This document shows positions 1-64,000 of a DNA stretch of 64,000 bases, piece by piece. Source of the stretch: a virus (taxonomy: Duplodnaviria; Heunggongvirae; Uroviricota; Caudoviricetes); IMG/VR virus record IMGVR_UViG_3300009702_000014, positions 62,445 through 126,444 of that record. The stretch is one strand, 5' to 3'. The notes beneath the pieces are model-generated. The model had not been told where the DNA came from. It searched no databases and saw nothing but the letters and a program-made list of their open reading frames with translations. Numbering within the stretch: position 1 is the stretch's first letter; the number at the start of each line of letters is the position of its first letter. The translations under genes and the position numbers were made by a program.

Positions 1-186
1 TAACACGCAAGTTAGCCATGCTCAAATCCTATCATGTTGCTCAATGAGAAGTATTAAACAACTCCACTAACTTTTCATTCGGCTCGGGAGGACGTTTTAG
101 AGCCTCCACAAATTTAAGGCTCTCCTCAGGAGAGAGAATAATGGGCGCTTCCATATCCTTTGTATAAGCAACACATTCGTCGTCCA

Positions 187-567
187 TTATTGCTCCTTTG
201 CAGACAGATAGGGGACTCCAAGAATATATGAGGATTCAATGTGCGTCCTATTGATACCGTTATACTCTTCCCACTTTTCAGGGTTTGAATACTCAGAGGG
301 CTCAGGCCATGCAGCTAAATAAGCTTTCCACTTACCCAAACGTTCTTCCATACGGTTGACATTTTTCATAAGATATTCTTTGACTTTCTCCAAATCAAAA
401 AAGATAAGCCCTTCAAATACCATTTCATAGCCGCCTAGATGGGTATTACGACAAATATAGTACTTTTGACCGCGTGAATCCGTATATTCAGATACTGTTT
501 CTACTACATCTACACGCTCAGTGAATGGATAGTTGTGTGGATGGGAATTAACCTTATATGCTTTCAT
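187..567 (-). CDS. hypothetical protein
   Basis: 126-aa ORF in the six-frame track; no recognisable motif. Confidence 0.4.
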   Translation of the reverse strand: MKAYKVNSHPHNYPFTERVDVVETVSEYTDSRGQKYYICRNTHLGGYEMVFEGLIFFDLEKVKEYLMKNVNRMEERLGKWKAYLAAWPEPSEYSNPEKWEEYNGINRTHIESSYILGVPYLSAKEQ

Positions 568-604
568 GCTGCCATCCTTTCTTTGCTCTTATTTCGAACA
601 AAAG

Positions 605-689
605 TGGTGGGAGAGGTAGGATTCGAACCTACTAAGCCTAAGGCATCCGGGTTACAGCCGGACACAACTCGCCATCGTTGCCGCTCTCC
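605..689 (-). tRNA. tRNA-Tyr(GTA), type II with long variable arm, CCA encoded
   Basis: reverse complement gives acceptor GGGAGAG/CTCTCCC, anticodon stem TCCGG/CCGGA with loop CTGTAAC, T-arm GGTTCGAATCC, 3' ACCA. Confidence 0.6.
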
Positions 690-826
690 CATAAATTGAG
701 TATCCTTTTTCGTCGGGCGGCGATACTCGTTCCGCTCCCCGCAACCCGAACCTGTCCTCGGTCAAGCGTCTATCCGCTTTGTCTGCCGTTGCTATTCACG
801 GCTGTCAAACCTATGGTGGGGCTGTA

Positions 827-909
827 TGGTGGACGAAGAGGGACTTGAACCCACGGCCTACGCGCTACGCGCTGCCAGCGCGTTGCTCTTCCAACTGAGC
901 TATTCGCCC
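827..909 (-). tRNA. tRNA-Ala(GGC) carrying a 7-nt tandem duplication (CGCGTAG x2) after the anticodon stem; possibly non-functional
   Basis: acceptor GGGCGAA/TTCGTCC with G3:U70; D-arm GCTCAGTTGGAAGAGC; anticodon loop CTGGCAG; T-loop TTCAAGT; CCA encoded; removing one CGCGTAG copy leaves a canonical 76-nt tRNA. Confidence 0.5.
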
Positions 910-973
910 ATACACACACCATAGTATATCATGTAATGAGAAGCATGTGAATATTTAGCTTCCTCTTTCCCGA

Positions 974-1049
974 TGGTAGCGTAGCACGGATTCGAACCGA
1001 GATTACCAGCTTGAAGGGCTGGTGTCCTGTACCCTTAGACGACTACGCC
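974..1049 (-). tRNA. tRNA-Glu(TTC)
   Basis: reverse complement GGCGTAGTCGTCTAAGGGTACAGGACACCAGCCCTTCAAGCTGGTAATCTCGGTTCGAATCCGTGCTACGCTACCA; resembles bacterial tRNA-Glu as recalled; anticodon loop CCTTCAA. Confidence 0.65.
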
Positions 1050-1259
1050 TTAATTGTACTGCTTGTCGATTTGTTCCTCGGAAAGCACCATGTAGCGCCC
1101 TTCATGCTCTCCCTCTGTAATTCGGCACTTATGATAGGGCTTTCCAAAATGACGCGTTAGAACAATCGCTACTCCACGTGCTTCTTTCTCTGTGTAGAGC
1201 TTTTCATTGACTACTGACACGGTACGGTTCATTTTTTTCCTTCTCCAAGCGTGGCGCAA
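1050..1259 (-). CDS. hypothetical small protein
   Basis: 69-aa ORF between tRNA genes. Confidence 0.3.
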   Translation of the reverse strand: MRHAWRRKKMNRTVSVVNEKLYTEKEARGVAIVLTRHFGKPYHKCRITEGEHEGRYMVLSEEQIDKQYN

Positions 1260-1431
1260 TAAAGTGTTTGACTCGATAGTTTAGATTGTCGGCCAGAGCA
1301 ATAAGCTCTTGGTCTGTAAGAATAGTGAATGGAGCGCCCCAACCGTTTCTTTTGACTATACCATCAAAACGAATTACATGTTCATCAGGTTCCCGACTAG
1401 AAACTACTGTAACTTTTGGCCCCATGCTCAA
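1204..1431 (-). CDS. hypothetical small protein
   Basis: 75-aa ORF between tRNA genes. Confidence 0.3.
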   Translation of the reverse strand: MSMGPKVTVVSSREPDEHVIRFDGIVKRNGWGAPFTILTDQELIALADNLNYRVKHFIAPRLEKEKNEPYRVSSQ

Positions 1432-1447
1432 ACTCCTTACTTAAAAA

Positions 1448-1523
1448 TGGTGTACCAGAAGGGACTCCAACCCCTAACCCCCCGAATGCAAATCGGGCGC
1501 TCTCGCAGTTGAGCTACTGGCAC
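1448..1523 (-). tRNA. tRNA-Ala(TGC)
   Basis: acceptor GTGCCAG/CTGGTAC with G3:U70; anticodon stem CCCGA/TCGGG with loop TTTGCAT; T-loop TTGGAGT; CCA encoded. Confidence 0.65.
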
Positions 1524-1527
1524 GTGA

Positions 1528-1598
1528 TGGTGGAGGCCGAGGGAATCGAACCCTCCAAAGAATGTCTGCATAACATTCAAGCTATTCCTAAAGCCCCC
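1528..1598 (-). tRNA. atypical tRNA-like element (71 nt, reduced D-arm); isotype unresolved
   Basis: canonical T-arm GAGGGTTCGATTCCCTC and ACCA 3' end; acceptor GGGGGCT/GGCCTCC; anticodon region GAATGTTATGCAGACATTC folds ambiguously; D-arm only about 3 bp. Confidence 0.35.
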
Positions 1599-1672
1599 AC
1601 AGTTATAGGAAACAGGGTGTGCTAGCCTATGGTCTAACTTCCTATTTCCATCTGTCGCAGATAATGTCTGCG

Positions 1673-1758
1673 TGGCGGAAGGTGAGGGAATCGAACCCCC
1701 GAGGCTGTTACGCCCAACTGTTTTCAAGACAGGTTCCTCGACCAACCGGGCACCTTCC
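1673..1758 (-). tRNA. tRNA-Ser(TGA), type II
   Basis: acceptor GGAAGGT/ACCTTCC; anticodon loop CTTGAAA; long variable arm; T-arm GGGGGTTCGATTCCCTC; CCA encoded; 86 nt. Confidence 0.6.
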
Positions 1759-1761
1759 ATA

Positions 1762-1836
1762 TGGTCCTCCCGGTAGGAATCGAACCCACGCTGTTCCGAT
1801 TAAAAGTCGGTTGCCTAACCATTCGGCCACGGGAGG
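1762..1836 (-). tRNA. tRNA-Lys(TTT)
   Basis: acceptor CCTCCCG/CGGGAGG; anticodon region ACCGACTTTTAATCGGA resembles bacterial tRNA-Lys; T-loop TTCGATT; ACCA. Confidence 0.65.
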
Positions 1837-1968
1837 ATAAATTGTGTAGTTGGCACACGGTATTTGGACGGTTACTTAGCAGCAACGCCACACTATTATT
1901 TCCGTGCTATCCCCATTGGCCCAGGGTACCTTTCGGCCGCCAACCGTCAACAATATAACAGATACAAA

Positions 1969-1983
1969 TATGAGAAGGATTAG
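1969..1983 (-). promoter_or_regulatory. copy of recurrent minus-strand motif CTAATCCTTCTCATA (putative phage promoter), upstream of a tRNA sub-cluster
   Basis: plus strand reads TATGAGAAGGATTAG; same 15-mer family recurs at least 14 times in the window. Confidence 0.5.
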
Positions 1984-1987
1984 AACT

Positions 1988-2064
1988 TGGTGCTCCGGGA
2001 GGGATTTGAACCCGCATCTGGTCTGATTAAGAATCAGCCGCTTTGCCAATTAAGCTACCGAAGC
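1988..2064 (-). tRNA. tRNA-Lys(CTT) (tentative anticodon)
   Basis: acceptor GCTTCGG/CCGGAGC; D-arm GCTTAATTGGCAAAGC; anticodon loop TTCTTAA by position counting; T-loop TTCAAAT; CCA encoded. Confidence 0.5.
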
Positions 2065-2068
2065 ATAA

Positions 2069-2185
2069 GGCGGAGGGAAGGATTCGAACCTCTCACGACC
2101 GGAACCGTGCCACTTCCAACTGGCCCTCACGCATGGGAGAGTTTACCCCGACTTAAGCACCTTTGTCAACCCCTTTCAAGAAAGT
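2069..2185 (-). tRNA. tRNA-like element or elements with a T-arm signature; structure unresolved
   Basis: contains GGATTCGAACC (T-loop on minus strand) and a D-arm-like GCCAGTTGGAAGTGGC, but no convincing acceptor pairing could be found by hand over the 117-nt interval. Confidence 0.25.
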
Positions 2186-2260
2186 TGGCTCTAGGGGCAG
2201 GATTCGAACCTACAACTAACAGGTTAACAGCCTGTCGTGTTACCATTACACCACCCTAGA
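2186..2260 (-). tRNA. tRNA-Asn(GTT)
   Basis: acceptor TCTAGGG/CCCTAGA; anticodon stem ACAGG/CCTGT with loop CTGTTAA; T-arm GTAGGTTCGAATCCTGC; GCCA 3' end. Confidence 0.7.
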
Positions 2261-2269
2261 ATACATGTT

Positions 2270-2640
2270 TTAATGAAGCTGTTTATACTCCTTGCTCGGA
2301 ATTGTAGTTTGTCGTAAGTTATAAACACTATTCCAAGTAGCTAGGACTGCTAAGAGCAGAATAATAAGGGAAACAAAAGAAGTGCTTCCTTTCAGGAGAG
2401 GCAATAAATAGATTAGACCAATAAACGAATAAATACCTATATGAGCGACCTCCTTTGCTTTACGGCCCCATTTCACAAAAAAAGAAAGGGTATCAAAAAC
2501 TACGTTAAATAAGAAAAGGCCAATTATTACTATAAAATAGTGTTCCGCTATAAAGTCCGAGGAACCAACAAGCCAAAGGATTACCAAAGCTACGAGACTA
2601 AAATAAATAATATCGTTAAAGATACGTTTTACGTAAGGCA
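2270..2640 (-). CDS. small integral membrane protein
   Basis: ORF 2270..2698 is strongly hydrophobic with several predicted TM segments; start trimmed to internal Met (MPYVKR) because the upstream part overlaps tRNA-Asp. Confidence 0.4.
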
Positions 2641-2662
2641 TACATAATATCCTCTCAAATAT

Positions 2663-2740
2663 TGGCGGCCTAGACGGGATTCGAACCCGCAACCTCACCG
2701 GCTGACAACCGGGTGTTCAACACCGTAGAACTACTAAGCC
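2663..2740 (-). tRNA. tRNA-Asp(GTC)
   Basis: acceptor GGCTTAG/CTAGGCC; anticodon loop TTGTCAG; T-arm GCGGGTTCGAATCCCGT; GCCA 3' end. Confidence 0.65.
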
Positions 2741-2765
2741 ATACCTAAAGTATATGATAGCAGGA

Positions 2766-2780
2766 AATGAGAAATATTAG
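2766..2780 (-). promoter_or_regulatory. copy of recurrent motif (minus strand CTAATATTTCTCATT) upstream of tRNA-Asp
   Basis: plus strand reads AATGAGAAATATTAG. Confidence 0.45.
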
Positions 2781-2810
2781 ATTGTCAATGTACTTGTCCT
2801 AGAAGGACTT

Positions 2811-2884
2811 TGGCGCGGGAGGAGGGATTCGAACCCATTCACAGAGGAGTTTTGGGGACTCCCTGGCACAACCTACGCTCTCCC
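2811..2884 (-). tRNA. degenerate tRNA-like element (possible tRNA-Trp(CCA) remnant)
   Basis: T-loop TTCGAAT and GCGCCA 3' end; good anticodon-like hairpin GGAGT-CCCCAAA-ACTCC; acceptor and T-stems pair poorly and the D region is shortened. Confidence 0.3.
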
Positions 2885-3328
2885 ACATGTGCGGATGTGT
2901 TTTCTAATAGCATTATCCGAAACGCCTAACTCTCTACCCAAAGCAGAATACCCGATTTCTTCGGCTCGGGCTGTGAGGTATTCCACAGGAGGCCAGTCTA
3001 TCTTTTTACGGCGAAAATCGTACCAAGTTTTTATATAATTAGGTTTCACTCGGTAACGAGTGTCTAAGCATATATAAGCGCCGTCCATACGTTTCACAAG
3101 AGGATTTTTCTTGTTTCTATGGTACCGCGCATGGTGTCGCTGACTTAGAAAAACCATCAAATTACTTGGGACGTTGTGCGCTCGATTTTCGTCCATATGA
3201 TGCACAACTTCATAATTTTTTAATGGCCTCCCAAGCATCCTCTCAGCGACCAATACATGTTCCCATACACATCCGTTGGGGCGTGCTCTAGGGTGGGCGG
3301 GGCGATAAATTTCAACATAGTTATTCAT
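2873..3328 (-). CDS. HNH homing-type endonuclease
   Basis: HNH motif VVHHMDENRAHNVPSNLMVFLSQRHHARYH; start trimmed to internal Met (MNNYVEIY) because upstream ORF sequence overlaps tRNA-Gly; embedded in the tRNA array. Confidence 0.6.
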   Translation of the reverse strand: MNNYVEIYRPAHPRARPNGCVWEHVLVAERMLGRPLKNYEVVHHMDENRAHNVPSNLMVFLSQRHHARYHRNKKNPLVKRMDGAYICLDTRYRVKPNYIKTWYDFRRKKIDWPPVEYLTARAEEIGYSALGRELGVSDNAIRKHIRTCGRA

Positions 3329-3374
3329 TTTACTGCCCTTTCCGTGTGGAGCGGCATAGGAGAATCGACAAATT

Positions 3375-3450
3375 TGGAGCGGACGGTGAGATTCGAACTC
3401 ACGAAATATCGGTTTGGAGGACCGACGCCTTACCACTTGGCCACGTCCGC
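3375..3450 (-). tRNA. tRNA-Gly(TCC)
   Basis: acceptor GCGGACG/CGTCCGC; anticodon stem TCGGT/ACCGA with loop CCTCCAA; T-arm GGTGAGTTCGAATCTCACC; TCCA 3' end resembles bacterial tRNA-Gly(UCC). Confidence 0.7.
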
Positions 3451-3716
3451 ATAAATTTTACCGCAAGCCGGGGTGGAGGGCCGTATGCATCCGGTTATCC
3501 TCTCACGCAGGGAGCGGTAAGTCCCCTACGCACAGCAAAGCCCCGACCAGTAACTCCCCAGCATCGTAACACTGAGGGTGCCACAGAATAAATCTGTGGG
3601 GGAGAAAATACGGGCAGCTACTCAGGAAACCGACCTTTTGGGTCCGGGGGTGCTTTTTGCGTCACTCTGTCGCCGGGTTTGCCCAACCCTATTATCCTCT
3701 CGGCGTGACGGCGGTA

Positions 3717-3806
3717 TGGCGGTGGGAATAGGATTCGAACCTATGGACCTCTTTCGAAATCACGTACTTTCCAGGCACGCCCAATAAACCGCTCTGGCAT
3801 CCCACC
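3717..3806 (-). tRNA. tRNA-Ser(GGA), type II
   Basis: acceptor GGTGGGA/TCCCACC; anticodon stem CGTGC/GTACG with loop CTGGAAA; long variable arm; T-arm ATAGGTTCGAATCCTAT; GCCA; 90 nt. Confidence 0.6.
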
Positions 3807-3853
3807 ATGTTCAAACTTGCATTCATTACATTTGAACAGTATAATATACTTAT

Positions 3854-4399
3854 ATGAAAACTACATTAGAAAACGACATTCTTACTTTAAGAAAAGAAGG
3901 AAAAACTTATTCTCAAATTCAAAAAGAACTAGGCTGTTCCAGAGGCACTATTTCTTATTATGTTGGTAAAGGACAGAAAGATAAAACACGTCAACGAAAT
4001 AAAAAAGTTAGAGACGAAAATCCAGTTAGTCGAAAGGTAGCTGAATTTAAATCAAGAGGAAAAGCACGAAAGAATTTTGTTTCTAAAACAAGAGATTTCC
4101 AACGTCGTGACGGTTTATATCTAGCATCTACTCCTGAAACCGTTGATTTTACGTATCAAGACGTGCTAGATAAAATTGGCCCTAATCCTACATGTTATTT
4201 AACAGGACTGCCTATAGATTTATATGACCCGTCCTCTTACCATTTTGACCATATTATCCCTGCATCACAAGGTGGTAATAATTCTCTAGAAAACCTTGGA
4301 ATCGCTTTAAAATCCGCAAACAATGCAAAAGACTCATTACTCTTAGGAGAATTTTTAGACCTGTGTGAAGCAGTTTTGAAACACCACGGTAGAATATAA
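3854..4399 (+). CDS. HNH homing-type endonuclease with N-terminal HTH
   Basis: HNH motif HFDHIIPASQGGNNSLENLGIALKSANNAK; the only plus-strand gene inside the minus-strand tRNA array. Confidence 0.65.
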   Translation: MKTTLENDILTLRKEGKTYSQIQKELGCSRGTISYYVGKGQKDKTRQRNKKVRDENPVSRKVAEFKSRGKARKNFVSKTRDFQRRDGLYLASTPETVDFTYQDVLDKIGPNPTCYLTGLPIDLYDPSSYHFDHIIPASQGGNNSLENLGIALKSANNAKDSLLLGEFLDLCEAVLKHHGRI

Positions 4400-4401
4400 A
4401 T

Positions 4402-4488
4402 TGGCGGAAGGGGTGGGAATCGAACCCACAGGCCCATTGAGCCCCGAATTTAGCAAATTCGGCAGAGTAGCCAATCTCAATCCCTTCC
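4402..4488 (-). tRNA. tRNA-Ser(GCT), type II
   Basis: acceptor GGAAGGG/CCCTTCC; anticodon stem CGAAT/ATTCG with loop TTGCTAA; long variable arm; T-arm GTGGGTTCGATTCCCAC; GCCA. Confidence 0.65.
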
Positions 4489-4629
4489 ATCGCTCCTCTC
4501 AAATTTAATACACATATCATAGCACGTACCTAGTCAAGCTGTCAATCCCCATGTTAAAGGATAATCAACTCTCGATTTCGTCTTTGTCTGCCTGGGTTAG
4601 ATGGGGCCAAAGGGGGCTTTCAACTTCTT

Positions 4630-4647
4630 TATGAGAAGGATTATAGG
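4630..4647 (-). promoter_or_regulatory. copy of recurrent motif (minus strand CCTATAATCCTTCTCATA; includes a TATAAT hexamer)
   Basis: plus strand reads TATGAGAAGGATTATAGG; lies between gene 4652..4858 and the tRNA array. Confidence 0.45.
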
Positions 4648-4651
4648 CTAA

Positions 4652-4858
4652 CTAAGGATGCAAGCACTCGTTTGAATCCCTGTGCCACATGACTCCTTCT
4701 GAATCCTGTTCATATTCTTCATCACCTAGGATATAATTACCGCAAACTTCACATATACCAGCGGTTTCTCCCTCATATAAAATATAGGCTTCTAACCTAC
4801 GAATCTCAGCTAACAAGTCATTCCGCGTCGCATTTCTATGCATAAAAAACCTCCTCAA
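4652..4858 (-). CDS. hypothetical small Cys-containing protein
   Basis: 68-aa ORF with C-x2-C pair (CEVCGN). Confidence 0.35.
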   Translation of the reverse strand: MRRFFMHRNATRNDLLAEIRRLEAYILYEGETAGICEVCGNYILGDEEYEQDSEGVMWHRDSNECLHP

Positions 4859-4880
4859 ATACCTCTTCTATTTCCCAATC

Positions 4881-5108
4881 TTACAAGTTTTCCTCGTTGG
4901 CATAGTCGAAAATAGCCAAAGCCACACTAAGGGATGGTTTGTCGAGGACATAGTGCCTCTTAATGTCCTCTCGGGTTTCCGAATCTAGTACGACCAAAAC
5001 CATCGCATCTATAGCCTCGGCATCATAGATAGACGGGTATTCTTTAGAAATCATCCGTACTAGTTGTTGAATCTTTTCCATAGTCAGTATATTACTCTGC
5101 TGCTTCAT
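4881..5108 (-). CDS. hypothetical protein
   Basis: 75-aa ORF; true start may be the internal Met (MEKIQQ) about 25 nt downstream of the recurrent motif. Confidence 0.35.
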   Translation of the reverse strand: MKQQSNILTMEKIQQLVRMISKEYPSIYDAEAIDAMVLVVLDSETREDIKRHYVLDKPSLSVALAIFDYANEENL

Positions 5109-5120
5109 GAGAAGGATTAG
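5106..5120 (-). promoter_or_regulatory. copy of recurrent motif (minus strand CTAATCCTTCTCATG)
   Basis: plus strand reads CATGAGAAGGATTAG. Confidence 0.45.
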
Positions 5121-5794
5121 AGCCAGCCTTCTTCTTTTAGAAAGCCCCTAAGCCCTCCCACAATTTTATTGTTATAGTAGCGCCAAAGTGTTAAGTCTAA
5201 ATCAGCAACGGTACCTTTGAACCCCTGCTCCTTCCATGCATGATAGAGCAACAGAAACACCCTTTCCAATTCTAGATATCTTTTCGGCCCGCTGGGAGTT
5301 GTTTGTGGCACATGTAAACTATTACCTATATCAGCCTGTTTAAGGTATTTAAGAACATGAGTATCCAACGCCGCGCACTCAGGGGGATTTTTTCGGGAAT
5401 GAAGAATGAAGAATCTGGAGGTTTTCATTCCTATTCCTGGGAATTTCTCTAACTCTTCCAGCGTTAGCTTTTTCAAGTCTTTGATGTCAGAGTAATTCCA
5501 GCTTATGTAGGAGAAAAGGCGCATCATCAAATCATACTTGCCCAACTTGTGCTCTTTTAAAAGCCGTAAAAGCACATTTTCAAGACGATTGAGAGATAAT
5601 GCCATAATAGCTGAGAAAGGAGTCACTTCAAAGCCGCCCATCAGCGGGTATGCCATAATCGACTCCAAAAAAGCATCTACCTTCTTAGCAGTTGTGCCCG
5701 CTGTCTTGCCGCCTACAGCTACAGCGAAAATGAGAAATTCTTGTAATTCTTCGTCCGTTCTGTTAAAATTCGTAATTTTCTGAGGGTCTACCAT
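5117..5794 (-). CDS. HhH-GPD superfamily DNA glycosylase (endonuclease III-like)
   Basis: helix-hairpin-helix LEELEKFPGIGMKTSRFF followed by AALDTHVLKYL (catalytic Asp region, compare endonuclease III VDTHIFRV). Confidence 0.5.
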   Translation of the reverse strand: MVDPQKITNFNRTDEELQEFLIFAVAVGGKTAGTTAKKVDAFLESIMAYPLMGGFEVTPFSAIMALSLNRLENVLLRLLKEHKLGKYDLMMRLFSYISWNYSDIKDLKKLTLEELEKFPGIGMKTSRFFILHSRKNPPECAALDTHVLKYLKQADIGNSLHVPQTTPSGPKRYLELERVFLLLYHAWKEQGFKGTVADLDLTLWRYYNNKIVGGLRGFLKEEGWL

Positions 5795-6015
5795 GACTCC
5801 GAATCAGCAATCATAATAAGGGGACCACCTACAGTGGGGTGTCGTGGATTACGAGGCTGGGTGTCATGGTCTTTACGGACAACAAAAGTAAGATTGTCCT
5901 GCTTGAGAATTACTTCGCCCTCGATACCAAAGAGTTCCTGTACTTCCTGGGGAGTAATATCTCCTGAGAGTGTTGTCTGTTGCCCGTTCATGTAGTAAAT
6001 AGTATGTTCTGCCAT
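5788..6015 (-). CDS. hypothetical protein
   Basis: 75-aa ORF; preceded by motif plus RBS GGAGTAAAA. Confidence 0.4.
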   Translation of the reverse strand: MAEHTIYYMNGQQTTLSGDITPQEVQELFGIEGEVILKQDNLTFVVRKDHDTQPRNPRHPTVGGPLIMIADSESW

Positions 6016-6037
6016 AATGCATTTTACTCCATCTAAG

Positions 6038-6052
6038 TATGAGAAAGATTAG
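6038..6052 (-). promoter_or_regulatory. copy of recurrent motif (minus strand CTAATCTTTCTCATA), 23 nt upstream of the start of 5788..6015
   Basis: plus strand reads TATGAGAAAGATTAG. Confidence 0.5.
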
Positions 6053-6628
6053 TTAGTCCCAAAAGAACGAGAATGCTTGGAGCGTCTTGACGAATTCAGA
6101 GAAGCGCCACATTTCGTCCCACGCGCTGTCCATTTTCATTTCCTGCAATTCACGAAGGCGTGCAATTAGTCCCTCGGTAGCCGGGTGCGCGGTAAAAACC
6201 TCGTGCCACTTGTACTGAGTAGACGCCTTGTTACGGCGAAGCTCAAATGCCTGAATGTAGGGCTGTTCCGTTACAATCGAGGTAAAGGCTTCTTCACGGG
6301 TAGGATAGCCTTCCTCGTGCCAGAAGTAAATACGAGCCGGGTCAAAAGGCTCCCCCTCCAAGGCGGTTTCCGGGACGCTTTCCTTATCCCCGAGGTTGGA
6401 ACGCAGCCCCTCATAGTACAAATTCCACAATTCCTGACTACGAGCGCCGTTGACGGTTACGGTTTCGTTAATAATGCTAGACAGGGTGTGTGCGTTGTAT
6501 CCATCCTCAAGAAAGCTATCCTTAACGGTAAAACGCACCGTCACAAAGATACAACCGCGTTCATCATGAGGACTGTACTCGCCCTGTTTCGTATCAACAG
6601 CCAGAATCTTAAATCCCCGAAAGCTCAT
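6053..6628 (-). CDS. hypothetical protein
   Basis: 191-aa ORF. Confidence 0.45.
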   Translation of the reverse strand: MSFRGFKILAVDTKQGEYSPHDERGCIFVTVRFTVKDSFLEDGYNAHTLSSIINETVTVNGARSQELWNLYYEGLRSNLGDKESVPETALEGEPFDPARIYFWHEEGYPTREEAFTSIVTEQPYIQAFELRRNKASTQYKWHEVFTAHPATEGLIARLRELQEMKMDSAWDEMWRFSEFVKTLQAFSFFWD

Positions 6629-6651
6629 GATGCTATCCTATCCTTCTGTCA

Positions 6652-6675
6652 TATGAGAAGGGTGAGGATTAATCC
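6652..6675 (-). promoter_or_regulatory. variant of recurrent motif with CTCACCC insert (minus strand GGATTAATCCTCACCCTTCTCATA)
   Basis: about 25 nt upstream of start of 6053..6628; the same variant occurs near 24299 and 48769. Confidence 0.45.
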
Positions 6676-6871
6676 CCAAACCTTTTTCCCATAAGAGATT
6701 TTTAATATTTCGAATGAGATTAGTGAGGAGTCAAGGCGAAGGCAAACATTGCTCCTAGCAGAAAGCCGGGTAGCTCCCAGCGCACAAGGCTGCGAATAGA
6801 AAGACGCTGGCCAAAATACCAAAGAATCCCGTAATCAGCAAGCGTTAAAATTACCGCAATAAGCACGTAAA

Positions 6872-7189
6872 TCATGGGTCATTCCTTTCAAAAGTGATTA
6901 TCCAGCCCGCATCAATAAACTCCCCAACAGTCTCCCCCACAGGGGTATTCTCAGCATCCCAATGAAATTCATAGTGGCGGCGACTAAATGCATCAGTTCC
7001 CGCAAAGGTAGAATAGAGGGTCTTTTTCGCGGCCATCAGGTAAAGTTGGGTAGTAATATCCTCGACCGGATGTTCTTTTTCTAAGACCGTATATTCTCCA
7101 AAATCATTCTCAAGGATAACTCGACTGATTGCCAGTTTGGGTTCCTCTGGTAAGGCCCCCATGTCATTTAAATCGTCGCCAAATGCCAT
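6872..7189 (-). CDS. hypothetical protein
   Basis: 105-aa ORF. Confidence 0.4.
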   Translation of the reverse strand: MAFGDDLNDMGALPEEPKLAISRVILENDFGEYTVLEKEHPVEDITTQLYLMAAKKTLYSTFAGTDAFSRRHYEFHWDAENTPVGETVGEFIDAGWIITFERNDP

Positions 7190-7190
7190 C

Positions 7191-7451
7191 TCAAAACTCC
7201 AACATTGCTACGATGGGGTGGAACTCATACCGGTCACTTTGGTCTTCTACCTTGTCAAGAAACCAATCCATAGCTGCACGTACATTTGAGCAATCAAGGG
7301 GCGCAAAAACAGTTCCTTGTGAAATTGGTGCTTCCGTATGAATGTCCTCAACATCATAGTCAATACGAAATTGAATCATAAGGTCAATCCTGAAAAAGAC
7401 GGCCCTCTTGCACGCCCTGTAGAGTCCACCCGCGCCACGTCGAATATACAT
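7191..7451 (-). CDS. hypothetical protein
   Basis: 86-aa ORF adjacent to the previous gene. Confidence 0.35.
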   Translation of the reverse strand: MYIRRGAGGLYRACKRAVFFRIDLMIQFRIDYDVEDIHTEAPISQGTVFAPLDCSNVRAAMDWFLDKVEDQSDRYEFHPIVAMLEF

Positions 7452-7798
7452 AGGCTTGGGCCGCTTTGTAAAGGTCAGTACGACTCTTAGTATCCAATGT
7501 TACACTAACCAGCTTGCGATGGTTCTGTTTGTCGGCAATCAAAAGTTCAACGGGTACTCGCATTTTAACCTGCTTCCTCTTCGAACAGATAATTTGCTAC
7601 ATCATCGGGTCCATAGCCTTGTTCGAATAAATACTCAAAATCTACATCCTCAAAATCTGATAGCTTTGCCCCCATGAAAAGCCAAACGGAATTTTCTACT
7701 TCATCTAACCAGTCGTCATACATCATCGGTCTCCTGTTTAAGTTTGATACAGTCTGCTTACATCACCTGCCATTATAACAATAACAAGAGTGAAGAAA

Positions 7799-8011
7799 TC
7801 AAGCCCATGCCAAGTAGATATAAATATCGTCGGAGTATACACGAACCTTTCCTTCTGGAGTTTCGTATTCCTTCGGCCCGGTTTCTTTGTTACGATGATA
7901 CTTCATGATATAAGCAATCGCTTCCTCATGGCCGAGAGCATTTAACACATCAGCTTTAACTGATTTCATCTTAGTTAGTGGATTGTAGGGGTGATGATTT
8001 AGTTTAACCAT
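7799..8011 (-). CDS. hypothetical protein
   Basis: 70-aa ORF. Confidence 0.35.
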   Translation of the reverse strand: MVKLNHHPYNPLTKMKSVKADVLNALGHEEAIAYIMKYHRNKETGPKEYETPEGKVRVYSDDIYIYLAWA

Positions 8012-8020
8012 AGTTTGATT

Positions 8021-8422
8021 CTACTCTTTCGCTGTATTAGAAAGGTGAGTGAGCCCCAGCTTGAGGTTAGAATAGATTATTTCCTCACCCCAGCGTTGGA
8101 ATAGGTTGCCTAGAAACACCGGCAACAGCGGCTCAACAGAGGAGGCAGTCGCAACATCTTCTTCTTCCCACCGGTTAATATCAAAATAGTCGTCACCAGG
8201 ATGGTCTTGACCATATATAAGACGGAAGATATCAGTTTCGACTTGCCCACTGTACTGCGTAGCGGTACCTCCCTTAATTATGTAGTTATCACCTAGTAGT
8301 AGAAGGTTCTGCTTTTCGTCATAAAACCAATCCATCGGGATAACCGGCTTAATCCTCTCAAGAACCTCTTGCACACTACGCAATTCATGTTGGGTAATCT
8401 GTCTCATGACTTTCTCCTCCAT
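8021..8422 (-). CDS. hypothetical protein
   Basis: 133-aa ORF preceded by motif and RBS GAGGAGAAAG. Confidence 0.45.
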   Translation of the reverse strand: MEEKVMRQITQHELRSVQEVLERIKPVIPMDWFYDEKQNLLLLGDNYIIKGGTATQYSGQVETDIFRLIYGQDHPGDDYFDINRWEEEDVATASSVEPLLPVFLGNLFQRWGEEIIYSNLKLGLTHLSNTAKE

Positions 8423-8441
8423 AGAGTCTATGTTAGACAGC

Positions 8442-8456
8442 TATGAGAAGTATTAG
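8442..8456 (-). promoter_or_regulatory. copy of recurrent motif (minus strand CTAATACTTCTCATA), immediately downstream of an intrinsic terminator and 20 nt upstream of gene 8021..8422
   Basis: plus strand reads TATGAGAAGTATTAG. Confidence 0.55.
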
Positions 8457-8480
8457 AAAAGGGGGCTTTTGCAAGCCCCC
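8455..8480 (-). terminator. rho-independent terminator downstream of rIIB-like gene
   Basis: minus strand GGGGGCTTGCAAAAGCCCCC (8-bp stem) followed by TTTTCT. Confidence 0.6.
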
Positions 8481-8485
8481 ATCCT

Positions 8486-9607
8486 TTAGAGATATTCCCC
8501 ACGCAACCGGTTAACGTGGTAACGATAGACATTCTGAGCATTGTGGTTGAAGTCAAGGAATTCAGCTACATTAGCATCAAAGCCTAGTCTTTCTGAAAGA
8601 GTCAGATAATTCGGCCCCATGCGCCCCTTGAAGGTGTAGTTTACGGCTTCACTCTCCAGAGCAGAGACAGCGTTCTCCAATTCTTCTAGAAATTCCTCTT
8701 CGCTGGTAAACACGTGAGATTCCAGGCCGGGGTAATTTTCTTCCCAATCCCCCTCGTCGTCATAATACTCATTGCCCCACTCTTCCTCACCGTCGTCCAG
8801 CCAGAAATCCTCAGGGGCTTCCTCCCCATCATCGGTATAGTATGTACCGGTGAGGTCGTTTTCGATTTCCCGAAGAACCTGATAGCGTGTCACACGAATC
8901 TTCTGGTAGGTGTGATCATGAGGGACGGAAACAACATCACGAGGATTAACCTTAATGAGCAAAATCCTCTTCGCAAAGCTGCGAGCGTAGTCATAGGTAC
9001 CAACGTGCAAACCAACAGCGCAACCAAGTTCCGGGTTTTCCACAACTACATCGCGGCCAAGCTCAACAATTGCCCCATCGGGGTTAGGAAGGTTGGCATA
9101 ATCAAACACTTCGCCATTGACGACACCAGGACCGGCATGGACCGAAGTACGGTCACGGCTAACGCCCTTGTGAGCCAGGAAATGCCCATCTTCGGTAATA
9201 GCGAAGGTATACCGTTCCAGGAACTCATAAAGCTGTTCCCGGCTATGCTTGCTAGGATTCTGCATGAGGTTTTCCAGGAAGTTTACGAGCGGTGTAAAGT
9301 TACGATTAGTCCTCCAAGCCTCCAACAGAACTTCGGTCACGCGACCAAAAAGCGGTTCAGCATCGAAATACACTCGGTCTCCACCGACGCTCACACGCTC
9401 ACTGATACGTTCAAGGCGCTTGGTGATGGCGGTACCAACATCGAACAGTGCAGGAAGTGCAGCAAAGTCCTTGGTGCGGCAGGCCGTCAAAATACGGTTG
9501 AAAGAAGGATGGTCCTCGCCAGCGGCATAGGGCTTACCGTCGATAAAGACGGTAATCTGAGTTCCTTCTTCCTCAGACTGAGTGATATTAAACGATACCT
9601 GATTCAT
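8486..9607 (-). CDS. rIIB: rIIB-like protein (by position after rIIA; sequence not independently recognised)
   Basis: 373-aa ORF whose start overlaps the rIIA stop (ATGA); acidic C-terminus. Confidence 0.4.
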   Translation of the reverse strand: MNQVSFNITQSEEEGTQITVFIDGKPYAAGEDHPSFNRILTACRTKDFAALPALFDVGTAITKRLERISERVSVGGDRVYFDAEPLFGRVTEVLLEAWRTNRNFTPLVNFLENLMQNPSKHSREQLYEFLERYTFAITEDGHFLAHKGVSRDRTSVHAGPGVVNGEVFDYANLPNPDGAIVELGRDVVVENPELGCAVGLHVGTYDYARSFAKRILLIKVNPRDVVSVPHDHTYQKIRVTRYQVLREIENDLTGTYYTDDGEEAPEDFWLDDGEEEWGNEYYDDEGDWEENYPGLESHVFTSEEEFLEELENAVSALESEAVNYTFKGRMGPNYLTLSERLGFDANVAEFLDFNHNAQNVYRYHVNRLRGEYL

Positions 9608-11613
9608 ACATTCCTTCCTTCCTTTTCGGAGATAGCATTAGCATAGTCGATGTACGCCTGAGAATTGTGAGAGTTCCCAAAGAGCAGAGGGTAGTCCTTG
9701 CTCAGCTTATCAGCAATATCGGTTAGCTCCTTTTGTAGCCGTTTAATTTCCGAATAGTAGAGTTTCGTAGAAATTCCATGACTTTCGCAGATAAGAAGAA
9801 GAATTCCCCACTGATACCCTCCGACGGCCGGAATAGGTCCCGTGCTAGCACTTTCAATCAGCTTTCCAAATTCCCGCAAAGCATCGTCCTTGATATGGGG
9901 AACAGCCTCAATCGGGAGATTAAAGTGAATACCATAGGGAACTCCCGCAAGACGACGCTTCTGGTCCTCTGTAAGCTTACCAAACTCCTGTGTATACTTG
10001 CTGGCCAGAAAATCCTGGAGCCTTTGTGCCTTAGGAAAAGCCTTACAAAATCCGTCAGCTTGCTTAGGCGTCACACCATAAAAGGAAACGTTAGGGAAAA
10101 GTTTCGTCAGAGTAGGCATACTCGAATGATATTCCATGCGGCCAGCGTAGACAATGGTTTCCGTGTCCTGTGGCTTTTCCTTCGTGAAAATAGCCTTCCC
10201 ATATTGGCTCAAAGCCGGAGAGAGCTTAGGCCACGGGCGCACAGACGGCTTGCGAGTCGTAGTTGTCGCCACCTTGATAGGCTTCAAATCATCCACATCA
10301 GTAATCAACGTTAGAAATTCACGGATTGCTGGTTCGAAATACTCCTTAATGTCACCTTCGATATAGTAGACATCCTTCTTATCGTGTGTGTGCATCCAGT
10401 CCTTGAGCTTATTACGATAAGTCTGAGTCAATTCAGACTTTTCACCAGAGAGCACAATTGCATTGCGAAGGCTGTGCATCGGGATTATTTCCAGGCGACT
10501 ACGGTAAAGTAGTCGGTCGTTTGCATCCAGGTAATACTGACTGAACTTCTTCTTCGACGGACCGCCATTAATAAGCGGGACACCCTTATAAGTCGGTGTT
10601 AAATCAAGCCGGAAAGCCCGAATAAGGATATTATAGTCGTGCTTATTGTAAAGCTCAGTGGCTTCGATGTAGTTTTTGGCTGTTACCAAATCCTTTGTTA
10701 TTTGAGAAGCAAGCAGACGAGTTACTTCATCTAACTTATTCTGAATAAAAGACCGAGTACGCTTAGTGTAATGCAATTCCTCACGGCTGGGGGTAAAATC
10801 CACGTCACCCATTTCAGCATAAAGAGCCAGAGTAGGACGAGATAGATAATGGCGGTCCAGTTGAGAAAATTCCGAAGCCTTGATAGGATAAGCCACATTC
10901 CCCATAACAACATAATCCTCGGGGCGGCCTCCGTTGCCTTCCAAAAACTTAATCGTGGGAGTCAAACCCATAAGGACATCTATAGTTGGGTTAAAGTCAG
11001 CATCATTGATAAACACAGGCTTCGGTTCAACGAAACGGAAGAACTTCTCAGCCTTGCGACGAAATTCGTGAATATTCTTCACGGGAACGGTGATTTCTAC
11101 ACCATTCGGCTCCTCAGTTTCGGCCTGATAAAGCTCTGTCATGCGAGGAACACCAAATTCGTCCTTGTGGACGGAGAAGGCGCACTTGACACCATCCTTG
11201 ATAGCAACCAGAGAAAACTGGTTGGTCAGAGTAAGAGCAGACTTACAACCAAGACCAAGCTGTCCCGTAAAGTCGTTGCTCTCACGCTTAGTTGAAGCAC
11301 CATAATTTCCGTAGATTTCGAATACTTCTTCTTCGCTGAGGCCAACACCTTCGTCCTTCACAACAAAGCTGTCGCTAAAGATGGAAGGTAGCGTGACAGT
11401 AATAGGCACATCGCCCTTACCAGCAGCCACATGCGAATCCAAAGCATTCGTAGTGTACTCCCGAATAACAGCCATCGCAGGGTCACTGTAAAGGTCGGTC
11501 AGGATGCCCATGATGTGTGCGACGCTGTTAGGGTCGATACCCATTTGCTTCGTGCGAACGACACCCGAAGTTTCAGTAACTACCGTTTGTTCCTTGTTTA
11601 CAATCATGCTCAA
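9604..11613 (-). CDS. rIIA: rIIA-like protein with GHKL ATPase domain
   Basis: N-box IREYTTNALDS, G1 KDEGVGL, G2 ESNDFTGQLGLGCKSA and PSREELHYTKRTR, closely paralleling T4 rIIA ESNDFIGGFGLGSKS and PSREALSLDDRTR as recalled. Confidence 0.75.
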   Translation of the reverse strand: MSMIVNKEQTVVTETSGVVRTKQMGIDPNSVAHIMGILTDLYSDPAMAVIREYTTNALDSHVAAGKGDVPITVTLPSIFSDSFVVKDEGVGLSEEEVFEIYGNYGASTKRESNDFTGQLGLGCKSALTLTNQFSLVAIKDGVKCAFSVHKDEFGVPRMTELYQAETEEPNGVEITVPVKNIHEFRRKAEKFFRFVEPKPVFINDADFNPTIDVLMGLTPTIKFLEGNGGRPEDYVVMGNVAYPIKASEFSQLDRHYLSRPTLALYAEMGDVDFTPSREELHYTKRTRSFIQNKLDEVTRLLASQITKDLVTAKNYIEATELYNKHDYNILIRAFRLDLTPTYKGVPLINGGPSKKKFSQYYLDANDRLLYRSRLEIIPMHSLRNAIVLSGEKSELTQTYRNKLKDWMHTHDKKDVYYIEGDIKEYFEPAIREFLTLITDVDDLKPIKVATTTTRKPSVRPWPKLSPALSQYGKAIFTKEKPQDTETIVYAGRMEYHSSMPTLTKLFPNVSFYGVTPKQADGFCKAFPKAQRLQDFLASKYTQEFGKLTEDQKRRLAGVPYGIHFNLPIEAVPHIKDDALREFGKLIESASTGPIPAVGGYQWGILLLICESHGISTKLYYSEIKRLQKELTDIADKLSKDYPLLFGNSHNSQAYIDYANAISEKEGRNV

Positions 11614-11671
11614 AACTCCTTAACGCTCAGATGCTCCTATCATAGCGTACATCCCGTGAGAATGATGAGAC

Positions 11672-11908
11672 TCAGCCCCTCGACGAAAGTATAACTGGTA
11701 TCTCGTATCTTTCTAAAGTTACATTATAGTACACGACAGTCGTATGATACTTTTTACCTTCGATAAACAGATGGGGAGTGTGCCCTCGGCTAATATTAAC
11801 AGCAACAAATTCAGGAATTTCCTGAAAAAGGTTCAAGCTTCCATCAGGTGTGTAGAAATGGCATTTAGTCTTCATTGATAGCCTCCATCCACGGGAATTC
11901 GAAATCAT
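11672..11908 (-). CDS. hypothetical protein
   Basis: 78-aa ORF. Confidence 0.35.
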   Translation of the reverse strand: MISNSRGWRLSMKTKCHFYTPDGSLNLFQEIPEFVAVNISRGHTPHLFIEGKKYHTTVVYYNVTLERYEIPVILSSRG

Positions 11909-12269
11909 AAGTGACAGCTAGTGCCCGTTCTAAAACAGGCATATAGTAATCATCCCAATTCTGTTCAGGCAATAAGTCGTCTGTTAGCCCTTGTTGGCGC
12001 AGATAATTACGAATACTCATACCGGTTGACATATGAAAAGAATAAAACTCCACGTCTCGTCCAAGCTCATAACTCCATTGGTCGGGCCGAGCAGCAATTG
12101 CTTTTTCTATCAAGCCGAAATCTGGAGACTCATTCCATTCCTTCACAATAGGAAGAAGAGCAAGAACAGCCTGTGTCCTGACTTTCTCATTCATAGCGTT
12201 ATAAGCTGCGGCTTTGAATTCTCGCCACCATTCATCCTTATCTAGATAACTCTCATTTTCTGTATTCAT
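11865..12269 (-). CDS. hypothetical protein
   Basis: 134-aa ORF; motif 24 nt upstream. Confidence 0.45.
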   Translation of the reverse strand: MNTENESYLDKDEWWREFKAAAYNAMNEKVRTQAVLALLPIVKEWNESPDFGLIEKAIAARPDQWSYELGRDVEFYSFHMSTGMSIRNYLRQQGLTDDLLPEQNWDDYYMPVLERALAVTYDFEFPWMEAINED

Positions 12270-12292
12270 AATACAATTCTACCCCTGTCCCA

Positions 12293-12307
12293 TATGAGAA
12301 ATGTTAG
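12293..12307 (-). promoter_or_regulatory. copy of recurrent motif (minus strand CTAACATTTCTCATA)
   Basis: plus strand reads TATGAGAAATGTTAG. Confidence 0.45.
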
Positions 12308-12722
12308 AGCCCTTAGAACGCCGGGAAACTCTAACATTTCGTTTCATATATAAAAATTTGGAGGCGTCGGCATCGAAGCCGAGTCCAGAATAATGTCCAA
12401 ATAGCCTTCTACGTGTGTAGCACCTTACTCAAGTGCGGAGTCTTACGGGGTTTTGTCTGTTATACATTTGCAGTTATTGTGCGCTAACTGCGGGCGGGGG
12501 CTGCTTTACGCAGCGAGTGGCATACCGTAGCTACCATAGGTAGCAGGGATATAACCGTAATCATTAACGTTGTTAGTTAATTATTTGGGCTTGTTAAGGG
12601 GCCAGCCCACCCCTACACGCGGGTTATTCTTCTTTTGCCCTGTCGAAACCTTGTCGCCCCCATAATTCCTCGGGGTATCCAGGCTCATTGCTTCTTAATA
12701 ATACCACATAATCTACAAGGCG

Positions 12723-13226
12723 TCAAGATAACAAGCTATGTATCGTACCTCTGTTGTTGAAAAAATCTCGGAATGGAGGGAACATTTCTTCGGCATCCAA
12801 CTTCATAAATGCCTCTTCCGTCAGCCATTCCCAGCCCGCTGATTTTTCAGGCTCTATAGTTTGTGGCTCCGAATCTGCATCAGCTTCCACAAAATAGTAA
12901 AATCCAACCCAATGTTGCTTATCTTCATGGACGGGGTATTCATAAACGTACACAAGAGTAAAATCAGACTCGGGAAAATCTAGGCCCGTTTCTTCCAACA
13001 ATTCTCTCTTGGCCGCACTTTGTGTAGTTTCTCCAAACTCCATTGCGCCGCCGGGAAGTTCCCATAAGCCCTTTCCCCCGTAGTCTCCTTTATATAAGCG
13101 CCTGCCTAGCAAAAGCGCATAATCCTCTGCAACTCCCTTAGCTACAATAATGGATACAGATATTCGTGGAAATTCAGGCATTAGGGGGTTTTCCCATCCC
13201 GGATTCAATAGCATCCGACTGACCAA
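12723..13226 (-). CDS. NUDIX hydrolase
   Basis: Nudix box GGAMEFGETTQSAAKRELLEETG. Confidence 0.8.
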   Translation of the reverse strand: MVSRMLLNPGWENPLMPEFPRISVSIIVAKGVAEDYALLLGRRLYKGDYGGKGLWELPGGAMEFGETTQSAAKRELLEETGLDFPESDFTLVYVYEYPVHEDKQHWVGFYYFVEADADSEPQTIEPEKSAGWEWLTEEAFMKLDAEEMFPPFRDFFNNRGTIHSLLS

Positions 13227-13410
13227 AATATTCTAAAACTTCGGCTATAGATGTTCCTTGCTGGAAAATATTAGCTTCTATACCCCCATATGGAGTCGTG
13301 TAAATCACAATATTCTCCTCGCGTTCAACGACAGGAATAATATAAAGGGTGAAGTCCCAATCCGCATTGTAAAGACGGGTGCAGCCCATCGGTACACCAT
13401 ATGTATTCAT
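13174..13410 (-). CDS. hypothetical protein
   Basis: 78-aa ORF overlapping the Nudix gene start. Confidence 0.3.
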   Translation of the reverse strand: MNTYGVPMGCTRLYNADWDFTLYIIPVVEREENIVIYTTPYGGIEANIFQQGTSIAEVLEYFGQSDAIESGMGKPPNA

Positions 13411-13412
13411 AA

Positions 13413-15386
13413 TCAGTCTCCTAACTGACGACGGTATTTATGTACTAATTGCCTACCAATAACAGCTTGTTTCGGAGTGAGAAACAGAGCGTTTGCCAAA
13501 GAATGTCCAATATGCGTATCGACACCGTTGAACCCGATTCCATTCTGATAGGTTGCGTGGTCATTGTCCATCGAAGCCAATAACCGCAGTTTGGCATGGA
13601 TTTCCTGGACTTCTTCCGCTGAAATCTTCTCGGCCTCTTTGACAACCTCCTTTTGCGTCGGATAGTTGGTCCTATCCGGCACAGGAAGCTCAAAGACTTC
13701 TCTATCATATTCTGTATCCAAAGCCTTGTCAATAATTTCCTGCTTTTGGATAAGAGTCTGAGCCATATAGGCATCAAGGCTCCCTTCCAGAACCAAATGC
13801 TGCACCAAGACGGATTCTTGTTGGCCAATGCGGTGACAACGGCTCTCGGCCTGACTCATATTGCCCGGAACCCAGTCCAATTCGGCAAAAACAACATGAG
13901 AAGCGGCAGTTAAAGTAATACCAACCCCAGCAGCCTGGATACTACCAATAAAGACTTTAATGTCGTCATTTCCCTGAAACTGCTCCACCGCTTTCTGGCG
14001 GTCCTCCATTTTGGTATCCCCTACAAGTACGACAGCCTTGCTCCCAAGATTCTCTTTGAGAGATTTAACAACATCTTTATGGTGTGCGAAAACAACTACT
14101 TTTTCTTCTATATTGTTCAAGTGCTCAAGGACATAAGGAACTTTTGCCATTGCAACTTCATAACGCAGCTTAGCCATTTCTCTAAAAAAAGCACTTACAC
14201 CCTCTTTGAGTTGATTAACGGCAATCTTATAATCCTCAGGCTCCTCACTAGCTTTGGACAACTCGACAGCAGCTTTTAAGTTAGCAATAACTTTTTCTTT
14301 ACTATTCCATACTTCTTTTTCAGCGTTTATAAGTTTACTGTCGGCGGGTGTAGTAGGAACCTCTATAATCTGACGACGCTTATTAGGCAATTCCTTCAAA
14401 ACATCCTTCTTAAGCCTGCGAATCATTATGGTACTACGCAAACGGTCTTGTAATTCCTCTAAATTACTTGCTCCCGTTACATCCCACCCATACTTGTTTC
14501 TGGTGGCACCACAATACCTTATGGCATAAGGCCAAAACTTCGGCCACTCTACCGGGTCAAGAGAATTTATAATAGGAAATAACTCAACAGGTCTATTTAC
14601 AATGGGAGTCCCGGTAAGGTAAATACGTTTGGTAGCAGTAATAGGTTGAATATCAAAAATCCATTCACGCGCCTTTCTATCATAATGAGACTTGCCAAAT
14701 ATAAATTGTGTGCGTTGAGATTTTTGATTTTTTAGATAATGAACTTCGTCAATAATAAGTAAATCCCATTTAGTATCAGTAAGAATCTTATGATGCTTTT
14801 TTACTATGTCATAATTAATGATAACAATGTCAGCATTCTCAGGATAATCAGAGCGGTCTACGACACCAACCGATAAATCCCGTGTCAGCCATGCGTTAAG
14901 TTCCTTACGCCAATTGAGGCGCAAAGAGGCGGGGCAAATAATGAGAACACGCTTAATCTCTTCCTCACCGTTAATGGTGCCGATAGACTGAATAGTTTTT
15001 CCCAGTCCCATTTCGTCACCAATAAGAACGGCATCCTTGCTCATTGCAAAAGCAATCCCGGCCCGTTGGTAGGGCAGATACTCTAGCCCCTCCGGGCTAG
15101 GCACTTCAACCTCGGCATCCGTAGCTTTAGACAATTTACGGCTGGCTTCTCGCTCTTCAAGAACTTCCTTAGGCAAGTCATTCCAATGAAGCAATTCCCA
15201 GGTGTCTCCATCCTTCGACAGAGAATACCCGTTGGCCTTCAATTCAGACTTATGGGCACGCCAAAGCTGCCAGAATTCCTCAGTCGGAGAAGTTTTGCTC
15301 AGAATCTTCTCTCCGTACCGAGTATTCACGTGCTTAGGTTTACTCCAATCCAAAGTATTAAGGAGGGTGCGTTCTTCATCAGTCAT
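13413..15386 (-). CDS. SNF2-family helicase/ATPase
   Basis: motif I DEMGLGKTIQSI, motif II IIDEVHYLKN, motif VI SQAESRCHRIGQ. Confidence 0.85.
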   Translation of the reverse strand: MTDEERTLLNTLDWSKPKHVNTRYGEKILSKTSPTEEFWQLWRAHKSELKANGYSLSKDGDTWELLHWNDLPKEVLEEREASRKLSKATDAEVEVPSPEGLEYLPYQRAGIAFAMSKDAVLIGDEMGLGKTIQSIGTINGEEEIKRVLIICPASLRLNWRKELNAWLTRDLSVGVVDRSDYPENADIVIINYDIVKKHHKILTDTKWDLLIIDEVHYLKNQKSQRTQFIFGKSHYDRKAREWIFDIQPITATKRIYLTGTPIVNRPVELFPIINSLDPVEWPKFWPYAIRYCGATRNKYGWDVTGASNLEELQDRLRSTIMIRRLKKDVLKELPNKRRQIIEVPTTPADSKLINAEKEVWNSKEKVIANLKAAVELSKASEEPEDYKIAVNQLKEGVSAFFREMAKLRYEVAMAKVPYVLEHLNNIEEKVVVFAHHKDVVKSLKENLGSKAVVLVGDTKMEDRQKAVEQFQGNDDIKVFIGSIQAAGVGITLTAASHVVFAELDWVPGNMSQAESRCHRIGQQESVLVQHLVLEGSLDAYMAQTLIQKQEIIDKALDTEYDREVFELPVPDRTNYPTQKEVVKEAEKISAEEVQEIHAKLRLLASMDNDHATYQNGIGFNGVDTHIGHSLANALFLTPKQAVIGRQLVHKYRRQLGD

Positions 15387-15479
15387 ACTTGTATCCTAGC
15401 ATAGTGTTTATGAGGATTGTGAAACTTCGTTCCTCACAGCCTTTTTGCCGAATCAGTGTTCCTTGCCCATACCTTAGAA

Positions 15480-15749
15480 CTATGAGACTTTTTCTAGATT
15501 AACCATGTTAAATTGCTCAAAAAACCCTTCTAGAAATACAGTTGTGCGGGAAGGATATACATAAACTCCACGAACTGTATACTTTTTATCTTTCTCAAGA
15601 GTCTTTTTGGCTATTTCCTTATCCTGATTATCCCCGGCCTCGAAAAAAGGAACTACAATATCCCCCGGCTGTAGGGGGTAGGTAGAATCGTCAAAATTTA
15701 CACTGCCGTCTGGTTGTGGATTAGGTGTTGTGAAGTTTTGTGTAAACAT
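15480..15749 (-). CDS. hypothetical protein, paralogue of the next ORF
   Basis: shares PG..VV ... Y.VRGVYVYP..T.V.LEG pattern with 15749..16048. Confidence 0.4.
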   Translation of the reverse strand: MFTQNFTTPNPQPDGSVNFDDSTYPLQPGDIVVPFFEAGDNQDKEIAKKTLEKDKKYTVRGVYVYPSRTTVFLEGFFEQFNMVNLEKVS

Positions 15750-16048
15750 CAGGGAACCCTTTTAAGACATACGGAGTTAAAAGGCACTGAGTAACCAACA
15801 AGGTACACATCAGTATGCCAACCATAAACCTCAACCCGACGAGTGGTGTAAACATCTGTCAAATTGAGGGTTTCCTTAATCTTCTTTTTGTCCAAAGCTG
15901 TACCTCCTCTGATTTCCCCATTAACGAGGTCAACAACTACTTGATTCCCCGGCTGCAACTCCCAATCAGGCAAGTCGCCGCCGGGGTACTGAAAGAAATT
16001 TTGAGCGTACTCCTCAACGCGATTTACTTCTTTACGGAAATCGTACAT
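15749..16048 (-). CDS. hypothetical protein, paralogue of the previous ORF
   Basis: tandem arrangement; similar motif order (PGNQVVVD ... YTTRRVEVYGWHTDVYLVGY). Confidence 0.4.
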   Translation of the reverse strand: MYDFRKEVNRVEEYAQNFFQYPGGDLPDWELQPGNQVVVDLVNGEIRGGTALDKKKIKETLNLTDVYTTRRVEVYGWHTDVYLVGYSVPFNSVCLKRVP

Positions 16049-16768
16049 TTAGGTCCCCTTCAAAACTAAGACCGGCTTTAAACGTTTTTCGACAATTGCT
16101 ACTTCGGCATCAACCAATGCTCCAATTACTTCATCTACGTCCTTATAGGCTCCGTGAGATTCGTCCAAGGGCACGTTCTGGAAGTTACCCATAACGTTTC
16201 TTGTTTTAAACTCAGCGTTAATAGTGCCCTGGTCGAGCATTTCCTTTGCCTTACCACGGCTCAGCACGCGGCCAGCACCGTGAGACACAGACTCCCCGAG
16301 TTTCGGAGCCATTTTACCAGGACGGAGCACGTAGCTTCCAGTTGCCATGCTACCAGGAACTAGTAACGGAATACCATCGTTATCGTAGGCTGGTGTAGCC
16401 CCCTTACGGCCTACGAATTTTTCGTTGCGCTGCTCAATGAAGTTGTGCGGAATGTGCCCGATAAAATTAAATTGAGCCTCTGGAAGCACTTCCTGGATTG
16501 CCTCTGCGACCGAGTGCTGCACAATATAGTGGTTATGAGTCGTCCATTCAAGCATAGCCTGTTGGAAGGCGAAGTAGAAACGCCCCAAACTACTATCCGC
16601 AGGAACGTAGAGCAACTTATTCTTAGGTGCTGCTCCCCACTTCGTCAATTCCGCTTCAATAGCTTCGTCAAAGAATTTTGCACCCTTTGCTCCAATTCCA
16701 CGGCTACCGAAATGCGACATAACGAAAACATTTCCATCTTCATCTTCCTGTACTTCTACAAAGTGATT
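16049..16768 (-). CDS. rtcB: RtcB RNA ligase, exon 2 (C-terminal part)
   Basis: in-frame extension above the annotated Met reads NHFVEVQEDEDGNVFVMSHFGSRGIG; contains RtcB GSRG, PGSMATGSYV and SHGAGR motifs; upstream stop at 16784. Confidence 0.7.
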   Translation of the reverse strand, partial: NHFVEVQEDEDGNVFVMSHFGSRGIGAKGAKFFDEAIEAELTKWGAAPKNKLLYVPADSSLGRFYFAFQQAMLEWTTHNHYIVQHSVAEAIQEVLPEAQFNFIGHIPHNFIEQRNEKFVGRKGATPAYDNDGIPLLVPGSMATGSYVLRPGKMAPKLGESVSHGAGRVLSRGKAKEMLDQGTINAEFKTRNVMGNFQNVPLDESHGAYKDVDEVIGALVDAEVAIVEKRLKPVLVLKGT

Positions 16769-17836
16769 CAGTGTTGTTACTACTTACGCGAATTGGATAA
16801 AACCTACCGACCAAGGTTTGTTTTCTCCATATCTACATTGTATACTACATTTTGGTGAGATTGATGAGACTAGACTTTTCCAAACCAGAATTTTCATATA
16901 TGCTCGGATTACTACACGCAGACGGACATTATGACAAACAACATACCAATGGCAAAATAACACTTGAAGCCAGTATGAAAGATGTGGATATAGCCCATAA
17001 ATTATCAAAAGTGCTTCCTGGAAAATCTACAATCACGTATAGGAACCGGCATACTAATTACTCAAAAGACTCTCAAACCTTTGTGTGGAGCATATATGAC
17101 AAAGACATTCGTACTCAGTTCCCTATGCCTTCTGGCAAAAAATCCCACCTAATTGCCCCTCCAGATATCCCTTACTCCAAAGTAGACTATTGGAGAGGTA
17201 TCATAGATGGTGATGGTTCTCTTGGATTTACCAGTCAAGGACTTCCTTTTATTAGTTTAGTAACTCAAAGTGAGGCTCTAAAGGAAACCTACATAGATTT
17301 TCTTGAACCAATTCTAGGATATCGCAAGCGGCTATCACGTAATACACGGGATAATGTGTATAATATTGTAATATTCAATGAGGCGGCTCAGTCACTAGCA
17401 AATAAACTTTACTATCTTGACTGTCTTGCTATTGCTAGAAAGTACGAAGTGGCGAATCAGCTTAAACAATGGGAGCGTTCTATCCCGCAGCGGCCCCGCT
17501 CCCTACCGTGGGAGCAATGGGAAGAACAATATTTACAGACACACACCCTTGATGAAGCTATCAAATACTTATCTCATAGAACGAAAAAGGCTATTAAACT
17601 AAAACATTATCGCATAAGCGGGTAGGTCATTTCTGCCTACCTCAACATGTTTCCATGCTGCTCAGACTATCCCTTCATCCCGTAGGATGCGCCTATTATA
17701 GTCGTTGCACGTTCCCTCGCGGGCTTCGCTCAGGGTTGCCGTATAGCACCTAAAGGTCGGTGGCGCTACTTAGGGTTCCCCTGAATTTAAGGCGTTTTTA
17801 TCTTCCCTGTTACCAGGAAAGGGAGGCAGTCAGTTT
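16769..17836 (-). mobile_element. intervening sequence in rtcB (probable group I intron, about 1068 nt) carrying a LAGLIDADG endonuclease ORF in antisense orientation
   Basis: splits the invariant RtcB motif GGG|NHF; exon 1 ends with U (codon GGT), the insert ends with G (..CTG) before AAT CAC TTT; GC-rich structured flanks at 17626-17836. Confidence 0.55.
16852..17625 (+). CDS. LAGLIDADG homing endonuclease (two motifs)
   Basis: YMLGLLHADGH and WRGIIDGDGSLGF; plus strand, i.e. antisense to rtcB. Confidence 0.75.
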   Translation: MVRLMRLDFSKPEFSYMLGLLHADGHYDKQHTNGKITLEASMKDVDIAHKLSKVLPGKSTITYRNRHTNYSKDSQTFVWSIYDKDIRTQFPMPSGKKSHLIAPPDIPYSKVDYWRGIIDGDGSLGFTSQGLPFISLVTQSEALKETYIDFLEPILGYRKRLSRNTRDNVYNIVIFNEAAQSLANKLYYLDCLAIARKYEVANQLKQWERSIPQRPRSLPWEQWEEQYLQTHTLDEAIKYLSHRTKKAIKLKHYRISG

Positions 17837-18430
17837 ACCTCCACCAATGCTACCAACTTGTCCAAGCTGCGCCTGAGTCATGAGCTTGCTAAGCAAGTCC
17901 CACAAACTCTTCCATTCGTGAGTACGAGCGTGTTTATACAGCACGTACTCGCTGTTTTTGACCCAGGTCTTTTCGTGGCGAAAATGCCCCTGCACAATCC
18001 ACTTAAATTCGTCTATCGTTATGGGACGGCTCTGCTTTGGGACACGGGCGTGTCCTGCACCAACGCTAATACGACGGCCCATTTCTCCAAGAATGCGGCT
18101 ACGAAGTCCCTTGTCGGCCTGAGAAAGTCCTTTAATCCCATTAACTCGCATCAAAGACACAGAGCAGGCGGGGTCAGGCCCTACAACATCAGGGTAAAGG
18201 TGCGTACTAGACTCGACTACGCTCCCAATCGGGAAACCATAGCCCGTGTGCATGTCAGGCGTAACAGTGAAGCGTTCCACCCCCGGCAACTCCATAGAAT
18301 TGCGAAGTTGCTCCAATGCAGAGGATTCGACTGCCCCCATGAGGGCATCAGAGAGAAGCATGGTTGCCCATACGTTTCCGTGGCGCATTTTATAAATATT
18401 GCCAGCTTTAAACGGCTGAAATTCATTCAT
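17837..18430 (-). CDS. rtcB: RtcB RNA ligase, exon 1 (N-terminal part)
   Basis: PDMHTGYGFPIGSV and GSIGGG (start of GGGNHF motif); the ORF reads through into the insert (KLTASLSW*). Confidence 0.7.
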
Positions 18431-18573
18431 AATGAGTTCATCCTATCTATGTACTTACATTACAGCACCTTAAAGTGAGAACAACGAGAACCTCTGGCTT
18501 ACTGAGTTTTCTCCCACAAATCCGCCCCTACCAAATGTTTATGAATAGAGGTAATCTTCTAATATGGGTGTCC

Positions 18574-19653
18574 TTATGACAACCCGTATGGGCTGCTGCC
18601 AACGAAGTCGATAAAAATCTTCGACCTCTTGTTTCGTGACTCGGGGGTGTTACCACCTTGTTGTGAAATTAGGTCATATTCGTAAGTAATCGGAGACTTC
18701 GCCTCTTTTAGCTTATGGAAATCGTCCCACGCTACTTTAAGAGATTCTATGTTGTCCTCTGAAAACCAATCTGTCTTTTTCTTATGAACTAACATCAAGG
18801 TGACAATTTGTGTTTCGTTGAATTTACGTGCAATCCGCTGACTGTCAGATTCGGTGTAAAGGCTTACTAATGCATCAAGAGCTTCCAAAAACTCAACTAC
18901 CAAATCCGAGGCGTCACTAATCTCCTTCTCCTTTGTTCCGGTGGTTAGGTACAAATGGTCTACAGGACCCCTACTAGTGGTAATGTCAGGCTCAAGCGTG
19001 ATGGCGAGAAGGTGGGTTGCAAGTTTCTTACGCTCTGCACCCCTTTCCCTTAGTTTTATTGTATCAAACAACTCATCAAATTCCCTTACAATAACCTCAA
19101 CCGCCTTAGAGTACCAATTTCTTACCGCATTTCGCTTCTCTTGGGGTTTTAGAGCGACACCTTCTTGTAGAAGAGTAAAAATGGTTGTAAGAGCATCTTC
19201 TGGATAGTCTTTAAGCATTACTACATCAAACACACATTCTCTGATATCTTCCTGTCTACCGGGGGGTAGGTCAGAGAATTTCTTACCAATACAGTCTGAG
19301 ACTCCCTCTGTGTACTGTGGGTTCTTTGGATTAAAACTTAGCCTGGAAGTCTTACCGTCGGTGGTCTTACCAGTTAGATACTCCAAAGCTGTCAGTAGTC
19401 TTTGCTTTCCGTCAACTACCTCATATACAAACGTCCCGTCTTCTCTAGCCCTTTTGTGGAAATAGATTTTAGGAATATCTGCCCAAGAGCTATTCAGTAG
19501 AGTATAGATGAAATTCTTTCGTTTTTCTCTGGGCCATGCCCCTTCATCACGTTGCATACTAATATCGAAGTCGAGTTTTCCCGCCTCGTAATGCATACGA
19601 ATCGTGTCTAGGGTCAGATGTTCGAAGGTTTTTCTCTTTGCCATGATTATCAA
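18574..19653 (-). CDS. DUF262 (ParB/GmrSD-like nuclease domain) protein
   Basis: VVDGKQRLLTALEYL, equivalent to the DGQQR motif; likely true start at MAKRK with RBS AAAGGAG. Confidence 0.55.
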   Translation of the reverse strand: MIIMAKRKTFEHLTLDTIRMHYEAGKLDFDISMQRDEGAWPREKRKNFIYTLLNSSWADIPKIYFHKRAREDGTFVYEVVDGKQRLLTALEYLTGKTTDGKTSRLSFNPKNPQYTEGVSDCIGKKFSDLPPGRQEDIRECVFDVVMLKDYPEDALTTIFTLLQEGVALKPQEKRNAVRNWYSKAVEVIVREFDELFDTIKLRERGAERKKLATHLLAITLEPDITTSRGPVDHLYLTTGTKEKEISDASDLVVEFLEALDALVSLYTESDSQRIARKFNETQIVTLMLVHKKKTDWFSEDNIESLKVAWDDFHKLKEAKSPITYEYDLISQQGGNTPESRNKRSKIFIDFVGSSPYGLS

Positions 19654-19694
19654 GCTCCTTTTTGATATAATAACATGTTATCATAGCATGTTAT

Positions 19695-19760
19695 AGTTTG
19701 TCAAGAGTATACCGTGGCGCATCTTGTAAATGTTGCCCGCTTTAAACGGCTCATTCATAT
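19695..19760 (-). pseudogene. remnant duplicate of the rtcB 5' end (22-codon fragment MNEPFKAGNIYKMRHG..)
   Basis: 19710-19760 is about 85% identical to 18378-18430 (rtcB start codons MNEFQPFKAGNIYKMRHG) with a 6-nt indel. Confidence 0.5.
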
Positions 19761-19961
19761 GGCTATAACCCTCCCTAGCTCCTTAAAAACCTTCACCATA
19801 TCCTGTTCCAAAGCTTTAATTGCGACACGTCGAATTTTTGAGTCAGACATTCCAGGGTGTATCTTTTTTTGGAAAGCAACTTCCTTACAAAAGGCTTTGT
19901 AAAACTTCGGGCGATACTGACTAAAATATGAACTATTCCAATAATCCTGAATGTGTGCCAT
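19755..19961 (-). CDS. hypothetical protein
   Basis: 68-aa ORF. Confidence 0.35.
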   Translation of the reverse strand: MAHIQDYWNSSYFSQYRPKFYKAFCKEVAFQKKIHPGMSDSKIRRVAIKALEQDMVKVFKELGRVIAI

Positions 19962-20416
19962 TAAAGTCTCCCCTTATTAACTCCGCATTCTTTAACTTGG
20001 TCCCACAAAAGCCCCGCAGTTAAGTCTGTACGGCGAAGGAAGTGACAGTAAGCATTTTGGTATTCAGGACGTGGTGCCCAATACGGGCAAACAGCTCGAT
20101 TTCCTTGGACATCCCGGCTATAACAGTAATCGCCTTCGGGAATAGCCGCCTGAAACATCTTAGCTTGTTCCTCGTCTGTCGTAGCGTAATACTCTTCTAA
20201 AACACGTGCCTGTAACGTTTCAACAGCAGCCTCAATGCTGTCTCCAACAGCCCAACAATGGCCAAAGTCCTTGTCAAACCTCTTCTGATTTCTCAGCATT
20301 GCTACCCACCAAAACTCGTCCGCCCCTCCACGTTCGCCTTCTTCTAGGTAAATCTCTATATTGCTTGAGAAAATATCGGCCAAATCAATATCTGTGAGTT
20401 CCATGTCATGCCCCAA
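19961..20416 (-). CDS. hypothetical protein
   Basis: 151-aa ORF. Confidence 0.45.
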   Translation of the reverse strand: MGHDMELTDIDLADIFSSNIEIYLEEGERGGADEFWWVAMLRNQKRFDKDFGHCWAVGDSIEAAVETLQARVLEEYYATTDEEQAKMFQAAIPEGDYCYSRDVQGNRAVCPYWAPRPEYQNAYCHFLRRTDLTAGLLWDQVKECGVNKGRL

Positions 20417-20972
20417 TCACAAAGCGTTCCAGCATTTCCTGGTCGCCCAACTCGTATACAGTTAGAAGGCTACTGAGAGAGTTAACTGTGAACTCCTTAC
20501 TACTAATTGTCTTGCGGAGAATATGACGAATCCTGTCCGTTAGGAATTGGATAGCCCTCTTATGGCTGACCTCTAGCTGTTTTACAGGAATATCTAGAAA
20601 TTCTACATCAAGACTGACGGAGGGAGCATGAATTCTCAAATCTCTAAATTTAATTCTTAGGCAAAGCCTTTCCTCCATGTCTGTAACAATTGAGAATTGT
20701 CCATCTAAGTAGTGCCATTCTCCAGGACCAGTGACAAAAGCCACATCAATCGCTTTAGGCCACACGGAGTCTTCAAACCAGCAACCCATATCACCCTGAA
20801 AATTTTCGATACGAAACTCAGCGTCGTAAATCTCTTGTAAAAGTTCCTCAGTAGGCTTCTCAATAGGGAATGACATAATTATCCTTTCAAAAATAGAGTT
20901 GAGTTGAGTTGGGTCGTAAGCCGGGTTCTGTTTCAATCTAGCATCTATCTTGTCTTGGGTTATTATTCCCAA
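20406..20972 (-). CDS. hypothetical protein
   Basis: 188-aa ORF. Confidence 0.45.
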   Translation of the reverse strand: MGIITQDKIDARLKQNPAYDPTQLNSIFERIIMSFPIEKPTEELLQEIYDAEFRIENFQGDMGCWFEDSVWPKAIDVAFVTGPGEWHYLDGQFSIVTDMEERLCLRIKFRDLRIHAPSVSLDVEFLDIPVKQLEVSHKRAIQFLTDRIRHILRKTISSKEFTVNSLSSLLTVYELGDQEMLERFVIGA

Positions 20973-21275
20973 GCTCTTTGCGGCAATTCTGCCTTGCTGC
21001 CACGTAAGGATTGCCTAGCCATAGGTTATTAGTCCTATGCTGGTGAGTTTTTACCTCACCGCTTTCACCTACCGCTGGTACGCGGTCTCTGTTCGCTGTT
21101 GCTCTTGCTCGCACGTCACCGTGGTCGGGCGTTACCCGATACGCTTTTTATGGCAGCCCGGACTTTCCTCCCCGTAGGGCGCTAGAATGCCCAACTCAAC
21201 TTCGCTCAGTCTACTCTACCATACTATGAGAATAGTGAAAAGTCCCCGACGTATGCCGAGGACTTTATAGGTTCT

Positions 21276-22151
21276 TTAGTAAACCGGGAAGAAGAGCAGC
21301 GTGGTATTGTTTACAGCCGTACCAATAACTATAACATTTCCTGTAGCAGGCATATTACTAGAGATATGCCCATTTTCTGCTAAGTAGTATACTGTGCCTG
21401 CTTGAAGGTTCTGCATTCCAGTTACCAGACTACCAGGGAGGTAGAATTTGTTGTTGTAATGAAAAACCAGTCCAACAAGTTCAAGGCGCGAATTTGAGCT
21501 AGAGGCTGTTGTCCAGGTGTTATTGACATGAGTCATACGTAGGACAAGTGACCCGGTACCATAATTCTGGTCGGTTGTAAAGTTGGTGGTGTCACCATTC
21601 TTACTAGTGATAAATACACCGTCTTTTCCTGAGGGGCCTTGGGGTCCAGTATTTCCCCTAGGGCCTTGTGGACCAGTTGCCCCAACAGGCCCTTGCGGGC
21701 CACGCGCCCCAGTATCACCCTTTGGTCCCTGCGGTCCCTGAGCACCAGTATCCCCCTTAGGCCCTTGTGGGCCGACCGGACCCTGAGGGCCAGTTTCGCC
21801 TATATGTCCTGGCGTGCCGGGAGTCCCAGGCGCCCCCGCGGGCCCGCGTTCACCTTGCGGTCCCTTAGGCCCCTGCGGGCCTTGAGCACCAGTATCCCCT
21901 TTTGGTCCTGTTGCTCCGGTATCGCCCTTTGGACCGGCTGGTCCTGTATGTCCTGGTGTTCCAGCGGGGCCCCTATCCCCCTTAGGCCCCTGCGGACCAG
22001 CAGGGCCTCTTTCACCCCTCGGGCCAGCCTTACAGGTCTGACCATGATAGCCAGAATCATCGCCATGCCCTCCATCAGCAAAAGCCACTCCGACGCCCCC
22101 CATAAAGGCGAGCGAAAGAAGAAGGAGTATAATAAGTCGAAGTCTTTTCAT
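21276..22151 (-). CDS. secreted collagen-like triple-helix repeat protein with C-terminal globular domain
   Basis: signal peptide [25 protein letters not shown]; about 55 uninterrupted G-X-Y triplets; start chosen at the Met with RBS AGGA. Confidence 0.7.
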
Positions 22152-22190
22152 AAGTTCAATCCTTTCGTTTAACATTGTTCCATAAAAGTT

Positions 22191-22205
22191 TATGAGAAGT
22201 ATTAG
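22191..22205 (-). promoter_or_regulatory. copy of recurrent motif (minus strand CTAATACTTCTCATA), 40 nt upstream of collagen-like gene start
   Basis: plus strand reads TATGAGAAGTATTAG. Confidence 0.5.
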
Positions 22206-22681
22206 TTTATAAATAAAAGCAATCCCAACACAAGCAAGTGAAAGGCTTGGTCTGTTAGGATAGTGGCGGGAGCCCAACTGCGAGTAACCCAGCGGCGGCT
22301 ATCAATAATAAGGTGAGTCCCAAATATCACAAGCAATCCCCACCAGGAAAAAGCACCTAACAAAACCGCCGGAATAAAGAATGCGGTATAAATTAGTACA
22401 TGCTGAAAAAGTGCTGGGATACTAAATCGTATCTTATTCATATCCAAAGGGTGCTTTTTGCGCCTCAAAAGATACGACATGACTTCAAACGCATGACTCT
22501 TATATTTCGCCATCCTATCCGTCTGGTAGGTGTAGTCTCCCAATATGTGTAATGCAAGTAGAATTAAAATCATATTACTCCCAAGGGTACTGATGCGACG
22601 GCTTCCAACGTGGGTTACGTCCGTAATCATCCACGAACACTTCATCGAACACCGTTTGGTGAGGATAATTATACCGTTCAA
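22202..22681 (-). CDS. membrane protein
   Basis: hydrophobic segments FFIPAVLLGAFSWWGLLVIFGTHLII and LLVLGLLLF. Confidence 0.4.
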   Translation of the reverse strand: MNGIIILTKRCSMKCSWMITDVTHVGSRRISTLGSNMILILLALHILGDYTYQTDRMAKYKSHAFEVMSYLLRRKKHPLDMNKIRFSIPALFQHVLIYTAFFIPAVLLGAFSWWGLLVIFGTHLIIDSRRWVTRSWAPATILTDQAFHLLVLGLLLFIN

Positions 22682-22922
22682 AAAACCGCATATCTCGCGT
22701 GTCTACATTTTTCAGCATTTCAGTCTTGACTTTGTAGATAAGTTCCTCAATTGCATTCGTTACAGAAATTCCACTTTCCGGGGGCTCTGTAAAGATAACA
22801 TAGTAAGCACTATCCACATTGTAAATGTCAAGATAACACTGGCTCTGGATACCAAAATATCCTTTATAGTGAATCTTCATATTGTCATGCGAGTGAATCA
22901 GTACCATGTTCAATCCTTTCAA
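22575..22922 (-). CDS. hypothetical protein
   Basis: 115-aa ORF. Confidence 0.35.
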   Translation of the reverse strand: MKGLNMVLIHSHDNMKIHYKGYFGIQSQCYLDIYNVDSAYYVIFTEPPESGISVTNAIEELIYKVKTEMLKNVDTRDMRFFERYNYPHQTVFDEVFVDDYGRNPRWKPSHQYPWE

Positions 22923-22991
22923 CAGGCATTCTACTTTTCAAAGCAATGAGAGTTGTGAGATGCCTCTTTGTGGTTATCATTAACCCGACGC

Positions 22992-23801
22992 TCATGCTTC
23001 CTCTAGCATCACTTTTACTAATGCCCGCAGCGGTATGGCGGCGTCCTCTGCCTCTAAACTGTAGGAGATATCTGTAGGCAACTCTATCCAAAATAAGTGG
23101 TAGCTACCATCAGAATAAATCTCTACAGAAATTTCGTAATTGTCAGTTCTCCAACTTAGGTGTAGACTGTCACCCTCTTCCGACGGAGAAATCTGTGGGT
23201 CAGGCAAATTAAGCACAAAGTCCTTCGTAAGTTCTATAACTCCATTGCTATCGAAAGGTTCATAGGTAGCAAGCCTTTGAAAGTACTGCTCTAATTCTCC
23301 ACCCCATAGTGTCTCCGCTTCTGGACTCGTCCATATCTCTTCCCGCAGGAATTTGCTTTCCCCATCGTCAAACTCAATTTCTTCCAATTTCCTTTGTAGC
23401 CTCTCAAATTCCTGCCGAGCATGTTCCTTGGACGTAGCCCATATAAAACCGTGAAATGTGTCATGGCCCTCTATACGTAAGAGGGAAAGGGTATTAGAAA
23501 TACATACATCTGTATCATGGCTTGTTGTCAATGAGATTTCTTCGTCCAGCAAAGAATCAACACGATATTCGTGGAGCCCGGTTTCCTCTAAAAATTCTAA
23601 AGCAGGCTCTTCATCAAATTGATTCAATTCTTGGTCATAAACAGTCACATTGAATGCCTTACCAATGCGCTCAGCCAACTCCTTATGGTCCTCATCAAAG
23701 TACCCATATATCTTTTCAATACCTTCGTACCCTACAGACATAGGAATATAAATCTTCATTACTTCAACTCCTTTTCCCACAATAACAATATTGTCAGTCA
23801 C
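22992..23801 (-). CDS. hypothetical acidic protein
   Basis: 269-aa ORF. Confidence 0.45.
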   Translation of the reverse strand: MTDNIVIVGKGVEVMKIYIPMSVGYEGIEKIYGYFDEDHKELAERIGKAFNVTVYDQELNQFDEEPALEFLEETGLHEYRVDSLLDEEISLTTSHDTDVCISNTLSLLRIEGHDTFHGFIWATSKEHARQEFERLQRKLEEIEFDDGESKFLREEIWTSPEAETLWGGELEQYFQRLATYEPFDSNGVIELTKDFVLNLPDPQISPSEEGDSLHLSWRTDNYEISVEIYSDGSYHLFWIELPTDISYSLEAEDAAIPLRALVKVMLEEA

Positions 23802-23828
23802 CTACGAACCGGGCATATAAATGCGTCA

Positions 23829-24265
23829 TTAGGAGATTTTCTTGCCCATCATGACGCCAGAAAGAAACTCTAGGGCCTTCCTGTACTTGTTTTCTAGCCT
23901 TTCCCTGGTAGCGTTGCCGAGATAAGAAAGTCTATTGGGGTCGGAGTTGTCCATCAGGTCTGCCCATTTGACCATAAGGCCAATGTCGTTTTGGCTCGCC
24001 CGGTAAACGAATTCGTCATAAGGCTCTCCGTCGTGACGAGTGACGGATTCAACAGCCTCTACGATATACTCAGGAAAGCCTGCCTCTAGCAAATGATAGA
24101 AGTGTCCTCCAGAATGTCATGGAGAGCAGCTACTACCATATCGTCCTCTCTGCGGAGACGACCGACTACCCTAAAAATATGAGAAATATAGGGCGCACCC
24201 AGTTTGTCGAACTGACCGGCGTGCGCTTCGACTGCAAGTGCGAGTGCCTTCTTGAGAAGTAGCAT
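23829..24265 (-). pseudogene. SpoT/MESH1-like HD-domain (p)ppGpp-hydrolase-type gene interrupted by a -1 frameshift near 24092-24096
   Basis: N-terminal frame ALAVEAHAGQFDKLGAPYISHIFRVV...VVAALHDILEDTSIIC*; C-terminal frame LEAGFPEYIVEAVESVTRHDGE...VKWADLMDNSD; together they span a complete HD hydrolase domain. Confidence 0.55.
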
Positions 24266-24298
24266 CTAGCCATCCTTTCTTCTATTATAGTCGCACAT

Positions 24299-24318
24299 AA
24301 ATGAGAAGGGTGAGATTT
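24299..24318 (-). promoter_or_regulatory. variant of recurrent motif (minus strand AAATCTCACCCTTCTCATTT), about 35 nt upstream of the HD gene start
   Basis: plus strand reads AAATGAGAAGGGTGAGATTT. Confidence 0.4.
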
Positions 24319-24371
24319 GCAGCATTGAATTTAGGCTGCTGCAAATTTCCGGGGAGAACAAACATCTTCTG

Positions 24372-25481
24372 TCATGAGATATCGTCCTTCCACCTTAGTC
24401 CGACACCAACAGGGAAGCGAGGCACACCATCGTCTGTCTTTTCAAAAAACCTAACTGTCAGCTTTTCTCCGATATGCGAATCAGCTTCCTGGTACCACGC
24501 TTGACGTTCTTCCATCGTTCCCTTCGGGACCACGTTAAACTTAATACCCTCCGGGGTTTCACACTCATAAATGATACAACCTACAAACTTGCCGACACCC
24601 TCTGTGTAACCTGTAACAGAATACTCAGCATCCAGAAAATCCTTCTTTTTAAGAAGAGCCGCTGAACGAGCACCTGTACGGTATCCCAAGTCTTTGTCTT
24701 TAAGGCCACGGGTTAGGCGTATAATAGAACCTTCGTAGCCCTGCTGGATGAAGGATTCGTGTGCCTTTTGCACTTCTTCCTCGTTGAAGCAAGTCTGTTC
24801 CCCAACAAGTTTAATCTTATCAGCTTCAGGAAAATCTAGGAAAGTGATATCATGACGATTTTTCCAATTATCATCCTTTGTTAAAGCACAATAGCTATCA
24901 TAGCAATGGAATTCGACGTTTTCGGATTCTCCCGGACGATACTTCTTCACAAGCTTCAAGAGGGACTGGAATCCCATACCATGAATGTACAGCTCGCCGT
25001 CAAGAACCATCGGGGGAAGGTTCATGTCCTTAACCTGTTGACGAATATGCTCACAATTCTCGATAGGCTTACCCGAGCGGCTGACCATTTCGACATCATC
25101 ACCATCTGCACGAATCAGGCAGCGAACACCATCCAGCTTAGGCTGAACATAGACCGGAAACTGCTCCTTCTTGAGCTTCGTCACGGACTTGGCCAGCATC
25201 GGTTGGAGCTTATCTACAATATTTGACGTGGCCCGAGACTCACTATACTTACGGTCCTTCTGATAGACCCACATAGCCTCAGCTTCAAGTAGAGCCTGTT
25301 CCTCAGCGGTAGTCGAATTCGACTTGCCTACATTCTTTGGTGTAGCCTGTTTGGACGCCTCTTGCTTTGAATCTCCTTCACCACCATAAAGGGTGAAAAT
25401 GGTATCTCCTTCGACCCAAATATCCCACTCGTAGGTCTTGCCCGAATTATTCGTGTAATATAGCCTCGGCCAAGTTTTCAT
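24372..25481 (-). CDS. ATP-dependent DNA ligase
   Basis: motif I QPKLDGVRCLIR (KxDG) and downstream nucleotidyltransferase motifs. Confidence 0.8.
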   Translation of the reverse strand: MKTWPRLYYTNNSGKTYEWDIWVEGDTIFTLYGGEGDSKQEASKQATPKNVGKSNSTTAEEQALLEAEAMWVYQKDRKYSESRATSNIVDKLQPMLAKSVTKLKKEQFPVYVQPKLDGVRCLIRADGDDVEMVSRSGKPIENCEHIRQQVKDMNLPPMVLDGELYIHGMGFQSLLKLVKKYRPGESENVEFHCYDSYCALTKDDNWKNRHDITFLDFPEADKIKLVGEQTCFNEEEVQKAHESFIQQGYEGSIIRLTRGLKDKDLGYRTGARSAALLKKKDFLDAEYSVTGYTEGVGKFVGCIIYECETPEGIKFNVVPKGTMEERQAWYQEADSHIGEKLTVRFFEKTDDGVPRFPVGVGLRWKDDIS

Positions 25482-25535
25482 ACGTTCAACGCTCCTTCAT
25501 AGGAAAAGTAGTATAGCGGCTCAACTACCACTATA

Positions 25536-26228
25536 CTACTTCGCAGTACTATGAGAGGTATTAGTAGATTCCTCTGGAAATTCCAAGTCTACATAGTGAC
25601 CAGTCTGCATCACATGTAGACAGATGAATTGCGTGCCATCTACATTTACATTGAGACGTTTATGGTGGTGCCCAAAGAGCCACAAACTAGGCTTTTTGGG
25701 GCCAACAAGAACATTCTTACGTAGATGTTCCAGGAATTCAGCCGTCCTATTCGGAAAAGCGTGCATGGGGTGTAGATGCTTATAAAGCTCATAAGGGGCT
25801 TCGTGCGTTATAACGGTATTAATGGCTCCTTCATAACGACGCACCTTTTCCTCAATCATATCCATCTCACCCATTGAAAGCTGCTCTTGGTCCCACCAGT
25901 TCATCCCCGGTGTGCGCTGTTGCCAGTCAATCGACCACGCGCCTCCAATGAATAGGGTATCATGGTGAATCATTCCGTCCGGGATATAAAAGAACCCTTT
26001 ATGGTCCCAATCAAAGTAAATTCTGATGTTAGGGTTGTCATGATTGCCTCGGATAAACCTTATCCTAATTTTCGGAGTTTCAATTGGCTGGTCGAAGGTA
26101 CCGGGGAAGCCATACCCGAAGTCACCTGCAATCCAAACCTCATCAATGCCCAAACCGTCCAAACTTTTAATAGTTTTGTCGAGAAAAGAGAAGTCTCCAT
26201 GTAAATCTCCGTAAACTCTGACTTTCAT
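25536..26228 (-). CDS. calcineurin-like metallophosphoesterase
   Basis: GDLHGDF, AGDFGYG and GNHDN metal-binding motifs. Confidence 0.75.
   Translation of the reverse strand: MKVRVYGDLHGDFSFLDKTIKSLDGLGIDEVWIAGDFGYGFPGTFDQPIETPKIRIRFIRGNHDNPNIRIYFDWDHKGFFYIPDGMIHHDTLFIGGAWSIDWQQRTPGMNWWDQEQLSMGEMDMIEEKVRRYEGAINTVITHEAPYELYKHLHPMHAFPNRTAEFLEHLRKNVLVGPKKPSLWLFGHHHKRLNVNVDGTQFICLHVMQTGHYVDLEFPEESTNTSHSTAK
25550..25564 (-). promoter_or_regulatory. copy of recurrent motif (minus strand CTAATACCTCTCATA), overlapping the last codons of the phosphoesterase gene and upstream of the ligase gene
   Basis: plus strand reads TATGAGAGGTATTAG. Confidence 0.4.
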
Positions 26229-26229
26229 G

Positions 26230-26460
26230 TCATGCCTCCATATGGTGTGAGTCTACGCCGTATACATGAAAAACATTAGTTACAGCGCCATATGGTACGT
26301 ATTTGGCTGCCATATTCAGACTCTCCTTTTCATTGTACTGCGCATTCGTGAGAGCCTCATGAAACTCAAGAGCACCTTCTTCTTCAAGAAAAGGCTCCAC
26401 GATATCAAAGATTTCGTTAGTGGTAGCATCATACACCTGAAATGGCACGTAAAAGACCAT
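26230..26460 (-). CDS. hypothetical protein
   Basis: 76-aa ORF. Confidence 0.35.
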   Translation of the reverse strand: MVFYVPFQVYDATTNEIFDIVEPFLEEEGALEFHEALTNAQYNEKESLNMAAKYVPYGAVTNVFHVYGVDSHHMEA

Positions 26461-26652
26461 TATAGCCCCAAGGAACCGAGAGCAGCATCAACGAGAAGAG
26501 CTGCTGGGTTATCCTCTGTAAAGCCGTGTTTTTCATCTAGGGAGGTTGTGACAAGAGCGAGCATGAGGATTAACTCCATTGCCCCTCGTCGTTAAGAGCG
26601 TCCTTATTCGGAGCAAAGGCATCCACTAGTTCTAAAGTACGATTTATATTCA

Positions 26653-26904
26653 TTAGGCTTTCCTTTCCAAAGCATGTACTAAGGTATTAAGCTGTAGTCT
26701 GTCTACTTCATTGATTAATTCGTCAAAGCCACCTTCTATCTGAAAGCTATACTTTTCTTCTAAGTAGACTAAAAGTGCAAGCTGGTTAGAGCCTATTCCC
26801 GTTTTGACATATTCAGAGTCCATTGCCAATTCGGAAAGTCTACGACCATTCAGTATTTCCATACGCTGCCCTATACCTTTCATCCGCGTGCATACATCTA
26901 TCAC
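26653..26904 (-). CDS. hypothetical protein
   Basis: 83-aa ORF. Confidence 0.35.
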   Translation of the reverse strand: MIDVCTRMKGIGQRMEILNGRRLSELAMDSEYVKTGIGSNQLALLVYLEEKYSFQIEGGFDELINEVDRLQLNTLVHALERKA

Positions 26905-27052
26905 ACACTATATTTTCATCGGGGTCTGCAAACCAAGCCCAGTGCCCTTCGCGGGTGTCATAAAAACCTGCTGTTACATCGGAGTAGTCAGGATGAATAA
27001 AACTGTGAATGATAACTCCGCACCTATCGCATGTAACTGTAACTTCTTCCAT
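26840..27052 (-). CDS. zinc-ribbon-like small protein
   Basis: CDRCG ... CDRCM cysteine pairs. Confidence 0.35.
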   Translation of the reverse strand: MEEVTVTCDRCGVIIHSFIHPDYSDVTAGFYDTREGHWAWFADPDENIVCDRCMHADERYRAAYGNTEWS

Positions 27053-27089
27053 GCGCAGATTGTATCATGTGTGTTTGAAAAAGGTAAAA

Positions 27090-27359
27090 TCATCGAAGTC
27101 TTTCAATTAGATTCTCTATAGTGTACCCCAGGAACAGGGTTAGAAGTATGAGAAACACGAAAAAGACACAGCTAGAGAATAGATTCAAATCACCTAAGGC
27201 CCCGTGAGACAGATAGAGTACGTCTAAACCACCAAAAAGCACCGCAATGCTTCCGAAAAGTAGATTAGAAAACCAATTGATTATATGACGTAACATTCTA
27301 TCACCACCAAAAGTCCGAGTAAAATGCTGAATATCCCGTGTTACTCTGGCAATATCCAA
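27090..27359 (-). CDS. small membrane protein
   Basis: hydrophobic 89-aa ORF. Confidence 0.35.
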   Translation of the reverse strand: MDIARVTRDIQHFTRTFGGDRMLRHIINWFSNLLFGSIAVLFGGLDVLYLSHGALGDLNLFSSCVFFVFLILLTLFLGYTIENLIERLR

Positions 27360-27371
27360 CTCTCTATCGTT

Positions 27372-27626
27372 TCAGACCTCCGTTGGAGTTCCGTAAATAG
27401 GTGTCTGGATTCCATCTTCCAGAAAGTCCTCAATAGAATGAGCTAATCCCTCGGAAATTTCGGCCTTTCGTACCCAAATCTTCTCCGACATAAGTTTATG
27501 CCATTCTCCTACGTAGTTTTTGGTTACTTCCCGTAAAAGTAGTTTCGCAAACGTTAAATCATCCATTTTTAACCTTTCGGGGGTGGACAAGCTTCGAAAC
27601 CGATTTGTAACCTTCTTCCGTGCCAA
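27372..27626 (-). CDS. hypothetical protein
   Basis: 84-aa ORF. Confidence 0.35.
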   Translation of the reverse strand: MARKKVTNRFRSLSTPERLKMDDLTFAKLLLREVTKNYVGEWHKLMSEKIWVRKAEISEGLAHSIEDFLEDGIQTPIYGTPTEV

Positions 27627-27662
27627 TCCTGATTATACCACCCTATACACTTATACACAAGA

Positions 27663-27905
27663 CTATGCATTCTCTCGGGCCAAATGGGCTACGAAAGCAT
27701 TGTCGTCAACTATCTTATGGTCTTCTCGGGACTGTTCATAGCCCGCAAAATACCCCCATGCCCCGAAAGCAAAGCTAGCAAAGACAAAGATAGTCACCAA
27801 ACCAAGATTTAGTACATTTACAGAATGTGGCGTTATAAGAAAAGCCATCAAGCCGACCACGCCAAGGGCTTGCAAAAAACCAAAGAGCATCATATACTTA
27901 GGCAT
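27663..27905 (-). CDS. small membrane protein
   Basis: two hydrophobic helices; last minus-strand gene before the strand switch. Confidence 0.4.
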   Translation of the reverse strand: MPKYMMLFGFLQALGVVGLMAFLITPHSVNVLNLGLVTIFVFASFAFGAWGYFAGYEQSREDHKIVDDNAFVAHLARENA

Positions 27906-27945
27906 AGTTTAACTTCCTTCCTGTTACTGTTTTAAAGTAAGCAAG

Positions 27946-28272
27946 ATGAGAAGTATGAAATCTCACGTTTCTCACTCATATATATGTAGAATGGAGACTA
28001 TGGACACGCTTACTGACGAACAAGTTGAGTTTATGGATAAAATTCTTACCTTTCTTCTCTATTTGGAAACCATCACGTTAAGTCAAAACGAAATGATGTC
28101 TCCACAAGCGACGAAAGGCGACCTGATATCTAGTTGGGTGATATACAATAACAACATCACTACCTCAATGGCCAAGGAGATTCTAGACTCTGAGTATATG
28201 AAAGAGTATATCTCCGTCACCAACGAGGCTGAGAGAAAAAAGATTGAGGAAAAGTACCAAGAGGTTAACTAA
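27946..28272 (+). CDS. hypothetical protein (first gene of the plus-strand block; true start may be internal Met METMD)
   Basis: 108-aa ORF. Confidence 0.4.
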   Translation: MRSMKSHVSHSYICRMETMDTLTDEQVEFMDKILTFLLYLETITLSQNEMMSPQATKGDLISSWVIYNNNITTSMAKEILDSEYMKEYISVTNEAERKKIEEKYQEVN

Positions 28273-28817
28273 TGGAATTTATTGTGATGAACAGACAAGA
28301 AGCAGCGAATAGCACACGTCCTGGTGTGTATGGGGGTATCGTCTCCATCAATGACCCCGGCATGAAGATGCCGTGGGAAGTTAAGAATTTCCATAAAGGG
28401 CTCCGGCTTTCATTGTATTTCCATGACATTCGCAAGCCGCTTCCTCGCAATGCTACCCCATTTAAAATAGGGGCGTATCAGCCACCAACAAAGGAGGATG
28501 CGGAAAAGATTATCAATTTCGCTCGCCTTCTCCCCGAAGACGCAAAGGTCATGACACATTGTTACGCGGGCATCAGTCGCTCCAGTGCAGCCGCTATCAT
28601 CATCATTGCTACGCGGTATAACAAAGAAGAGGCGACTCAAAAAATCAAACAACTGGGAGAGGATTACCCTTGGATTTACCCTAACCAACTCCTAATCAAC
28701 TATGCTGCTGAAATTCTTGAATTGCCGTGGCTAGAAGGAACAGTGTCTTGGGCCATCAGTCATGGTATGTACGAGGATGGTTGGGAACCCTTGACAGAAA
28801 GGAAAGTAAATGGGTAA
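28272..28817 (+). CDS. cysteine-based (dual-specificity/PTP-like) phosphatase
   Basis: CX5R P-loop VMTHCYAGISRSS. Confidence 0.6.
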   Translation: MEFIVMNRQEAANSTRPGVYGGIVSINDPGMKMPWEVKNFHKGLRLSLYFHDIRKPLPRNATPFKIGAYQPPTKEDAEKIINFARLLPEDAKVMTHCYAGISRSSAAAIIIIATRYNKEEATQKIKQLGEDYPWIYPNQLLINYAAEILELPWLEGTVSWAISHGMYEDGWEPLTERKVNG

Positions 28818-29187
28818 AAAGAGTAGCGCGAAGAAAAAACTACGCCCATTCAAACAGGCTAATGTGACTTTCCATAAGTGGACAGAGGGGGATAAGGAAT
28901 ACGAGATTCAAGAGATTCACCCCTCAGGCACAGACCCTTCTACCGAAGAAATGGTAAAAGGAATGTCACTAATAGCCAAGTCAGGACCAGAGACTTTCGA
29001 TGGTCTTATGCAAATGCTTATCAAGGCCCTTCCTAAGCGTAGATTTTACGTCATAACCCCAAGAGAATTCGTCCTGGGCGAAACCCCAATCCTTGTGGCA
29101 ACATACCCTGCACTTACAGAAGGACAAACCCGGCGTATAAAAGATGGCATAGAGAGCATTAGGAAGCAGAAGGGGTTGACAACATAA
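28810..29187 (+). CDS. hypothetical protein
   Basis: 125-aa ORF. Confidence 0.4.
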   Translation: MGKKSSAKKKLRPFKQANVTFHKWTEGDKEYEIQEIHPSGTDPSTEEMVKGMSLIAKSGPETFDGLMQMLIKALPKRRFYVITPREFVLGETPILVATYPALTEGQTRRIKDGIESIRKQKGLTT

Positions 29188-29204
29188 CTCTGGCGTGCTA
29201 TACT
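29176..29204 (+). promoter_or_regulatory. near-consensus sigma70-type promoter TTGACA-N17-TATACT
   Basis: TTGACA at 29176-29181, 17-nt spacer, TATACT at 29199-29204. Confidence 0.5.
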
Positions 29205-29210
29205 ATTGAT

Positions 29211-29538
29211 GTTGAAGGAAATAGCAACCAGGAAGTCGCATACTTCGATTACAAATGATACCGGTTATCCGCTGAGTGTAGGATGCGAAAAACCGCGACT
29301 TCAAAAACTTCTAGTACTTTAACCGCATTAAAGCACTCCTCTCTTTGGAGAGTACCACAATAAGTTTTTATAGGGGAGCCATATACTCCCCGCTCACAAA
29401 TAAATAATCTTTAGCAGCCAGGTTTTCGGTTACTTCGATACTAACTCGTCATATAGCACCGAACTCCACTTTTCTCTAAGGATATTTCTTTACGGATTTA
29501 CCCCTGGATGCTACACCATGTATCCAGGGTTTTCTTTT
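29211..29538 (+). ncRNA. candidate ~330-nt structured non-coding transcript directly upstream of the Ro60 orthologue (Y-RNA-like candidate)
   Basis: delimited by the promoter above and an intrinsic terminator; no ORF of 60 aa or more; 8-bp inverted repeat GAAGTCGC..GCGACTTC and several hairpins (GGGGAG..CTCCCC; CTCTC..GAGAG). Confidence 0.3.
29502..29538 (+). terminator. rho-independent terminator
   Basis: CCCTGGAT-12 nt-ATCCAGGG followed by TTTTCTTTTG. Confidence 0.6.
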
Positions 29539-29717
29539 GCTTCAATCGGCTATGATTGAACTTAAAGAAGAATACAGAAACCTAATCGAACTAAAAAATC
29601 TAGTAGGGAAGCTTTTCATCATTTTTATGGATGCTCCCTTATGCGAGCAGGAGGACAGAGTGACTCACCTTCTTATCTGCCTGTTCGAAAGCTATCATAA
29701 TCTAAAAGGAGATTAAT

Positions 29718-31274
29718 ATGAACAAACTAAACACTACCAGACAACCAAGAACCCGTTATGTTAACACCTACGAGGGCGGTCGCGGCCTCAAGGTCGGCGC
29801 TGAGGAAGAATTGGCGTTTCTAACCTTCGCTAGCAATTTCCATGACAAGTTTTATGAAACCGGTAAGGCTACTCTAAAGCGTATGGAGGCTCTTGTTAAC
29901 CAGTCGCGCCCGGAGTTCGTCCAACAGCTAGCCCGTGTTGCTCGTCAAGAGTTCAACATGCGTGCTACCCCAGCAGCTTTGACGGCTTTCTATACCTTGA
30001 AGCATGGACAGCCAGATAATGATAAGCTTATCACTGACGCTTTCTTCCGTGGCGACGAAATCGGTGACTACCTAGCCGTAGTCGAATCTGCCTCCCGTAA
30101 GGGTAAGGTTATTCCTTCTGCCGTTCGTTTTGCTCGTCGCGTTTTGCAGGAACAGCTAAATGAGCGTAAGGCTCTGCGTTATGCTCGTTCTGGACGTGCC
30201 TGGAGCCTAGCTAAGATTATTCGCCTAAGCCACGCCCGCATGGGTGCTACCCCAGCCCAGGAAGCTCTCTTTAATTTCGTGCTCGCATGGAATGGTGAAG
30301 GTAGCTTGACAAAGGCGTGGGAAACGCTGCCCTCCGCACAGCGCAAGTTGCTTCCGACTATCAAGCAGGCTGTCGAAGGTGGAGACGCCGACGGCAGCAT
30401 CAGTTGGGAACGTACTATTTCTGCTGCTGGTGCAGAGAAGGACTGGACTAGGGTTGTAGATAAGATGGGCTACATGGCCCTTCTACGTAACCTTCGTAAC
30501 TTCCTCCAGGACGTTCCGGCTAAGAATACGGAATTCTGGAACACGGTTACTCGTAGGCTAGCTGACGAGGAAGAAGTCTTGGCTTCTAAGCAATTCCCAT
30601 TCCGTTTCTACTCTGCATACAAGGCTATTAAGGATATGCAGCACGCTAAGACTCACGCGGTCATTGATGCGCTGTCTACTGCCTTGGACTACTCGGCACG
30701 CAATCTCCCGGAATTCCCGGAAAAGACCCTTATCGTTATCGACGCTTCCGGTTCTATGAGTAGTGGTTTGCTTTCCGACAAGTCTGAAATGTCTTATCGT
30801 GAAGTCGGGGAAGTTTTGGGTGCAGCTCTATTCACTACGACAGGTGCAGATGTTGTACACTTCGGTACGACTGCGTACAAGCACAACGGCCTCGACGTAA
30901 ACAGTGGTGTTCTAAACACCCTTAATGAGTTTGCTACGGTCAACCACAGCACGGTAAGGGGCATCTATATGGGTCGGGGTGGCCGCAAGATGGTCGGCCA
31001 CAGCACAGAGCTTGGTTCCATTCAAAGCGTTGTAAATGTTAACGACTATGATGCTATCATCGTTTTCTCTGACATGCAGCTAGCTGATAGTGCCAGCAGC
31101 ACCCTTGGTAACTACAAGGGTAAGCTCTACACTGTCAATATGGCGGGCTATGAGGCCCAGCTAGACCTACGTAGCAACGATGTTGTTGCTGTCGGGGGTT
31201 GGAGCGAAGCTGTTCTCCGGCTTATGTCGCTTATCACACGTAACCAGCTTATCAAGTACATCCTGGACTACTAG
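29718..31274 (+). CDS. rsr: Ro60-like RNA-binding protein (TROVE domain plus C-terminal vWA domain)
   Basis: vWA MIDAS TLIVIDASGSMSS; 518 aa with N-terminal region resembling TROVE as recalled; strong RBS AAAGGAGA. Confidence 0.6.
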   Translation: MNKLNTTRQPRTRYVNTYEGGRGLKVGAEEELAFLTFASNFHDKFYETGKATLKRMEALVNQSRPEFVQQLARVARQEFNMRATPAALTAFYTLKHGQPDNDKLITDAFFRGDEIGDYLAVVESASRKGKVIPSAVRFARRVLQEQLNERKALRYARSGRAWSLAKIIRLSHARMGATPAQEALFNFVLAWNGEGSLTKAWETLPSAQRKLLPTIKQAVEGGDADGSISWERTISAAGAEKDWTRVVDKMGYMALLRNLRNFLQDVPAKNTEFWNTVTRRLADEEEVLASKQFPFRFYSAYKAIKDMQHAKTHAVIDALSTALDYSARNLPEFPEKTLIVIDASGSMSSGLLSDKSEMSYREVGEVLGAALFTTTGADVVHFGTTAYKHNGLDVNSGVLNTLNEFATVNHSTVRGIYMGRGGRKMVGHSTELGSIQSVVNVNDYDAIIVFSDMQLADSASSTLGNYKGKLYTVNMAGYEAQLDLRSNDVVAVGGWSEAVLRLMSLITRNQLIKYILDY

Positions 31275-31278
31275 GAAA

Positions 31279-31308
31279 GGCCCCGCTTCGGCGGGGTTTC
31301 ACTTTTCT
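31279..31308 (+). terminator. rho-independent terminator after the Ro60-like gene
   Basis: CCCCGC-TTCG-GCGGGG followed by TTTCACTTTTCTC. Confidence 0.6.
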
Positions 31309-31313
31309 CATGT

Positions 31314-31598
31314 TTGTTTAGAGTAAGATGTTGTTCATTGAAGGAGGAAGTCATGCACAATCATCGAGCAGTTGCAGCTATCGAAAGGGCTGCACTTGAA
31401 GGTCTAGGTATTATTGCTGTTATGTGGGCGTTCCTAGCCCTCTTTGGAAGTTACATAGGGTTTGTTTCATCCACATCAGGCAGTTTCACCGGTTATTTCG
31501 GTGTTCTCGTGCTATACACCTTAGTAAGGGCAATTTTTCTTGCCAGAAAGGAAACTAAATTAAGAAGAAGCTGGTGTTGCTCTTGTTGGTCTCGTTGA
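31314..31598 (+). CDS. small membrane protein
   Basis: two hydrophobic helices; precedes and overlaps the SPFH gene. Confidence 0.4.
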   Translation: MFRVRCCSLKEEVMHNHRAVAAIERAALEGLGIIAVMWAFLALFGSYIGFVSSTSGSFTGYFGVLVLYTLVRAIFLARKETKLRRSWCCSCWSR

Positions 31599-32446
31599 GC
31601 TTTATTCTCGGAGCCTGTTCGTATGTAGCCCCCGGGGAAGTCGGCATTAAAATCGACAAGATGGGGCATCACCGTGAGGTAACAAATGCTGATGTGGTCG
31701 TTGGGCGTGTGTTCTATAATCCCATCACTACAGGTATCGTCACCTATCCAATTAAGGCTGAGCGTATCGTTTGGACTCGCAGCAACACCGAAGGTAGTCC
31801 AAACAACGATGAAATCGACTTTAACTCTAAGGAAGGGTTGAAGCTAACTGCCGATGTGGCACTAACGGTTTCTGTCAACCCAAAGTGTGCTCCCCAATTG
31901 TATAACACATATAAGCAGCCGCTTAGTGTCCTCATTCAAGGAACCATCCGAGATATTGTTCGTGAAAATATGAGAAGAGTTTCTTCGAATATGGGCGTCG
32001 AGGATATCATCGGGAGCGGAGCCGACAGCTTTAATCAACAGGTAAAGGCTGGTATCACTAAAGAGCTTGCCCCGATGTGTGTAGATGTTAAAGAGTTCTC
32101 TGTTCTAGGTACTATTCGGGTACCAGACAGTGTTACTGCTTCAATTCATCAGAAGATTCAGGCTCAGCAAGATGCGCTAACCGAAATGAATAAGGTTAAG
32201 GTCGCCCAGGCACAAGCCGACCAGATGCGGGAATTGGCGCAAGGTAAGGCAGACTCCGCTGTTATTCAAGCTAAGGGTGAAGCAGAAGCCCTCAAGATTC
32301 GTGGACAGGCTCTAGCCAATAACCCCGAGATTCTACAGCTTGAAGCAATTCAGCAATGGAATGGCGTGCTACCACAGTACATGCCGGGTACTCAGTCGGG
32401 AGCACTACCTTTCGGCATCATGGTAAACCCTCTAGCTAAAAAGTAG
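31574..32446 (+). CDS. SPFH/band-7 (stomatin/prohibitin/HflC-like) membrane protein
   Basis: N-terminal TM, SPFH core, then long Ala/Gln-rich coiled-coil QAQADQMRELAQGKADSAVIQAKGEAEALKIRGQA. Confidence 0.6.
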   Translation: MLLLLVSLSFILGACSYVAPGEVGIKIDKMGHHREVTNADVVVGRVFYNPITTGIVTYPIKAERIVWTRSNTEGSPNNDEIDFNSKEGLKLTADVALTVSVNPKCAPQLYNTYKQPLSVLIQGTIRDIVRENMRRVSSNMGVEDIIGSGADSFNQQVKAGITKELAPMCVDVKEFSVLGTIRVPDSVTASIHQKIQAQQDALTEMNKVKVAQAQADQMRELAQGKADSAVIQAKGEAEALKIRGQALANNPEILQLEAIQQWNGVLPQYMPGTQSGALPFGIMVNPLAKK

Positions 32447-32657
32447 GCACCCCTTTCGAAGGCCCGGCCCTAAAAGCTGGGGCTTTTCTTTTAAGGAGAA
32501 GCATGTCAGACGAACGCTATTGTTTTCGACAAGACGACTCTTCGGAGTATAGTTTTGTTGACCCGCAATACGAATGAGGTTATAATGGGACTGTGGATTA
32601 CAACATATAAGTATAAGGTAAGGAGGCAAAGAATGGAGTTTCTAAAGGAGGCCGACG

Positions 32658-32933
32658 ATGAGGGTGTACCTAATCGACGTTACGACTCATCCGGCCACTA
32701 TCAGGATAGGTAATTATAATCGTTCCAAAGACAAGAAGATTGCTGACGTAGACGTGATTCATGGGACGAATGGTGCATCATGGAATGAGCACCGTACATG
32801 GAACAAAGAAATGATGTATACCTCGTTCAAAGGGGCAAAACAATTTCTTTCTAATTATTATATTTCAAAAGGACAGCTAGATATAGCTAAGTATTTTGCA
32901 GAATTAGTAGAGGAAGACTATGATTTCGGATAA
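32658..32933 (+). CDS. hypothetical protein
   Basis: 91-aa ORF. Confidence 0.35.
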   Translation: MRVYLIDVTTHPATIRIGNYNRSKDKKIADVDVIHGTNGASWNEHRTWNKEMMYTSFKGAKQFLSNYYISKGQLDIAKYFAELVEEDYDFG

Positions 32934-33201
32934 TAGTGTGTTTAACTATCTTGTTATCGACTATGCTGCAACAGGAGAAGGCAGAAGCTTTTGGTACATC
33001 CGTGTCCCGGCGTCATGGTCCCTTGAAAGAAAACTTAAATGTCTACAACATACTTTCTTCTCTGATGAAAGCGCCTGGGAATTTTATAAGATAGACGTAG
33101 TGGAATATACTAACTATGAAGATGTATGTAGAGTCTATGCTTTCATGCCATTATCTCTTGATTCCCCGGCGAACATGTTTATTAGGTGGGAGCCACTATG
33201 A
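32920..33201 (+). CDS. hypothetical protein
   Basis: 93-aa ORF. Confidence 0.35.
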   Translation: MISDNSVFNYLVIDYAATGEGRSFWYIRVPASWSLERKLKCLQHTFFSDESAWEFYKIDVVEYTNYEDVCRVYAFMPLSLDSPANMFIRWEPL

Positions 33202-33725
33202 TTGTAAATGTTATAGATGTAGAAGCTACCTGCTGGCAAGGAAAACCACCGGTAGCTTCTGAAATTATTGAGATTGGTATTGCTGAGATTAACCTCGACA
33301 CGCATGAGCTTATCAATGCCAATGGTATGTTTGTTAAACCTATTCTTTCAACTTCTCTTAGCCCGTTTTGCACAGAGCTAACGGGTCTTACTGACGAGGA
33401 GATTTTTGAAAACTCCGCAGCGTATGATTTTTCTAAGAGTGCTCAGGTTTTGATTGAGGAATATAACTCCGTAAAACGCCCCTGGTTGAGTTGGGGGCAG
33501 TATGACTTCAATCAGTTCCAACGAGACGCACAGTTACATGGCATCAAAAATCCTATGGGGCGTAACCATCTTAACCTAAAGCTTCTGTACTCGCTTAAAA
33601 CCGGTAAAAAACAAGTCGGAATGGATAAGGCTCTTAAAGAGCTGGGCATGGAGCTTATTGGGCAGCACCACAGTGGGCAGGATGATGCCCACAATATTGC
33701 TCGGATTGCACTTGAAATTCTATGA
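33186..33725 (+). CDS. DEDDh-type 3'-5' exonuclease
   Basis: Exo I VIDVEATC, Exo II WGQYDFNQF, Exo III HSGQDDAHNIARI. Confidence 0.6.
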   Translation: MGATMIVNVIDVEATCWQGKPPVASEIIEIGIAEINLDTHELINANGMFVKPILSTSLSPFCTELTGLTDEEIFENSAAYDFSKSAQVLIEEYNSVKRPWLSWGQYDFNQFQRDAQLHGIKNPMGRNHLNLKLLYSLKTGKKQVGMDKALKELGMELIGQHHSGQDDAHNIARIALEIL

Positions 33726-34651
33726 TTCTTTCAGGTACAGGGCACCGCCCTAATAAGCTAGTAGCACACGGGAAGCAAGCATACCCTAATCCCAACACTT
33801 ATGGTTTTGGATATGCTTATTCTCGTCTTATAGACTTGGCTTATGCCTATCTGCTTAAATTAAAGCCTGCAAAAGTTGTCTCAGGGATGGCTTTGGGATG
33901 GGATTTGGCGCTTGCTCAGGCTGCTCTTTATGCAGAGATTCCCTATATAGCTGCTGTGCCGTTTAGGGGTCAAGAGTCCCAATGGCCCGAAAGTAGTCAA
34001 AAATATTACCGTGCTGTTCTTTCTATGGCCGAATCTATTGAATATATCTCTCCTGGAGAGTACTCGGCGTGGAAAATGCAAAGCCGCAATAAATGGATGG
34101 TGGACCATAGCGACACCGTATTAGCTTTATGGAATGGGACTCCCGGAGGAACAGCCAACTGCATAAAGTATGCCGAAGAGACCAAGATTCACATTATTAA
34201 TGCCTGGGATAGTTGGGATAATCACAAAGAGGATAGATTTGAATTTTCTAACTTCGGTTTGGCAGATGTGCCCTATGGTGGTATAATATACCCATCGGTA
34301 GAGAACTTCTACCAAGCAATGAAAACAACGAATCCTGTGATGCGCAAGCATATAGCTAGCGTCTCCCCGGAGGAAGCAAAAGCCTTGGGCCGAAAGGTGA
34401 CGTTGAGAACAGATATTGATTGGGATAACATTAAGGAAGAAATCATGAGGACTGGCTTGCATATTAAGTTCTCAGAGAATAAGGAGTGGCTTCGTAAGCT
34501 ACTTGCCACGAAGGGAAAGCCCCTTATCGAATGGAATACGTGGGATGATACATTTTGGGGAAAAGATATTAAGTCCGAACAAGGTGATAATCGGTTAGGT
34601 ACCCTCCTAGAAGAGATACGGGAGGTTCACCGGCCACCAGGGGAGGAGTAA
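33722..34651 (+). CDS. two-domain protein: N-terminal Rossmann-like (possibly SLOG/YpsA-like) domain fused to a C-terminal NADAR (YbiA-like) domain
   Basis: C-terminal YPSVENFYQAMK...AKALGRKV...DWDNIKEEIMRTGLHIKFSEN...LIEWNTWDDTFWGKD..GDNRLGTLLEEIR matches the NADAR pattern as recalled; start overlaps the exonuclease stop. Confidence 0.55.
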   Translation: MILSGTGHRPNKLVAHGKQAYPNPNTYGFGYAYSRLIDLAYAYLLKLKPAKVVSGMALGWDLALAQAALYAEIPYIAAVPFRGQESQWPESSQKYYRAVLSMAESIEYISPGEYSAWKMQSRNKWMVDHSDTVLALWNGTPGGTANCIKYAEETKIHIINAWDSWDNHKEDRFEFSNFGLADVPYGGIIYPSVENFYQAMKTTNPVMRKHIASVSPEEAKALGRKVTLRTDIDWDNIKEEIMRTGLHIKFSENKEWLRKLLATKGKPLIEWNTWDDTFWGKDIKSEQGDNRLGTLLEEIREVHRPPGEE

Positions 34652-34654
34652 TTA

Positions 34655-35041
34655 ATGGATTTTCTGAATGCCTTAGAACTTTCGCTAGCCACAGAGAAGC
34701 ATATGTGGCGTTTTCAAGAAGAAGCATATGCGGCGGCTGCCAGAAAACGCGGCTATACCTTTGTCCACACGCCTACCGAGACTGCTATTCTCCTAGAGAT
34801 TACCACAGATGAGAACAACCATGTTGTGTCTCAACAACTATCCTTTATCGAAGTTATGATGGTACAGGGTAAATATAGACAGTTAGCTAATTCCTCAAAT
34901 AATACCACTGTAGAAATACCTGAGGACAGTGACATTTATGCAAATCTGATGGAGATTCGTGATGTAGAGAAGCTATTTGAACATGTCAACCATACTAGTG
35001 ATTTTATTAACCACGTTATGTCCAGTTTCAAAAACCCGTAG
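34655..35041 (+). CDS. hypothetical protein
   Basis: 128-aa ORF. Confidence 0.4.
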   Translation: MDFLNALELSLATEKHMWRFQEEAYAAAARKRGYTFVHTPTETAILLEITTDENNHVVSQQLSFIEVMMVQGKYRQLANSSNNTTVEIPEDSDIYANLMEIRDVEKLFEHVNHTSDFINHVMSSFKNP

Positions 35042-35223
35042 ATTGGAATAGATGGAGAGCCTATATTCCAGGAAATGTTAACGGCAGTTGTAATACGGAA
35101 TTAGAAGCCGCTAAAAAGAACGGAACATATCATGAAAACAGTACTTAAAACAGATTTCATAGACTATTATGATTTTTTTTTGACACATTAATAATCCCGG
35201 AACCACACCACACCTTCAAGCGT

Positions 35224-35772
35224 ATGGGGCGTACTAATTTTAGTCGTCAGGCTGCATTGAATTTTCTGGATGATTGGGGGTATGTCTACACTGTTCCTCA
35301 CGGCTATCTCGGAGATTTAGGAGAGCAGTTTGGCTTTGACCAGGAAGCAGTCATATACCTAGACCCATATGCCCATCAGGGCGATGGTAAAACAGTCATG
35401 AAAATCAGAGAAGCAGTCAAGCTATATCCTGACTCTTATGCTTCTTTGTTTTACCCTCGAAATTATAGCATCAGACAGCTTCAAATAGGCAGACAAGACA
35501 TTTTTCTCAAATACTCCTCTGACCACCCGTGGAAGTCTAATGTAGGTAACGTACAAATTGAAAAGGTTAGTGCGGCCCCAAGGATGGGAAGTTATAACGA
35601 GTACTTTCCCATGTTTGCCATAGATTACATTCCCTTCACAGAATTTGAACTTCTGGCCGTAGATTTAAATACAGCCCCCCTCATCAAATTCACACCTGTA
35701 GAAGATATAATGAGCCCTAAAGAAATTGTTAATGAAATTCGTGGATGGATGGAGTGGAAATATGGTAACTGA
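35224..35772 (+). CDS. hypothetical protein
   Basis: 182-aa ORF. Confidence 0.4.
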   Translation: MGRTNFSRQAALNFLDDWGYVYTVPHGYLGDLGEQFGFDQEAVIYLDPYAHQGDGKTVMKIREAVKLYPDSYASLFYPRNYSIRQLQIGRQDIFLKYSSDHPWKSNVGNVQIEKVSAAPRMGSYNEYFPMFAIDYIPFTEFELLAVDLNTAPLIKFTPVEDIMSPKEIVNEIRGWMEWKYGN

Positions 35773-36238
35773 TAGATTAGGTAAACCGATGAAGCCAGGG
35801 GATATTATAGCCTACAGAGGCCGTTCGGGAGATATCGGGGTCTTAAATCTAAGAATAATTCTGGATACCAAAGAGGAGCAGAGGCCAAGCCCTGATTTTA
35901 AAGGCAGAATGGATACAGTATCCACAATCTACATTGTAAAGGCTGACCTAGAAAATCCCCGCATTGAAATTCCCATTAGGAATGATGCAGACCTGGAAGC
36001 TCTCAAACAACATCCCAAACTAAGCGATGTCCGCCGCAAGTATGATAATCCTTATATCGCCTGGGCCAGGGACTTGTCTCGGGAGGAGTTTTCTGCCAAA
36101 CGAGCACAGGTATACTTTCCTGAGAGAGCAGCAATAGTCGATTTACCCCCTCAAACACCAGATGAGCCTCTAGAAATAAAGGCATTGAGGATGGGAAGAG
36201 AGAAGGTTTTGAATGGTGAAATACGAAGAAAGCGATAA
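35726..36238 (+). CDS. hypothetical protein
   Basis: 170-aa ORF, likely starting at internal Met MVTDRLG. Confidence 0.4.
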   Translation: MLMKFVDGWSGNMVTDRLGKPMKPGDIIAYRGRSGDIGVLNLRIILDTKEEQRPSPDFKGRMDTVSTIYIVKADLENPRIEIPIRNDADLEALKQHPKLSDVRRKYDNPYIAWARDLSREEFSAKRAQVYFPERAAIVDLPPQTPDEPLEIKALRMGREKVLNGEIRRKR

Positions 36239-36794
36239 GAGCCTCTTTGACCCTGAATTAGAATTAGACATGATTTTCAATCCAGTTAATTGCAAGGGCG
36301 TCGCTGGCAAGGGGCTGGCAAAAGAATTCAAAGAGAGATATCCTACGGGTTTTGCTACCTATCGACAGCAATGTCAATCCTCTATGATGATGCCAGACGC
36401 AACAGGGAAGCTTCGTAAAGTTCCTAACTTTCAGCCCGGTGATGTTCTTCACTTTGTTGATATGACACCCCAGGAATATGAGCAAATTAATCAGGCAGAA
36501 ACAGCAGACGAAGCAGTAAAGCTTGCCGAAAGAGTGCGCAAGCATATCGTGTATTTCCCAACAAAGAACCACTGGAAACGCCCCTCTCAATTGAACTTCA
36601 TTGTAAAAGGAATGAGGAATGTCCGTAGTCTCTTGGAACGCGAGGATATCCAGGAACAAGTGCATCGTATAGGAATTCCTGCGTTAGGCTGCGGATTAGG
36701 GGGTTTGAATTGGGCCGATGTTAGGCGTACAATAGAGGAAGCTCTAGCTGGCCTAGAGGCTAATTATACAGTAGTTTTATTTCCTCCTCAATAA
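36213..36794 (+). CDS. macro-domain (ADP-ribose binding/processing) protein
   Basis: IFNPVNCKGVAGKGLAKEF and IGIPALGCGLGGLNWADV match macro-domain glycine-rich motifs. Confidence 0.5.
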   Translation: MVKYEESDKSLFDPELELDMIFNPVNCKGVAGKGLAKEFKERYPTGFATYRQQCQSSMMMPDATGKLRKVPNFQPGDVLHFVDMTPQEYEQINQAETADEAVKLAERVRKHIVYFPTKNHWKRPSQLNFIVKGMRNVRSLLEREDIQEQVHRIGIPALGCGLGGLNWADVRRTIEEALAGLEANYTVVLFPPQ

Positions 36795-36847
36795 GCCCCA
36801 CAAAGGGGCTTTTGTTTTGCTCGTGATGGCTATGCTATAATAATCTT

Positions 36848-37033
36848 ATGCCAGAGAATAACCATAGAACTGTCGTATTGGGCGTCGTTTCAGATATTTT
36901 AAATGATGAAGAATTAGACAATTTACGTGTGAAGGATATTCGTAGGGTAGTTCTACACCTACAGGACAGGTTAAATACAAGCGGGAAAACAGAAGAGGAA
37001 AGCGACGAAGAGTTGCGAGACTACATTCTCTAG
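36848..37033 (+). CDS. hypothetical small acidic protein
   Basis: 61-aa ORF. Confidence 0.3.
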   Translation: MPENNHRTVVLGVVSDILNDEELDNLRVKDIRRVVLHLQDRLNTSGKTEEESDEELRDYIL

Positions 37034-37043
37034 GAGGCTCTAG

Positions 37044-37991
37044 ATGGTTCAAAGAAGCGCAAGTTTGGTTAAAAAGACAGTGGGTGGTGCAACTGCATTC
37101 ACAGCCGGGTCTTTGTATCCAAAGGTTCTAATCAATGGAACAACAGGGGTATATACTGCTGTTAAGAATTTGGCAGATGAAACAAGTATTCTCACTCCAC
37201 TGGTCGGAGTAAATGATACTTGGGTCGTATGGGAACCTGATGTGGCCCCCAGTGTAACGGTAAATAGCGTTACTTACCCGCTCACTTTTGGTACAGACTT
37301 CGACACGATGGTTTACCTAGACGAAACAGGGACTTCAAATGTAGTTCACGAAGCTATCGGTGCTCCCGTGTTAACGACTGCCTGGAATACGCCCACAGTA
37401 AATGCCTCTAACCTAAGTTGGACCAATACGTATCTAAGCCCGACGTATATCTACCGCACCGCCCCGTACGCCACGTTTAGCAGCACTCCTGTTTCTAATG
37501 TTGCTGGTACAATCCCGGCGGCTAATAATACCACAACGACAGTTTATAGCTATACCGCCTCCACCACCGGCGAAATTTCTGTGGCTTACTCTTTGACAGC
37601 TTCGGGAGCACCAAGCGCACCAGGAAGTGTACAACTTCTACAAAACAACCAGCCTATTCTTAATACAGGTGGTACACTTCCAGCAGATACAAGTACTTAC
37701 AGCTTTACAGATAGAATCAGTGTAACGTCTGGAGATGTTATCAATATTTCTGTGACAAACGGTGATACGGGTACGGTTATCACATATGCTGCCTCTGCCA
37801 TCACCATTAAGATATATGCTGTTGCCCCGTCTACGTATACCTTAATTGCTAAGGTTGACGGTCCAAGTATTCCGGGGACTCCTGCAACTTACGCGGATGC
37901 TGCCTCTGGTGTGACCTCAGCTAATTCTGTCACCTACATGGTTATGAATGCTAATGGTACTTCTGCAAGTGCCTACGTTGATGTTCCTTAA
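37044..37991 (+). CDS. Thr/Ser-rich hypothetical protein (possible structural/Ig-like)
   Basis: 315 aa, about 35% S/T/A/G/V. Confidence 0.4.
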   Translation: MVQRSASLVKKTVGGATAFTAGSLYPKVLINGTTGVYTAVKNLADETSILTPLVGVNDTWVVWEPDVAPSVTVNSVTYPLTFGTDFDTMVYLDETGTSNVVHEAIGAPVLTTAWNTPTVNASNLSWTNTYLSPTYIYRTAPYATFSSTPVSNVAGTIPAANNTTTTVYSYTASTTGEISVAYSLTASGAPSAPGSVQLLQNNQPILNTGGTLPADTSTYSFTDRISVTSGDVINISVTNGDTGTVITYAASAITIKIYAVAPSTYTLIAKVDGPSIPGTPATYADAASGVTSANSVTYMVMNANGTSASAYVDVP

Positions 37992-38095
37992 TTCCTAACT
38001 TAACAAAATACTAATGCTTAGCTCATTACACGAAACTTTAAAGAGTCTCGCGGGAAACCGTCGGGACTTTTTTGGTTTAAAGGAGAGTAACTCCG

Positions 38096-38761
38096 ATGGC
38101 AAAAAAGGGTATCAGTCTCTATTCTATTCTCAAGAAGTATTACCTCAATCCCTTACAAGTAATAGCAGTCGAGGCTATCCGAAACAACAAGATAGTCGTG
38201 TTACGTGGGGAAGCTGGTACAGCTAAAACATTCACAGCCGTTTATGCGGCCATGAAGTTGCTGACCGAAGAGAATAGCATTGAGAGGATTGCCATTACTC
38301 GACCGATGATTACAACCGAAAAGATGGGATTTCTTCCAGGAGAAATAGAGGATAAGCTAGACCCTTTTCTTAGCCCCGTCATTTCCTTTTTCAACAAATT
38401 TGGAGAAGCAGGTGAAAAGACCTTTGAAGCCTACACCGTCGCTGGAAAGATTCGCCGCGCCCCGCTCGCGTTTATGCGAGGCACCACAGTCGAGAGTGAA
38501 ATATTGATTGTAGACGAGGCACAAAACGTTACACCCGAGCAGATGCTCATGATTCTAACTCGCCTTGGAAAGGGTGGCAAAATCGTTATCACGGGAGACG
38601 AGAAACAAAACGACTTACATAGCATAGCAACCGGCATGGATTACATCGTGGCCTTGTCTAAACGCCTTCCCTACATCAGGGAAATCACGTTAACTGATAA
38701 CATGCGCGACCCAATCATCAATGAGATTATCCAGAACTGGCCACGTGAAATCCGCGTTTAA
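38096..38761 (+). CDS. phoH: PhoH-like ATPase
   Basis: Walker A GEAGTAKT; ILIVDEAQNVTPEQMLMILTRLGKGGKIVITGD. Confidence 0.75.
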   Translation: MAKKGISLYSILKKYYLNPLQVIAVEAIRNNKIVVLRGEAGTAKTFTAVYAAMKLLTEENSIERIAITRPMITTEKMGFLPGEIEDKLDPFLSPVISFFNKFGEAGEKTFEAYTVAGKIRRAPLAFMRGTTVESEILIVDEAQNVTPEQMLMILTRLGKGGKIVITGDEKQNDLHSIATGMDYIVALSKRLPYIREITLTDNMRDPIINEIIQNWPREIRV

Positions 38762-38874
38762 TTTGACTCATGTACAAAAATACGGTATAATAAAGAAGTC
38801 TCAAAGGAATTTGGGGCTTCTCATTTATCTAATATGAGCTGTTGCTATAATGAGCGCAGTTAAAGGAGTTTGCG

Positions 38875-39225
38875 ATGATTAAATTAAAACTCTCTCCTCG
38901 TACAGAAAAGCTGAGGCCGTTCATCAAGGAAATTCTACTTTATAGCGGCCTGGATGATGTGACGGTAGAAATAGGCGAAAATCAAACGTCTTTTACGGCA
39001 AACACAATCTTCGTGTGTGAAAATAAATACGGAAACCTAGAAGATGTGCTTGCTGCCTTCGCAGAGCGGATTTACGACGGAAGTGTTCATATACGATATA
39101 GACCCGCGACTAGGGTATGGCTACAAAACACACGCTCAGAGACACGTGCAGGCAAGGTTGCTGCTGTTATTGAAAAGGCTATTGAACCTAATACATTCTT
39201 TGGCCTGGAAAGGTACGCATTATAA
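38875..39225 (+). CDS. hypothetical protein
   Basis: 116-aa ORF. Confidence 0.35.
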   Translation: MIKLKLSPRTEKLRPFIKEILLYSGLDDVTVEIGENQTSFTANTIFVCENKYGNLEDVLAAFAERIYDGSVHIRYRPATRVWLQNTRSETRAGKVAAVIEKAIEPNTFFGLERYAL

Positions 39226-39666
39226 ATGATAGAGGTCACACCAGACGATTCTTTCTTTAGTTATGCACAATACGACAACGTGTTAGTGTTGCCCATAACA
39301 GGATTCGTCCGTAAGGATGGTGGCCTCGTTTTCGTTGATGAACATGCTAAAGAGGCAGCCGAAGAACACCCTCAGCTAGCGAGAATGATGGGTTGGTTAG
39401 TCAAACAGGATGTACCAACACCTTACTATCGTAAGGGGGATATAAACTTCTTAGGGTTACGCACCCGCGAGCACTACGCTGGTAAGGATGATGCCCAATT
39501 GATAGAAGAAAGCCTCTGGTATCTCAACGGCGAGGCCATCGAAAAGCCAGGTATGGTTTTTTACCTATACCCACTCAACGAGGACTTGGAGCTTCATAGG
39601 AAAATATTAGGCCAACTCCCAAATGTTGTACTGCTTAGAAAGGATGAGCATGATACTGGAGATTGA
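39226..39666 (+). CDS. hypothetical protein
   Basis: 146-aa ORF. Confidence 0.4.
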   Translation: MIEVTPDDSFFSYAQYDNVLVLPITGFVRKDGGLVFVDEHAKEAAEEHPQLARMMGWLVKQDVPTPYYRKGDINFLGLRTREHYAGKDDAQLIEESLWYLNGEAIEKPGMVFYLYPLNEDLELHRKILGQLPNVVLLRKDEHDTGD

Positions 39667-40156
39667 TACTTCAACGTGTCCAGAAGCCACTGAAATCCTT
39701 GAAGAAGAAACTAAGTATCTAAAATGTGCGGCCTGCGGAAAACATTTCGCTCACGCGGGCCGAGGAAGACCACCTAGTTCTTGCTCTTGGATTCGTGAAT
39801 TACGGAAAAAGCAAGATGTTAAATTTAAAAAGGAGCGTAAAAAGGCGCGTAAGAATGACAATCTTATCGAAGTGCCTATTTTTGACTCCTATTCCTCTGC
39901 CGAGGAGTTGCAAAAGGGCAACATTGTATATGTGCTGGCCACGGCTTTAAATCGAGAGGTTAGCCAACGCAGATTCGCCAAAGAATATAAGGTTACTCGT
40001 GTCGAGGACGACACCGTGTATGTTGTAAGAAACGCTAAGATGGGTCACAGAGAATATGAAGTTGGTGTGACGAATATTTCTCGCCTGCATAAGATTATCG
40101 GTGTAGACTATGTTGATAAGACCGACGATGATGTAATTGACGAAGAAGAAGAATGA
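39623..40156 (+). CDS. hypothetical protein with Cys cluster and acidic tail
   Basis: 177-aa ORF; CAACGKHFAHAG...CSW. Confidence 0.4.
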   Translation: MLYCLERMSMILEIDTSTCPEATEILEEETKYLKCAACGKHFAHAGRGRPPSSCSWIRELRKKQDVKFKKERKKARKNDNLIEVPIFDSYSSAEELQKGNIVYVLATALNREVSQRRFAKEYKVTRVEDDTVYVVRNAKMGHREYEVGVTNISRLHKIIGVDYVDKTDDDVIDEEEE

Positions 40157-40475
40157 AAGGATAGCAATGGAAGAACCACAGTTTAAAGAAGGGATGCCCA
40201 AGGAGGAACAGCCTCAGGTATTCACGTTTAGCCTTCAAGTCCCGGTGTTCATCACCCAAGAAGAAGAAGTCGGAGGAATGCCCCTAGAGCCTTATATCAA
40301 GAAACTCATCGAAACGGGATATGCTACGGAAAAAGAGTTGGTGTCTTACATCAAGTTCGTGGCTCAGTTTAGCAGCATCGCTCCCTTCCTTCTAGATGAA
40401 TTCCTGGCTACATATCGAAAAGTAGTAGGAGAGGAGGCTAGTACAAAGACTGACCTTTGGACCCCCCGCCGATAA
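40137..40475 (+). CDS. hypothetical protein
   Basis: 112-aa ORF. Confidence 0.35.
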   Translation: MTKKKNERIAMEEPQFKEGMPKEEQPQVFTFSLQVPVFITQEEEVGGMPLEPYIKKLIETGYATEKELVSYIKFVAQFSSIAPFLLDEFLATYRKVVGEEASTKTDLWTPRR

Positions 40476-40484
40476 GGAGGAGAA

Positions 40485-40748
40485 ATGGTACACACGCAAG
40501 CCTACTATCGACACCACGTGGAACGAGTAAGTCAAAATCGCAACGAAATACATAATATGTTTCTTCCAGAGTATATGAAGGAAGAGTGGGAAACACATGA
40601 TAGTAGATGGGCTAAGCACCACCCGTTTGATTGTGGCAACCCCAGATGCTTAGCCTGCCATCACGAAAAGGTATTAGAAAAGCGCAGATTTACATTATCC
40701 GAAGCCGAATTAGAGCAACTTTTGGCCGAGGAAGATATGGAGCTATAA
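40485..40748 (+). CDS. hypothetical protein
   Basis: 87-aa ORF with good RBS AGGAGGAG. Confidence 0.4.
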   Translation: MVHTQAYYRHHVERVSQNRNEIHNMFLPEYMKEEWETHDSRWAKHHPFDCGNPRCLACHHEKVLEKRRFTLSEAELEQLLAEEDMEL

Positions 40749-40870
40749 ACGAAAGTCGTAGAAAGGGTCCAAGCGGAAAGGAATAAAACCACAGACAACA
40801 TGAAAGAAGAAACAGAGCAAAAGAAAAAGCCTGTCTCTTGGTGGGACAGACTCTTTGGAAGTGTTGTTTA

Positions 40871-40895
40871 AGGCCCCGAAAGGGGTCTTTTTCTA
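40871..40895 (+). terminator. rho-independent terminator ending the plus-strand block
   Basis: GGCCCC-GAAA-GGGGTC followed by TTTTTC. Confidence 0.55.
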
Positions 40896-41444
40896 TAATT
40901 TGACTTCTATATGCACTCGGCTAGCTATGTAATCCATAGTTTGAAATATAACCGGGAGCTTTTTATTGCTATTAAGGAGGGGGTTGACGCTCCACCTGCC
41001 ACTGTGTGAGGAGACACATTCCATTATAGTATGGTATGCACTCGCATCTATATGAAACCTATCAGCATATCCATTATAAGGGAACTGCATCAGAGGATAC
41101 AACGGATGCATTACATCTGAGGCTTTTATATCCTTAGGTGGGATTCCTCTAGCGAATGAATCATGAAGAATAGCCGAGGCCAAGAGTATGTCTTGTTCCC
41201 ACAGGCTGAGGTTATAAAACCTTACAAAATCATCAACTAATTTACAAACCCGCCTCGTATGTAACACAAGGCCCCCTGCTTTTCTTTCATCCTCAGGATG
41301 ATACCAGTTTACACTTGCAGGTGCTTCCCAAAAATACTCAGGAAAATCGTCTAGAGTTGCCATTAAAAACTTTTGGAGGTTTCCGTCTGTTATTCTTTGT
41401 ACTTCTTGTTCTAAGAAGATTCTGTTTAAAGTTGCCAATTCCAC
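40893..41444 (-). CDS. HD-domain phosphohydrolase-like protein
   Basis: LVLHTRRV ... ASAILHDSFARG (H..HD). Confidence 0.45.
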   Translation of the reverse strand: MELATLNRIFLEQEVQRITDGNLQKFLMATLDDFPEYFWEAPASVNWYHPEDERKAGGLVLHTRRVCKLVDDFVRFYNLSLWEQDILLASAILHDSFARGIPPKDIKASDVMHPLYPLMQFPYNGYADRFHIDASAYHTIMECVSSHSGRWSVNPLLNSNKKLPVIFQTMDYIASRVHIEVKL

Positions 41445-41496
41445 GGGTCAACTTCCTTTCCATTTTCTTATATTTTACCTATTTAGTTTAGAGTAG

Positions 41497-44400
41497 TCAA
41501 GTCTGTGGAAAGATATCCTTCAAGTTTATAGTCTGTTTGTTTTTCAACTCTTTCCAGGAACCGAGGCCGATTGTTTTAGAGTACAACTCTTCTGAGTATT
41601 TTTGCTTTTCATCATCAGTAGCAACACCTGTTTTGAGCTTGGCAGCTAATTCCTGTTGCTTGGAGTTAATGCCAGCGGTAAGAATGTCTACGAATGGCCA
41701 GTCGTATGTCAGGAGATAGACCGCCTTGGCAATAACATCGGCAATGTCCTTACCACCGTTAGCCGGGTGGTCTACCTTTGCTGGGTTCTTACTATTTGAG
41801 ACTATTATATGCCCGTCTTCTAGTAGAAAATTATGCGTACCATCAACCGTTATATCATACATAGCGGTTGGGGAAACAGTAACAGTCTCTACACAAGTAA
41901 CTGTACGATTGGCTGCGTCTAATTGCACCTTATTCATACCCAATAAACTAGTACCTGGGATTAACTCCTGAGCTTCTGTCCACTCGCCGTTACTGGTCAT
42001 GTATTTATGTTCTGGTGTAGATTTAATAACGGTCCCATCCTCAAGGGTCACTTTTGTTATCTGCGTTGTATGATACGTTATTCTGGCAGAATGAGCTAGT
42101 GCAGGCACAAAACCATCTTGAGCAGAATCATAGGAATATACCCAGAACGATTCTTTATCAGAATTAGCTAATTCCTCTAGCGTGGGAGTTGTACCATCCA
42201 ACAGGCATATCCTGGTATCTCCTGTAAAACATCTATCCTCCCGCAATTCTCGTAATTCTTCATAAACGATTGGATGCCACGGCAAATCAATCCCGCCATT
42301 GCTTTCTTTCTCCCCTTTTCCATTAGACGGCGGGGCTTCACCAAATAGAGCGTCTCGTAAGGCTGTATAATCCCTGGTTTCTACTAGGTTAAAATCTTTG
42401 ACCAGGGCGTCTCTGTAGGTTTTAGCAATCCATTGCGTGAGAGAGGCTGAATTATGACTTAGCAAGCCCTCTGCGATGTATGTATGGTCCCCATCAACCT
42501 CCATATGTACTATCGTTGAGGTAGATTCTACAATGTCAACTATCTTTACCGAATCTATAAAATCTGGTTTTTTAAGTTTAGAAACTAATTCTTTCAGTGT
42601 TTCTTGTTTTCTATCACTTAGAAATCCTACAACCTCAGAAAAGGGTATAATCTGACTGCCTAAAATAGTAACTTTATATCCATCTTTACGATATGCCTTT
42701 ACGCCCAACTGTAATAGTAATAGTTGTATATCTTTGGATACCTTTTCCGATACCGTAGTAAATTCAATCTTAGAATTTTCAATATCTATACTAGCTGAAT
42801 TTTCATAGAAGGCAGATAGAAAAGCCCCAATATCATTAGAAGTTCCATTAAAAGATAGTTGATAATCTTTAGGGGTTAATTTCGAAATTAGATATCCGAA
42901 CACAAGTGCTTCGGGTATATTTTCATGATTTCCAAAATGAGCCTGTTCTCCGTAAACTATGCTATCCCCAATAGAAAGGTTTTTTGCCTCTACAAAGCCT
43001 TTATTTTTAACATAAAGTGGGTGATTTCTTGTAACTTCTAGTTCAAGCCCAGTATCCATCTTGACAATATAAGAAGGAACGTTATCCTTACTTTCTAATT
43101 CTTGTACAGTATTTAAGCCTTCTTTTCCTACGACCGTATCCCCCACAGAAAGAGTCTCCACATTCCTATACCCTTCCTCTGTTAATACCTTAGACCCTTT
43201 AGCAATGCAATTCCAACCATCAAAAGAGAAATATTTGATGTTGTATCCATACTGGTCCTTGAGCTTGGTTATTAGTTTCTCAATAGCTACCATCTGTACC
43301 TGACCCTCTTCGAACATACGGCCAGTGAAACGGAACGCTAGGTCGATAATAGGACGTACATATTTACGGCCCCGCTCGTCTCGAACAATCTCTCGGTGAG
43401 CTAGCGCAATACCGTAACCGTCCCCACCGTTGACTTCGGAGCCAAGCGCGGGGTCTCCACAGAATACGTATGTCTGGTTTGGGTCGCCTACTTTTGCAAT
43501 AGGCATATCATAGGGTTCTAGCTGGTTAGACTCTCCATCTTCGCCTACGTATATGTGCTCGGAAAGTGGGGAACCTCGCCATTCTCTGTGTGAAATCTTG
43601 TTTTTCCATTCTTCTGTGCCTACTTCATGCGGGTCATAAGGAAGAGGCCAATCCAGAACCCACGTTCTATTCCAATTCATAGCATTCTTGATTCGCTTGG
43701 AATCCTTAATCCAGGAGTCAACAAAACTTCCTGTGACCACAGAGCCATACATACATGCGGCTTTTTCTGGATTTTCTTTGAAGTAGGATTCAAAGTCTTC
43801 CCTTGTGCGTGCAGGATGAAACTCCCAGGAGGCGTATTTTCTTGCATATACGTGAGAAAAGTTGCCAGCATTAGAATAAAATTCATTAATTTTACCAGAG
43901 GAGCCAACATAACGCTGATATGAGATTACCATAACCTTTTCATGGCCTTCGAAACGCGACTGTGAAGAAGTGCGAAGGGTATCTACAATCTTGTCTACGC
44001 TGTGAAATTCAACATCGTCAACCTCGTCAGCCATTGCTACGAGCAAGTCGTAACCTTCGATACCCCCTGCTCGACTGTTGGCCGACATGATTTCGATATT
44101 CTTTGGAAAGACCACCTGTGTTTTTTGAATATCTGTTTCAGGATTAAACCCAAATTGTCTGAAAGCTTTATCCCCCGAGGCTCTTAAAATATTTGCCAAG
44201 GGGTCGAAAAAGTTCTTTCTGGCCTGAGTCTCGTTAATAGCTACATTGATAAGGGTAATAGCCTTTGCGCTGTTATGATTCAGGTACTTATGAGGGTCAT
44301 ACATGCACAGCAGCTTATACACGATATAAAGGAAAAGTACGCCAGAGGACCAATTCTTTCCTCCCCCCTTTCCTACGAAAAGAACAAAGAAATTGATGCC

Positions 44401-44616
44401 ATTTTCCAAATCTGAGCCTTTTTCCAAGAAATCCTTCTGTACGTCAGAAAGGCCCCATAAATCCTGTCCCAGGTACTCATGGCTCAAGACAAAGGTTTCC
44501 AGGTCCACCGGTTTAATTCGGTAAACTTCCCCTTCGGACTCTTTGGCCGCATGTTCGCTCTTACGAAGCAAGTCACCCCAAGTCTCAGTGGCCTTAAACT
44601 CATTTCTTTTTGCCAT
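41497..44616 (-). CDS. terL: terminase large subunit interrupted by two inteins
   Basis: ATPase Walker A VGKGGGKNWS and Walker B LLVAMADEVDD; nuclease Asp motifs FCGDPALG and SFDGWN; 1039 aa against about 640 aa expected for exteins. Confidence 0.7.
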   Translation of the reverse strand: MAKRNEFKATETWGDLLRKSEHAAKESEGEVYRIKPVDLETFVLSHEYLGQDLWGLSDVQKDFLEKGSDLENGINFFVLFVGKGGGKNWSSGVLFLYIVYKLLCMYDPHKYLNHNSAKAITLINVAINETQARKNFFDPLANILRASGDKAFRQFGFNPETDIQKTQVVFPKNIEIMSANSRAGGIEGYDLLVAMADEVDDVEFHSVDKIVDTLRTSSQSRFEGHEKVMVISYQRYVGSSGKINEFYSNAGNFSHVYARKYASWEFHPARTREDFESYFKENPEKAACMYGSVVTGSFVDSWIKDSKRIKNAMNWNRTWVLDWPLPYDPHEVGTEEWKNKISHREWRGSPLSEHIYVGEDGESNQLEPYDMPIAKVGDPNQTYVFCGDPALGSEVNGGDGYGIALAHREIVRDERGRKYVRPIIDLAFRFTGRMFEEGQVQMVAIEKLITKLKDQYGYNIKYFSFDGWNCIAKGSKVLTEEGYRNVETLSVGDTVVGKEGLNTVQELESKDNVPSYIVKMDTGLELEVTRNHPLYVKNKGFVEAKNLSIGDSIVYGEQAHFGNHENIPEALVFGYLISKLTPKDYQLSFNGTSNDIGAFLSAFYENSASIDIENSKIEFTTVSEKVSKDIQLLLLQLGVKAYRKDGYKVTILGSQIIPFSEVVGFLSDRKQETLKELVSKLKKPDFIDSVKIVDIVESTSTIVHMEVDGDHTYIAEGLLSHNSASLTQWIAKTYRDALVKDFNLVETRDYTALRDALFGEAPPSNGKGEKESNGGIDLPWHPIVYEELRELREDRCFTGDTRICLLDGTTPTLEELANSDKESFWVYSYDSAQDGFVPALAHSARITYHTTQITKVTLEDGTVIKSTPEHKYMTSNGEWTEAQELIPGTSLLGMNKVQLDAANRTVTCVETVTVSPTAMYDITVDGTHNFLLEDGHIIVSNSKNPAKVDHPANGGKDIADVIAKAVYLLTYDWPFVDILTAGINSKQQELAAKLKTGVATDDEKQKYSEELYSKTIGLGSWKELKNKQTINLKDIFPQT
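41791..42228 (-). mobile_element. intein 2 in terL (146-aa mini-intein, C797-N942, +1 Ser)
   Basis: begins CFTGDTRICLLDG; ends FLLEDGHIIVSN|S. Confidence 0.55.
42448..43209 (-). mobile_element. intein 1 in terL (254 aa, residues C470-N723, +1 Ser), with putative endonuclease region
   Basis: begins CIAKGSKVLTEEG immediately after nuclease motif FDGWN; ends IAEGLLSHN|S. Confidence 0.6.
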
Positions 44617-44617
44617 G

Positions 44618-45304
44618 TTATCCCTCTATTGGTTCTGCATCGAGCATAGGAGTTTCTTCACGCATAACCTTTCCTATGTCGGAGTCCCAATACATCAGTA
44701 CATCTTCGCGGGTTAGAGAGTCCAGAACACGCTTCGCTGCTGGGTCAGCGTCAAGAGCCCTTTGTAATTTACGATAAAGTGCAGGGTCCTCTTTACGCAA
44801 TAAATCTGTAACAATCTTGACATAAGAGACCTCTTTTTGCACATCAAGAACCTGCGCAAAGAGATTAATATACCCTTCTAATTGCTTTGGAGCCATTTCT
44901 ACAAGCTTATTAAGTTTTTGAGCATTCCTGTTCCATTGTTGCAGAGTGTCGTAATTATCTCCTTTGGTTAAGGCAGTTAGTCCCTGCTCATCAATGATGC
45001 TGGCTACCTCTTCTCGATACATTTGAGCCAACATACCAGTAAAAGCCAGTTCCTTAGAAGCATGGTGTACACTCTGGAAATAGTGAGTGATAACACTCAA
45101 CGGGCTAAACTCATCCGTCATTGCGATAGCTTCTAGATTCTCGTCATTGTAGTTACGAAGCTTGTCGTCACGTATAAATCGGTATACTTCGGTATAACCT
45201 AAATCAAACTTATCCGCAATTTGTCGGTAATTTAATTTTTGCTTGAAATGGGCATCTTTAATCTTATCTCCAAGTCCCAATTCCTTGATACGCTTATGCT
45301 TCAT
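44618..45304 (-). CDS. HTH-containing protein immediately upstream of terL (small-terminase candidate)
   Basis: N-terminal YRQIADKFDLGYTEVYRFI. Confidence 0.35.
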   Translation of the reverse strand: MKHKRIKELGLGDKIKDAHFKQKLNYRQIADKFDLGYTEVYRFIRDDKLRNYNDENLEAIAMTDEFSPLSVITHYFQSVHHASKELAFTGMLAQMYREEVASIIDEQGLTALTKGDNYDTLQQWNRNAQKLNKLVEMAPKQLEGYINLFAQVLDVQKEVSYVKIVTDLLRKEDPALYRKLQRALDADPAAKRVLDSLTREDVLMYWDSDIGKVMREETPMLDAEPIEG

Positions 45305-45668
45305 AACCAGTCACCAACTTGTCATTTATCCAATGACGTTGTATATTTCTTGAAGGGGTAGGCACCAGTTCAAATACCTTGTCGTTTTCTTTCTCTGTTA
45401 CTTTTGTCACCCGCCAGATTGTAAGTTCTTCGCCAAATTGAAATGTGTCTCCGATATCCAACCATCGGAAATCATCCACATTAAAATATTGTACATGGAA
45501 ACTCTCTTCTAGCCCCCGTTCTTTGATTTCGTACTTAATAAATCTACGTAAATTTGAGTAGTGGACTCTATACTTATCCGCAATCTCACTCATATTAAGA
45601 TTGCCGTATAAATAATCCTGCATTATAGCCTCTGCGTGGGGACGTAATCTCTTAAACTTGCCTTTCAT
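45294..45668 (-). CDS. HTH-containing protein, N-terminal paralogue of the previous ORF
   Basis: MSEIADKYRVHYSNLRRFI. Confidence 0.35.
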   Translation of the reverse strand: MKGKFKRLRPHAEAIMQDYLYGNLNMSEIADKYRVHYSNLRRFIKYEIKERGLEESFHVQYFNVDDFRWLDIGDTFQFGEELTIWRVTKVTEKENDKVFELVPTPSRNIQRHWINDKLVTGYEA

Positions 45669-46491
45669 TCTGTAGTAAACTCCCTTGTGGTATAATGGAT
45701 TCTTTTAGTTGTAAGCCATCCACAACAGAACCGGACACAATAGAGTCAGTTAACACAGAGTTGATTATATTAGCATCGTTTACAAAAGAGCCAAATACCT
45801 TACTACCTGAAATAGTAACGTCCCCGGTGACAATACTGCCGGGGGCGATATAAGAATTCACAATTGTTGAATTTTCACTGATGTATGAGGGAGCACAAAT
45901 AGTACTATTCTGTACAGAAGAGGATAGTAATGCAGGAGCACCGTAAATGGTGTTACTTTCGTCTGCTTTAACCGTATTCAATGAAAGTTGCCCCACGAGT
46001 TGCTGATTAATCCTCAAATAGCTGGAAGGGGTTAATTGCCAAAAAGCGTCAAATCCCTCAAAGTCCTCGGGAGCAGGCATAGCCTGTTCTTTTTCTAAGT
46101 AGCCCCCAATGACTCCATTATTCTGATACAACTTTCCAGGGTTTTGTTTTAGAAAAGCAATATCCTCCTTAGAAAAATCTCCCACCATCACCGAAAATAA
46201 GCTCATAAGAAATACTAATTCATATTCTCTGCTTTGCTCGGCTTCAAGGGTCTGCGCTACGTTGGTATACAAAGAATATAGACTGATGTTACTAATATCA
46301 CTCCACCAGTCAGGTATATAGATTGTATGGCCCTCCCCTACCTGTGCGGCATTACGGAGAATTCCCATAGTCGCAAAGTTAAGGAGGTTCGTGCTAAGAA
46401 AAGGCACACGATAGTCCGGTTCCCCAAACAAATTATTTAATTCGTTGGGATTATCATAAATAAAAACCTTCATATGCAAATAGTATAACAC
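45652..46491 (-). CDS. protein with C-terminal left-handed beta-helix (hexapeptide-repeat) region
   Basis: repetitive [IVL]-x-x-S-x-[IV] hexads in the last ~100 aa. Confidence 0.35.
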   Translation of the reverse strand: MLYYLHMKVFIYDNPNELNNLFGEPDYRVPFLSTNLLNFATMGILRNAAQVGEGHTIYIPDWWSDISNISLYSLYTNVAQTLEAEQSREYELVFLMSLFSVMVGDFSKEDIAFLKQNPGKLYQNNGVIGGYLEKEQAMPAPEDFEGFDAFWQLTPSSYLRINQQLVGQLSLNTVKADESNTIYGAPALLSSSVQNSTICAPSYISENSTIVNSYIAPGSIVTGDVTISGSKVFGSFVNDANIINSVLTDSIVSGSVVDGLQLKESIIPQGSLLQNERQV

Positions 46492-46520
46492 ATGAAGGTC
46501 AGGGAGTCAATAATTTTTAA

Positions 46521-47162
46521 CTATTCTGGTAATTTTTGCAAAAAAGCCATCTTCCCATCATATAAAACGGAAGAATCTTCGTACAAGCGAATAGCCAGCT
46601 TCTTAGTGGTACCCTCTCTAATGGTGTTACGCAACACACGTTTAATTATCTCTGGTTTTAGAGTTAAGTTGCGTTCGGCGTAACCAATTACCCCCGCGTC
46701 AATGTAGTCTCTGTGCTGGATGATTTCATCATACTCGACCCATACGAGTTCTGCATCTCTATCAATAGATACATTTAATGGGGACGGGACTAGAGCATAA
46801 AAAGGAAACTCAGTATCATATCGACTCGTAATAGGCTTTATAAACCATTTTGCGAAGTTTTCAAATGTATAAAATAGCTGCCCTCTAAACACTAGTTCAA
46901 AATAGCTGTTAGGGTCCATTACAATCACGGCGTCATGTCCAGTTCGGGTGTTTTCATCTATTTCAATTTCACGCTTATTCATACTTAAATAGTTACGAGT
47001 TGCACTTCTGTAGTTGTCGTCGTTTATCACCAAGCCCCTATGCACCCAAGGCTCAAACAAATCCCGTTGGAATCTGTATAGCTCGCCTCTATCATCCCCG
47101 CTCTCCACACCTACGATTCTATAATGAGTAAGTACACCCGTTGTTATTGATTGAATTTCCAT
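46521..47162 (-). CDS. hypothetical protein
   Basis: 213-aa ORF. Confidence 0.45.
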   Translation of the reverse strand: MEIQSITTGVLTHYRIVGVESGDDRGELYRFQRDLFEPWVHRGLVINDDNYRSATRNYLSMNKREIEIDENTRTGHDAVIVMDPNSYFELVFRGQLFYTFENFAKWFIKPITSRYDTEFPFYALVPSPLNVSIDRDAELVWVEYDEIIQHRDYIDAGVIGYAERNLTLKPEIIKRVLRNTIREGTTKKLAIRLYEDSSVLYDGKMAFLQKLPE

Positions 47163-47164
47163 GT

Positions 47165-47710
47165 CTATATCCTTTCATATAGTTGAGCTACTTCGGAACT
47201 AAATTTACGTGTATTCAAAATGGGCCTCGTATCTAGTTTATGCCCCTCAAATGTCTTAATGCCCTCTTTGATTCCCTCTAAAAACTCTGCATTGTTTACA
47301 AGATATTTGTCTGGTAAGTGTTTATCTTCTCCCTTGCCGAATTCTGACAGAAGCTCCGCGAGAGGCTTACTATAACAAATAGCCTGATAAACCCCCTTAC
47401 TGCTCCGACGTAAAGAAAGGTCCAGAGCAAATGATTCTTTCATATAACCCTGGAGCTTACCAAAGTATTCTATTTTATCAACGGGGATGTACCAACGCAC
47501 GGAGCCGCGCTTAGAATGCTTGTATGTGACGAGACTGGCATTCCCTATAGCCAAAAATGAGCCAAACACAAAACCTAGAGCATAATTTGAATGTATAAAT
47601 ATACGTAAATATGTATCTTTACCAGTTATGAGGTATTCTCCATCCACAGTAGCCCTCTGAACATAATGCGCCATATTAAGTGTGAAGCCCTTTTTATTCA
47701 TCGAATCCAA
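47165..47710 (-). CDS. hypothetical protein
   Basis: 181-aa ORF. Confidence 0.4.
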   Translation of the reverse strand: MDSMNKKGFTLNMAHYVQRATVDGEYLITGKDTYLRIFIHSNYALGFVFGSFLAIGNASLVTYKHSKRGSVRWYIPVDKIEYFGKLQGYMKESFALDLSLRRSSKGVYQAICYSKPLAELLSEFGKGEDKHLPDKYLVNNAEFLEGIKEGIKTFEGHKLDTRPILNTRKFSSEVAQLYERI

Positions 47711-48737
47711 TCATATCAGACGGTTTTATATTTTCAAGACGTGTCTGCGCTTCTCTATCCTCCTCAGACACCCTAAAAAACTCTACTTGGCTCTGAAATT
47801 CTGGTAAATCGAGGGCATCGACATAAGCCATAGCACTTCTCAAACCATCGCTTAATTCCTGCATGATATCTTTCACGGACTTGTCCTCATAAGGGACATA
47901 CCCTGAAACACCTTCGACATAGGAGTTGATTTTCTTCTCTTCGGCAGAGGCCATTCCTCGATAAGGTTTATACCATCGTCCTTGAATTTTCACAGGTTCC
48001 CAAGGTGTTTCTTTCGCCCCCGCAAATAGCCGCCCTAACATCACCGCATCGGCCCCAAGAGCTACTGCCTTTACGAAATCTCCGACATTCTTAACGCCAC
48101 CATCAGATATTATCGGCTTGTCATGCCAACGTGTCGCTTCTTGGATAAGCCATCCCTGTGGCGCTCCTACACCGGTTACAAGCCTCGTGGTACAACCTGA
48201 ACCGCTGCCAATACCAAACTTATAAATTAATTCACCCTTCAAATCACGTCGTTGAAGAACACCAGGGTTTCCAAAGTTGCCAAGGATAAGAGGATACTTT
48301 CCTTGCCAATCAATATCCTCAATAATAGAACCATTAGCTATATCAATAGAGATAAAAGCTTCGGTATCTTCCAGGGTAGCTTGATGCACTTGAAATTCTT
48401 GGTAACTAACGGCAATACCGAATTCTATACCGGAATCCGGCAGTACTTGTGACGCTGCAAGGCGTTCATGAAGTGTGGAACCCCGGCTAAGGACATGAAG
48501 GCCGCCAGCCGCGTACATAGCTTCTGCAAAGCCCCAAAAAATGTCGTTGCTATCAGTATCCGAAGTATCAAAAAGGGACATACTTGCGGATAAAACCGGC
48601 ATAGGCAATTCTATATCATAGAAAGCAGTCGTTGTATCCACCATAGCCCGAGATTTTACACGAGACTTAGACTTGGGTTTTATCAATATATTGTCAAAGG
48701 TAAATGTTTCTGTCATTAAACGTCTTTCTGAGGACAT
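47694..48737 (-). CDS. GMP reductase / IMP dehydrogenase-family (TIM-barrel, catalytic Cys) enzyme
   Basis: GIGSGSGCTTRLVTGVGAPQ and ISDGGVKNVGDFVKAVALGADAVMLGRLFAG; 347 aa as in GuaC. Confidence 0.7.
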   Translation of the reverse strand: MSSERRLMTETFTFDNILIKPKSKSRVKSRAMVDTTTAFYDIELPMPVLSASMSLFDTSDTDSNDIFWGFAEAMYAAGGLHVLSRGSTLHERLAASQVLPDSGIEFGIAVSYQEFQVHQATLEDTEAFISIDIANGSIIEDIDWQGKYPLILGNFGNPGVLQRRDLKGELIYKFGIGSGSGCTTRLVTGVGAPQGWLIQEATRWHDKPIISDGGVKNVGDFVKAVALGADAVMLGRLFAGAKETPWEPVKIQGRWYKPYRGMASAEEKKINSYVEGVSGYVPYEDKSVKDIMQELSDGLRSAMAYVDALDLPEFQSQVEFFRVSEEDREAQTRLENIKPSDMIGFDE

Positions 48738-48768
48738 TTTCTAATTGCCCACAAATTACAGGGTGAGG

Positions 48769-48779
48769 ATTGAGACAGT
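48769..48779 (-). promoter_or_regulatory. CTCACCC-variant of recurrent motif (minus strand AATCCTCACCCT), about 35 nt upstream of the GuaC-like gene
   Basis: plus strand reads AGGGTGAGGATT, as at 6652 and 24299. Confidence 0.3.
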
Positions 48780-48839
48780 CTTTACTACACATATGTAAGT
48801 ACACTTTTAAACCATTGTAACATGGAATGTGTAAACTGT

Positions 48840-49319
48840 CTACTGCTTAATAACAACTGAATTGCTAAAAATCGACTGATTTGGAACTAGAATCCTCTGT
48901 CCGTCTGTAGTTAACTCGGTGTAACGTAAGCTGATGGAGGCTACAATGCCCGATTGCCCCGCAACGGAGATATTGTCTCCTATATTAAAGGGATGATACA
49001 AGAGAATCATGGCACCAGCGACGATATTAGAAAGTAAGTCCTTGAGCGCAAAGCCAAGAGCAAACCCCCCAAGACCCAAACCTGTGACAAGTGTACCCAC
49101 ATGGATACCAAGCTGAGTTAGCCCGTATAAAGCTATTATTAACCAAAAAGCAACATTTAAGGACTGTAACACAAGCCCCTGTAAACCGGTATGCACCTTA
49201 CGTTTACGAAATCTCCTAGCCAAAACCATTCTCATTACAAATATAGCGCTGGCAAAGATAACTACCAGAAAATCAACTATCACATGTGACGCCATATCAA
49301 AACCTCTAAGTCGTACCAT
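48840..49319 (-). CDS. MscS-like mechanosensitive channel domain protein
   Basis: TM helices then LKDLLSNIVAGAMILLYHPFNIGDNISVAGQSGIVASISLRYTEL. Confidence 0.5.
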   Translation of the reverse strand: MVRLRGFDMASHVIVDFLVVIFASAIFVMRMVLARRFRKRKVHTGLQGLVLQSLNVAFWLIIALYGLTQLGIHVGTLVTGLGLGGFALGFALKDLLSNIVAGAMILLYHPFNIGDNISVAGQSGIVASISLRYTELTTDGQRILVPNQSIFSNSVVIKQ

Positions 49320-50215
49320 TCTACCAGGCGACTATGAACCAAAGGTGTGAGGTCTACCAGGAGAGCTTGCACGTGGGGCTGGCGCTCATTAGGTTTACCT
49401 TTTGTATATACGGTACGTAGGTACCTATATGCTCCCATAGCTGTAACTACAGGGTTACTATTTTCCATAGCAGATTCAAGAGCGTCCAATGCCCCCTGCA
49501 TATCCTTCTTCAAAAGGGAGCGGGGAAAGTTCTCGTTCGATTCCTGCTCGGCTTCGTAACTACCAATGATACTCTGAAAGGTTTCAGAAGAGATAAAACC
49601 TTTCTCATTAGCCGCCGGGATTAGCTTTTCCAAAACAGAGTAAACGACACGCAGGGAACCCTCTGCCTGTTCGATAACAGGCCAGAAGTCCTTCGTACTT
49701 TCGAATTCGATACCATACTTCTCTTTGACCCTGTTAACGGCTTCTCCGACCTGTGCATTCGTAGCAGGGCGCGTCTCATACACAACACAACGGCTCTGAA
49801 TTGTTTTCATGAGCTTCTTTGGCTCATTGGTCACAAGAATGAAGTGAACATTATTATTGGAGTCCTCAAGCGTCTTGAGGAGTGCGCTTTGTGCGGGCTG
49901 AGAAAGCTTATGGGCCTCGTCCAGAATAAAAACTTTCTTTGCTGAAAACAAAGAAGAGTGAGTCGCCGATTCCACTAATTGTCTAATATTTTCTACACTA
50001 CCCTCGCTACCACAGTCAATCTCAGTAACGTCAGCATGTAGCTCATTTGCGATGATTTTGGCAAAGCTCGTCTTTCCTGAGCCGTATATCCCTGTAAACA
50101 TCAAGGATTGGCTCAGCGTGCCATCCTCAAGTTGCTTGCGAAGAGGAGTTACAATATGTTCATTTCCGATTACCTCATCGAGAGTTTTTGGGCGCATTGT
50201 TTCGGCTAAATTCAT
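49280..50215 (-). CDS. AAA+ clamp-loader ATPase (gp44/DnaX-like)
   Basis: Walker A GIYGSGKTSFAKI, Walker B FILDEAH, SRC motif TIQSRCVVYE. Confidence 0.7.
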   Translation of the reverse strand: MNLAETMRPKTLDEVIGNEHIVTPLRKQLEDGTLSQSLMFTGIYGSGKTSFAKIIANELHADVTEIDCGSEGSVENIRQLVESATHSSLFSAKKVFILDEAHKLSQPAQSALLKTLEDSNNNVHFILVTNEPKKLMKTIQSRCVVYETRPATNAQVGEAVNRVKEKYGIEFESTKDFWPVIEQAEGSLRVVYSVLEKLIPAANEKGFISSETFQSIIGSYEAEQESNENFPRSLLKKDMQGALDALESAMENSNPVVTAMGAYRYLRTVYTKGKPNERQPHVQALLVDLTPLVHSRLVEWYDLEVLIWRHM

Positions 50216-50268
50216 TTATGAAACCTTTCGACAAAGAAAAATCATGCTCATAGTATACAGGCATGATT

Positions 50269-50283
50269 GATGAGAAAGATTAA
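50269..50283 (-). promoter_or_regulatory. copy of recurrent motif (minus strand TTAATCTTTCTCATC) upstream of the clamp-loader gene
   Basis: plus strand reads GATGAGAAAGATTAA. Confidence 0.4.
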
Positions 50284-50471
50284 AAGGTGTAGCCATCATT
50301 GCCAAATGTGTATTCCCCGGCCGTTTTGTTTTCAATATACCATGCTGCCGGTGAGACAGGTGAGACGGGCAACGGGGCCGTAGGGGGTGTAAACGTTCCT
50401 ACTGCGGATTGGTCGGGGGCCGGAACAAAGTAGGCATCCGTTACATTCCCATCATTTATGTAGAAATCCAG

Positions 50472-50768
50472 CTAATAAGAGGCTTCTTGAGGATTAAAAA
50501 CTGCCTGATAGATTTTATTCCCCCCGGTTATAGTATATGTCCATACCACCGTGATGTCGATTCTACCATAACTGCCAAACTGAGGATGCGTTCCCAGCTT
50601 CGGCGGCAGCAGCTTATCCTTGTCCTTGTAGAAATACTCGATACGAGGAAAAACTGAGTTTATTCCCGTTCCGGGTGTTTGTGGTATATCATAATTTACT
50701 TTCATTAAAATGTATTCCCCGAGGAGCCGAACTGGTAAGCACTTGAAAGAAGGACTTTCTTCATCCAA
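50472..50768 (-). CDS. hypothetical protein sharing a C-terminal module with the next ORF
   Basis: SYGRIDITVVWTYT parallels TYGTIEIRIQWEYP in the next ORF. Confidence 0.4.
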   Translation of the reverse strand: MDEESPSFKCLPVRLLGEYILMKVNYDIPQTPGTGINSVFPRIEYFYKDKDKLLPPKLGTHPQFGSYGRIDITVVWTYTITGGNKIYQAVFNPQEASY

Positions 50769-51757
50769 TCATCTTCTGGTGGGGCACCTACATAAGCATT
50801 TAGGTTAGGCATAATGAATGTGCCTGTAGAATGCTGGTCCGGGGCTGGGTAGAAAATCACCCCATCAATATCTGGACGATTCTTGTAGTAGTTCAGCCAC
50901 CAGCTTGCCTCTTCTGTATTTCTAATTGCCTGGTATAGATAATTAGGCAATGCATATGGATATTCCCATTGAATGCGTATCTCTATTGTACCATATGTTC
51001 CGAATATCTTACGAGAATTAAAACGTGGAATATTTCTTTCAAGGTAATTGCCCCAATATTGGGCTAAATCGGGGGGAATAAGAGACTCAAAAGTGGCAAC
51101 ATGGATATCAGTACCCGTAAATATATTCTGACTTTCTCCCTCGCCACTAGCTGACGAAAGAACAATGACAAAAGGAGAGAAACTTGCCAAATTTTCGCCT
51201 AAGGATGATGCGCTCGCCATTACTATATTTGTCGGGGCAGTAATACCAACGCCTTCTCCTTTGGAAGTAAAAATTCCATGCCAGATTTGACTAAGTATTG
51301 CAGTGCCAGCGCCTTCTCCTGCGCCAATGAAAGCACTTGGAACTATTAGGTATGCTGTGGCTGCACCCGTACCGTTGCCGTCTCCAGTAAATGTGCTGGG
51401 GGTAATAAGAAAAGCATTAACTATTCCCTCCCCGTCTCCTGCTCCCGCTACCGAAGAAACAACCACATTCAGACCTATGGCTGTTCCTTTTCCTTCTCCT
51501 TGGGCCGTAAAAATACCTGGAGTAATTAGGTATGCGGTTGAAGAAGCATCCCCCTCCCCTTGAGAAGAAAAATCAGACAAAACTGTATTAGAACCTATAG
51601 AGGAACCACTGCCTTCGCCCGTGCCCGACAAAATAGCAAAAGTAATATTGTAGGCGGTTAAACCACCATTCCCTTCTCCTTGGGCATTGAAAATCCCAAG
51701 AACAGTGGTCCCTCCTATATTCAAAGCACTAGAAAATGCTGAGGTAAATGCGCCCAT
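50705..51757 (-). CDS. repeat-rich fibre-like structural protein
   Basis: about 9 tandem ~19-aa repeats of form [IL]xxxxFxxxGEGxGxxxAY; C-terminal WLNYYK module. Confidence 0.5.
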   Translation of the reverse strand: MGAFTSAFSSALNIGGTTVLGIFNAQGEGNGGLTAYNITFAILSGTGEGSGSSIGSNTVLSDFSSQGEGDASSTAYLITPGIFTAQGEGKGTAIGLNVVVSSVAGAGDGEGIVNAFLITPSTFTGDGNGTGAATAYLIVPSAFIGAGEGAGTAILSQIWHGIFTSKGEGVGITAPTNIVMASASSLGENLASFSPFVIVLSSASGEGESQNIFTGTDIHVATFESLIPPDLAQYWGNYLERNIPRFNSRKIFGTYGTIEIRIQWEYPYALPNYLYQAIRNTEEASWWLNYYKNRPDIDGVIFYPAPDQHSTGTFIMPNLNAYVGAPPEDDWMKKVLLSSAYQFGSSGNTF

Positions 51758-51871
51758 TGATTCTCCTTATAAGGACAAGGCTCCTACCGCTTTGGGATGC
51801 GCTCCGCATCTTAGCGTCGGGTGCCGACCGAGGCTGGCTATCCACCTGGCGAGTGCGCTCATGCTTGTCTC

Positions 51872-52636
51872 CTATGGGGTAGAGAAGGTGGACCGCGCCC
51901 AGGCGAGCATGTTCGCTCGCTGAGCCCCGCTGAGCAGGCTGTCGATGATGAACAACGCCTTGACGACCCCCGTAGTATAGGAAGTATTAATGCGACTTGC
52001 CATAAGCCTCCCCCCTATAGTGGATACGGTTGTTGTAGCACCAACGGAAGTAGGAGCTGAATCGACGCCATCGAGGCTCACAATCACATTGACAGACCTT
52101 GAATAGCGTGCTCCGATTAGGTGTAGCCCAACTGGGCTAGTGCTGAGCGTAGCGGTCTTGTCGCTGCCGTCGGACACAATAGCCTGCACATTCCCGGTGG
52201 ACGCATTGGTTACGACACGAACATAGCCGCCTGCGCCGTTGAGTTCGAAGGCGCGCTGGTTATCCGAAGTGCCAGAGAGGTCAAGAACTATCATCATCTC
52301 AAAGGTGGCGGTATCAACAATCTCGCCAAGGACGTTGCCAATGTCCATGCTCGCAGCGCCGCCGAAGTAGACGCCCTTGTTGGCCGTCTGCAAGATTGCC
52401 GAACCAGCAGAGCTTGAAGCGAATACGCCGGGATGTTGGTCGATGAGTTTCGTGACAGTCTCAGCATCGGTAGCGGGCGCGTTACTGCTATTCAGGCTCT
52501 CGTTTCCGCTGTCGGCACCATACCACCACGCGAATTTCCAGGGAATGTCTAGCGGAGGAACCGCAGCGCCCCCGCCGGGGGCATTCGTCGGTATCACGAT
52601 GAGCGGCATCAGGCCAGTGCTCCCGTCAACAGCCAC
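51872..52636 (-). CDS. Ala/Gly/Ser/Thr-rich structural (fibre-like) protein
   Basis: 254-aa ORF with low-complexity beta-rich composition. Confidence 0.45.
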   Translation of the reverse strand: MAVDGSTGLMPLIVIPTNAPGGGAAVPPLDIPWKFAWWYGADSGNESLNSSNAPATDAETVTKLIDQHPGVFASSSAGSAILQTANKGVYFGGAASMDIGNVLGEIVDTATFEMMIVLDLSGTSDNQRAFELNGAGGYVRVVTNASTGNVQAIVSDGSDKTATLSTSPVGLHLIGARYSRSVNVIVSLDGVDSAPTSVGATTTVSTIGGRLMASRINTSYTTGVVKALFIIDSLLSGAQRANMLAWARSTFSTP

Positions 52637-54156
52637 GTGTCCGTAGCGAGCTTCGTCAGGCTGACTGGCAAATTCTGCGCTGAGATGCTGAGCAAGCTGC
52701 TATAACTCTTGATGGTGACACCCGCCCCAGCCGCAACCGTGACCTTGCCCGCACCGAGTTGCGCTAGTGCGATAGTCGTGCCTACCGGGAACGCCACGCT
52801 GGTGCTCGGAGGAACCGTGAGCGTGATAGCGGCGGCGTTGTCAAGCGTGACCATGCCCTCCGCGTCGGTCAATGCCAGTGTGTACGTGGTCCCTGTCTGC
52901 GCATTGATGTTGATGCCCGAGCGGTTGTCGATTCCAAGCGTTAGGTAATCAGTGATATCCTCAAGCTCATTGCCCCAGGCGGCGTAGTAGTCACCTGCCA
53001 CAGTCGCGTTAGGATAAAGCTGTACGCCTAGAGTGCTGCTACCCGTGTCAACATTCATTGGAAGGACAAAAGCGAATTCCTGCCACCCATCGGCCACGAG
53101 AAGGTTGATGTAGGCGGTGTAACGCGACGTTCCAACTCCGGTATCCGCAATCTGCACAACAAGCGTGCAGGCTTGCTTCGCTTTAAGCCACACTTTCCAA
53201 CGCCACACTCGACCGGCGTATTGGATGCCTGTGTTGTAGTAGACTGCTCGCCCGGTCGAGCCGGTAATGCCCATAGTATCGGCATCTGTAGCAGTTCCGA
53301 ATGGGTTGAGGTCAGTATTAGCTGTGACGGTCGCATTGGTCTGTTTCGTCCAGGCTGTGAAGTCATTCTGGGCAACGGAGGGGAACTGATTGGCAATAGA
53401 CGGTTTGGATACAGCTCCGCCACGTTCCAGCCATATTTCAGAATAAATTTCTATTTCTCCATCAGCAGAAGTTGACACACCAAGCCCGTTGGTGGTTTTC
53501 GCCGCCGTAGCGAAATATTGCAACTCAAGCGTGGTCGCGGTCGAAAGTGTGATAACTCCTTCAAGAACTACATCAACGCTTGCCGCCCCACTGTCACCAT
53601 ACTGCTGCCCACTGACTAGCAAGACCGCGCTGTTGGTTACATCATAGAGTCTAGTCTTAAAGAAAGTTGGACCTGCCTGGTAAAAAGGTGAGCGGGCGGT
53701 TACTCGGTAAGTACCTGACGGAACAGTAATCTGATTTGATGCAAGAGAGGCACCCCCAGTATCATCATTCTTAATTATGTTGAGAGTACGTGCGAGCCAA
53801 GTAGACGCGGTAGACGCACCGCCGTTTGTACCGCTTGGCTGTTCTTCTCGTGCGTAGATAACGTCTATCGAAGAAGTACCAGCAGGTGCAGGCCATCTTA
53901 ATACCCATACCGCAGCACTAGCAGTATTATCTTCACACTGATAAAGCGTAGTGGGAGTTACAGTGGTATTAATCCAAAAATCCCCAACATTATACCCAAG
54001 ACTGGAATCATCTGTTGTAGTTGGGGCCACTGTATCTGCGTGAACCGGGAAACTTTTTACAATAGAACGAATTTCGGGAGCATCAATTAATCCCGAGGTA
54101 TTATTAGGCAATTGTGATATTAAGTCAGCAATTGTGCTTCTAGAGTCGGCTGGCAT
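52609..54156 (-). CDS. large Thr/Ser/Ala-rich structural (tail-fibre-like) protein
   Basis: 515-aa ORF; composition typical of phage fibres/adhesins. Confidence 0.5.
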   Translation of the reverse strand: MPADSRSTIADLISQLPNNTSGLIDAPEIRSIVKSFPVHADTVAPTTTDDSSLGYNVGDFWINTTVTPTTLYQCEDNTASAAVWVLRWPAPAGTSSIDVIYAREEQPSGTNGGASTASTWLARTLNIIKNDDTGGASLASNQITVPSGTYRVTARSPFYQAGPTFFKTRLYDVTNSAVLLVSGQQYGDSGAASVDVVLEGVITLSTATTLELQYFATAAKTTNGLGVSTSADGEIEIYSEIWLERGGAVSKPSIANQFPSVAQNDFTAWTKQTNATVTANTDLNPFGTATDADTMGITGSTGRAVYYNTGIQYAGRVWRWKVWLKAKQACTLVVQIADTGVGTSRYTAYINLLVADGWQEFAFVLPMNVDTGSSTLGVQLYPNATVAGDYYAAWGNELEDITDYLTLGIDNRSGININAQTGTTYTLALTDAEGMVTLDNAAAITLTVPPSTSVAFPVGTTIALAQLGAGKVTVAAGAGVTIKSYSSLLSISAQNLPVSLTKLATDTWLLTGALA

Positions 54157-54169
54157 TATTTAAACTCCA

Positions 54170-54568
54170 CTAAACTTCGGTAAAGGTAATGTTTCCAACA
54201 GCAATCTGAAATGTGTCTCCAGCGTTTGTAGTCTTAGACACGGAAATAGCAGCACGGAAGAGGAAATTTCCTGACGTAGCCGCATCCCATGCCCCAGCAT
54301 ATAGAACGGTTGTGGCTGGCATGTTGGTAAATGAAATGACAGATGTATTACTTATGGAGCCCGCTGTTGAAGCTGTCGCAAATGTTCCGGCTTGGCGTGC
54401 ATAACTACCCCCTACTACTTCATTAGCTCCTGTTAATCCTGGGTCAGCAGTATGAAGACTTATATATGGGGTTATTGTGCTCGCTGTTGCAGCCCCAAGG
54501 GCCGTCCCTCCATTAAAAACTGCATTCAAAATAGCGTTTCTTAAATAAGTGCTTGTATCTTGTGCCAT
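54170..54568 (-). CDS. Ala/Thr/Gly-rich structural protein
   Basis: 132-aa ORF. Confidence 0.4.
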   Translation of the reverse strand: MAQDTSTYLRNAILNAVFNGGTALGAATASTITPYISLHTADPGLTGANEVVGGSYARQAGTFATASTAGSISNTSVISFTNMPATTVLYAGAWDAATSGNFLFRAAISVSKTTNAGDTFQIAVGNITFTEV

Positions 54569-54580
54569 TAGGTTCTCCTA

Positions 54581-54862
54581 TTATGTTTCCCCTCTTGGTA
54601 TAAACCACGCATCTTGATAGAGCGGGACGGGCTGGAAGTTATTGTATTCCGTCTGAGTCTTATAATAATTTAACCAATAAGCGGCATCCGAGTAGGTATC
54701 CACCGGATGATATAGTTTACCAGCAAATCGTGGAGTTTCCAAGGAAAGCTTGTAGGTATATACAACTACACCTACAGCTCCCATCGTCATATGGGTGTCT
54801 CGTTTAGGGGCGGTTCTTGTGTCCCTATCCTGGTCGCCCACAGGATATTTCCAGAGAGCCAT
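54581..54862 (-). CDS. hypothetical protein with WLNYYK module shared with 50705..51757
   Basis: AAYWLNYYKTQTEYNNF parallels ASWWLNYYKNRPDIDG. Confidence 0.4.
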   Translation of the reverse strand: MALWKYPVGDQDRDTRTAPKRDTHMTMGAVGVVVYTYKLSLETPRFAGKLYHPVDTYSDAAYWLNYYKTQTEYNNFQPVPLYQDAWFIPRGET

Positions 54863-54883
54863 ATATAGTCTCCTTATGTTGGT

Positions 54884-55441
54884 TTGTATTATATCAGATT
54901 AGCCAGAGGAACTCAATCGGGAGAAATGGTGTTCAGGGGGGATATTGTACCCATGTTGGGGTTGAAAAAATCTCCCCAGGTATGCTATAACTATAGCTGG
55001 GGATGGGTGAGTAAGAAAATGAAAACGCCAGAGACAAAAGAAAAGAAGGCATTGGCTGATAGGGTCGTGCAAACAATGGGCTCATGGAGGTTCATCATCA
55101 TACAGAGCATCTTTTTGGCTCTGTGGATGGCCTTTAATACCATTGGCCACGCTTACCACTGGGACGAATACCCTTTTGTTTTCATGAATCTGATGCTGTC
55201 AATGCAAGCCGCATATGCCGCTCCTATTATTCTGATGAGCCAGAATAGACAAGTAGAAAACGACCGTCGGCAAGCTAATCTTGCGTATATTCTGACCCAA
55301 CAAACAGGAAGCAATGTACACACCGTAATTGAAGAAATTAAGGACTTGGCTGAAAAACTAGAAGAATTGGGGGATACGTTTGAAGATAAAACAAAGGTCG
55401 TAGATGAGGATACTACCGGTCTAGCCCAAGCAAAAGAGTAG
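54884..55441 (+). CDS. membrane protein (DUF1003-like two-TM protein)
   Basis: WRFIIIQSIFLALWMAFN and FMNLMLSMQAAYAAPIILMSQNRQ; likely start at internal Met MKTPETKEK. Confidence 0.35.
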   Translation: MYYIRLARGTQSGEMVFRGDIVPMLGLKKSPQVCYNYSWGWVSKKMKTPETKEKKALADRVVQTMGSWRFIIIQSIFLALWMAFNTIGHAYHWDEYPFVFMNLMLSMQAAYAAPIILMSQNRQVENDRRQANLAYILTQQTGSNVHTVIEEIKDLAEKLEELGDTFEDKTKVVDEDTTGLAQAKE

Positions 55442-55464
55442 CCGGAAGAGGGATTCTTCCAGCT

Positions 55465-56283
55465 TTATAATGCCTCCAGGTTATCAACAATGAAGCCGGA
55501 GGCATTTTTATGGCCCCCGCCGCCATACTTCTTGGCAATCGTGGAAACATCGAATGCACCCTCGGATACAAGGGAGAAGTGGACTTTTCCATCAACTCCA
55601 AAATAATATCCAGCTACAAAAGGAAAGTCCTTGTGTTTATTGGCTAGATAGTTGCCCGTTTCTGCCTGTAAAAGGGGTGTATTTACTGTGGGGACTTCAA
55701 AACCACCGATAGTGAGGAGACGCATGGTACGGTCTTCGATTCCCTCGATATGAACCTTCACATAATCGTAGATTGCTTGACCTTGGTTGAACATGGGGGA
55801 TGAGAGAGCATCGGGCCGTTCCAATTCTTTTTTAATCTTATCCCAGCCCGAAAAGGTGCGGGGCTGCGTAGAAAGGTAGTAGAAGAATTGCTTGGACTTA
55901 GGAAGTGACCAATGCCACAAATCCATATCCTCAACGTATCTTAACAATAACGGAACAGGAACTTCGGGGTTAAAATATTCCCACGCCAAAACAGCCGCCG
56001 AGTGCTCCTGATTGATATAGACGTAGGGTAAATCCCCTATTTCCTCTTCCGCGCTCTTATGGTGGTCAATGATTGTTAATGATTTCACGGAAGCGGCTAA
56101 TTCTTCGGTCTCTTCTCGTGGGAGAGTGTAGTCAATCATATAAACATCGGCATCAGAGCTGAGGTAAGGAACTGGCTTGCCATACGACATCTCTACATAT
56201 TTGGCTTCGGGGCCAAAATGTGACCATGCCGAATACGCGGAACCAAATCCATCCTCGTCATTATGGTGCAGAATGTAAATCAT
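55465..56283 (-). CDS. DHH-DHHA1 phosphoesterase (NrnA/oligoribonuclease-like)
   Basis: HHNDEDGFGSAY, IIDHH, GGGHKNASGF. Confidence 0.7.
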   Translation of the reverse strand: MIYILHHNDEDGFGSAYSAWSHFGPEAKYVEMSYGKPVPYLSSDADVYMIDYTLPREETEELAASVKSLTIIDHHKSAEEEIGDLPYVYINQEHSAAVLAWEYFNPEVPVPLLLRYVEDMDLWHWSLPKSKQFFYYLSTQPRTFSGWDKIKKELERPDALSSPMFNQGQAIYDYVKVHIEGIEDRTMRLLTIGGFEVPTVNTPLLQAETGNYLANKHKDFPFVAGYYFGVDGKVHFSLVSEGAFDVSTIAKKYGGGGHKNASGFIVDNLEAL

Positions 56284-56366
56284 ATATTTTCTCTTTCTAA
56301 AAAAGTGAATATCCCTCCTATCGCCAGAGAAGAAGGGATATTCTAAATGGGGTGGGGCACACTATT

Positions 56367-57023
56367 TTAATCGTCGTCTTGTGCAACCAGATTCGAATTG
56401 TCGTAGAAGTTGGCTACTTGAGTTTTTCCCGCATTGCGAGCATTAAAGTAGGCAGATGTGCTTGCATTAGTGGCATTTAGTCCCATCGTAGTTCCAGCGG
56501 CATCTGATGTGTACCTCATTACATTGCCCGCAGATAGGTTTAGGCGCTTCTGTAGAAGCACTTCGTCCTGATTAGCGACAAGGTAAACAAAAGTCCAACG
56601 CTCAGTAGCTTCCTTCTCCTTGATAAGACTTGCAATCTGCTCCTGATTAAACGTGCGTGAGGAGTTTTCTGCTCCATCCGTCACGACGACGACAAGAATA
56701 GCATCCTCAGTCCCTAATTCTATGGAGGAGAGGATATTGATGCCTTGTCCTACAGCATCGTACATAGCAGTAGTACCGTCGGGAATGTATGTTTGCTTGG
56801 TGAGCGGTGCTACGTCATAAATATTCGATTCAGTGTATGTTACTTCAACGGAGCCGTTGAATTGGATTAGTGTAGCTAGGATTTTATGCTCAGGATTGGC
56901 TTGGTTTTTAAGCACGAGAAGCTGTTCATTGAAACCGCTGATGGCTTCATCCCAGGCAGCCCCCATTGAACTACTTTTATCTAGTATAAGTGCAACATGA
57001 GTAAACTTCATGTACAACTCCAA
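56367..57023 (-). CDS. vWA-domain protein
   Basis: MIDAS ALILDKSSSMG. Confidence 0.55.
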   Translation of the reverse strand: MELYMKFTHVALILDKSSSMGAAWDEAISGFNEQLLVLKNQANPEHKILATLIQFNGSVEVTYTESNIYDVAPLTKQTYIPDGTTAMYDAVGQGINILSSIELGTEDAILVVVVTDGAENSSRTFNQEQIASLIKEKEATERWTFVYLVANQDEVLLQKRLNLSAGNVMRYTSDAAGTTMGLNATNASTSAYFNARNAGKTQVANFYDNSNLVAQDDD

Positions 57024-57090
57024 TCAATTACCTAATTATACTACCCTTCCATTCTGTTGTCAACAATGAGAAAGCCCGCAAAGCGGGCTT

Positions 57091-57468
57091 TCAATCAACC
57101 GGAATTTGTCTAGCTCTTTTATCCTTATGTATAGGAAGGGTTATCGAGAGAACACCGTATTCCATTTTAGCTTTAATACCTTCTTCATCATAGGAATCAG
57201 ATAATGTAAAACTCCTATTTATTCCAGATGTTTCCTTTCGTGCTGATATTCTAAGAATACCATTTTCAACCTCAACATTTATATCATCTCTGGAATATCC
57301 AGGCAAATTCAAAGAAAATGTATCTTCTTCTTTTCCCCTATTAAATTCACCTTGCCATAAATCTTTATCCCATGAGTACAGGGGTTGGAAAAGCCGGTTA
57401 AATTGGTCTAAAGAATTGCGTCGTGCCAACATTTTAAACCTTCTTAAACTTGAGTGTCTTACACTCAC
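57091..57468 (-). CDS. Hsp20/alpha-crystallin small heat-shock protein
   Basis: FSLNLPGYSRDDINVEVENGILRISARKE ... EYGVLSITLP. Confidence 0.7.
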   Translation of the reverse strand: MSVRHSSLRRFKMLARRNSLDQFNRLFQPLYSWDKDLWQGEFNRGKEEDTFSLNLPGYSRDDINVEVENGILRISARKETSGINRSFTLSDSYDEEGIKAKMEYGVLSITLPIHKDKRARQIPVD

Positions 57469-57498
57469 ATAATATTATAAATCAACAGTGATTATCTG

Positions 57499-57846
57499 TC
57501 AAGACCCCAAACATTCAATGTTATCATAGACTTCATCATAAATAATCAAGAGACTAACGTCAATATACCAGTGCTCTATGCTGCCTGGCGCAGCCACTCC
57601 AATCTGCACGGTGCGGAAATGACGATTAGATAGGGACCATGTTTGTCCCTTCTTATTAATTACGTTATACCATATTTCACCATTGATACCACAACCCTCA
57701 ACGGTATTAATTACAAGATATGCAGTTCCTTTTTCTAGCCCCGCCTCGTCAGGTGTAGGGCCAGAAGGTGTGTCCTTTCCAACATACGTACAAGGAATTA
57801 CCCATTGCTCATACTGCATTGGATTCTTCCCCTTCCTTAGTACCAT
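57499..57846 (-). CDS. hypothetical protein
   Basis: 115-aa ORF. Confidence 0.4.
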   Translation of the reverse strand: MVLRKGKNPMQYEQWVIPCTYVGKDTPSGPTPDEAGLEKGTAYLVINTVEGCGINGEIWYNVINKKGQTWSLSNRHFRTVQIGVAAPGSIEHWYIDVSLLIIYDEVYDNIECLGS

Positions 57847-58423
57847 CAGGAATCTTATTGTTTAAGGCTTTTATAGCATCATTGTATGCAATCATCGTAT
57901 CAATTTGGTGAATAACGTCAGACAAAGCGTTATGGGCAAGCCCCGTGCGACGCGGCACATCTAACTCAGGAACACCTAGATTGCGAATGGTATCCTTGAA
58001 TGTCCTAACGTCACGCCGACGCCAAAACATAGAAAACGGGTTGGTAACGTCGAGTTGGGCCGTTAACCTGTCCAAAATAGCAAAGTCAAAATCTGTTCCC
58101 TGCGCCCACGGGGTTTGTTGTTTCTTGCCCGTCCCAACCCACTTGTTAAGAGCTATAAGAGCTTCGCGTGTAGTCGTTGCCTTCTTATCGAAAAGAATAT
58201 TCTGAAAAACTTCACGGCGTTCATCAGCCATCCACCATCCCCATGTCCCCTTCTCAATCTTGCCATAGGAAACGGCGTCAGGTAGACTAATATTCTTATA
58301 GAAAGCATTATCTGTATCTACCTCACCAGCATTCAAGTCAAATTTAATCGCCGCAATTGAGATAACCGGCGCAGACTCACGTGCGGCTCCAAGGGTTTCA
58401 ATATCAACCATTATATGCTTCAT
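57809..58423 (-). CDS. 3'-5' exo(ribo)nuclease, Rv2179c-like / DEDD family
   Basis: MKHIMVDIETLG, FDFAILD, LAHNALSDV. Confidence 0.55.
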   Translation of the reverse strand: MKHIMVDIETLGAARESAPVISIAAIKFDLNAGEVDTDNAFYKNISLPDAVSYGKIEKGTWGWWMADERREVFQNILFDKKATTTREALIALNKWVGTGKKQQTPWAQGTDFDFAILDRLTAQLDVTNPFSMFWRRRDVRTFKDTIRNLGVPELDVPRRTGLAHNALSDVIHQIDTMIAYNDAIKALNNKIPDGTKEGEESNAV

Positions 58424-58618
58424 TCAGAGTCCTTTCTATTCTCTTCCTCTGGTGGCAAAAACTCAGAAAAAGGCTCGTCTCTAGGAAGAGGCGGCGATGC
58501 TATTGCTAAGAGTATTACAAATCCTAGTATTATACCCACTACCCACATTATTTCTGCTTCCCCTTATCAAGGACAGTTAAAACTCCCCTATTACGGGGAG
58601 TATTATATCTCAGGTTTT

Positions 58619-58633
58619 GATGAGAAAGATTAG
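58619..58633 (-). promoter_or_regulatory. copy of recurrent motif (minus strand CTAATCTTTCTCATC)
   Basis: plus strand reads GATGAGAAAGATTAG. Confidence 0.35.
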
Positions 58634-59289
58634 ATGTTAGGATTTTCCACTGCAAGGCACGCTTCTCCATAAGCATCAAGCAAATTGCCAAAGTCAGTAA
58701 TGGAAATATAAGCAAAACCATTATTACCCCAGGATTTGCCCCAAGAGTTCTTGATGCGAAGCAAGCCTTTTCCGACATTAATGCCATCTAGAACGTAACA
58801 ATGCCCACCTACGTTTGCACCTGTAGGGTGTATAACCCCATTCGCATCAGGCTGAAACATGTCCATGCTCCAGGCCGTACCTACGACTAGGGGACCAGTT
58901 GTTAAGAGACAAGTCTTTACATCTTCGATGTTTTGTGCCCAATGGTACGAAAGCACATACCCTTGTTCCTGTAAAATCTTGGCTCCTGCACGTACAGTAC
59001 TTCCTTGGTGGGGCTGAGGAAGGCCGTCGATGGCCTGTTCTTTAGCATAGAAACTTGCTGGGTCCTCAACAGGAGACTTATCCTTGGGGTGTTTAATTGG
59101 CCCGTCAGAAACCCAATGCATCCATCCATAAGCGGTACATTGCTCCGTGTGGCCTTGATTCCCCCACCAACCGTCTGCCCACCAGTACTTCCAGGTATTA
59201 TCTGTAGCCTTAGCGGGTAATTTTGCGCTAAGTGGAAACTTATTGTCTCTTTCGTCGGGAACATGAATTCTTCCTAATCCGTATTCCAT
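58630..59289 (-). CDS. papain-like (C1-type) cysteine peptidase
   Basis: QGHTEQCTAYGW (Cys), GGHCYVLDG (His), NSWGKSWGNNGFAYI (Asn). Confidence 0.55.
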   Translation of the reverse strand: MEYGLGRIHVPDERDNKFPLSAKLPAKATDNTWKYWWADGWWGNQGHTEQCTAYGWMHWVSDGPIKHPKDKSPVEDPASFYAKEQAIDGLPQPHQGSTVRAGAKILQEQGYVLSYHWAQNIEDVKTCLLTTGPLVVGTAWSMDMFQPDANGVIHPTGANVGGHCYVLDGINVGKGLLRIKNSWGKSWGNNGFAYISITDFGNLLDAYGEACLAVENPNI

Positions 59290-59940
59290 CTAATCCTCCA
59301 GTTGGAATCTAGGGTAGTAGTCGGTACCTCCATTGATGGGGTCCAACCAGTCTGAAACGCGTCGTGCATAGGTGCCTCCCTTATCATCATGATAGGTAAC
59401 GACAGCCTCCCCATCATAAGGGTATGACTTGAATATCGCAATCGAATCCACAGTGTAACTACCACCTTTATAATGCTTATATTTACGCCCCGGAACGGGA
59501 TATGGTGCTTTCATTTTTACAGCTTCCTGCTTTTCTTCTTCAGAGGGCTTTAAAATCCAGATTTCTGCACTCTCAGGCGCAACAACAATCCCTTCACCAT
59601 CCTGGGTAAAAAAGTAGAAATCCACATCTATTTCACAAATATACAGGTCTTCCCCTGGCTGGTCATGTATACTATACTTCGGATAGTCCTTACTCCAGTG
59701 GTCAAAATAAATGATTCTGTTTATATGTATCCGGTCTGAAAAGTTTATGTAATCTATAGATAGCAACGTGCCTTGTAGAGCATTAAGCTTAGCTTCTAAT
59801 TCCTTTTCATAATCTAACATATTTTTCCTTTCGTGGGGGAGGGGTCCAGTGCCGTAAACTACATTATCAACACGTCTTAGCGGAGTTCCATAAGTGAAAG
59901 CTGCCATTATGCTCCCTTCCTTACACACTATCTTATCCAA
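59290..59940 (-). CDS. hypothetical protein
   Basis: 216-aa ORF. Confidence 0.45.
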   Translation of the reverse strand: MDKIVCKEGSIMAAFTYGTPLRRVDNVVYGTGPLPHERKNMLDYEKELEAKLNALQGTLLSIDYINFSDRIHINRIIYFDHWSKDYPKYSIHDQPGEDLYICEIDVDFYFFTQDGEGIVVAPESAEIWILKPSEEEKQEAVKMKAPYPVPGRKYKHYKGGSYTVDSIAIFKSYPYDGEAVVTYHDDKGGTYARRVSDWLDPINGGTDYYPRFQLED

Positions 59941-59958
59941 AACATCGGTTACAACCGT

Positions 59959-60495
59959 TTATGGGTTTAATGGCCAAGGCCGCGTAGTTGTCAAAGTTAT
60001 AGCTAGAGTACCGTTTTTGTCAAACAGATATTCCCCCGTTTGCGGATGGCGCAGTAAGGTATAGATGCGAATTTCTTCTGCTTTTTCATCCAACTCGATA
60101 CGCTGCACGTCTTGGATGCCCGGAGAAAGAGCCTGAGCCAGTACATGCCCGATAACATTATCCCGATGTGAACCAGTTTCTAGAATAATCGGAGTATAGG
60201 AGGATGCTCGCGTAGAAATTACTACCTTGCCATATGAAGTAGGGAATTCTATGTGGTCCTCATATACTGTTGCGGTAATGGGGATATAAAAGATAGTACC
60301 GCCTTGAGTACATACCCTGTAGGCCCATTTTTGCTGAGCCCACTCGCTAGCCGTATCATCCCCGATAAGCACTTTATAGGTTGTGGGGACGCGATAATAG
60401 AAATCGAGGAGGTCCCCACACATATCAATATGCTCAAGTTTTAATTGAACTCCTATCCAAGAATCCAGCATTTTTTCGATGGTATAATTCTTCAT
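59959..60495 (-). CDS. hypothetical protein
   Basis: 178-aa ORF. Confidence 0.45.
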   Translation of the reverse strand: MKNYTIEKMLDSWIGVQLKLEHIDMCGDLLDFYYRVPTTYKVLIGDDTASEWAQQKWAYRVCTQGGTIFYIPITATVYEDHIEFPTSYGKVVISTRASSYTPIILETGSHRDNVIGHVLAQALSPGIQDVQRIELDEKAEEIRIYTLLRHPQTGEYLFDKNGTLAITLTTTRPWPLNP

Positions 60496-60496
60496 A

Positions 60497-60820
60497 TCAT
60501 ATCCTTCCGGTGTTGTACGCCGCCCTTTCTACTACTAATCCATCCACATAGGGGCCTTGGTAACAAATCCTGTCTCCAAGTACTTCTGCGTCCCCCGGAA
60601 CAGTATATTTCTTCCCTGTACCCAAGTCTGTTAGTATAAACGACGTTTCTACATGTTCTCCTTCCTCTTTGTCATAATAGTACTGTATTTTCAGACCTTG
60701 ATAGGTGAATTCATCTACGTATGAGCTGTAGATACTCGGACCCCCAACAAACTCTGTTGAATGGTACTTGACGTTATGGCCCGACCATTGAAGTAATTTT
60801 AATAGCACATCGTCATTCAT
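60497..60820 (-). CDS. hypothetical protein
   Basis: 107-aa ORF. Confidence 0.4.
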   Translation of the reverse strand: MNDDVLLKLLQWSGHNVKYHSTEFVGGPSIYSSYVDEFTYQGLKIQYYYDKEEGEHVETSFILTDLGTGKKYTVPGDAEVLGDRICYQGPYVDGLVVERAAYNTGRI

Positions 60821-60828
60821 ACGACTCC

Positions 60829-63800
60829 TTACCCGCAGTTTGAAGCTCCGCAGTCACGGCACAAAGTACAGCCTGATTCGAAGATTACATTTTCACCACC
60901 ACAAACAGAGCATGTAACTCCTTTAATCTCGGTACCGTTCTTAATATGAGATGAAAGGAACTTCTTGATAGCAAAGATTAGGTCTGTAACATAGACCTCT
61001 GGAACGCGGTCCAAAGCTGCCACAATGTTGGTCAATGGAATGTTATGACGGAGACACATGGAAACAAACTTAGCAACACGCATGTATCCCCCGTTGCCTT
61101 TGGTTTTTTCTTTTTGTACTTCAATCAAGTCAGGGTCAATCTCAAAGCGTTCAAGCAAGTCTACGAGTACTTTAACTGCTCCGTTTGCTTCACGAATATC
61201 CCCCGTGTTGTTCGTTTGAATCCAAAGTGCGATGGGGAATATTCTCTCGGAATCCTCGGGCAGATAAGAGAAATTCATGTAGAACTTCTGCCCTTCTCGC
61301 TTAATAATATGCATATCCCCATTTATAAACACATCAGGAAGCTTCAAGTCCTTTTTAATAACATCTGGCTGTTTAGTCTCTTTGGATTCCTCGACTTGTG
61401 AGAGGACTGCTTCCATTGAACCGGCTCTATAGGTTGTGAATCCATTTAGCCCGCGCTTCCATGCCTCCATATACAGATTCTTAAACTCTTCATAGTCGTA
61501 GTTATTTGGCACATTTAGAGTTTTGCTCGTGCTTTGGTTCATATTGCTTTGAACTATCTCTTGTATATTGATATGGTCCATAACGTTCAAGTCGTTGGTT
61601 GTAACCATGTAATATTCGACGGGCAACGAAAATAAACCTTCTTGCACTTCATAGTCCTCCGGGTAATTATCCATAACCCATTGAACTCCATAGTCCCTTA
61701 CAGTTTCGGTAATGCATAAACCTCGATTGTGTGGTTCATAAAGCCAGTTCGTTCCGTTATATTCTCCGGCCCACGCTACGGAGTCTCCCTGCTTTGTCTC
61801 CTTCAATATATCCTTAATATTCTCTTTTGTTAATCCCTTGGGCCAAGTATCAGCGATGTAGGTACGCTGGTATTCAGTCATAAACACGGGCTCAATACCA
61901 TTCGAAACAATATCACAGATAACCGACGAATTACCTAGTGGAGGATTCGTGGTTGTCTTACCGTTACGGACACCATTCTTACGGATTAAGTCCTTGGTTT
62001 CCTCGGAAATCTTTGTGAACTCGGTGAACCATTGAGTCGTTAGGAAGTTTTCATTGTAGGCGGGGAATGGACCCTTTTCGGCTGCCAACTCCGCAGACGT
62101 TCTCCAGGTCAATTCTTCCTTTAGGGCGGTGACTCTTTCAGTAAATTCATGCGCGTCTTTGGAATTATATGCAATACCCATCATATACAAGGCGGACCCC
62201 AAACCATTGATGCCCATACCATATTGACGCACATTTTCTGTGGCCCAATTATATTGAGGTAACGCATTGTTTGTTAAGTCATTAACATTATCCAAAGCCC
62301 GCGCAAAGATAGGAATATCTTTCTTTAACTGGTCCCAGTCAAAACTCCTATCATCCAAAACGTACTGAGTCAAGTTGATGGACCCCAAAAGACATACGGT
62401 ACTCGTAAGTGGGTTGCCACCAATCTCACCACACGGGTTTGTGGCGTTCAATGGACCAAGGTAAGCCAACGGATTATTGCGCTGCATACTGTCATAGAAC
62501 AAAATACCCGGTTCTGCACGGTTGTATGTAGACTTCATAATTAGGTCATACAACTCACGGGCCTTAATACGCTTGTAAACCTTACCGTCAAAGTGCAAAT
62601 CGTAGAAGTCGTCAGCTTCAACGGCTTCCATAAACTTGTTGTCCACGATAACAGACATATTGAATTTTGTTAGACGGCCCGGTTCCTGCTTCGCTCGTAC
62701 ATACTCTTCGATATCCGGGTGCCAAATAGGCAGAACAGCCATCTGAGCACCTTTACGAGCTTGCTTCTTCATTTTAATAGAAGCATCTTTACCCATTTCA
62801 TCTAAATAATTCTTAATCGTATCTTGATATCCGTCATTGTTACCCATGACAATAACTGTCGCTACTTTATCCCAGATATCCATATAATGAATCACACCAG
62901 GGTGAGTGATACCTATACTTTTAATAACAGAGCCACGCGGCCGAATAAAACCAAAATTAATACCATACCCTCCCTCCGACTTGAGGGTTTCTGCCTGTTC
63001 CAGCAGAGTGAGCATGATATTCTTTAGATTGTCACCAGTATCGTCTGTATGGTAAGTAACATCAATAGTTTTGTCCGTATTTGGCACAGGGCGTTGGTAG
63101 GAGATGGTCGCGTTTTTTACAGGCCCATTAATGAAGCAGTTGCCACTAAAAATACCTCCTGAAAGGGTAAAAGTTGCAGTTTTTGGCACAACCGCACAAT
63201 ACACTTCTTCCTCACGCAATAGTGGAGTAATGCTAACAACCTTAAACTTTAGGTTACGAGCGTTGTATAGAATTAGTCTTTTGAGTAAGCTACTACGCTT
63301 ACCCAAATTAGTTTCTTCTGAGTGGTAATCCGTTCTATATCCAGTTGCAATGTATCCCGCAAAGGGAGCATTCTCCTGCAACCATCGAAGGCCCTTTAGG
63401 TTGGTTGAAGAAAGCTCTACCCGTTCGTCACTGAGTATGCTCCCGTCAGCAGCTAACCAGCCTTTGATAAAGCCTGAAATGTAATTAGGGTCAGTATCCG
63501 TAGGAAGCTCTTTGAAGTTTATAGGGCTTCTAACGTAGGTGATTGCATCAACACCACCCCAGTCAACACCTTTAACATTGTCAAACATGGAAGAGTACTG
63601 TAAATCTTTTTGACCGAAAAACCTTACTTCAAACTTATAGTCTCCGTTTGCGTAGCTGTAAGCCCTCCAGCCACCACCAAAAACAAACCCGTGTTGGAAT
63701 CCGTAGCGGTAGTTCTCCGAAGTAGTATCTACCTCTGCCACCTGAGCAGGAACAACATCTCCTACACGCAACGCTGTCGTTTCAGTTCCATCCGAGAGTA

Positions 63801-64000
63801 TCCATCTGTGGTCAGGAGTTACCTCCACAGAAAGGCCATACGTGCCCCTGAATGGACGATAAGCAGTACTACCCTTCTGTCCCTTTAGATGAGAAATATC
63901 TAGTTCTTGGGCGGGTCTAAAAACCACAGATTGTAGCTGTTGAACACCAAAAGGTCGGATAGTAGCTGATTGCCAACCCTCTTCTGTCAAAACTGTTACT
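60829..64000 (-). CDS. nrdJ: class II (B12-dependent-type) ribonucleotide reductase, 5'-partial, intein-containing, with C-terminal zinc ribbon
   Basis: active-site NATNPCGEIGG; C-terminal CSVCGG...CTLCRDCG; the N-terminal 284 aa in the window belong to an intein; the ORF continues beyond the window edge. Confidence 0.7.
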   Translation of the reverse strand, partial: VTVLTEEGWQSATIRPFGVQQLQSVVFRPAQELDISHLKGQKGSTAYRPFRGTYGLSVEVTPDHRWILSDGTETTALRVGDVVPAQVAEVDTTSENYRYGFQHGFVFGGGWRAYSYANGDYKFEVRFFGQKDLQYSSMFDNVKGVDWGGVDAITYVRSPINFKELPTDTDPNYISGFIKGWLAADGSILSDERVELSSTNLKGLRWLQENAPFAGYIATGYRTDYHSEETNLGKRSSLLKRLILYNARNLKFKVVSITPLLREEEVYCAVVPKTATFTLSGGIFSGNCFINGPVKNATISYQRPVPNTDKTIDVTYHTDDTGDNLKNIMLTLLEQAETLKSEGGYGINFGFIRPRGSVIKSIGITHPGVIHYMDIWDKVATVIVMGNNDGYQDTIKNYLDEMGKDASIKMKKQARKGAQMAVLPIWHPDIEEYVRAKQEPGRLTKFNMSVIVDNKFMEAVEADDFYDLHFDGKVYKRIKARELYDLIMKSTYNRAEPGILFYDSMQRNNPLAYLGPLNATNPCGEIGGNPLTSTVCLLGSINLTQYVLDDRSFDWDQLKKDIPIFARALDNVNDLTNNALPQYNWATENVRQYGMGINGLGSALYMMGIAYNSKDAHEFTERVTALKEELTWRTSAELAAEKGPFPAYNENFLTTQWFTEFTKISEETKDLIRKNGVRNGKTTTNPPLGNSSVICDIVSNGIEPVFMTEYQRTYIADTWPKGLTKENIKDILKETKQGDSVAWAGEYNGTNWLYEPHNRGLCITETVRDYGVQWVMDNYPEDYEVQEGLFSLPVEYYMVTTNDLNVMDHINIQEIVQSNMNQSTSKTLNVPNNYDYEEFKNLYMEAWKRGLNGFTTYRAGSMEAVLSQVEESKETKQPDVIKKDLKLPDVFINGDMHIIKREGQKFYMNFSYLPEDSERIFPIALWIQTNNTGDIREANGAVKVLVDLLERFEIDPDLIEVQKEKTKGNGGYMRVAKFVSMCLRHNIPLTNIVAALDRVPEVYVTDLIFAIKKFLSSHIKNGTEIKGVTCSVCGGENVIFESGCTLCRDCGASNCG
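63139..64000 (-). mobile_element. C-terminal portion of an intein in the RNR gene, including a LAGLIDADG endonuclease motif
   Basis: Hint-like VEVTPDHRWILSDGTETTALRVGDVV; DOD motif GFIKGWLAADGSI; C-terminal junction VYCAVVPKTATFTLSGGIFSGN|CF. Confidence 0.55.

Follow-up and report, generated by a model that had tools for sequence, protein, structure and literature searches.

A large uncultured tailed phage carries an RNase P RNA gene in a probable RNA-maintenance island

Jumbo phages have previously been described to carry an RNA-repair theme of tRNAs, RtcB, Rnl1/2, TROVE proteins and phosphoesterases (PMC7824862), and in bacteria as well as phages, Ro60 genes are found with Y RNAs next to them (PMC4201824). 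The RNA-repair theme of large phages is already known, and a combination of tRNA genes, RtcB and Ro60 is not new. Here, we analysed a 64-kb stretch of DNA (the window) from a large uncultured tailed phage; its phage identity is supported by genes for rIIA and rIIB, a tail fibre, a clamp loader and a ribonucleotide reductase. Positions 605-34000 probably form a conserved island that is predicted to supply and mature tRNAs, rescue ribosomes and repair RNA that has been cut. It contains 12 tRNAs, a tRNA-Ala mimic, a tmRNA, a class-A RNase P RNA, an intron-split RtcB, Ro60 with two structured small RNAs upstream, a metallophosphoesterase and DEDD exonucleases (Table 1). The toolkit listed by the first-pass annotation was largely real, but the RNase P RNA, the tmRNA, the group I intron in rtcB and the two small RNAs had been missed. 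The RNase P RNA, the tmRNA and the candidate Y-like RNAs strengthen the RNA-maintenance theme.

Table 1 Features of the island and of downstream genes in the window.
Feature	Position	Strand	Basis
tRNA array, 12 genes	605..4488	-	ARAGORN; Rfam tRNA matches
D-armless tRNA-Ala(UGC)-like RNA gene	1528..1598	-	Rfam tmRNA model, minimum-free-energy fold, relaxed ARAGORN
tmRNA gene	12358..12661	-	Rfam RF00023, 90.8 bits (cut-off 47)
NUDIX hydrolase, neighbouring gene	12723..13226	-	Pfam NUDIX, E = 6e-20
Rnl-type RNA ligase (PF09414) remnant, last 20 residues	15411..15470	-	tblastn with L021 ligase
rtcB exon 2 (starts NHFVEVQ...)	16049..16768	-	Pfam RtcB positions 184-426, E = 5e-45
Group I intron, 1068 nt	16769..17836	-	Rfam RF00028, 68.4 bits (cut-off 50), at 17643-17846
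Intronic LAGLIDADG homing-endonuclease gene	16852..17625	+ (antisense to rtcB)	Pfam LAGLIDADG_3, E = 2.8e-8
rtcB exon 1 (ends ...GSIGGG)	17837..18430	-	Pfam RtcB positions 1-153
Bacterial class-A RNase P RNA, 298 nt	20901..21198	-	Rfam RF00010, 173.1 bits (cut-off 100), full length
ATP-dependent DNA ligase	24372..25481	-	Pfam DNA_ligase_A_M and DNA_ligase_OB_2; PDB
Calcineurin-type metallophosphoesterase	25536..26228	-	Pfam Metallophos; alignment of 7 homologues
Cys-based (HCX5R) phosphatase, HCYAGISRS motif	28272..28817	+	Sub-threshold DSPc and Tc-R-P matches
Candidate Y-like small RNA genes, 2 tandem units	29196..29545	+	Conservation, covariation, folding
Ro60-like (TROVE) protein	29718..31274	+	Pfam TROVE, E = 2.6e-18
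RNase_T-family (DEDD) 3'-5' exonuclease	33186..33725	+	Pfam RNase_T, E = 1.5e-12
DHH-DHHA1 phosphoesterase	55465..56283	-	Pfam DHH 2.8e-7, DHHA1 1.5e-6
Rv2179c-like 3'-5' exoribonuclease	57809..58423	-	Pfam, E = 1.9e-35

An array of about 15 tRNA genes had been proposed; the array is real, but ARAGORN found 12 genes plus one D-armless tRNA-Ala-like gene. The 12 tRNAs are Tyr-GUA, Ala-GGC, Glu-UUC, Ala-UGC, Ser-UGA, Lys-UUU, Lys-CUU, Asn-GUU, Asp-GUC, Gly-UCC, Ser-GGA and Ser-GCU (three for Ser, two each for Ala and Lys, one each for Tyr, Glu, Asn, Asp and Gly), and all encode their 3' CCA. Inspection of the flanks revealed a U at position -1 for most of them, and some adjacent genes are separated by only 3-4 nt. 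The D-armless gene lies 4 nt away from the canonical tRNA-Ala(UGC); it encodes its CCA and combines a T arm with a G3.U70 acceptor stem. It matches the tRNA-like domain only of the Rfam tmRNA model (31.6 bits) and is called tRNA-Ala(tgc) by ARAGORN once the threshold is relaxed.

The predicted RtcB RNA ligase is indeed present, with Pfam matches on both exons of a gene split by an intron. Exon 2 carries the motifs SHFGSRG, HIPHNF and SHGAGR, and the spliced product (437 aa) is collinear with the intact RtcB of L001 and displays the active-site motifs DPAC, GGGNHF, HFGSRG, HIPHN and SHGAGR. The intron is inserted within one of these, between GGG and NHF; exon GGAGGU pairs with intron GCCUCC, with a U.G pair at the 5' splice site, and the last intron base is G. 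Full RtcB could only be made after splicing of this group I intron. L023 has the same intron at the identical site, and its LAGLIDADG gene is likewise antisense; L001, L021, L028 and L158 lack the intron.

According to the first-pass annotation, these enzymes would act as a T4-like heal-and-seal counter-defence, in which the phosphatase and the phosphoesterase clean RNA ends, and RtcB together with the ATP-dependent ligase reseals tRNAs cut by PrrC/RloC/VapC-type nucleases. We consider this scheme rather unlikely, although an RtcB with active-site motifs is there and the array includes Lys-UUU, Tyr, Asn, Asp and Glu-UUC tRNAs (ARAGORN), species hit by known anticodon nucleases. In addition, relatives carry a Metallophos-Rnl cassette, in L157 a P-loop AAA_28 gene separates Metallophos from rtcB, and the same reading has been put forward for jumbo phages (PMC7824862). 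The calcineurin-like phosphoesterase was confirmed by Pfam; all five metal-binding motifs are conserved among the seven aligned homologues, and its profile matched Dbr1 (5e-4) and lambda phosphatase (0.05) in PDB. The adjacent ATP-dependent ligase exists as claimed, but not in an RNA-sealing role: by its domains and its best PDB matches, the DNA ligases of ASFV (6imj at 6e-26) and Chlorella virus, it is a DNA ligase and lies outside the RNA toolkit.

Unlike a T4-like system, the window retains only a 20-residue remnant of an Rnl-type ligase (75% identity over 20 aa to the L021 ligase, E = 3e-4), and no polynucleotide kinase was found by Pfam among all window ORFs scanned. In the closest relative, L021, the Rnl gene lies between rtcB and the SNF2 helicase gene, and, judged also from gene order in L021, L023, L028 and L026, the Rnl-type ligase carried by relatives has been lost from the window. 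Moreover, RtcB joins 2',3'-cyclic-phosphate ends without end healing, so that phosphatases are not required partners. The HCYAGISRS motif of the CX5R phosphatase was verified, albeit with a weak family match (DSPc at E = 2e-4 and 21.7 bits, below the cut-off of 33.5); in PDB, only its P-loop region resembles dual-specificity phosphatases and PTP-like phytases. The protein has no RNA connection apart from its fold family and is not conserved in the module, with no homologue at the L001 locus. Finally, a heal-and-seal scheme leaves the RNase P RNA and the tmRNA unexplained; the theme of tRNA and RNA upkeep stands, whereas its T4-like form is not borne out in the window. The RNase_T gene belongs to the same module in L023, L157 and L159, and the DHH-DHHA1 and Rv2179c-like exonucleases reported further downstream were both borne out by Pfam.

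The tmRNA has a G3.U70 acceptor stem, a tag frame ending in ...GMPLAA-stop and a promoter-like site at 12726-12698. It is atypical in that CCA is not encoded and the T loop comprises 6 nt; ARAGORN made no tmRNA call at this locus, and tmRNAs of relatives reach 107-149 bits. The Ro60-like protein, likewise recognised in the first reading and supported by Pfam, shares 49% identity with its L001 homologue, and TROVE homologues occur in 90 GenBank phage records, many of them labelled Ro-like. The DNA upstream of TROVE holds, in this order, an extended -10 box (TGCTATACT), two tandem units, which begin with AGCA(A/G)CCAG...UACUUC at 29223 and 29413, and a stem-loop with a U-run. These candidate small RNAs are kept upstream of TROVE in four phages (the window, L001, L023 and L158) and fold with a z-score of -3.8. 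Helix H1 of unit A showed covariation at 4/8 positions, and 5 of the 17 consensus pairs of unit B carry compensatory changes; no Rfam match was obtained at E <= 1.

RNase P is the enzyme that matures tRNAs. The window's RNase P RNA has kept CR-I, CR-V and helix P4 intact; the bulged U and AA of P4, J5/15 and J18/2 agree with the consensus, the specificity domain P7-P14 is retained in full, and a U-run follows P1. The RNA is reduced elsewhere, with short P3 and P12 and a plain P15 hairpin standing in for P16/P17 and the L15 GGU motif. The missing GGU motif is the one that pairs with the tRNA 3' CCA, yet CCA is encoded in every tRNA gene of the phage.

Six related phage contigs share this conserved RNase P RNA (homologues in L021, L001, L023, L028 and L158). 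Compensatory changes were observed in 30/89 pairs, compared to 1-5 in slid controls, with 90% of cells paired. In P4, which is counted among these pairs, 3/8 pairs are compensatory and every cell is paired; since the Rfam model does not use the P4 pseudoknot, this covariation stands outside that model. The L158 RNA adds further compensatory changes, and clade B RNAs show base changes in the otherwise near-universal CR-I. These comparative data indicate that the structure of the phage RNase P RNA is under selection. More distant relatives retain rtcB and tmRNA, but the stretch examined in them contains no RNase P RNA. Full RNase P RNAs were also detected within tRNA arrays of other IMG/VR viral contigs of about 100-500 kb, where TROVE (L073), Metallophos (L047) or NADAR (L061, L070) genes adjoin them; a position between tRNA genes fits the expected tRNA-processing role.

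It is improbable that the RNA instead serves as a decoy, titrating host RnpA or another factor to stop host tRNA maturation, or as a specialised cutter of phage mRNAs or other non-tRNA targets. Such roles would be in line with the loss of the CCA-binding L15/P16-P17 module in a phage whose tRNAs carry CCA, with the altered CR-I of clade B, and with the failure to find RnpA encoded nearby. However, the CR-I and CR-V changes are compensatory and leave P4 intact, J5/15, J18/2 and the bulged U and AA of P4 agree with the consensus, the specificity domain is complete, and the gene lies between tRNA genes in other huge viral contigs.

Among relatives, contigs of ~190-210 kb with proteins 40-83% identical, we observed a recurring linkage of TROVE - Metallophos - RtcB - RNase P RNA - (Rnl) - SNF2 helicase - RNase_T - tmRNA - rIIA/B. 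The linkage of the RNA genes appears to be more than chance. An ordinary mosaic accessory block, with RNA genes together by chance or shared expression timing, is very unlikely: DNA-related genes (SNF2 helicase, GmrSD_N, DNA ligase, NUDIX), rIIA/B, a collagen-like protein and many ORFans are scattered among the RNA genes, gene order is rearranged between relatives, and individual genomes have lost or disrupted several of the parts, but the same set recurs in relatives with RtcB proteins that share 47-83% identity with that of the window, L001, L026 and L028 have overlapping Metallophos and Rnl reading frames, and RNase P RNA, tRNA arrays and TROVE/Metallophos/NADAR are again adjacent in unrelated huge viral contigs. 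With the Rnl gene lost and the HD-domain gene split, some parts of the island are dispensable.

In the RNA supply and repair island that we favour, tRNA, tmRNA and small-RNA genes would be transcribed as precursors with short spacers. Their 5' leaders would be cut by the phage's own RNase P RNA, most probably with host RnpA, and 3' trailers trimmed to the encoded CCA by DEDD exonucleases; RnpA, SmpB, polynucleotide kinase, Rnl and a CCA-adding enzyme were not found in the 64-kb window of a genome of perhaps ~200 kb. An RNase P RNA of its own may sustain tRNA maturation under high demand or when the host enzyme is limiting, and phage tRNAs could supplement or replace those of the host. Stalled ribosomes would be released by tmRNA, RtcB would rejoin 2',3'-cyclic-phosphate and 5'-OH RNA ends, e.g. 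in anticodon loops cut by host ribotoxins, and misfolded or damaged RNAs may be dealt with by Ro60 and its small RNAs. Defence by anticodon nucleases is plausible as one selective pressure on the island. We found no earlier report of a phage-encoded RNase P RNA, for any phage, in the literature searched, and the apparent novelty is a phage's own RNase P ribozyme gene inside an RNA-maintenance island.

Rfam searches at curated thresholds revealed three structured RNAs in the window that the first-pass annotation, a reading of the sequence by itself, had missed: a class-A RNase P RNA, a tmRNA and a group I intron. These are listed together with the other features discussed here in the following table.

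Features of the island and the adjoining region (window positions)
Feature	Position	Strand	Remarks
tRNA genes (12)	605-4488	-	ARAGORN
tRNA-Ala(UGC)-like gene	1528-1598	-	71 nt; G3.U70 acceptor stem, T arm, anticodon-like UGC hairpin, encoded CCA; without D arm
HTH-HNH endonuclease gene	3854-4399	+	within the tRNA array
tmRNA	12358-12661	-	RF00023, 90.8 bits (cut-off 47)
Rnl remnant	15411-15470		20 residues
Group I intron	16769-17836	-	1068 nt; RF00028 match at 17643-17846, 68.4 bits (cut-off 50)
LAGLIDADG homing-endonuclease gene	16852-17625	+	inside the intron, antisense to rtcB
Class-A RNase P RNA	20901-21198	-	RF00010, 173.1 bits (cut-off 100); model positions 1-367, full length
Collagen-repeat protein	21276-22277	-	Pfam Collagen, E = 1e-22
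HD-domain gene, split	23829-24265	-	two overlapping frames, 59 + 87 aa
ATP-dependent DNA ligase	24372-25481		DNA_ligase_A_M, 2.8e-18; DNA_ligase_OB_2
SLOG(YpsA)-NADAR fusion	33722-34651	+	downstream of the TROVE gene
Macro-domain protein	36213-36794	+	downstream of the TROVE gene
PhoH	38096-38761	+	downstream of the TROVE gene
Intein-containing protein	41497-44616	-	1039 aa; Intein_splicing, Hint and LAGLIDADG_3 domains

With its genes for rIIA, rIIB, a tail-fibre protein, a clamp loader and ribonucleotide reductase, the window is part of a large tailed phage; its GC content is 42-49% over most of its length. A megablast comparison of region 8000-31500 with 50,697 GenBank phage records returned no close sequenced relative, and window proteins, including rIIA and RtcB, shared no more than about 36% identity with isolate proteins. 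In a scan of a genome collection, the closest cellular RtcB homologues (56% identity) were those of Trueperaceae metagenome-assembled genomes, which have a GC content of 58-70% and no synteny with the window, and this family was not called as the host. Relatives of the phage were traced via RtcB homologues and then via the contigs encoding them. These contigs, two of 194 and 209 kb among them, are metagenome-derived, and their RtcB proteins share 46-83% identity with that of the window. Common to them, in variable order, is a module of TROVE, an HD-domain gene, Metallophos, RtcB, RNase P RNA and an Rnl-type RNA ligase (PF09414), which also includes an SNF2 helicase, an RNase_T exonuclease, Band_7, tmRNA and rIIA/rIIB. 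The relatives L001 and L023 have an unbroken HD-domain gene (168-173 aa); its split form in the window could be due to a frameshift, to pseudogene formation or to a sequencing error.

The RNase P RNA was found in six related phage contigs (the window, its closest relative L021, L001, L023, L028 and L158), located 1-3 kb downstream of rtcB in five of them; in L021 it precedes rtcB by about 3 kb and lies where the contig begins. As in class-A RNAs of RF00010, helices P1-P5, P7-P15 and P18 are present, with an intact P4 pseudoknot, and J5/15, J18/2, CR-I (GAGGAAAGUCCGGGC) and CR-V (ACAGAACCCGGCUUA) of the Rfam consensus are kept in the window copy. Unlike the usual members of the class, these RNAs are phage-encoded, only 298-324 nt long, short in P3 and P12, and devoid of 40 model positions comprising P16/P17 and the L15 loop with its GGU motif. 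P15 is instead a hairpin with a loop of 4-5 nt (GGCA-GAAU-UGCC in the window; GGGA-GUAAU-UCCC in clade B, the second subgroup of the phage RNAs). The GGU motif in L15 of class-A RNase P RNA pairs with the 3' RCCA of tRNA. Because the L15/P16-P17 module is also missing from some bacterial and organellar class-A RNAs, its loss does not exclude the phage RNA from this class; we take Chlamydia, plastid or cyanelle RNAs to be such reduced forms with P15-P17 as a simple hairpin. The absence of the CCA-binding GGU loop is at odds with the tRNA genes of the phage, each of which encodes CCA. In the window, P1 is followed by a U-run and the next gene begins 25 nt further on. Directly upstream of the RNA lies the gene for a collagen-repeat protein, homologues of which occur in the same module in L001 and L028.

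To assess covariation, the Rfam structure was mapped onto an alignment of five phage RNase P RNAs, and P4, which lies outside the nested structure of the Rfam covariance model, was added by hand. Paired cells made up 90% of this alignment. Changes on both sides were found in 30 of 89 pairs, compared with 1-5 when the partners were slid by one to three columns. In P4, which has a bulged U, all cells of the eight pairs were paired in the five RNAs; three pairs showed compensatory changes and none was broken, as illustrated by AAG[U]CCGGG/CCCGGCUU in the window and ACG[U]CGGGA/UCCCGCGU in L001. Clade B carries compensated substitutions in the CR-I and CR-V strands of P4 along with an insertion of 28-29 nt after P5, and L158 contributed further compensatory changes in P12 and P13. 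This covariation indicates that selection maintains the ribozyme fold of the RNA within phage genomes, and the RNA is not a recently acquired scrap of host DNA.

In more distant relatives, the stretches fetched contained no RNase P RNA at E <= 0.01 (L026, L029 and L030), at E <= 0.001 (L157 and L159) or at the gathering threshold (L031). The protein subunit RnpA (PF00825) was absent from the Pfam matches of the open reading frames scanned in the 64-kb window; likewise, phmmer searches with RnpA queries had no match at E < 1, and a search for the RNR motif was negative. Since the window has no RnpA gene, the RNase P RNA probably works with RnpA of the host.

RNase P RNA genes were also detected beyond this clade. 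An exact scan of IMG/VR for a 16-nt CR-I motif yielded 44 stretches, of which 12 were on contigs of 100-497 kb; 11 of these 12 contained a class-A RNase P RNA (108-308 bits). Ten of the RNAs are full length (208-308 bits), while the copy on L041 loses its 3' end at the end of the stretch. The carriers, all putative phages, are L034, L039, L041, L044, L047, L053, L061, L063, L070, L072 and L073. Their RNase P RNAs are 45-91% identical among themselves, reside in loci of 46-69% GC and in most cases have tRNA genes on both sides, in dense arrays. Next to these arrays lie, among others, a TROVE gene in L073, Metallophos together with an intein-containing gene in L047, and homologues of NADAR in L061 and L070. 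Exact 17-mers of the phage RNase P RNA regained only the L001 contig from IMG/VR, the other 18 matches being due to chance.

Among GenBank phage records we found no credible RNase P RNA. The window RNA had no blastn match there, a result that is uninformative for so short a conserved core. A blastn search with two RNase P RNAs of huge viral contigs did lead to Microcystis phage MaAM05 (MW495066.1, 109323-121473), which we rejected as a carrier: its RNase P stretch is flanked by fliM, fabI, engB, mtgA and glyS and looks like bacterial DNA. No report of a phage-encoded RNase P RNA was found in open-access papers; a survey of jumbo phages mentions neither RNase P nor tmRNA (0 occurrences each; PMC7824862), and RNase P is not named in the 'huge phages' paper either. 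The nearest precedent comes from Mycobacterium austroafricanum and M. sp. YC-RL4, in which rnpB occurs in extra, divergent copies of presumed horizontal origin; between two of these copies the authors noted an endonuclease gene (PMC9569102). Like the phage RNA, these copies are additional, divergent and on apparently mobile DNA, in genomes that have extra tmRNA genes of phage origin; unlike it, they are located on bacterial chromosomes with no phage assigned, and neither covariation nor a linkage to RtcB or Ro60 was reported for them (PMC9569102).

The first-pass annotation had proposed about 15 tRNA genes. The array itself was confirmed, but 15 proved to be an overcount, as ARAGORN called 12 genes, in agreement with Rfam. 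An additional tRNA-Ala(UGC)-like gene, 4 nt from a canonical tRNA-Ala(UGC), was called as tRNA-Ala by ARAGORN only at a relaxed threshold and could be a tRNA mimic or decoy. All 13 array genes encode the 3' CCA, and most have a U at position -1. Two neighbouring pairs are spaced by only 3-4 nt and must therefore be excised from multimeric precursors. Most tRNA genes share a conserved ...(t)tAT just before +1, often preceded by a TACAAT- or TAAAAT-like hexamer; these 5' flanks could result from a preference of RNase P for certain leaders or could be promoters in close succession. The HTH-HNH gene within the array, on the strand opposite to the tRNAs, probably encodes a free-standing homing endonuclease. 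Lys-UUU, Tyr, Asn, Asp and Glu-UUC tRNAs, which we take to be known nuclease targets, are part of the phage set; this composition fits, and does not prove, the earlier suggestion of a function against tRNA-cleaving host defences.

The tmRNA of the window has an acceptor stem (GGGGGCG/CGCCUCC) with the alanine-identity pair G3.U70 and a tag frame ending in ...GMPLAA-stop. It is atypical in two respects, a T loop of 6 nt (UUCGAU) versus the canonical 7 nt and the lack of an encoded CCA (the discriminator A is followed by AAUUUUU); CCA could be added after transcription. ARAGORN made no call in the tmRNA region even at a relaxed threshold. Stronger tmRNAs are present in the relatives, for instance one with the tag DDNVEMLPGFMLGASYNPQALAA.

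As proposed by the first-pass annotation, the island encodes RtcB, here in two pieces that match Pfam PF01139 at positions 1-153 and 184-426. Exon 1 ends with ...GSIGGG at 17837 and exon 2 begins with NHFVEV... at 16768, the gene being split by the group I intron within the conserved GGG/NHF motif. The predicted spliced protein of 437 aa is collinear with uninterrupted homologues, to which it is 61-83% identical over its full length, and has the motifs DPAC, GGG/NHF, SHFGSRG, HIPHNF and SHGAGR. In RtcB, such motifs supply the metal- and GMP-binding residues, namely Cys, Asn-His and His together with the His to which GMP is covalently bound. The 5' splice site shows a U.G pair in P1 (exon GGAGGU with intron GCCUCC), and the intron ends in ...CACUG with a terminal G. 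Intron, insertion site and antisense endonuclease are shared with L023, a member of the other RNase P RNA subclade, and the intron is absent from L001, L021, L028 and L158; such patchy presence among relatives is as expected for a mobile intron. This is an unusual case of a repair enzyme, RtcB, the synthesis of which is predicted to depend on RNA self-splicing.

Other members of the proposed RNA toolkit fared less uniformly. The ATP-dependent ligase, previously counted among the RNA-repair enzymes, is a DNA ligase according to both Pfam and PDB: its DNA ligase domains were well supported, compared with a below-threshold match to RNA_ligase (1.6e-3), and all PDB matches were DNA ligases, leading us to reject it as an RNA ligase. 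The calcineurin-like phosphoesterase is present (Pfam Metallophos), with the motifs GDxHG, GDxG, GNHD, H and GHxH invariant in seven homologues and a weak match (5e-4) of the profile to the RNA debranching enzyme Dbr1. The reading frames of Metallophos and Rnl overlap in L001, L026 and L028, the strongest indication obtained that RNA ends are the substrate of the phosphoesterase; circumstantially, it may act on RNA 2',3'-cyclic-phosphate or 3'-phosphate ends, as the phosphatase domain of bacterial Pnkp does. The PF09414 Rnl ligases of the relatives are replaced by two small open reading frames in the window, where only the remnant is left. A Pfam scan of all sizeable window open reading frames (including 50 further ones) detected no RnpA, SmpB, polynucleotide kinase, Rnl or CCA-adding enzyme, so that the T4-type heal-and-seal set postulated earlier does not hold for the window. 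In L157, a relative, a P-loop AAA_28 gene (906-1427) between Metallophos and rtcB is a candidate polynucleotide kinase; the window has no such gene. The CX5R phosphatase suggested by the first-pass annotation has the HCYAGISRS motif, but its DSPc profile match of 21.7 bits is below the cut-off of 33.5, and PDB matches, to PTP-like phytases and dual-specificity phosphatases, extended over no more than the 40 residues surrounding the P-loop. We rejected a role for it as an RNA-end phosphatase, which no evidence of any kind supported. Both the DHH-DHHA1 protein and the Rv2179c-like exonuclease are present.

The Ro60-like protein was likewise borne out (TROVE PF05731, E = 2.6e-18), and phage records describe its homologues as Ro-like. 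Four phages contain two tandem, conserved and structured small-RNA units immediately before the TROVE gene. The region (29196-29545 in the window) has an extended -10 box and a terminator hairpin, and the units begin with AGCAGCCAG...UACUUC. Unit A forms an 8-bp helix, H1 (GAAGUCGC/GCGACUUC in the window, GGGGUUGC/GCAACCCC in L001 and L023, GGGAUUGC/GCAAUCCC in L158), and the terminal stem of unit B has compensatory changes in 5 of 17 pairs. The consensus fold of unit A is poor because the window copy aligns badly, and single-sequence folds of the whole region differ between the window and L001; we therefore offer only helix H1 and the unit B stem as supported structures. Since none of all 4227 Rfam families matched at E <= 1, the small RNAs are named candidate Y-like RNAs only; nor did they show a recognisable tRNA-like domain.

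Downstream of the TROVE gene, the window encodes a SLOG(YpsA)-NADAR fusion, a Macro-domain protein and PhoH. These ADP-ribose-processing domains are kept in the relatives and have been discussed for jumbo phages as counter-defence genes. Further on, a 1039-aa protein with weak helicase and terminase-like PHROG matches harbours at least one intein, and intein-bearing genes were also observed in L030 and in L047.

Several known systems resemble the island. The jumbo-phage survey of Iyer et al. (2021, PMC7824862) described tRNAs, RtcB and/or Rnl1/Rnl2, TROVE with a tRNA-like partner RNA, phosphoesterases, Macro, NADAR and Nudix, with a proposed role in countering host attacks on the translation apparatus; Burroughs and Aravind (2016), as cited therein, addressed the same RNA-repair theme. 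The island agrees with these systems in gene combination and proposed role and differs from them in also having RNase P RNA, tmRNA and the group I intron in rtcB. With the Salmonella rsr-yrlBA-rtcBA operon it shares the linkage of Ro60 and RtcB, and its small RNAs resemble YrlA/YrlB as a tandem pair adjoining the Ro60 gene (PMC7790460, PMC4201824). In contrast to that operon, no RtcA or RtcR was found in the island, the setting is a phage, and the small RNAs have no Rfam match. Y RNAs adjoin Ro60 genes in bacteria and in mycobacteriophages (PMC4201824), for which Ro60 was described by Pedulla et al. (2003, as cited in PMC4201824). These mycobacteriophages are, like the phage studied here, large and have a Ro60 homologue with adjacent YrlA-like RNAs (PMC4201824). 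RtcB is common in mycobacteriophage records (205 of 661). Some of the Ro60 mycobacteriophages presumably also have tRNA arrays and tmRNA; their proteins are at most about 30% identical to those of the window, unlike which they have no known RNase P RNA. The parallel to T4, in which Pnkp and Rnl1 counter PrrC, lies in the shared logic of a phage that repairs host-cleaved tRNA alongside its own tRNAs, whereas the chemistry differs, the window having neither Pnkp nor Rnl. RtcB joins 3'-phosphate or 2',3'-cyclic-phosphate ends directly to 5'-OH.

Taken together, the parts noted earlier (tRNA array, RtcB, TROVE, Metallophos and the exonucleases) are real, apart from the tRNA count and the type of ligase, and the toolkit theme is supported in part, in a form other than Pnkp/Rnl heal-and-seal. 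In the scheme suggested by these genes, the tRNAs would provide supply, the RNase P RNA 5' maturation and the DEDD exonucleases possibly 3' trimming; the tmRNA would serve ribosome rescue, RtcB RNA sealing, and Ro60 with the small RNAs RNA surveillance. RtcB would close 2',3'-cyclic-phosphate/5'-OH breaks of the kind that anticodon nucleases and other ribotoxins produce. Most likely, the role of the island is to maintain a functioning translation apparatus for the phage, and it represents a compact natural system that brings together the supply and maturation of tRNA, the rescue of ribosomes, RNA ligation, and Ro60 with its small RNAs. The RNA-repair theme alone is an ordinary further example of that published for jumbo phages (PMC7824862); the part of the island worth following up is the conserved RNase P RNA gene.

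RNase P is a universal and essential enzyme, and T4 tRNA precursors are among its classic substrates. To our knowledge, viruses have been regarded only as users of host RNase P. Based on gene content and RNA structure, we tentatively propose, as a possibility that falls somewhat short of an even chance, that this phage clade and several phage lineages of 100-500 kb independently encode a working RNase P ribozyme that uses host RnpA. It would be the first virus-encoded RNase P, a phage-controlled holoenzyme maturing the precursors of phage tRNAs, tmRNA and Y-like RNAs. If this is true, translation support by the phage would be independent of the supply, stability or inactivation of host RNase P RNA. 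This raises the question why a phage should have its own 5'-end maturation enzyme, for which a high substrate load from the tRNA arrays, host shut-off or a defence targeting RNase P are possible reasons. Such phage genes would also be a source of class-A ribozymes that nature has minimised to 298-324 nt and whose most conserved helix carries compensated changes, useful for structure-function work, and a phage rnpB would lengthen the list of virus-borne core translation parts, which holds tRNAs, tmRNA, aminoacyl-tRNA synthetases and ribosomal proteins.

What the first reader, a model, noticed from the sequence alone, without database searches (positions are those of the whole stretch)
1969..58633. 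Conserved ~15-nt minus-strand motif CTAATcYTTCTCATA (at least 14 copies) immediately upstream of genes and tRNA sub-clusters: candidate phage-specific promoter
- **Plus-strand instances (5'-3'):** TATGAGAAGGATTAG (1969), AATGAGAAATATTAG (2766), TATGAGAAGGATTATAGG (4630), CATGAGAAGGATTAG (5106), TATGAGAAAGATTAG (6038), TATGAGAAGTATTAG (8442 and 22191, identical), TATGAGAAATGTTAG (12293), TATGAGAGGTATTAG (25550), GATGAGAAAGATTAA (50269), GATGAGAAAGATTAG (58619). An internal copy sits at 24178 inside the HD gene.
- **Variant family:** A second family carries a CTCACCC insert: ATGAGAAGGGTGAGGATTAATCC (6652), ATGAGAAGGGTGAGATTT (24301), AGGGTGAGGATT (48769).
- **Orientation and placement:** All copies are oriented with the minus-strand genes, typically 20-55 nt upstream of a start codon and RBS. 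Two precede tRNA sub-clusters, which argues against a translational role. One (8442) sits directly after an intrinsic terminator.
- **Distribution:** The motif is absent from the plus-strand block at 27.9-40.7 kb, suggesting that block belongs to a different temporal class or RNA polymerase specificity.
- **Partial plus-strand copy:** The divergent region 27905-27946 carries a partial plus-strand copy (TTTCTCACTCATATA).
Basis: seen in the sequence. Interest (0 to 1): 0.7.

Follow-up and report, generated by a model that had tools for sequence, protein, structure and literature searches.

The report
Clade-specific bipartite phage promoter
The repeated 14-base motif is the upstream half of about two dozen promoters in a ~200-kb uncultured phage: two tandem CTMAT half-sites lie 12 bp before an ordinary -10 box and drive tRNAs, an RNase P RNA and replication genes, with the geometry of phage T4 'middle' promoters but a different sequence and an unidentified reader.

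Summary
The motif is real and far above chance. It is one block of a bipartite element: CTMAY-N4-CTMAY (usually CTAATnnTTCTCAT), then 12 bp (rarely 11), then TAnnnT. The window holds 16 minus-strand and 2 plus-strand matches against 0.04 expected.

Every good copy sits at a gene boundary and points the same way as the downstream gene. In 8 of 26 sites an ATG that opens a real ORF lies 5-7 nt after the -10, giving a leaderless mRNA (p ~5e-9). An RNase P RNA and two tRNAs begin 8-9 nt after the -10.

The same element occurs in four related 120-210 kb uncultured phages. In all of them it sits directly upstream of the clamp-loader gene, where only the motif, the -10 and the start codon are conserved.

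Canonical TTGACA-N17-TATAAT promoters coexist in the same genome, so host RNA polymerase is used. The motif promoters have no -35 hexamer.

Best reading: activator-dependent promoters in which a clade-encoded factor reads tandem half-sites at -38 to -25. The geometry matches the T4 MotA box, but the sequence differs and no MotA, AsiA or sigma homologue was found.

The parts
58602..58633 (-). Promoter: CTAATCTTTCTCAT-N12-TATAAT, upstream of the Rv2179c-like exoribonuclease gene 57809-58423. The leader carries a hairpin.
   Evidence: PWM score 30
50334..50364 (-). Weaker variant: CTCACCTGTCTCAC-N11-TATATT, in tandem upstream of the 50283 promoter.
50252..50283 (-). Promoter: TTAATCTTTCTCAT-N12-TATACT, upstream of the clamp-loader gene 49280-50215. 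The position is conserved in four related phages.
25533..25564 (-). Promoter: CTAATACCTCTCAT-N12-TAGTAT, upstream of the DNA ligase gene 24372-25481.
24284..24314 (-). Promoter: CTCACCCTTCTCAT-N11-TATAAT, upstream of the HD-domain gene that starts at 24265.
22928..22959 (-). Promoter: CTCACAACTCTCAT-N12-TAGAAT, upstream of an ORF starting near 22907.
22174..22205 (-). Copy with a weak -10: CTAATACTTCTCAT-N12-AACAAT, upstream of the collagen-like fibre gene (ATG near 22150).
21208..21239 (-). Promoter: TTCACTATTCTCAT-N12-TAGACT. The RNase P RNA (20901-21198) begins 9 nt after the -10.
16837..16868 (-). Weak, uncertain variant: CTCATCAATCTCAC-N12-TACAAT, inside the intron/insert region of the split RtcB gene.
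   Evidence: PWM 15.8, near the null maximum of 17
15393..15423 (-). Variant promoter: TTCACAATCCTCAT-N11-TAGGAT, then 6 nt, then the ATG at 15386 of the SNF2 helicase (leaderless).
12276..12307 (-). Promoter: CTAACATTTCTCAT-N12-TAGAAT, then 6 nt, then ATG 12269 (leaderless 134-aa ORF).
11639..11669 (-). Variant promoter: CTCATCATTCTCAC-N11-TATGAT, upstream of rIIA. A motif site also precedes rIIA in relative L158.
9640..9671 (-). Weak variant: CTCACAATTCTCAG-N12-TATGCT, inside the 3' end of rIIA and upstream of rIIB.
   Evidence: PWM 17.5, borderline
8425..8456 (-). Promoter (best PWM score): CTAATACTTCTCAT-N12-TAGACT. It lies directly after the intrinsic terminator 8461-8480 and upstream of gene 8021-8407.
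8018..8049 (-). Promoter: CTCACCTTTCTAAT-N12-TAGAAT, then 6 nt, then ATG 8011 (leaderless 70-aa ORF).
6635..6666 (-). Promoter: CTCACCCTTCTCAT-N12-TAGGAT, then 6 nt, then ATG 6628 (leaderless 191-aa ORF). An independent gene call starts at the same ATG.
6021..6052 (-). Promoter: CTAATCTTTCTCAT-N12-TAAAAT, then 5 nt, then ATG 6015 (leaderless 75-aa ORF). An independent gene call starts at the same ATG.
5089..5120 (-). Promoter: CTAATCCTTCTCAT-N12-TAATAT, then 7 nt, then ATG 5081 (leaderless 66-aa ORF).
4631..4644 (-). Orphan 14-mer ATAATCCTTCTCAT with no -10 (AGCCCC at that position). Probably inactive or a binding-only site.
2749..2780 (-). Promoter: CTAATATTTCTCAT-N12-TATACT. tRNA-Asp (5' end 2740) begins 8 nt after the -10.
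1952..1983 (-). Promoter: CTAATCCTTCTCAT-N12-TATATT, followed by a ~115-nt leader and then the tRNA-Lys/Ser sub-cluster.
918..949 (-). Promoter: CACATGCTTCTCAT-N12-TATGGT. tRNA-Ala(ggc) (5' end 909) begins 8 nt after the -10. A TTCACA-N17-TATACT reading overlaps it.
26..57 (-). Promoter: TTAATACTTCTCAT-N12-TAGGAT, then 6 nt, then ATG 19 (leaderless ORF that runs off the window). An independent gene call starts there.
27962..27992 (+). Plus-strand variant at the head of the plus block: CTCACGTTTCTCAC-N11-TAGAAT, then 7 nt, then the in-frame ATG 28000 (leaderless).
31298..31329 (+). Plus-strand promoter: TTCACTTTTCTCAT-N12-TAAGAT. It overlaps the tail of terminator 31278-31299 and lies upstream of ATG 31353.
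38820..38851 (+). Plus-strand variant with the half-sites swapped: CTCATTTATCTAAT-N12-TATAAT, downstream of PhoH and upstream of gene 38875. The same arrangement follows PhoH in relative L177.
45294..45668 (-). Speculative candidate reader of the motif: a 124-aa helix-turn-helix protein, restricted to this clade, with an invariant recognition helix (HYSNLRRFIK). It is transcribed from a conserved canonical promoter at 46482-46510. This link is an inference only.

Best explanation
The motif is the upstream recognition element of a class of phage promoters.

Anatomy, taking the -10 hexamer as -12 to -7:
- A distal half-site CTMAY (mostly CTAAT) lies at about -38 to -34.
- A proximal half-site (mostly CTCAT, usually preceded by TT) lies at -29 to -25.
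- A non-conserved 12-bp spacer follows (11 bp in a minority).
- Then comes a host-type -10, TAnnnT, often TAGAnT.
- There is no -35 hexamer, and TGn is not enriched.

Proposed mechanism:
- Host RNA polymerase holoenzyme reads the -10 through region 2 of its primary sigma factor.
- A sequence-specific factor encoded by this phage clade binds the two tandem half-sites, which are 9 bp apart and non-palindromic. It supplies the contact that sigma region 4 normally makes with the -35. This would be either a class II activator or a sigma-appropriation-like mechanism.
- Transcription starts 6-8 nt after the -10. That is often at the A of an ATG (leaderless mRNA), or within 0-4 nt of the mature 5' end of a tRNA or the RNase P RNA.
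- The class coexists with canonical TTGACA-N17-TATAAT promoters that need no phage factor. Those most likely form the earliest class. One of them drives the operon that holds the candidate factor.

Shown here: the motif, its tandem structure, the fixed spacing to a -10, orientation, position relative to genes and RNA 5' ends, the lack of a -35, coexistence with canonical promoters, and conservation across a phage clade.

Inferred: the start sites, the need for and identity of a factor, and the temporal class.
For: 1. Enrichment and architecture.
- TTCTCAT-N12-TAnnnT occurs 12 times against 0.07 expected, and the spacer histogram peaks only at 12.
- CTMAY-N4-CTMAY-N11-13-TAnnnT gives 16 minus-strand and 2 plus-strand matches against 0.04 expected, and the half-site gap histogram peaks only at 4.
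- The spacer and flanks carry no information, so the copies are not duplicated cassettes.

2. Placement.
- All high-scoring copies are co-oriented with the downstream gene on both strands and lie at gene boundaries. Three follow terminators.

3. Start-site evidence.
- In 8 of 26 sites an ATG opening an ORF of at least 60 aa lies 5-7 nt after the -10. The background for all TAnnnT hexamers is 1.6%, giving p = 5e-9.
- Independent gene calls start at those same ATGs.
- P1 of the RNase P RNA begins 9 nt after the -10. tRNA-Asp and tRNA-Ala begin 8 nt after it.

4. No -35.
- With a 16-18 bp spacer, the hexamer at the -35 position matches TTGACA at only 0-2 of 6 positions (read from the sequences).
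- Perfect and near-perfect canonical promoters exist in the same DNA: 12 of 12 matches at 57474-57502 and 57035-57063, and 11 of 12 at 29176 and 38763.

5. Conservation.
- Seven more sites lie in the 17 kb flanking the window.
- Four related phages use the same element: IMGVR 3300003886_000001, 3300028603_000021 (the same phage as ENA k141_1097855), Logan SRR31660058_7195 and Logan DRR438457_143264. Their proteins are 42-71% identical to the window's and their GC ranges from 39 to 49%.
- Four loci fetched through a protein, independently of the motif, all carry the element directly upstream of the clamp-loader gene. Only the motif, the -10 and the start codon align there.

6. Geometry.
- The T4 MotA box lies 12 +/- 1 bp from the sigma70 -10 and replaces the -35. 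T4 middle genes include tRNAs and replication genes (PMC2988021).
Against: - No transcription start site has been mapped, and the host is unknown.
- No MotA, AsiA, sigma factor or other known transcription factor family was found in the window or in 17 kb of flanks by Pfam or PHROGs. About 120 kb of the ~202 kb genome was not seen.
- A 9-bp half-site period is unusual for tandem-binding activators, which typically use 10-11 bp.
- In some phyla a -10 alone next to an ORF suffices for leaderless genes (PMC12340547). The upstream element could therefore modulate rather than enable initiation.
- The candidate 124-aa helix-turn-helix protein sits next to a probable terminase module and has no significant structural match.
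Confidence: 0.6

Rival explanations
1. These are promoters read by a phage-encoded alternative sigma factor. Its region 4 recognises the TTCTCAT/CTMAT block at an unusually short spacer, and its region 2 keeps a TAnnnT-like specificity.
For: - The structure is bipartite with a rigid spacer, typical of sigma-dependent promoters.
- The -10 is shifted toward TAGAnT, with G at the third position in about half of the sites.
- About 120 kb of the genome was not seen, so a sigma gene could lie there.
Against: - No sigma70-family domain was found in 81 kb examined. The only region-4-like hit belongs to an HNH homing endonuclease.
- None was found in the four 20-kb loci of relatives.
- The -10 is indistinguishable in form from that of the canonical promoters in the same genome.
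- A 12-13 bp spacer between a '-35' block and the -10 is outside the 16-19 bp range of sigma70-family holoenzymes (established knowledge).
- The upstream block is a tandem repeat spanning 14 bp, which is longer than a region 4 footprint.
Confidence: 0.2
2. The -10 alone is the promoter (-10-only leaderless promoters), and the tandem CTMAY block is an operator for a repressor or timing switch that overlaps the -35 region.
For: - -10-only promoters adjacent to ORFs are common in Deinococcus-Thermus (PMC12340547) and in Thermus phages.
- The closest cultured relatives by helicase are Thermus and Rhodothermus phages.
- One orphan 14-mer without a -10 exists at 4631-4644.
Against: - The motif is asymmetric and always co-oriented with transcription.
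- The rigid 12-bp register with the -10 is expected for a factor that touches RNA polymerase and is not required for a steric repressor.
- The same genomes use strong -35 hexamers at other promoters, so the polymerase normally profits from an upstream contact.
- The element is kept upstream of the clamp-loader gene in all five phages even though everything else around it diverged.
Confidence: 0.1
3. The element is read by a host factor, for example a PhoB/OmpR-type response regulator or a host alternative sigma, so that the phage plugs into a host regulon.
For: - The proximal heptamer TTCTCAT matches the E. coli pho-box heptamer CTGTCAT at 5 of 7 positions (the pho-box sequence is from my own knowledge).
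- Pho boxes are tandem repeats that replace the -35.
- The phage carries a PhoH gene.
Against: - The period is 9 bp here against 11 bp for pho boxes, and the distance to the -10 also differs.
- The element drives about 25 core genes (tRNAs, RNase P RNA, helicase, ligase, clamp loader, rIIA). That is implausible for a stress-conditional host regulator.
- It is conserved in phages whose GC ranges from 39 to 49% and which come from different samples.
- A scan of 2.9 million viral contigs found multi-copy use only in this clade.
Confidence: 0.07
4. The element is not a promoter. It could be a chance or compositional repeat, an RNA-level signal, or a packaging or replication motif.
For: There is no experimental data. 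TTCTCAT is the reverse complement of ATGAGAA, which can arise from start codons on the other strand.
Against: - Enrichment is 100-fold or more over shuffles for the composite pattern.
- The element precedes RNA genes.
- Under its own promoter it lies upstream of the predicted start site and so would not be transcribed.
- Plus-strand ORFs that begin at the motif are antisense to real genes.
- Position is conserved across phages.
Confidence: 0.03

Closest known systems
Bacteriophage T4 middle promoters (MotA box plus sigma70 -10; MotA/AsiA sigma appropriation)
   Same: - A phage-specific element centred near -30 replaces the -35 hexamer.
- Its 3' end lies 12 +/- 1 bp from a host-type TAnnnT -10 (PMC2988021; here exactly 12 in most sites, 11 in a few).
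- The class coexists with strong canonical early promoters.
- It drives tRNAs, replication genes and the rII region.
   Different: - The sequence is unrelated: (a/t)(a/t)(a/t)TGCTTtA in T4 against CTMAY-N4-CTMAY here.
- The element here is 14 bp and a tandem repeat, whereas the MotA box is 9 bp and bound by a monomer.
- No MotA or AsiA homologue was detected.
- The phage is not a Tevenvirinae member; its proteins are about 40% identical or less to those of any cultured phage.
- Many of its transcripts are leaderless.
PhoB-dependent pho-box promoters (class II activation by tandem direct repeats replacing the -35)
   Same: - Two direct-repeat heptamers take the place of the -35 at a fixed short distance from the -10.
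- The proximal heptamer is similar (TTCTCAT here, CTGTCAT in the pho box).
   Different: - The period is 9 bp rather than 11 bp.
- The distance to the -10 is 12 bp rather than about 10 bp.
- The target genes are a phage-wide core gene set rather than a stress regulon.
- The pho-box details come from my own knowledge and were not tested here.
Lambda CII-activated promoters (TTGC-N6-TTGC direct repeat straddling the -35)
   Same: A phage-encoded activator reads short direct repeats at about -38 and -28 of promoters that lack a good -35.
   Different: - The period is 10 bp and the repeat is a tetranucleotide.
- Lambda has three such promoters, not dozens.
- No CII-like protein was found.
- This comparison rests on my own knowledge.
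Thermus phage promoters (Lalka27a late class; phiYS40)
   Same: - Host polymerase is used, with a TANNNT -10 and a start 6 nt downstream.
- Most transcripts are leaderless.
- Class-specific extra conserved bases upstream (a C at -25) were taken there as evidence for a phage factor that modifies host polymerase (bioRxiv 10.64898/2026.04.20.719267).
   Different: - That class is defined by a special -10 (TAGGGT) plus one base at -25, not by a 14-bp tandem element.
- Those phages are unrelated to this one.

Membership tests
T4-type middle promoter (MotA/AsiA sigma appropriation) | A sigma70-type -10 (TAnnnT) is retained. | tested here: met
   TAnnnT is invariant at T1, A2 and T6 in the aligned sites. 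It has the same form as the -10 of the canonical promoters in the window.
T4-type middle promoter (MotA/AsiA sigma appropriation) | The element is centred near -30 with its 3' end 12 +/- 1 bp from the -10, and it replaces the -35. | tested here: met
   The spacer histogram peaks at 12, and a minority of sites use 11. The -35 position matches TTGACA at 0-2 of 6 (sequences). The T4 rule comes from PMC2988021.
T4-type middle promoter (MotA/AsiA sigma appropriation) | MotA box sequence (a/t)(a/t)(a/t)TGCTTtA. | tested here: not met
   The consensus here is CTAATnnTTCTCAT, or more generally CTMAY-N4-CTMAY. There is no TGCTT core.
T4-type middle promoter (MotA/AsiA sigma appropriation) | The phage encodes MotA and AsiA homologues. 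| tested here: not met
   No MotA_activ, MotCF or AsiA family appeared among the window ORFs by Pfam or PHROGs, in the precomputed Pfam of the flanks or in the relatives' loci. About 120 kb of the genome was not examined, so absence is not proven.
Canonical sigma70/sigmaA -35/-10 promoter | A TTGACA-like hexamer lies 16-18 bp upstream of the -10. | tested here: not met
   The motif sites lack it. The one exception is 949, where an overlapping TTCACA-N17-TATACT reading exists. True canonical promoters occur elsewhere in the window.
Extended -10 promoter | TGn lies immediately upstream of the -10. | tested here: not met
   Positions -15 and -14 show no TG preference. About 3 of 20 sites have TGn (sequences).
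Single-subunit (T7-like) or phiKZ-like phage RNA polymerase promoter | A contiguous conserved block runs through the start site, and the phage encodes its own RNA polymerase. | tested here: not met
   The two blocks are separated by a 12-bp spacer with no information, and there is no conservation at +1. No RNA polymerase domains were found in the 81 kb examined.
PhoB/OmpR-type pho-box promoter | Tandem 7-bp repeats with an 11-bp period about 10 bp upstream of the -10, under a host PhoB regulon. | tested here: inconclusive
   Tandem repeats are present, but the period is 9 bp (the gap-4 peak) and the distance to the -10 is 12 bp. The host and its regulon cannot be tested with these tools.
Functional promoter (any class) | Transcription initiates 6-8 nt downstream of the -10. 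| not testable with these tools
   The support is indirect only: leaderless ATGs at 5-7 nt and RNA-gene 5' ends at 8-9 nt.

The most novel reading that the evidence does not exclude
This clade of 120-210 kb uncultured phages has its own, so far undescribed way of redirecting host RNA polymerase. An early protein, made from a conserved canonical promoter, binds tandem CTMAT half-sites at -38 and -29. It takes over the role of sigma region 4, as MotA/AsiA do in T4, but uses an unrelated protein. The best candidate is the 124-aa helix-turn-helix protein at 45294-45668, whose recognition helix HYSNLRRFIK is invariant across the clade.
Probability: 0.2. Interest if true: 0.75.

Novelty: new variant of a known kind. 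Interest (0 to 1): 0.5.

Why it matters
Promoter takeover by a factor that replaces -35 recognition is understood in molecular detail essentially only for T4 (MotA/AsiA). This finding is a second, sequence-unrelated instance of the same geometry, in a widespread but uncultured group of large phages.

It offers several practical uses:
- It gives a precise, testable promoter grammar: CTMAY-N4-CTMAY-N12-TAnnnT, with the start 6-8 nt downstream.
- It lets the genomes of the clade be annotated into transcription units and leaderless genes.
- It corrects several start codons (5081, 28000, 8407, 22907).
- It narrows the search for the factor.
- It shows that the phage's own RNase P RNA and tRNA genes are under phage-specific transcriptional control.

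If the factor turns out to be new, it would be a new tool and a new example of how polymerase specificity can be rewired.

Tried and rejected
- **Cultured relatives.** Megablast and tblastn against 50,697 phage records found nothing close. The best hits were 32-42% amino-acid identity to Rhodothermus, Thermus and Streptomyces phages, so no published transcription map applies.
- **Relatives by helicase.** The first relatives fetched by SNF2 helicase (L001-L005, 35-53% identity) do not carry the motif and are too distant.
- **Second viral scan.** It was useful only for L158, L153 and L012.
- **Host identification.** Searching a probably host-derived GMP-reductase-like gene in 185,579 genomes found nothing. 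The tmRNA tag, which ends in PLAA, was not diagnostic. One relative is deposited as a 'Thiohalomonadaceae bacterium' MAG, which is weak evidence at best.
- **Rejected regulator candidates.**
  - The only sigma-region-4/LuxR-like Pfam hit belongs to an HNH homing endonuclease at 3854-4399.
  - The 214-aa protein behind the perfect promoter at 57063 is a VWA-domain protein.
  - The 228-aa helix-turn-helix protein (44618-45304) has a variable helix-turn-helix and a long helical hairpin, and it precedes a ~640-aa MJ0330_N protein. It is probably the small terminase subunit. Its fold search gave no significant match.
- **Candidate 124-aa protein.** Its fold search gave only generic helix-turn-helix regulator matches: Lrp/AsnC at E of 0.02 or worse, and the DeoR DNA-binding domain. 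Neither MotA nor sigma region 4 ranked among the top matches.
- **Literature.** A search for TTCTCAT plus promoter plus phage returned only macrophage papers. The sample accession is not in the library, and the phiYS40 paper is not held.
- **Rfam low-threshold scans.** Scans of the region beside the Ro/TROVE gene and of the tRNA cluster found no Y RNA and nothing in the long tRNA leaders.

Full report
**Observation.**
The pattern ATGAGAARNATTAG, which reads CTAATnYTTCTCAT in the minus-strand gene direction, occurs 20 times with up to 2 mismatches. Shuffles give 4.5 +/- 2.2, and 19 of the 20 hits are in one orientation. The heptamer TTCTCAT occurs 25 times on the minus strand and 5 times on the plus strand, against 4.3 expected. 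The window is phage DNA. It holds twelve tRNAs, rIIA/rIIB, an SNF2 helicase, a ligase, a clamp loader, a ribonucleotide reductase and tail-fibre-like proteins. It comes from a ~202-kb uncultured phage genome, seen as contigs of 201,951 and 203,461 bp. No cultured phage is closely related.

**What the motif is part of.**
Reading the minus strand downstream of each copy shows a -10-like hexamer at a fixed distance. TTCTCAT-N12-TAnnnT occurs 12 times against 0.07 expected. The spacer histogram has a single peak at 12. A position matrix of the aligned sites shows two informative blocks separated by 12 positions with no information, and nothing is conserved downstream of the hexamer. The copies are therefore not duplicated cassettes but two independently constrained blocks.

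The upstream block is itself a tandem repeat. CTMAY-N4-CTMAY occurs 18 times on the minus strand at gap 4. Every other gap from 0 to 9 gives 3 or fewer, and the null is 0.86. With the -10 added there are 16 minus-strand and 2 plus-strand matches against 0.04 expected. The distal half is usually CTAAT but can be CTCAC, CTAAC, CACAT or TTCAC. The proximal half is usually CTCAT preceded by TT. In a few sites the halves are swapped (8049, 38820).

**Full catalogue.**
Two-block PWM scans recover 17 strong minus-strand sites, several weaker ones and three plus-strand sites in the window. The null gives 0.075 sites per strand at score 16 or above. Seven more sites lie in the 17 kb that flank the window on public contigs. 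Not members: 48769 has no core and sits downstream of a canonical promoter. The 14-mers at 4631 and 24179 have no -10.

**Evidence that these are promoters.**
- Every good site points the same way as the gene or RNA that follows, on both strands, and lies in an intergenic gap or over the last codons of the preceding gene.
- Three sites lie directly after intrinsic terminators: 8461-8480, 31278-31299 and one in L057.
- In 8 of 26 window sites an ATG that opens a real ORF lies 5-7 nt after the -10 with no Shine-Dalgarno sequence. These ATGs are 12269, 8011, 6628, 6015, 5081, 19, 15386 (the SNF2 helicase) and 28000. The background rate for all 2,608 TAnnnT hexamers in the window is 1.6%, giving p = 5e-9. 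Independent gene calls on the public contig start at exactly these ATGs. This is the signature of leaderless mRNAs whose +1 is the A of the start codon, as described for Deinococcus-Thermus and Thermus phages.
- Helix P1 of a bacterial type-A RNase P RNA (20901-21198, 173 bits) starts 9 nt after the -10 of the 21239 site. tRNA-Asp and tRNA-Ala(ggc) start 8 nt after their -10 hexamers.
- The motif therefore sits at -38 to -25 relative to the inferred start and is not part of its own transcript. That excludes a translational or RNA-level role.

**Promoter class.**
The motif promoters have no TTGACA-like hexamer at 16-18 bp and no enriched TGn. The same DNA also contains textbook promoters. There are 12-of-12 matches at 57474-57502 and 57035-57063. 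There are 11-of-12 matches at 29176, 32558, 38763 and 4516-4545. One at 12698-12726 lies before a tmRNA gene. The host primary-sigma holoenzyme is therefore clearly used. The motif class keeps its -10 but replaces the -35 contact.

**Conservation.**
A scan of 2.9 million viral contigs with the composite pattern found about 50 single chance hits and two contigs with several hits each. Those two, IMGVR 3300003886_000001 (119.7 kb) and 3300028603_000021 (190 kb), are true relatives. They show synteny across RtcB, NUDIX, rIIA and rIIB at 42-66% identity, and they share several other proteins. They carry many more copies, for example eight CTCAT-N4-CTCAT-N12-TAnnnT sites in 12.6 kb of L012, all co-oriented. 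Among about 170 unrelated control loci, extra copies are rare.

An independent, motif-blind test used a conserved protein (44618-45304) to fetch four 20-kb loci from relatives. All four carry the element. In all four, and in the window, a copy sits directly upstream of the clamp-loader gene. In the alignment of those upstream regions only the half-sites, the -10 and the start codon are conserved. A copy also precedes rIIA in both the window (11669) and L158. A copy with swapped halves follows PhoH in both the window (38820) and L177. Other positions differ, as expected if promoters turn over during evolution.

**Mechanism.**
The geometry is that of T4 middle promoters: an element centred near -30 whose 3' end is 12 +/- 1 bp from a sigma70 -10, replacing the -35, and driving tRNAs and replication genes (PMC2988021). 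The sequence differs, with no TGCTT core. The element here is a 14-bp tandem repeat rather than a 9-bp box bound by a monomer. No MotA, AsiA or sigma family was found in the window, its flanks or the relatives' loci.

I therefore file it as working like a MotA-type or class II activator promoter but not as a member of that family. Tandem direct repeats in place of the -35 also recall PhoB pho boxes and lambda CII sites (my own knowledge), but the 9-bp period differs from both. Rivals are:
- a phage sigma factor encoded in the unseen ~120 kb;
- an operator on -10-only promoters;
- a host regulator.

**Candidate reader (inference only).**
Two adjacent genes encode proteins with a similar N-terminal helix-turn-helix. 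The 228-aa protein has a variable helix-turn-helix and a long helical hairpin, and it precedes a ~640-aa protein that carries two inteins in the window copy. It is probably the small terminase subunit. The 124-aa protein (45294-45668) is restricted to this clade, with 52 homologues. Its recognition helix HYSNLRRFIK is invariant across homologues that are 55-81% identical overall. It folds as a three-helix helix-turn-helix plus a small beta domain (pLDDT 84). Its only structural neighbours are generic helix-turn-helix regulators.

The operon that holds it is preceded in all five phages by a conserved canonical TTGAC(A/T/G)-N17-TATA(A/C)T promoter with a leaderless start. It would therefore be made by unmodified host polymerase. 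This fits an early activator. It fits a packaging protein equally well, so I give it about 20%.

**Verdict.**
The promoter interpretation is well supported by computation, with corrections. The architecture is a new variant of phage-specific, factor-dependent promoters. No start site or factor has been shown experimentally.

Noticed in passing
window 20901-21198 (-): The phage encodes a bacterial type-A RNase P RNA (Rfam RF00010, 173 bits). The universal core is intact (GAGGAAAGUCCGGGCU and ACAGAACCCGGCUUA), but P3 is shortened and a 40-nt module is deleted, leaving 298 nt against the 367-nt model. It has its own motif promoter. The literature I could search held no report of a phage-borne RNase P RNA.
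   Followed up: partly
window 12358-12661 (-): A phage-encoded tmRNA (RF00023, 91 bits) that ARAGORN missed. Its reading frame ends ...YGMPLAA*. It is preceded by a canonical TTGACG-N17-TATTAT promoter at 12698-12726.
   Followed up: partly
window 16049-18430 (-), intron at 17643-17846: The RtcB RNA ligase gene is split into two ORFs (17810-18430 and 16049-16720) by about 1.1 kb that contains a group I intron (RF00028, 68 bits). RtcB is uninterrupted in relative L178.
   Followed up: no
window 29176-29545 (+) and 29718-31274 (+): A Ro60/TROVE-domain protein is preceded by a ~330-nt non-coding stretch. That stretch is bracketed by a near-perfect extended promoter (TTGACA-N17-TGcTATACT at 29176) and a strong terminator (29502-29529). 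A Y-RNA-like partner is plausible, but no Rfam family matched even at a low threshold.
   Followed up: partly
window 41497-44616 (-) and 60829-63990 (-): The 1039-aa protein carries two inteins, one with a LAGLIDADG endonuclease. Its intein-free orthologues are about 640 aa with Pfam MJ0330_N, possibly the large terminase subunit. The ribonucleotide reductase large subunit is also interrupted: the public gene call is 1171 aa and a LAGLIDADG gene sits next to it.
   Followed up: partly
window 57035-57063, 57474-57502, 46482-46510 (-); L177-L180 near position 8800: Perfect canonical sigma70-type promoters (12 of 12 matches) lie before the Hsp20 gene and a VWA-domain gene. A canonical promoter with a leaderless start is conserved in five phages upstream of the operon of a 270-aa protein, the 124-aa helix-turn-helix protein and the 228-aa helix-turn-helix protein.
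   Followed up: yes
window 1837-1951 (-); L006 11490-11600 and 14110-14213: Three motif promoters are followed by leaders of about 100-116 nt before the first tRNA. This contrasts with the 8-nt distances at other tRNAs. No Rfam family matched, so they may be unrecognised small RNAs or degenerate tRNAs. There is also a tRNA-like partial hit at 1528-1598.
   Followed up: partly
window 3854-4399 (+): An HNH homing endonuclease with an N-terminal helix-turn-helix lies on the opposite strand inside the tRNA cluster. A second HNH gene is called nearby on the public contig.
   Followed up: no
window 27.9-40.7 kb and L006/L057 flanks: The phage concentrates RNA repair and RNA-damage-related genes: RtcB, an RNA ligase, Ro/TROVE, PhoH, macro domain, NADAR, NUDIX, RNase H and an Rv2179c-like exoribonuclease. 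These sit together with about 25 tRNAs, a tmRNA and the RNase P RNA.
   Followed up: no
protein P0023, locus L178: A 190-kb relative of this phage is deposited at NCBI as part of a 'Thiohalomonadaceae bacterium' MAG. This is either a binning artefact or a weak hint at a gammaproteobacterial host.
   Followed up: no
window 5108 vs 5081, 27946 vs 28000, 8422 vs 8407, 22922 vs 22907, 46491 vs 46473: The longest-ORF start codons are probably wrong at these genes. The promoter positions imply downstream, often leaderless, starts.
   Followed up: partly

Follow-up and report, generated by a model that had tools for sequence, protein, structure and literature searches.

The rtcB gene of this phage is broken within one of the invariant motifs of its product, and the interval between the two pieces carries another gene on the opposite strand. 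Does the locus specify a single RtcB protein by way of an intron, or two polypeptides set apart by an endonuclease gene? The window, meaning here the whole stretch of 64,000 nucleotides that was analysed, comes from a ~203-kb jumbo phage and also contains genes for rIIA/rIIB, tail fibres, DNA ligase and ribonucleotide reductase. Taking all the evidence together, we consider it very probable that the locus is a mobile group I intron in a phage rtcB gene with an antisense endonuclease cassette.

The two pieces of rtcB form one complete protein

17837..18430, minus strand: rtcB exon 1, 198 codons, ending in ...GSIGGG (open reading frame, sequence, and positions 1-153 of the Pfam RtcB profile)
16049..16768, minus strand: rtcB exon 2, 239 codons and a stop, starting with NHFVEVQ and containing SHGAGR (positions 154-426 of the Pfam RtcB profile)
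16769..17836, minus strand: group I intron of 1068 nt, from AAACUGACU... to ...AACACUG (RF00028 match; frame and GGGNHF restored on removal)

The upstream open reading frame (17810-18430, minus strand) reads ...QVGSIGGG and then KLTASLSW before a stop (TAA, 17812-17810), so that translation would enter the insert by eight codons and end there. The downstream frame begins at 16768 (minus strand) as NHFVEVQEDEDGNVFVMSHFGSRG... and runs past SHGAGR to a stop at 16049. The break falls at positions 153/154 of the Pfam RtcB profile (PF01139), in which the two pieces are exactly contiguous. Once joined, the exons encode a 437-aa RtcB with a full-length PF01139 domain and both motifs, collinear with solved RtcB structures: residues 35-436 align with PDB entries 4dwr/1uc2, including the GxGNHF metal-binding motif and the histidine of SHGAGR. 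In the end-to-end alignment of the joined product with P. horikoshii RtcB, the junction reads GSIGGGNHFVEVQ versus GSLGSGNHFLEVQ. The joined protein is also collinear with uninterrupted relatives of 438 aa (83% identity). At the nucleotide level the joined site is ATTGGTGGAGGT followed directly by AATCACTTTGTAGAAG, and the intron-less rtcB site is ATTGGTGGAGGTAATCACTTTGT. The original prediction had described a gene split between GGG and NHF, with a first piece (18430-17837) ending in GSIGGG, an in-frame region resuming as NHFVEVQ at 16768 and continuing through SHGAGR, and GGGNHF restored by joining; each of these points held, and the alignment with intact RtcB that it had proposed as a check ran collinear across the junction.

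The insert is a group I intron

Predicted at ~1.07 kb, the insert measures 1068 nt (17836-16769). The last base of exon 1, at the 5′ splice site, is a U (T at 17837), and the terminal G of the intron at 16769 directly precedes AAT CAC TTT, in agreement with the splice-site conventions first invoked for this insert (exon-final U, insert-final G). The boundaries are identical in two homologous introns, that of locus L003 and that of the Bacillus phage BSP36. The covariance-model scan suggested as a check was positive: Rfam model RF00028 matched 17846-17643 on the minus strand over its full length (1-253) with 68.4 bits (gathering score 50, E = 1.2e-16), and the match was recovered again in a scan of the whole window. 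The homologous introns scored 75.4 bits (L003) and 72.6 bits (BSP36). We conclude that the insert between GGG and NHF of rtcB is a group I intron, with its identity, boundaries and conserved structure established. Its removal restores GGGNHF in frame, as the predicted excision of the intron and ligation of the exons would do.

17643..17846, minus strand: ribozyme core P1-P9 (Rfam match; helices verified against L003 and BSP36)
17842-17837/17827-17822, minus strand: P1, GGAGGU/GCCUCC, with a final U.G pair at the 5′ splice site
17821-17802, minus strand: P2 (helix check)
17794-17790/17694-17690, minus strand: P3 (helix check)
17784-17779/17735-17730, minus strand: P4 (helix check)
17743..17769, minus strand: hairpin of the P5 extension, loop ACCGACC at 17761-17755, covarying stem
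17703-17698/17670-17665, minus strand: P7, GACUAU/AUAGUC
17689-17676, minus strand: P8 (helix check)
17660-17643, minus strand: P9, with a GAAA loop
17621..17641, minus strand: P9.1 hairpin, 6-bp stem and 9-nt loop CAGAAAUGA

All elements from P1 to P9.1 pair in the three introns compared (window, L003 and BSP36). Compensatory changes occur among them in P2, P3, P4, the P5 extension, P8, P9 and P9.1, the stem of the P5 extension being GUAGCGCC/GGUGCUAU in the window and GUAGAGU/ACUCUAU in L003; P7 (GACUAU/AUAGUC) is invariant. P1 covaries with the end of the exon at a further locus (L019), where it reads GGTGGT/GCCACC. In P10, the exon 2 sequence AAUCA pairs with the guide UGACU at four of five positions, with an A.C mismatch in the window. 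Across ~20 loci a guide GAUU or GACU pairs with AAUC of exon 2, and most family members carry GAUU, a perfect match.

The P9.1 hairpin is the last ribozyme element ahead of the endonuclease cassette. Its 6-bp/9-nt form with an AGAAAU loop recurs in ~20 different loci with an rtcB intron and keeps to the rtcB strand in all of them, regardless of the direction of the endonuclease gene. It shows 34 double-change cells in 16 sequences, hairpins that were selected for pairing and are thus 100% paired by construction. At the gathering score, RF00028 missed the introns of 15 rtcB loci split by a sense endonuclease gene, and 10 of these were missed again on re-scanning at E <= 0.1; the model evidently passes over this sub-family of rtcB introns. 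The core was compared across loci by nhmmer, explicit helix checks and a hairpin search, and the intron status of the missed loci rests on the split gene, P1, P10, P9.1 and nhmmer matches.

The intron carries an endonuclease gene antisense to rtcB

16864..17625, plus strand: LAGLIDADG homing endonuclease gene, 253 aa, antisense to rtcB (Pfam LAGLIDADG_3)
16794..16829, minus strand: 3′ peripheral hairpin ('P9.2') in the interval from the endonuclease cassette to the 3′ splice site, loop GGUCGGU at 16812-16806

The open reading frame 16852-17625 (plus strand) matches Pfam LAGLIDADG_3 (PF14528) with 34.3 bits (cut-off 22.5) and encodes two LAGLIDADG motifs, LGLLHADG (D20) and RGIIDGDG (D115/D117). 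Both motifs and their acidic residues are conserved among 29 homologues, and the motifs are invariant or nearly so in 27; the catalytic Asp of each motif is kept, K93 and R111 are also among the invariant residues, and the family has a conserved, helix-rich C-terminal extension. The product is a double-motif LAGLIDADG protein, with a catalytic acidic residue in each motif and a Pfam score above the cut-off. This agrees with the predicted double-motif gene at 16852..17625, opposite to the host strand; only the start is refined, the ATG at 16864 with GGTGAG ahead of it being the likely one rather than the TTG at 16852. The gene is located between P9.1 and the conserved 3′ hairpin, in a cassette of ~800 nt, and its stop (TAG, 17623-17625) sits within the 3′ arm of P9.1. 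The L003 orthologue (56% identical) is an intact reading frame in the same position and orientation, and the antisense arrangement of the L003 type was found in 13 contigs from several samples.

The antisense layout is a rare variant of an rtcB-homing family

Of 120 endonuclease-family loci, ~75 show a link to rtcB and ~30 to the exact insertion site, which lends indirect support to the predicted cleavage there. In the census, a sense endonuclease gene occupied this rtcB intron site at about 20-27 loci, a free-standing one lay beside an intact rtcB, in either orientation, at ~36 loci, and the antisense-in-intron layout occurred only in the window and in L003-L006. Sense genes at this site come from Bacillus phages (BSP36 and Goe27) and from ~20 metagenomic phage loci. 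The window and L003 are sisters in the endonuclease tree, and a ~209-kb phage contig has the same antisense layout. The rtcB gene of the closest relative is uninterrupted, and locus L001 is an intron-less allele with the same insertion site, in a variant that reads GGA|AAC. The expectation that the antisense layout is rare was thus upheld, one lineage besides the window having it, and the distribution marks the layout as an uncommon form, passed on by descent, of an rtcB-homing element that is itself widespread.

Homologous introns at the same site carry a sense gene, so that an inversion, or a re-invasion in the reverse orientation, is the simplest origin. The change would have taken place in the common ancestor of the window and L003 phages and been kept since. 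Inverted repeats on either side of the endonuclease cassette, which could have mediated an inversion, were searched for, and none was convincing.

The region had no blastn match among the INPHARED phages, and the link to Bacillus phages emerged at the protein level only. Exact-pattern scans of IMG/VR retrieved six introns with the P8-J8/7 pattern, all in genes other than rtcB, and no match to the exon-P1 pattern; a third antisense lineage was thus not found by these scans. Eleven IMG/VR matches to a 16-mer of the 3′ hairpin were taken as chance. Endonuclease homologues that have no rtcB nearby adjoin tRNA arrays or ROOL RNA, and no group I core was found near them.

Expression of rtcB and of the endonuclease

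16818-16823, plus strand: candidate -35 element TTGTTT, identical in L003
16841-16846, plus strand: candidate -10 element TATACT, 17-nt spacer from the -35, identical in L003
16854-16859, plus strand: Shine-Dalgarno sequence GGTGAG, identical in L003

In the alignment of the window with L003, which comprises two sequences only, both hexamers and the Shine-Dalgarno sequence are identical and the spacer matches at 6 of 17 positions. These elements suggest a promoter and a ribosome-binding site within the intron that belong to the endonuclease gene. A sigma-70 consensus scan did not call the proposed promoter, because its -35 element matches at only three of six positions.

We propose the following course of events. 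The rtcB gene would be transcribed from the minus strand, and ribosomes that pass exon 1 would halt after 8 codons of intron sequence. The ribozyme core (P1-P9.1), which lies entirely within the first ~216 nt of the intron, would pair its guide with the end of exon 1 (GGAGGU/GCCUCC) and the first bases of exon 2 (AAUCA/UGACU), and two transesterifications would yield a ligated mRNA and from it the intact 437-aa RtcB. In the intron RNA the ~800-nt cassette is the reverse complement of the endonuclease gene and would thus form a non-coding loop. The endonuclease, expressed from the plus strand by its putative promoter and ribosome-binding site in the 3′ part of the intron, would cleave the intron-less rtcB of co-infecting relatives between GGT and AAT, and repair of the cut allele would copy the intron together with the endonuclease gene.

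No plus-strand terminator was found downstream of the endonuclease gene, so that its transcript would cross the ribozyme core and exon 1 in antisense; such a read-through transcript could interfere with splicing of rtcB. Minus-strand genes prevail in the window (11 of the 12 open reading frames of at least 330 aa, all 12 tRNAs, the tmRNA and the RNase P RNA), and the endonuclease gene would therefore be transcribed head-on to them. One may ask whether this antisense RNA has a function of its own, timing or throttling the splicing of rtcB and its expression during infection. The missing terminator and the head-on orientation would suit such a role, as would the conservation of the arrangement across deep divergence, and in cyanophage S-PM2 an antisense RNA connects psbA with a homing endonuclease gene, going by the title of a work cited in PMC3428280. 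However, a neutral inversion passed down from a common ancestor would account equally well for conservation in two lineages, and the sense relatives are far commoner, which suggests no general advantage. We regard a regulatory function as unlikely, and prefer a mobile intron whose antisense gene serves homing.

Homing endonuclease genes commonly degenerate once fixed, and maturase activity is known for some LAGLIDADG proteins. The intron might thus still splice while its antisense reading frame has moved past homing, either as a decaying passenger or in another role, for instance as a trans-acting maturase or DNA-binding regulator; expression signals that are weak by consensus and the conserved C-terminal extension would fit. 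Yet the reading frame has remained intact in both lineages, although 44% of its residues differ between them, and retains the invariant catalytic residues D20, D115/D117, K93 and R111, and the intron-less alleles in close relatives (L001) mean that opportunities for homing exist. Loss of homing is therefore quite improbable, and the antisense gene is best read as that of a homing endonuclease.

Comparison with known systems

Homologous rtcB introns are present in Bacillus Herelleviridae (BSP36, MH707436; vB_BsuM-Goe27, OM728304; Goe17; Goe20; 278BB001), where the GenBank entries annotate them as separate genes. They share with the window the insertion site (between LGGG and NHFIE), P1 (GGAGGU/GCCUCC), a homologous core, and P9.1 with the CAGAAAUGA loop, followed by a homologous LAGLIDADG endonuclease (~40% identity). 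In these ~150-160-kb phages, however, the endonuclease gene shares the strand of rtcB and ends no more than 7 nt from the 3′ splice site. In the uncultured ~203-kb phage the gene runs the other way, its start and candidate promoter lying toward the 3′ splice site, and the intron has an additional 3′ hairpin.

The nrdD (sunY) intron of T4, with I-TevII, has its whole catalytic core at the 5′ end and the open reading frame looped out at a distance from it, in the P9 region; the T4 intron reading frame has its own promoter, and translation of exon 1 stops early in the intron. The window resembles it in all four respects, its promoter being a candidate. T4 differs in its sense GIY-YIG or HNH endonucleases and in host genes of nucleotide metabolism rather than rtcB. 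Phage introns with a reading frame 3′ of the core provide the general context (PMC2988022).

As regards the rarity of the layout, antisense endonuclease genes are documented in nuclear rDNA group I introns (PMC3073962, PMC9548176). In Didymium iridis (I-DirII) and D. squamulosum (Dsq.L2066/I-DsqI), the gene occupies a peripheral element of the P9 region, on the strand opposite to the ribozyme, and has an internal promoter (PMC3073962, PMC9548176); related introns at the L2066 site carry sense or antisense endonuclease genes (PMC9548176). The slime-mould introns are group IE introns of eukaryotic rRNA genes and involve His-Cys box enzymes, Pol II, polyadenylation and spliceosomal introns. The window, with a LAGLIDADG enzyme, a protein-coding phage host gene and bacterial-type signals, shares with them the topology alone and does not belong to the I-DirII/I-DsqI type.

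The psbA intron of S-PM2 and the free-standing F-CphI are cited in PMC3428280 for 'collaborative homing'. The rtcB family occurs both free-standing (36 loci) and in the intron, the distribution that a model of invasion by free-standing endonucleases predicts; unlike F-CphI, the endonuclease gene of the window lies inside the intron boundaries and not beside the gene.

Aeromonas phage Aeh1, according to a reference in PMC2988022, has its nrdA in pieces through insertion of the mobE endonuclease gene. The likeness lies in an endonuclease gene that breaks up the gene of a conserved enzyme, and in an annotation as two fragments; Aeh1 differs in having no ribozyme and separately translated fragments, whereas the window has a complete group I ribozyme. 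That a free-standing endonuclease split rtcB into two separately translated, reassembling polypeptides without splicing, the alternative of the original prediction, is highly improbable: gene callers do give two RtcB fragments plus the endonuclease, this endonuclease family is often free-standing beside rtcB, and exon 2 has a Met (16720) 16 codons after NHF, but a complete, conserved ribozyme sits exactly at the break, the break separates neighbouring codons of an invariant motif and is bordered by U and G, a start codon is missing at the NHF of exon 2, and the Met of exon 2 aligns with a conserved RtcB Met and hence is not an acquired start, so that a fragment beginning there would miss NHFVEVQ with the metal-binding His. 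We thus prefer an intron that is predicted to splice.

Implications of the antisense arrangement

The pairing of a group I intron with a homing endonuclease is a textbook case of a mobile element, and debate continues over how the two become associated. The rtcB-homing family takes three states, free-standing, sense-in-intron and antisense-in-intron, that are unrecognised in the papers searched. The same endonuclease family, target site and intron family thereby occur in every conceivable arrangement, which makes the arrangements directly comparable and testable. If true, the inversion is a natural dissection, in which the parts that keep their strand (P9.1 and the 3′ hairpin) belong to the ribozyme and the remainder is the endonuclease cassette. 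The antisense layout would uncouple translation of the endonuclease from folding of the ribozyme where transcription and translation are coupled, and would bring convergent transcription over the ribozyme.

In a literature search, neither an rtcB group I intron nor an antisense endonuclease gene inside an intron of a phage or bacterium turned up in any paper; as the search covered open-access papers, this is weak evidence. The layout known for slime-mould nuclear rDNA introns was not found by this search for phage or bacterial introns. Tentatively, we suggest that this is the first group I intron of a phage or bacterium to be described with an antisense endonuclease gene driven by a promoter within the intron, that it belongs to a three-state rtcB-homing family, and that the read-through RNA may regulate splicing, a combined claim that we hold to be possible rather than probable. 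As a practical consequence, rtcB is mis-annotated as two or three genes in several Bacillus phages and many metagenomic phages. The phage RtcB, an RNA 3′-phosphate/5′-OH ligase, likely counters host tRNA-cleaving defences, and this RNA-repair ligase is predicted to depend on RNA self-splicing for its own expression.

A candidate contact with the 3′ hairpin

The 3′ hairpin is predicted in the folds of both the window and L003, and its outer stem covaries (UGGA/UCCA versus GAAGGC/GCCUUU); its fold energy was no better than that of shuffled sequence (z = -0.8). Both its loop, GGUCGGU, and the loop of the P5 extension, ACCGACC, are invariant in the window and L003, with no covariation to report for a contact between them. 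The two loops are complementary, which makes a loop-loop contact between the P5 extension and the 3′ hairpin a candidate.

A complete group I ribozyme in the split rtcB gene

The interruption of rtcB after GSIGGG, with coding resumed at 16768, was borne out by the two reading frames and by the Pfam RtcB profile: the first piece covers its positions 1-153, and the second continues at 154, without overlap or gap, to 426. The boundaries originally predicted for the 1068-nt insert also stood, with U (17837) before it and G (16769) as its last base.

Features of the interrupted gene and its insert
18430-17810, minus: N-terminal rtcB ORF, reading ...QLGQVGSIGGG, then KLTASLSW and a stop
16768-16049, minus: C-terminal rtcB frame, opening NHFVEVQEDEDGNVFVMSHFGSRG and running through SHGAGR to the stop at 16049
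P1, minus: GGAGGU/GCCUCC, splice-site U in a U.G pair
P2, minus: 8-bp helix with GUAA loop
P3, P4, P6, P7 (GACUAU/AUAGUC), P8 and P9 (GAAA loop), minus: helices following P2
17641-17621, minus: P9.1 hairpin, closing the core
16852-17625, plus: LAGLIDADG endonuclease ORF
16818-16823 (TTGTTT) and 16841-16846 (TATACT), plus: candidate promoter hexamers, 17 nt apart, upstream of the endonuclease
16829-16794, minus: 3′ hairpin separating the cassette from the 3′ splice site, predicted in the folds of the window and of the related contig L003

Joining 18430-17837 to 16768-16049 yields a 437-aa protein, which aligns with P. horikoshii RtcB (PDB 4dwr, 1uc2; residues 35-436) collinearly across the junction and is 83% identical to the uninterrupted 438-aa RtcB P0001.

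A covariance-model scan for the proposed group I intron was positive. Rfam RF00028 matched at 17846-17643(-) over the whole model (68.4 bits, gathering score 50, E = 1e-16), and this was its single match in the entire 64-kb window. The helices were identified by direct inspection and a scripted check. The UAA terminating the exon 1 frame (17812-17810) overlaps the P2 loop, and for P10, four of five pairs are possible between the exon 2 start AAUCA and UGACU just 5′ of the P1 strand. All helices pair in the window, L003 and Bacillus phage BSP36, with two-sided changes in P2, P3, P4, the P5 extension, P8, P9 and P9.1. At the sequence level, these data support the group I intron reading as a whole.

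The antisense endonuclease cassette

The predicted antisense gene is present within the insert, its ORF matching Pfam LAGLIDADG_3. Translation likely starts at ATG 16864, after GGTGAG (16854-16859), and the stop TAG (17623-17625) lies inside the 3′ arm of P9.1, as it does in L003. Both promoter hexamers are identical in L003, while the aligned spacer matches at just 6 of 17 positions. This pattern of conserved hexamers over a diverged spacer, seen in two sequences only, would suit a functional promoter with a weak −35; the candidate was not called by a consensus promoter scan. Neither inverted repeats flanking the cassette nor a plus-strand terminator 3′ of the gene were found, and the transcript probably continues antisense through the ribozyme core and exon 1.

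The outer stem of the 3′ hairpin covaries (UGGA/UCCA in the window, GAAGGC/GCCUUU in L003), its energy being unremarkable. The GGUCGGU of its loop has its complement, ACCGACC, in the loop that caps the P5 extension, the stem of which also covaries. Because both loop motifs are invariant, the notion that the two loops touch, and so draw the distant 3′ splice site up to the core, is a conjecture. The conserved 3′-hairpin sequence UUGGUCGGUAGGU (16806-16818(-)) resembles the end of exon 1, UUGGUGGAGGU (17849-17837(-)), plus two inserted bases. It could be the vestige of a duplicated target half-site or, alternatively, an operator through which the endonuclease would regulate its own promoter, which this sequence overlaps.

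In the best-supported reading, a mobile group I intron would self-splice out of the rtcB pre-mRNA, and the LAGLIDADG endonuclease, made from the opposite strand, would cut intron-less rtcB alleles. The antisense read-through may have a regulatory role. That the endonuclease is inactive or serves another role is disfavoured by its intact ORF and by catalytic residues kept across deep divergence. The original alternative of two separately translated RtcB fragments fails, given the complete ribozyme and the fact that the only Met in exon 2, lying beyond the essential His, is a residue conserved in RtcB.

Intron-less, antisense and sense relatives

The nearest RtcB, P0001, is encoded by a single uninterrupted gene on contig L001. 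RNA-ligase and SNF2-helicase genes follow rtcB in L001 and L003, and an SNF2-like ORF lies downstream of rtcB in the window. The intron-less site of L001 reads ATTGGTGGAGGA|AACCACTTTGT. Compared with GGT|AAT of the joined window exons (17845-17837/16768-16760), GGA|AAC in L001 (4363-4371) carries two synonymous differences flanking the insertion point. With A at position −1 the U.G pair of P1 would be lost; this A may also affect cleavage, and such an effect could amount to resistance.

Several samples yielded a ~209-kb contig (L003-L006) with the window's order of rtcB N-part, antisense LAGLIDADG gene and rtcB C-part. Its intron scores 75.4 bits with RF00028 and has identical boundaries. Compared with L003 at the nucleotide level, the window's exons are 60% and 68% identical, its endonuclease gene 64% and its ribozyme core 83%.

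Endonuclease homologues (~40% identical) occur in Bacillus phages BSP36, Goe17, Goe20, Goe27 and 278BB001. Their rtcB breaks at this codon boundary too (..LGGG|NHFIE..), and the intron has the window's P1 and P9.1 loop CAGAAAUGA, with an RF00028 score of 72.6 bits in BSP36; their endonuclease gene, however, lies on the rtcB strand. GenBank labels the pieces 'tRNA processing protein 1', 'homing endonuclease' and 'tRNA processing protein 2', or hypothetical proteins plus a short rtcB. In BSP36 (MH707436 119000-121325) and Goe27 (OM728304 118524-121240) they are annotated as separate genes and the intron is unannotated; the same separate-gene annotation probably holds for Goe17, Goe20 and 278BB001. 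Goe27 also has two RF00028 matches below threshold, of 30.1 and 28.9 bits, upstream of its main intron (L018 1547-1873, 2244-2440 (+)), where exon 1 is apparently broken into extra pieces, and this rtcB may hold more than one intron. Other RtcB homologues (L010 5001-6851; P0074, P0097) are interrupted differently: two carry intein domains (PF14890), and one 616-aa product aligns with RtcB only as several separate tblastn segments. Selfish elements of several kinds seem to have targeted rtcB repeatedly.

Census of the endonuclease family

The census covered 160 loci from IMG/VR and metagenomes plus those already collected, ~120 of them with a close family member.

Locus classes assigned by tblastn with two RtcB queries, some duplicates between collections being counted
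rtcB split at this site, sense endonuclease: 27 loci
Intact rtcB, adjoining free-standing endonuclease on the same strand: 25 loci
Intact rtcB, adjoining free-standing endonuclease on the opposite strand: 11 loci
No rtcB within 3 kb: 45 loci
Antisense endonuclease inside split rtcB: window and L003-L006 only

Against the 27 sense-split loci, the antisense layout is therefore a rare variant. In a neighbour-joining tree made without bootstrap, with deep branches unresolved, the window and L003 enzymes group together; elsewhere intron-borne and free-standing members interleave.

When searched for, the P9.1 signature (6-bp stem, 9-nt loop NAGAAAUNN) turned up at ~20 distinct loci, in each case on the strand of rtcB. 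The hairpin lies just 5′ of the endonuclease gene in every sense locus, and at the gene's 3′ end, on the opposite strand, in the window and L003. Two-sided changes affect all 6/6 pairs among 16 hairpins, which were selected for pairing and are 100% paired by construction. Most loci have P1, with the guide sequence GAUU perfectly matching exon 2 AAUC. RF00028 stayed below threshold in 15 sense loci, 10 of which gave no match when re-scanned at E ≤ 0.1; an nhmmer profile of the window/BSP36 core matched several such loci, and their cores are readable by eye. Away from rtcB, family members in other phage contigs lie beside tRNA arrays (among them L024, L026, L121 and L169) or ROOL RNA genes (loci L165 1392-1995 and L048 5982-6543 also belong here), and the family seems linked more broadly to loci concerned with RNA.

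Comparison with known antisense introns

Group I introns with antisense endonuclease genes are documented in the nuclear rDNA of myxomycetes (PMC3073962, PMC9548176). I-DirII has its own Pol II promoter (PMC3073962); Dsq.L2066 carries its endonuclease gene in P9.2, and related introns at one site carry sense or antisense genes (PMC9548176). The myxomycete endonucleases belong to the His-Cys box family and rely on eukaryotic expression machinery, whereas the window has a LAGLIDADG gene in a phage. A review of bacterial group I introns (PMC3984707) uses none of the terms antisense, orientation, opposite and own promoter. Searches of the open-access literature turned up no publication on group I introns in rtcB, nor any on introns of phages or bacteria with an antisense endonuclease gene. 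What interrupts rtcB is a phage group I intron of ordinary type, in a host gene and at a site not described in the papers searched; its endonuclease gene appears to have undergone a rare, inherited inversion. Mechanistically it falls in a familiar class. With its free-standing, sense and antisense states, the family is a clean system in which to study how such genes become paired with introns.

RNA genes of the phage

The phage origin of the window is evident from rIIA, rIIB, tail fibre, DNA ligase and RNR genes. Compact (~300 nt) bacterial class A RNase P RNAs lie close to rtcB in this jumbo phage (window 20901-21198(-)) and in the related phage contigs L001 (586-883) and L003 (6966-7288), scoring 173, 167.5 and 127.7 bits (gathering score 100). 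The RNA is thereby conserved in three diverged relatives; a description of phage-borne RNase P RNA was not found in one literature search. The window also carries an RNA-maintenance module (605-4488 (-), 12358-12661 (-), 29718-31274 (+)) of 12 tRNA genes, a tmRNA (90.8 bits) and a Ro/TROVE-like RNA-binding protein (phrog_850). TROVE and RNA ligase (PF09414) genes adjoin rtcB in L003, and an RNA ligase gene in L001. Together with RtcB, the module points to a means of countering host defences that cleave tRNA or mRNA.
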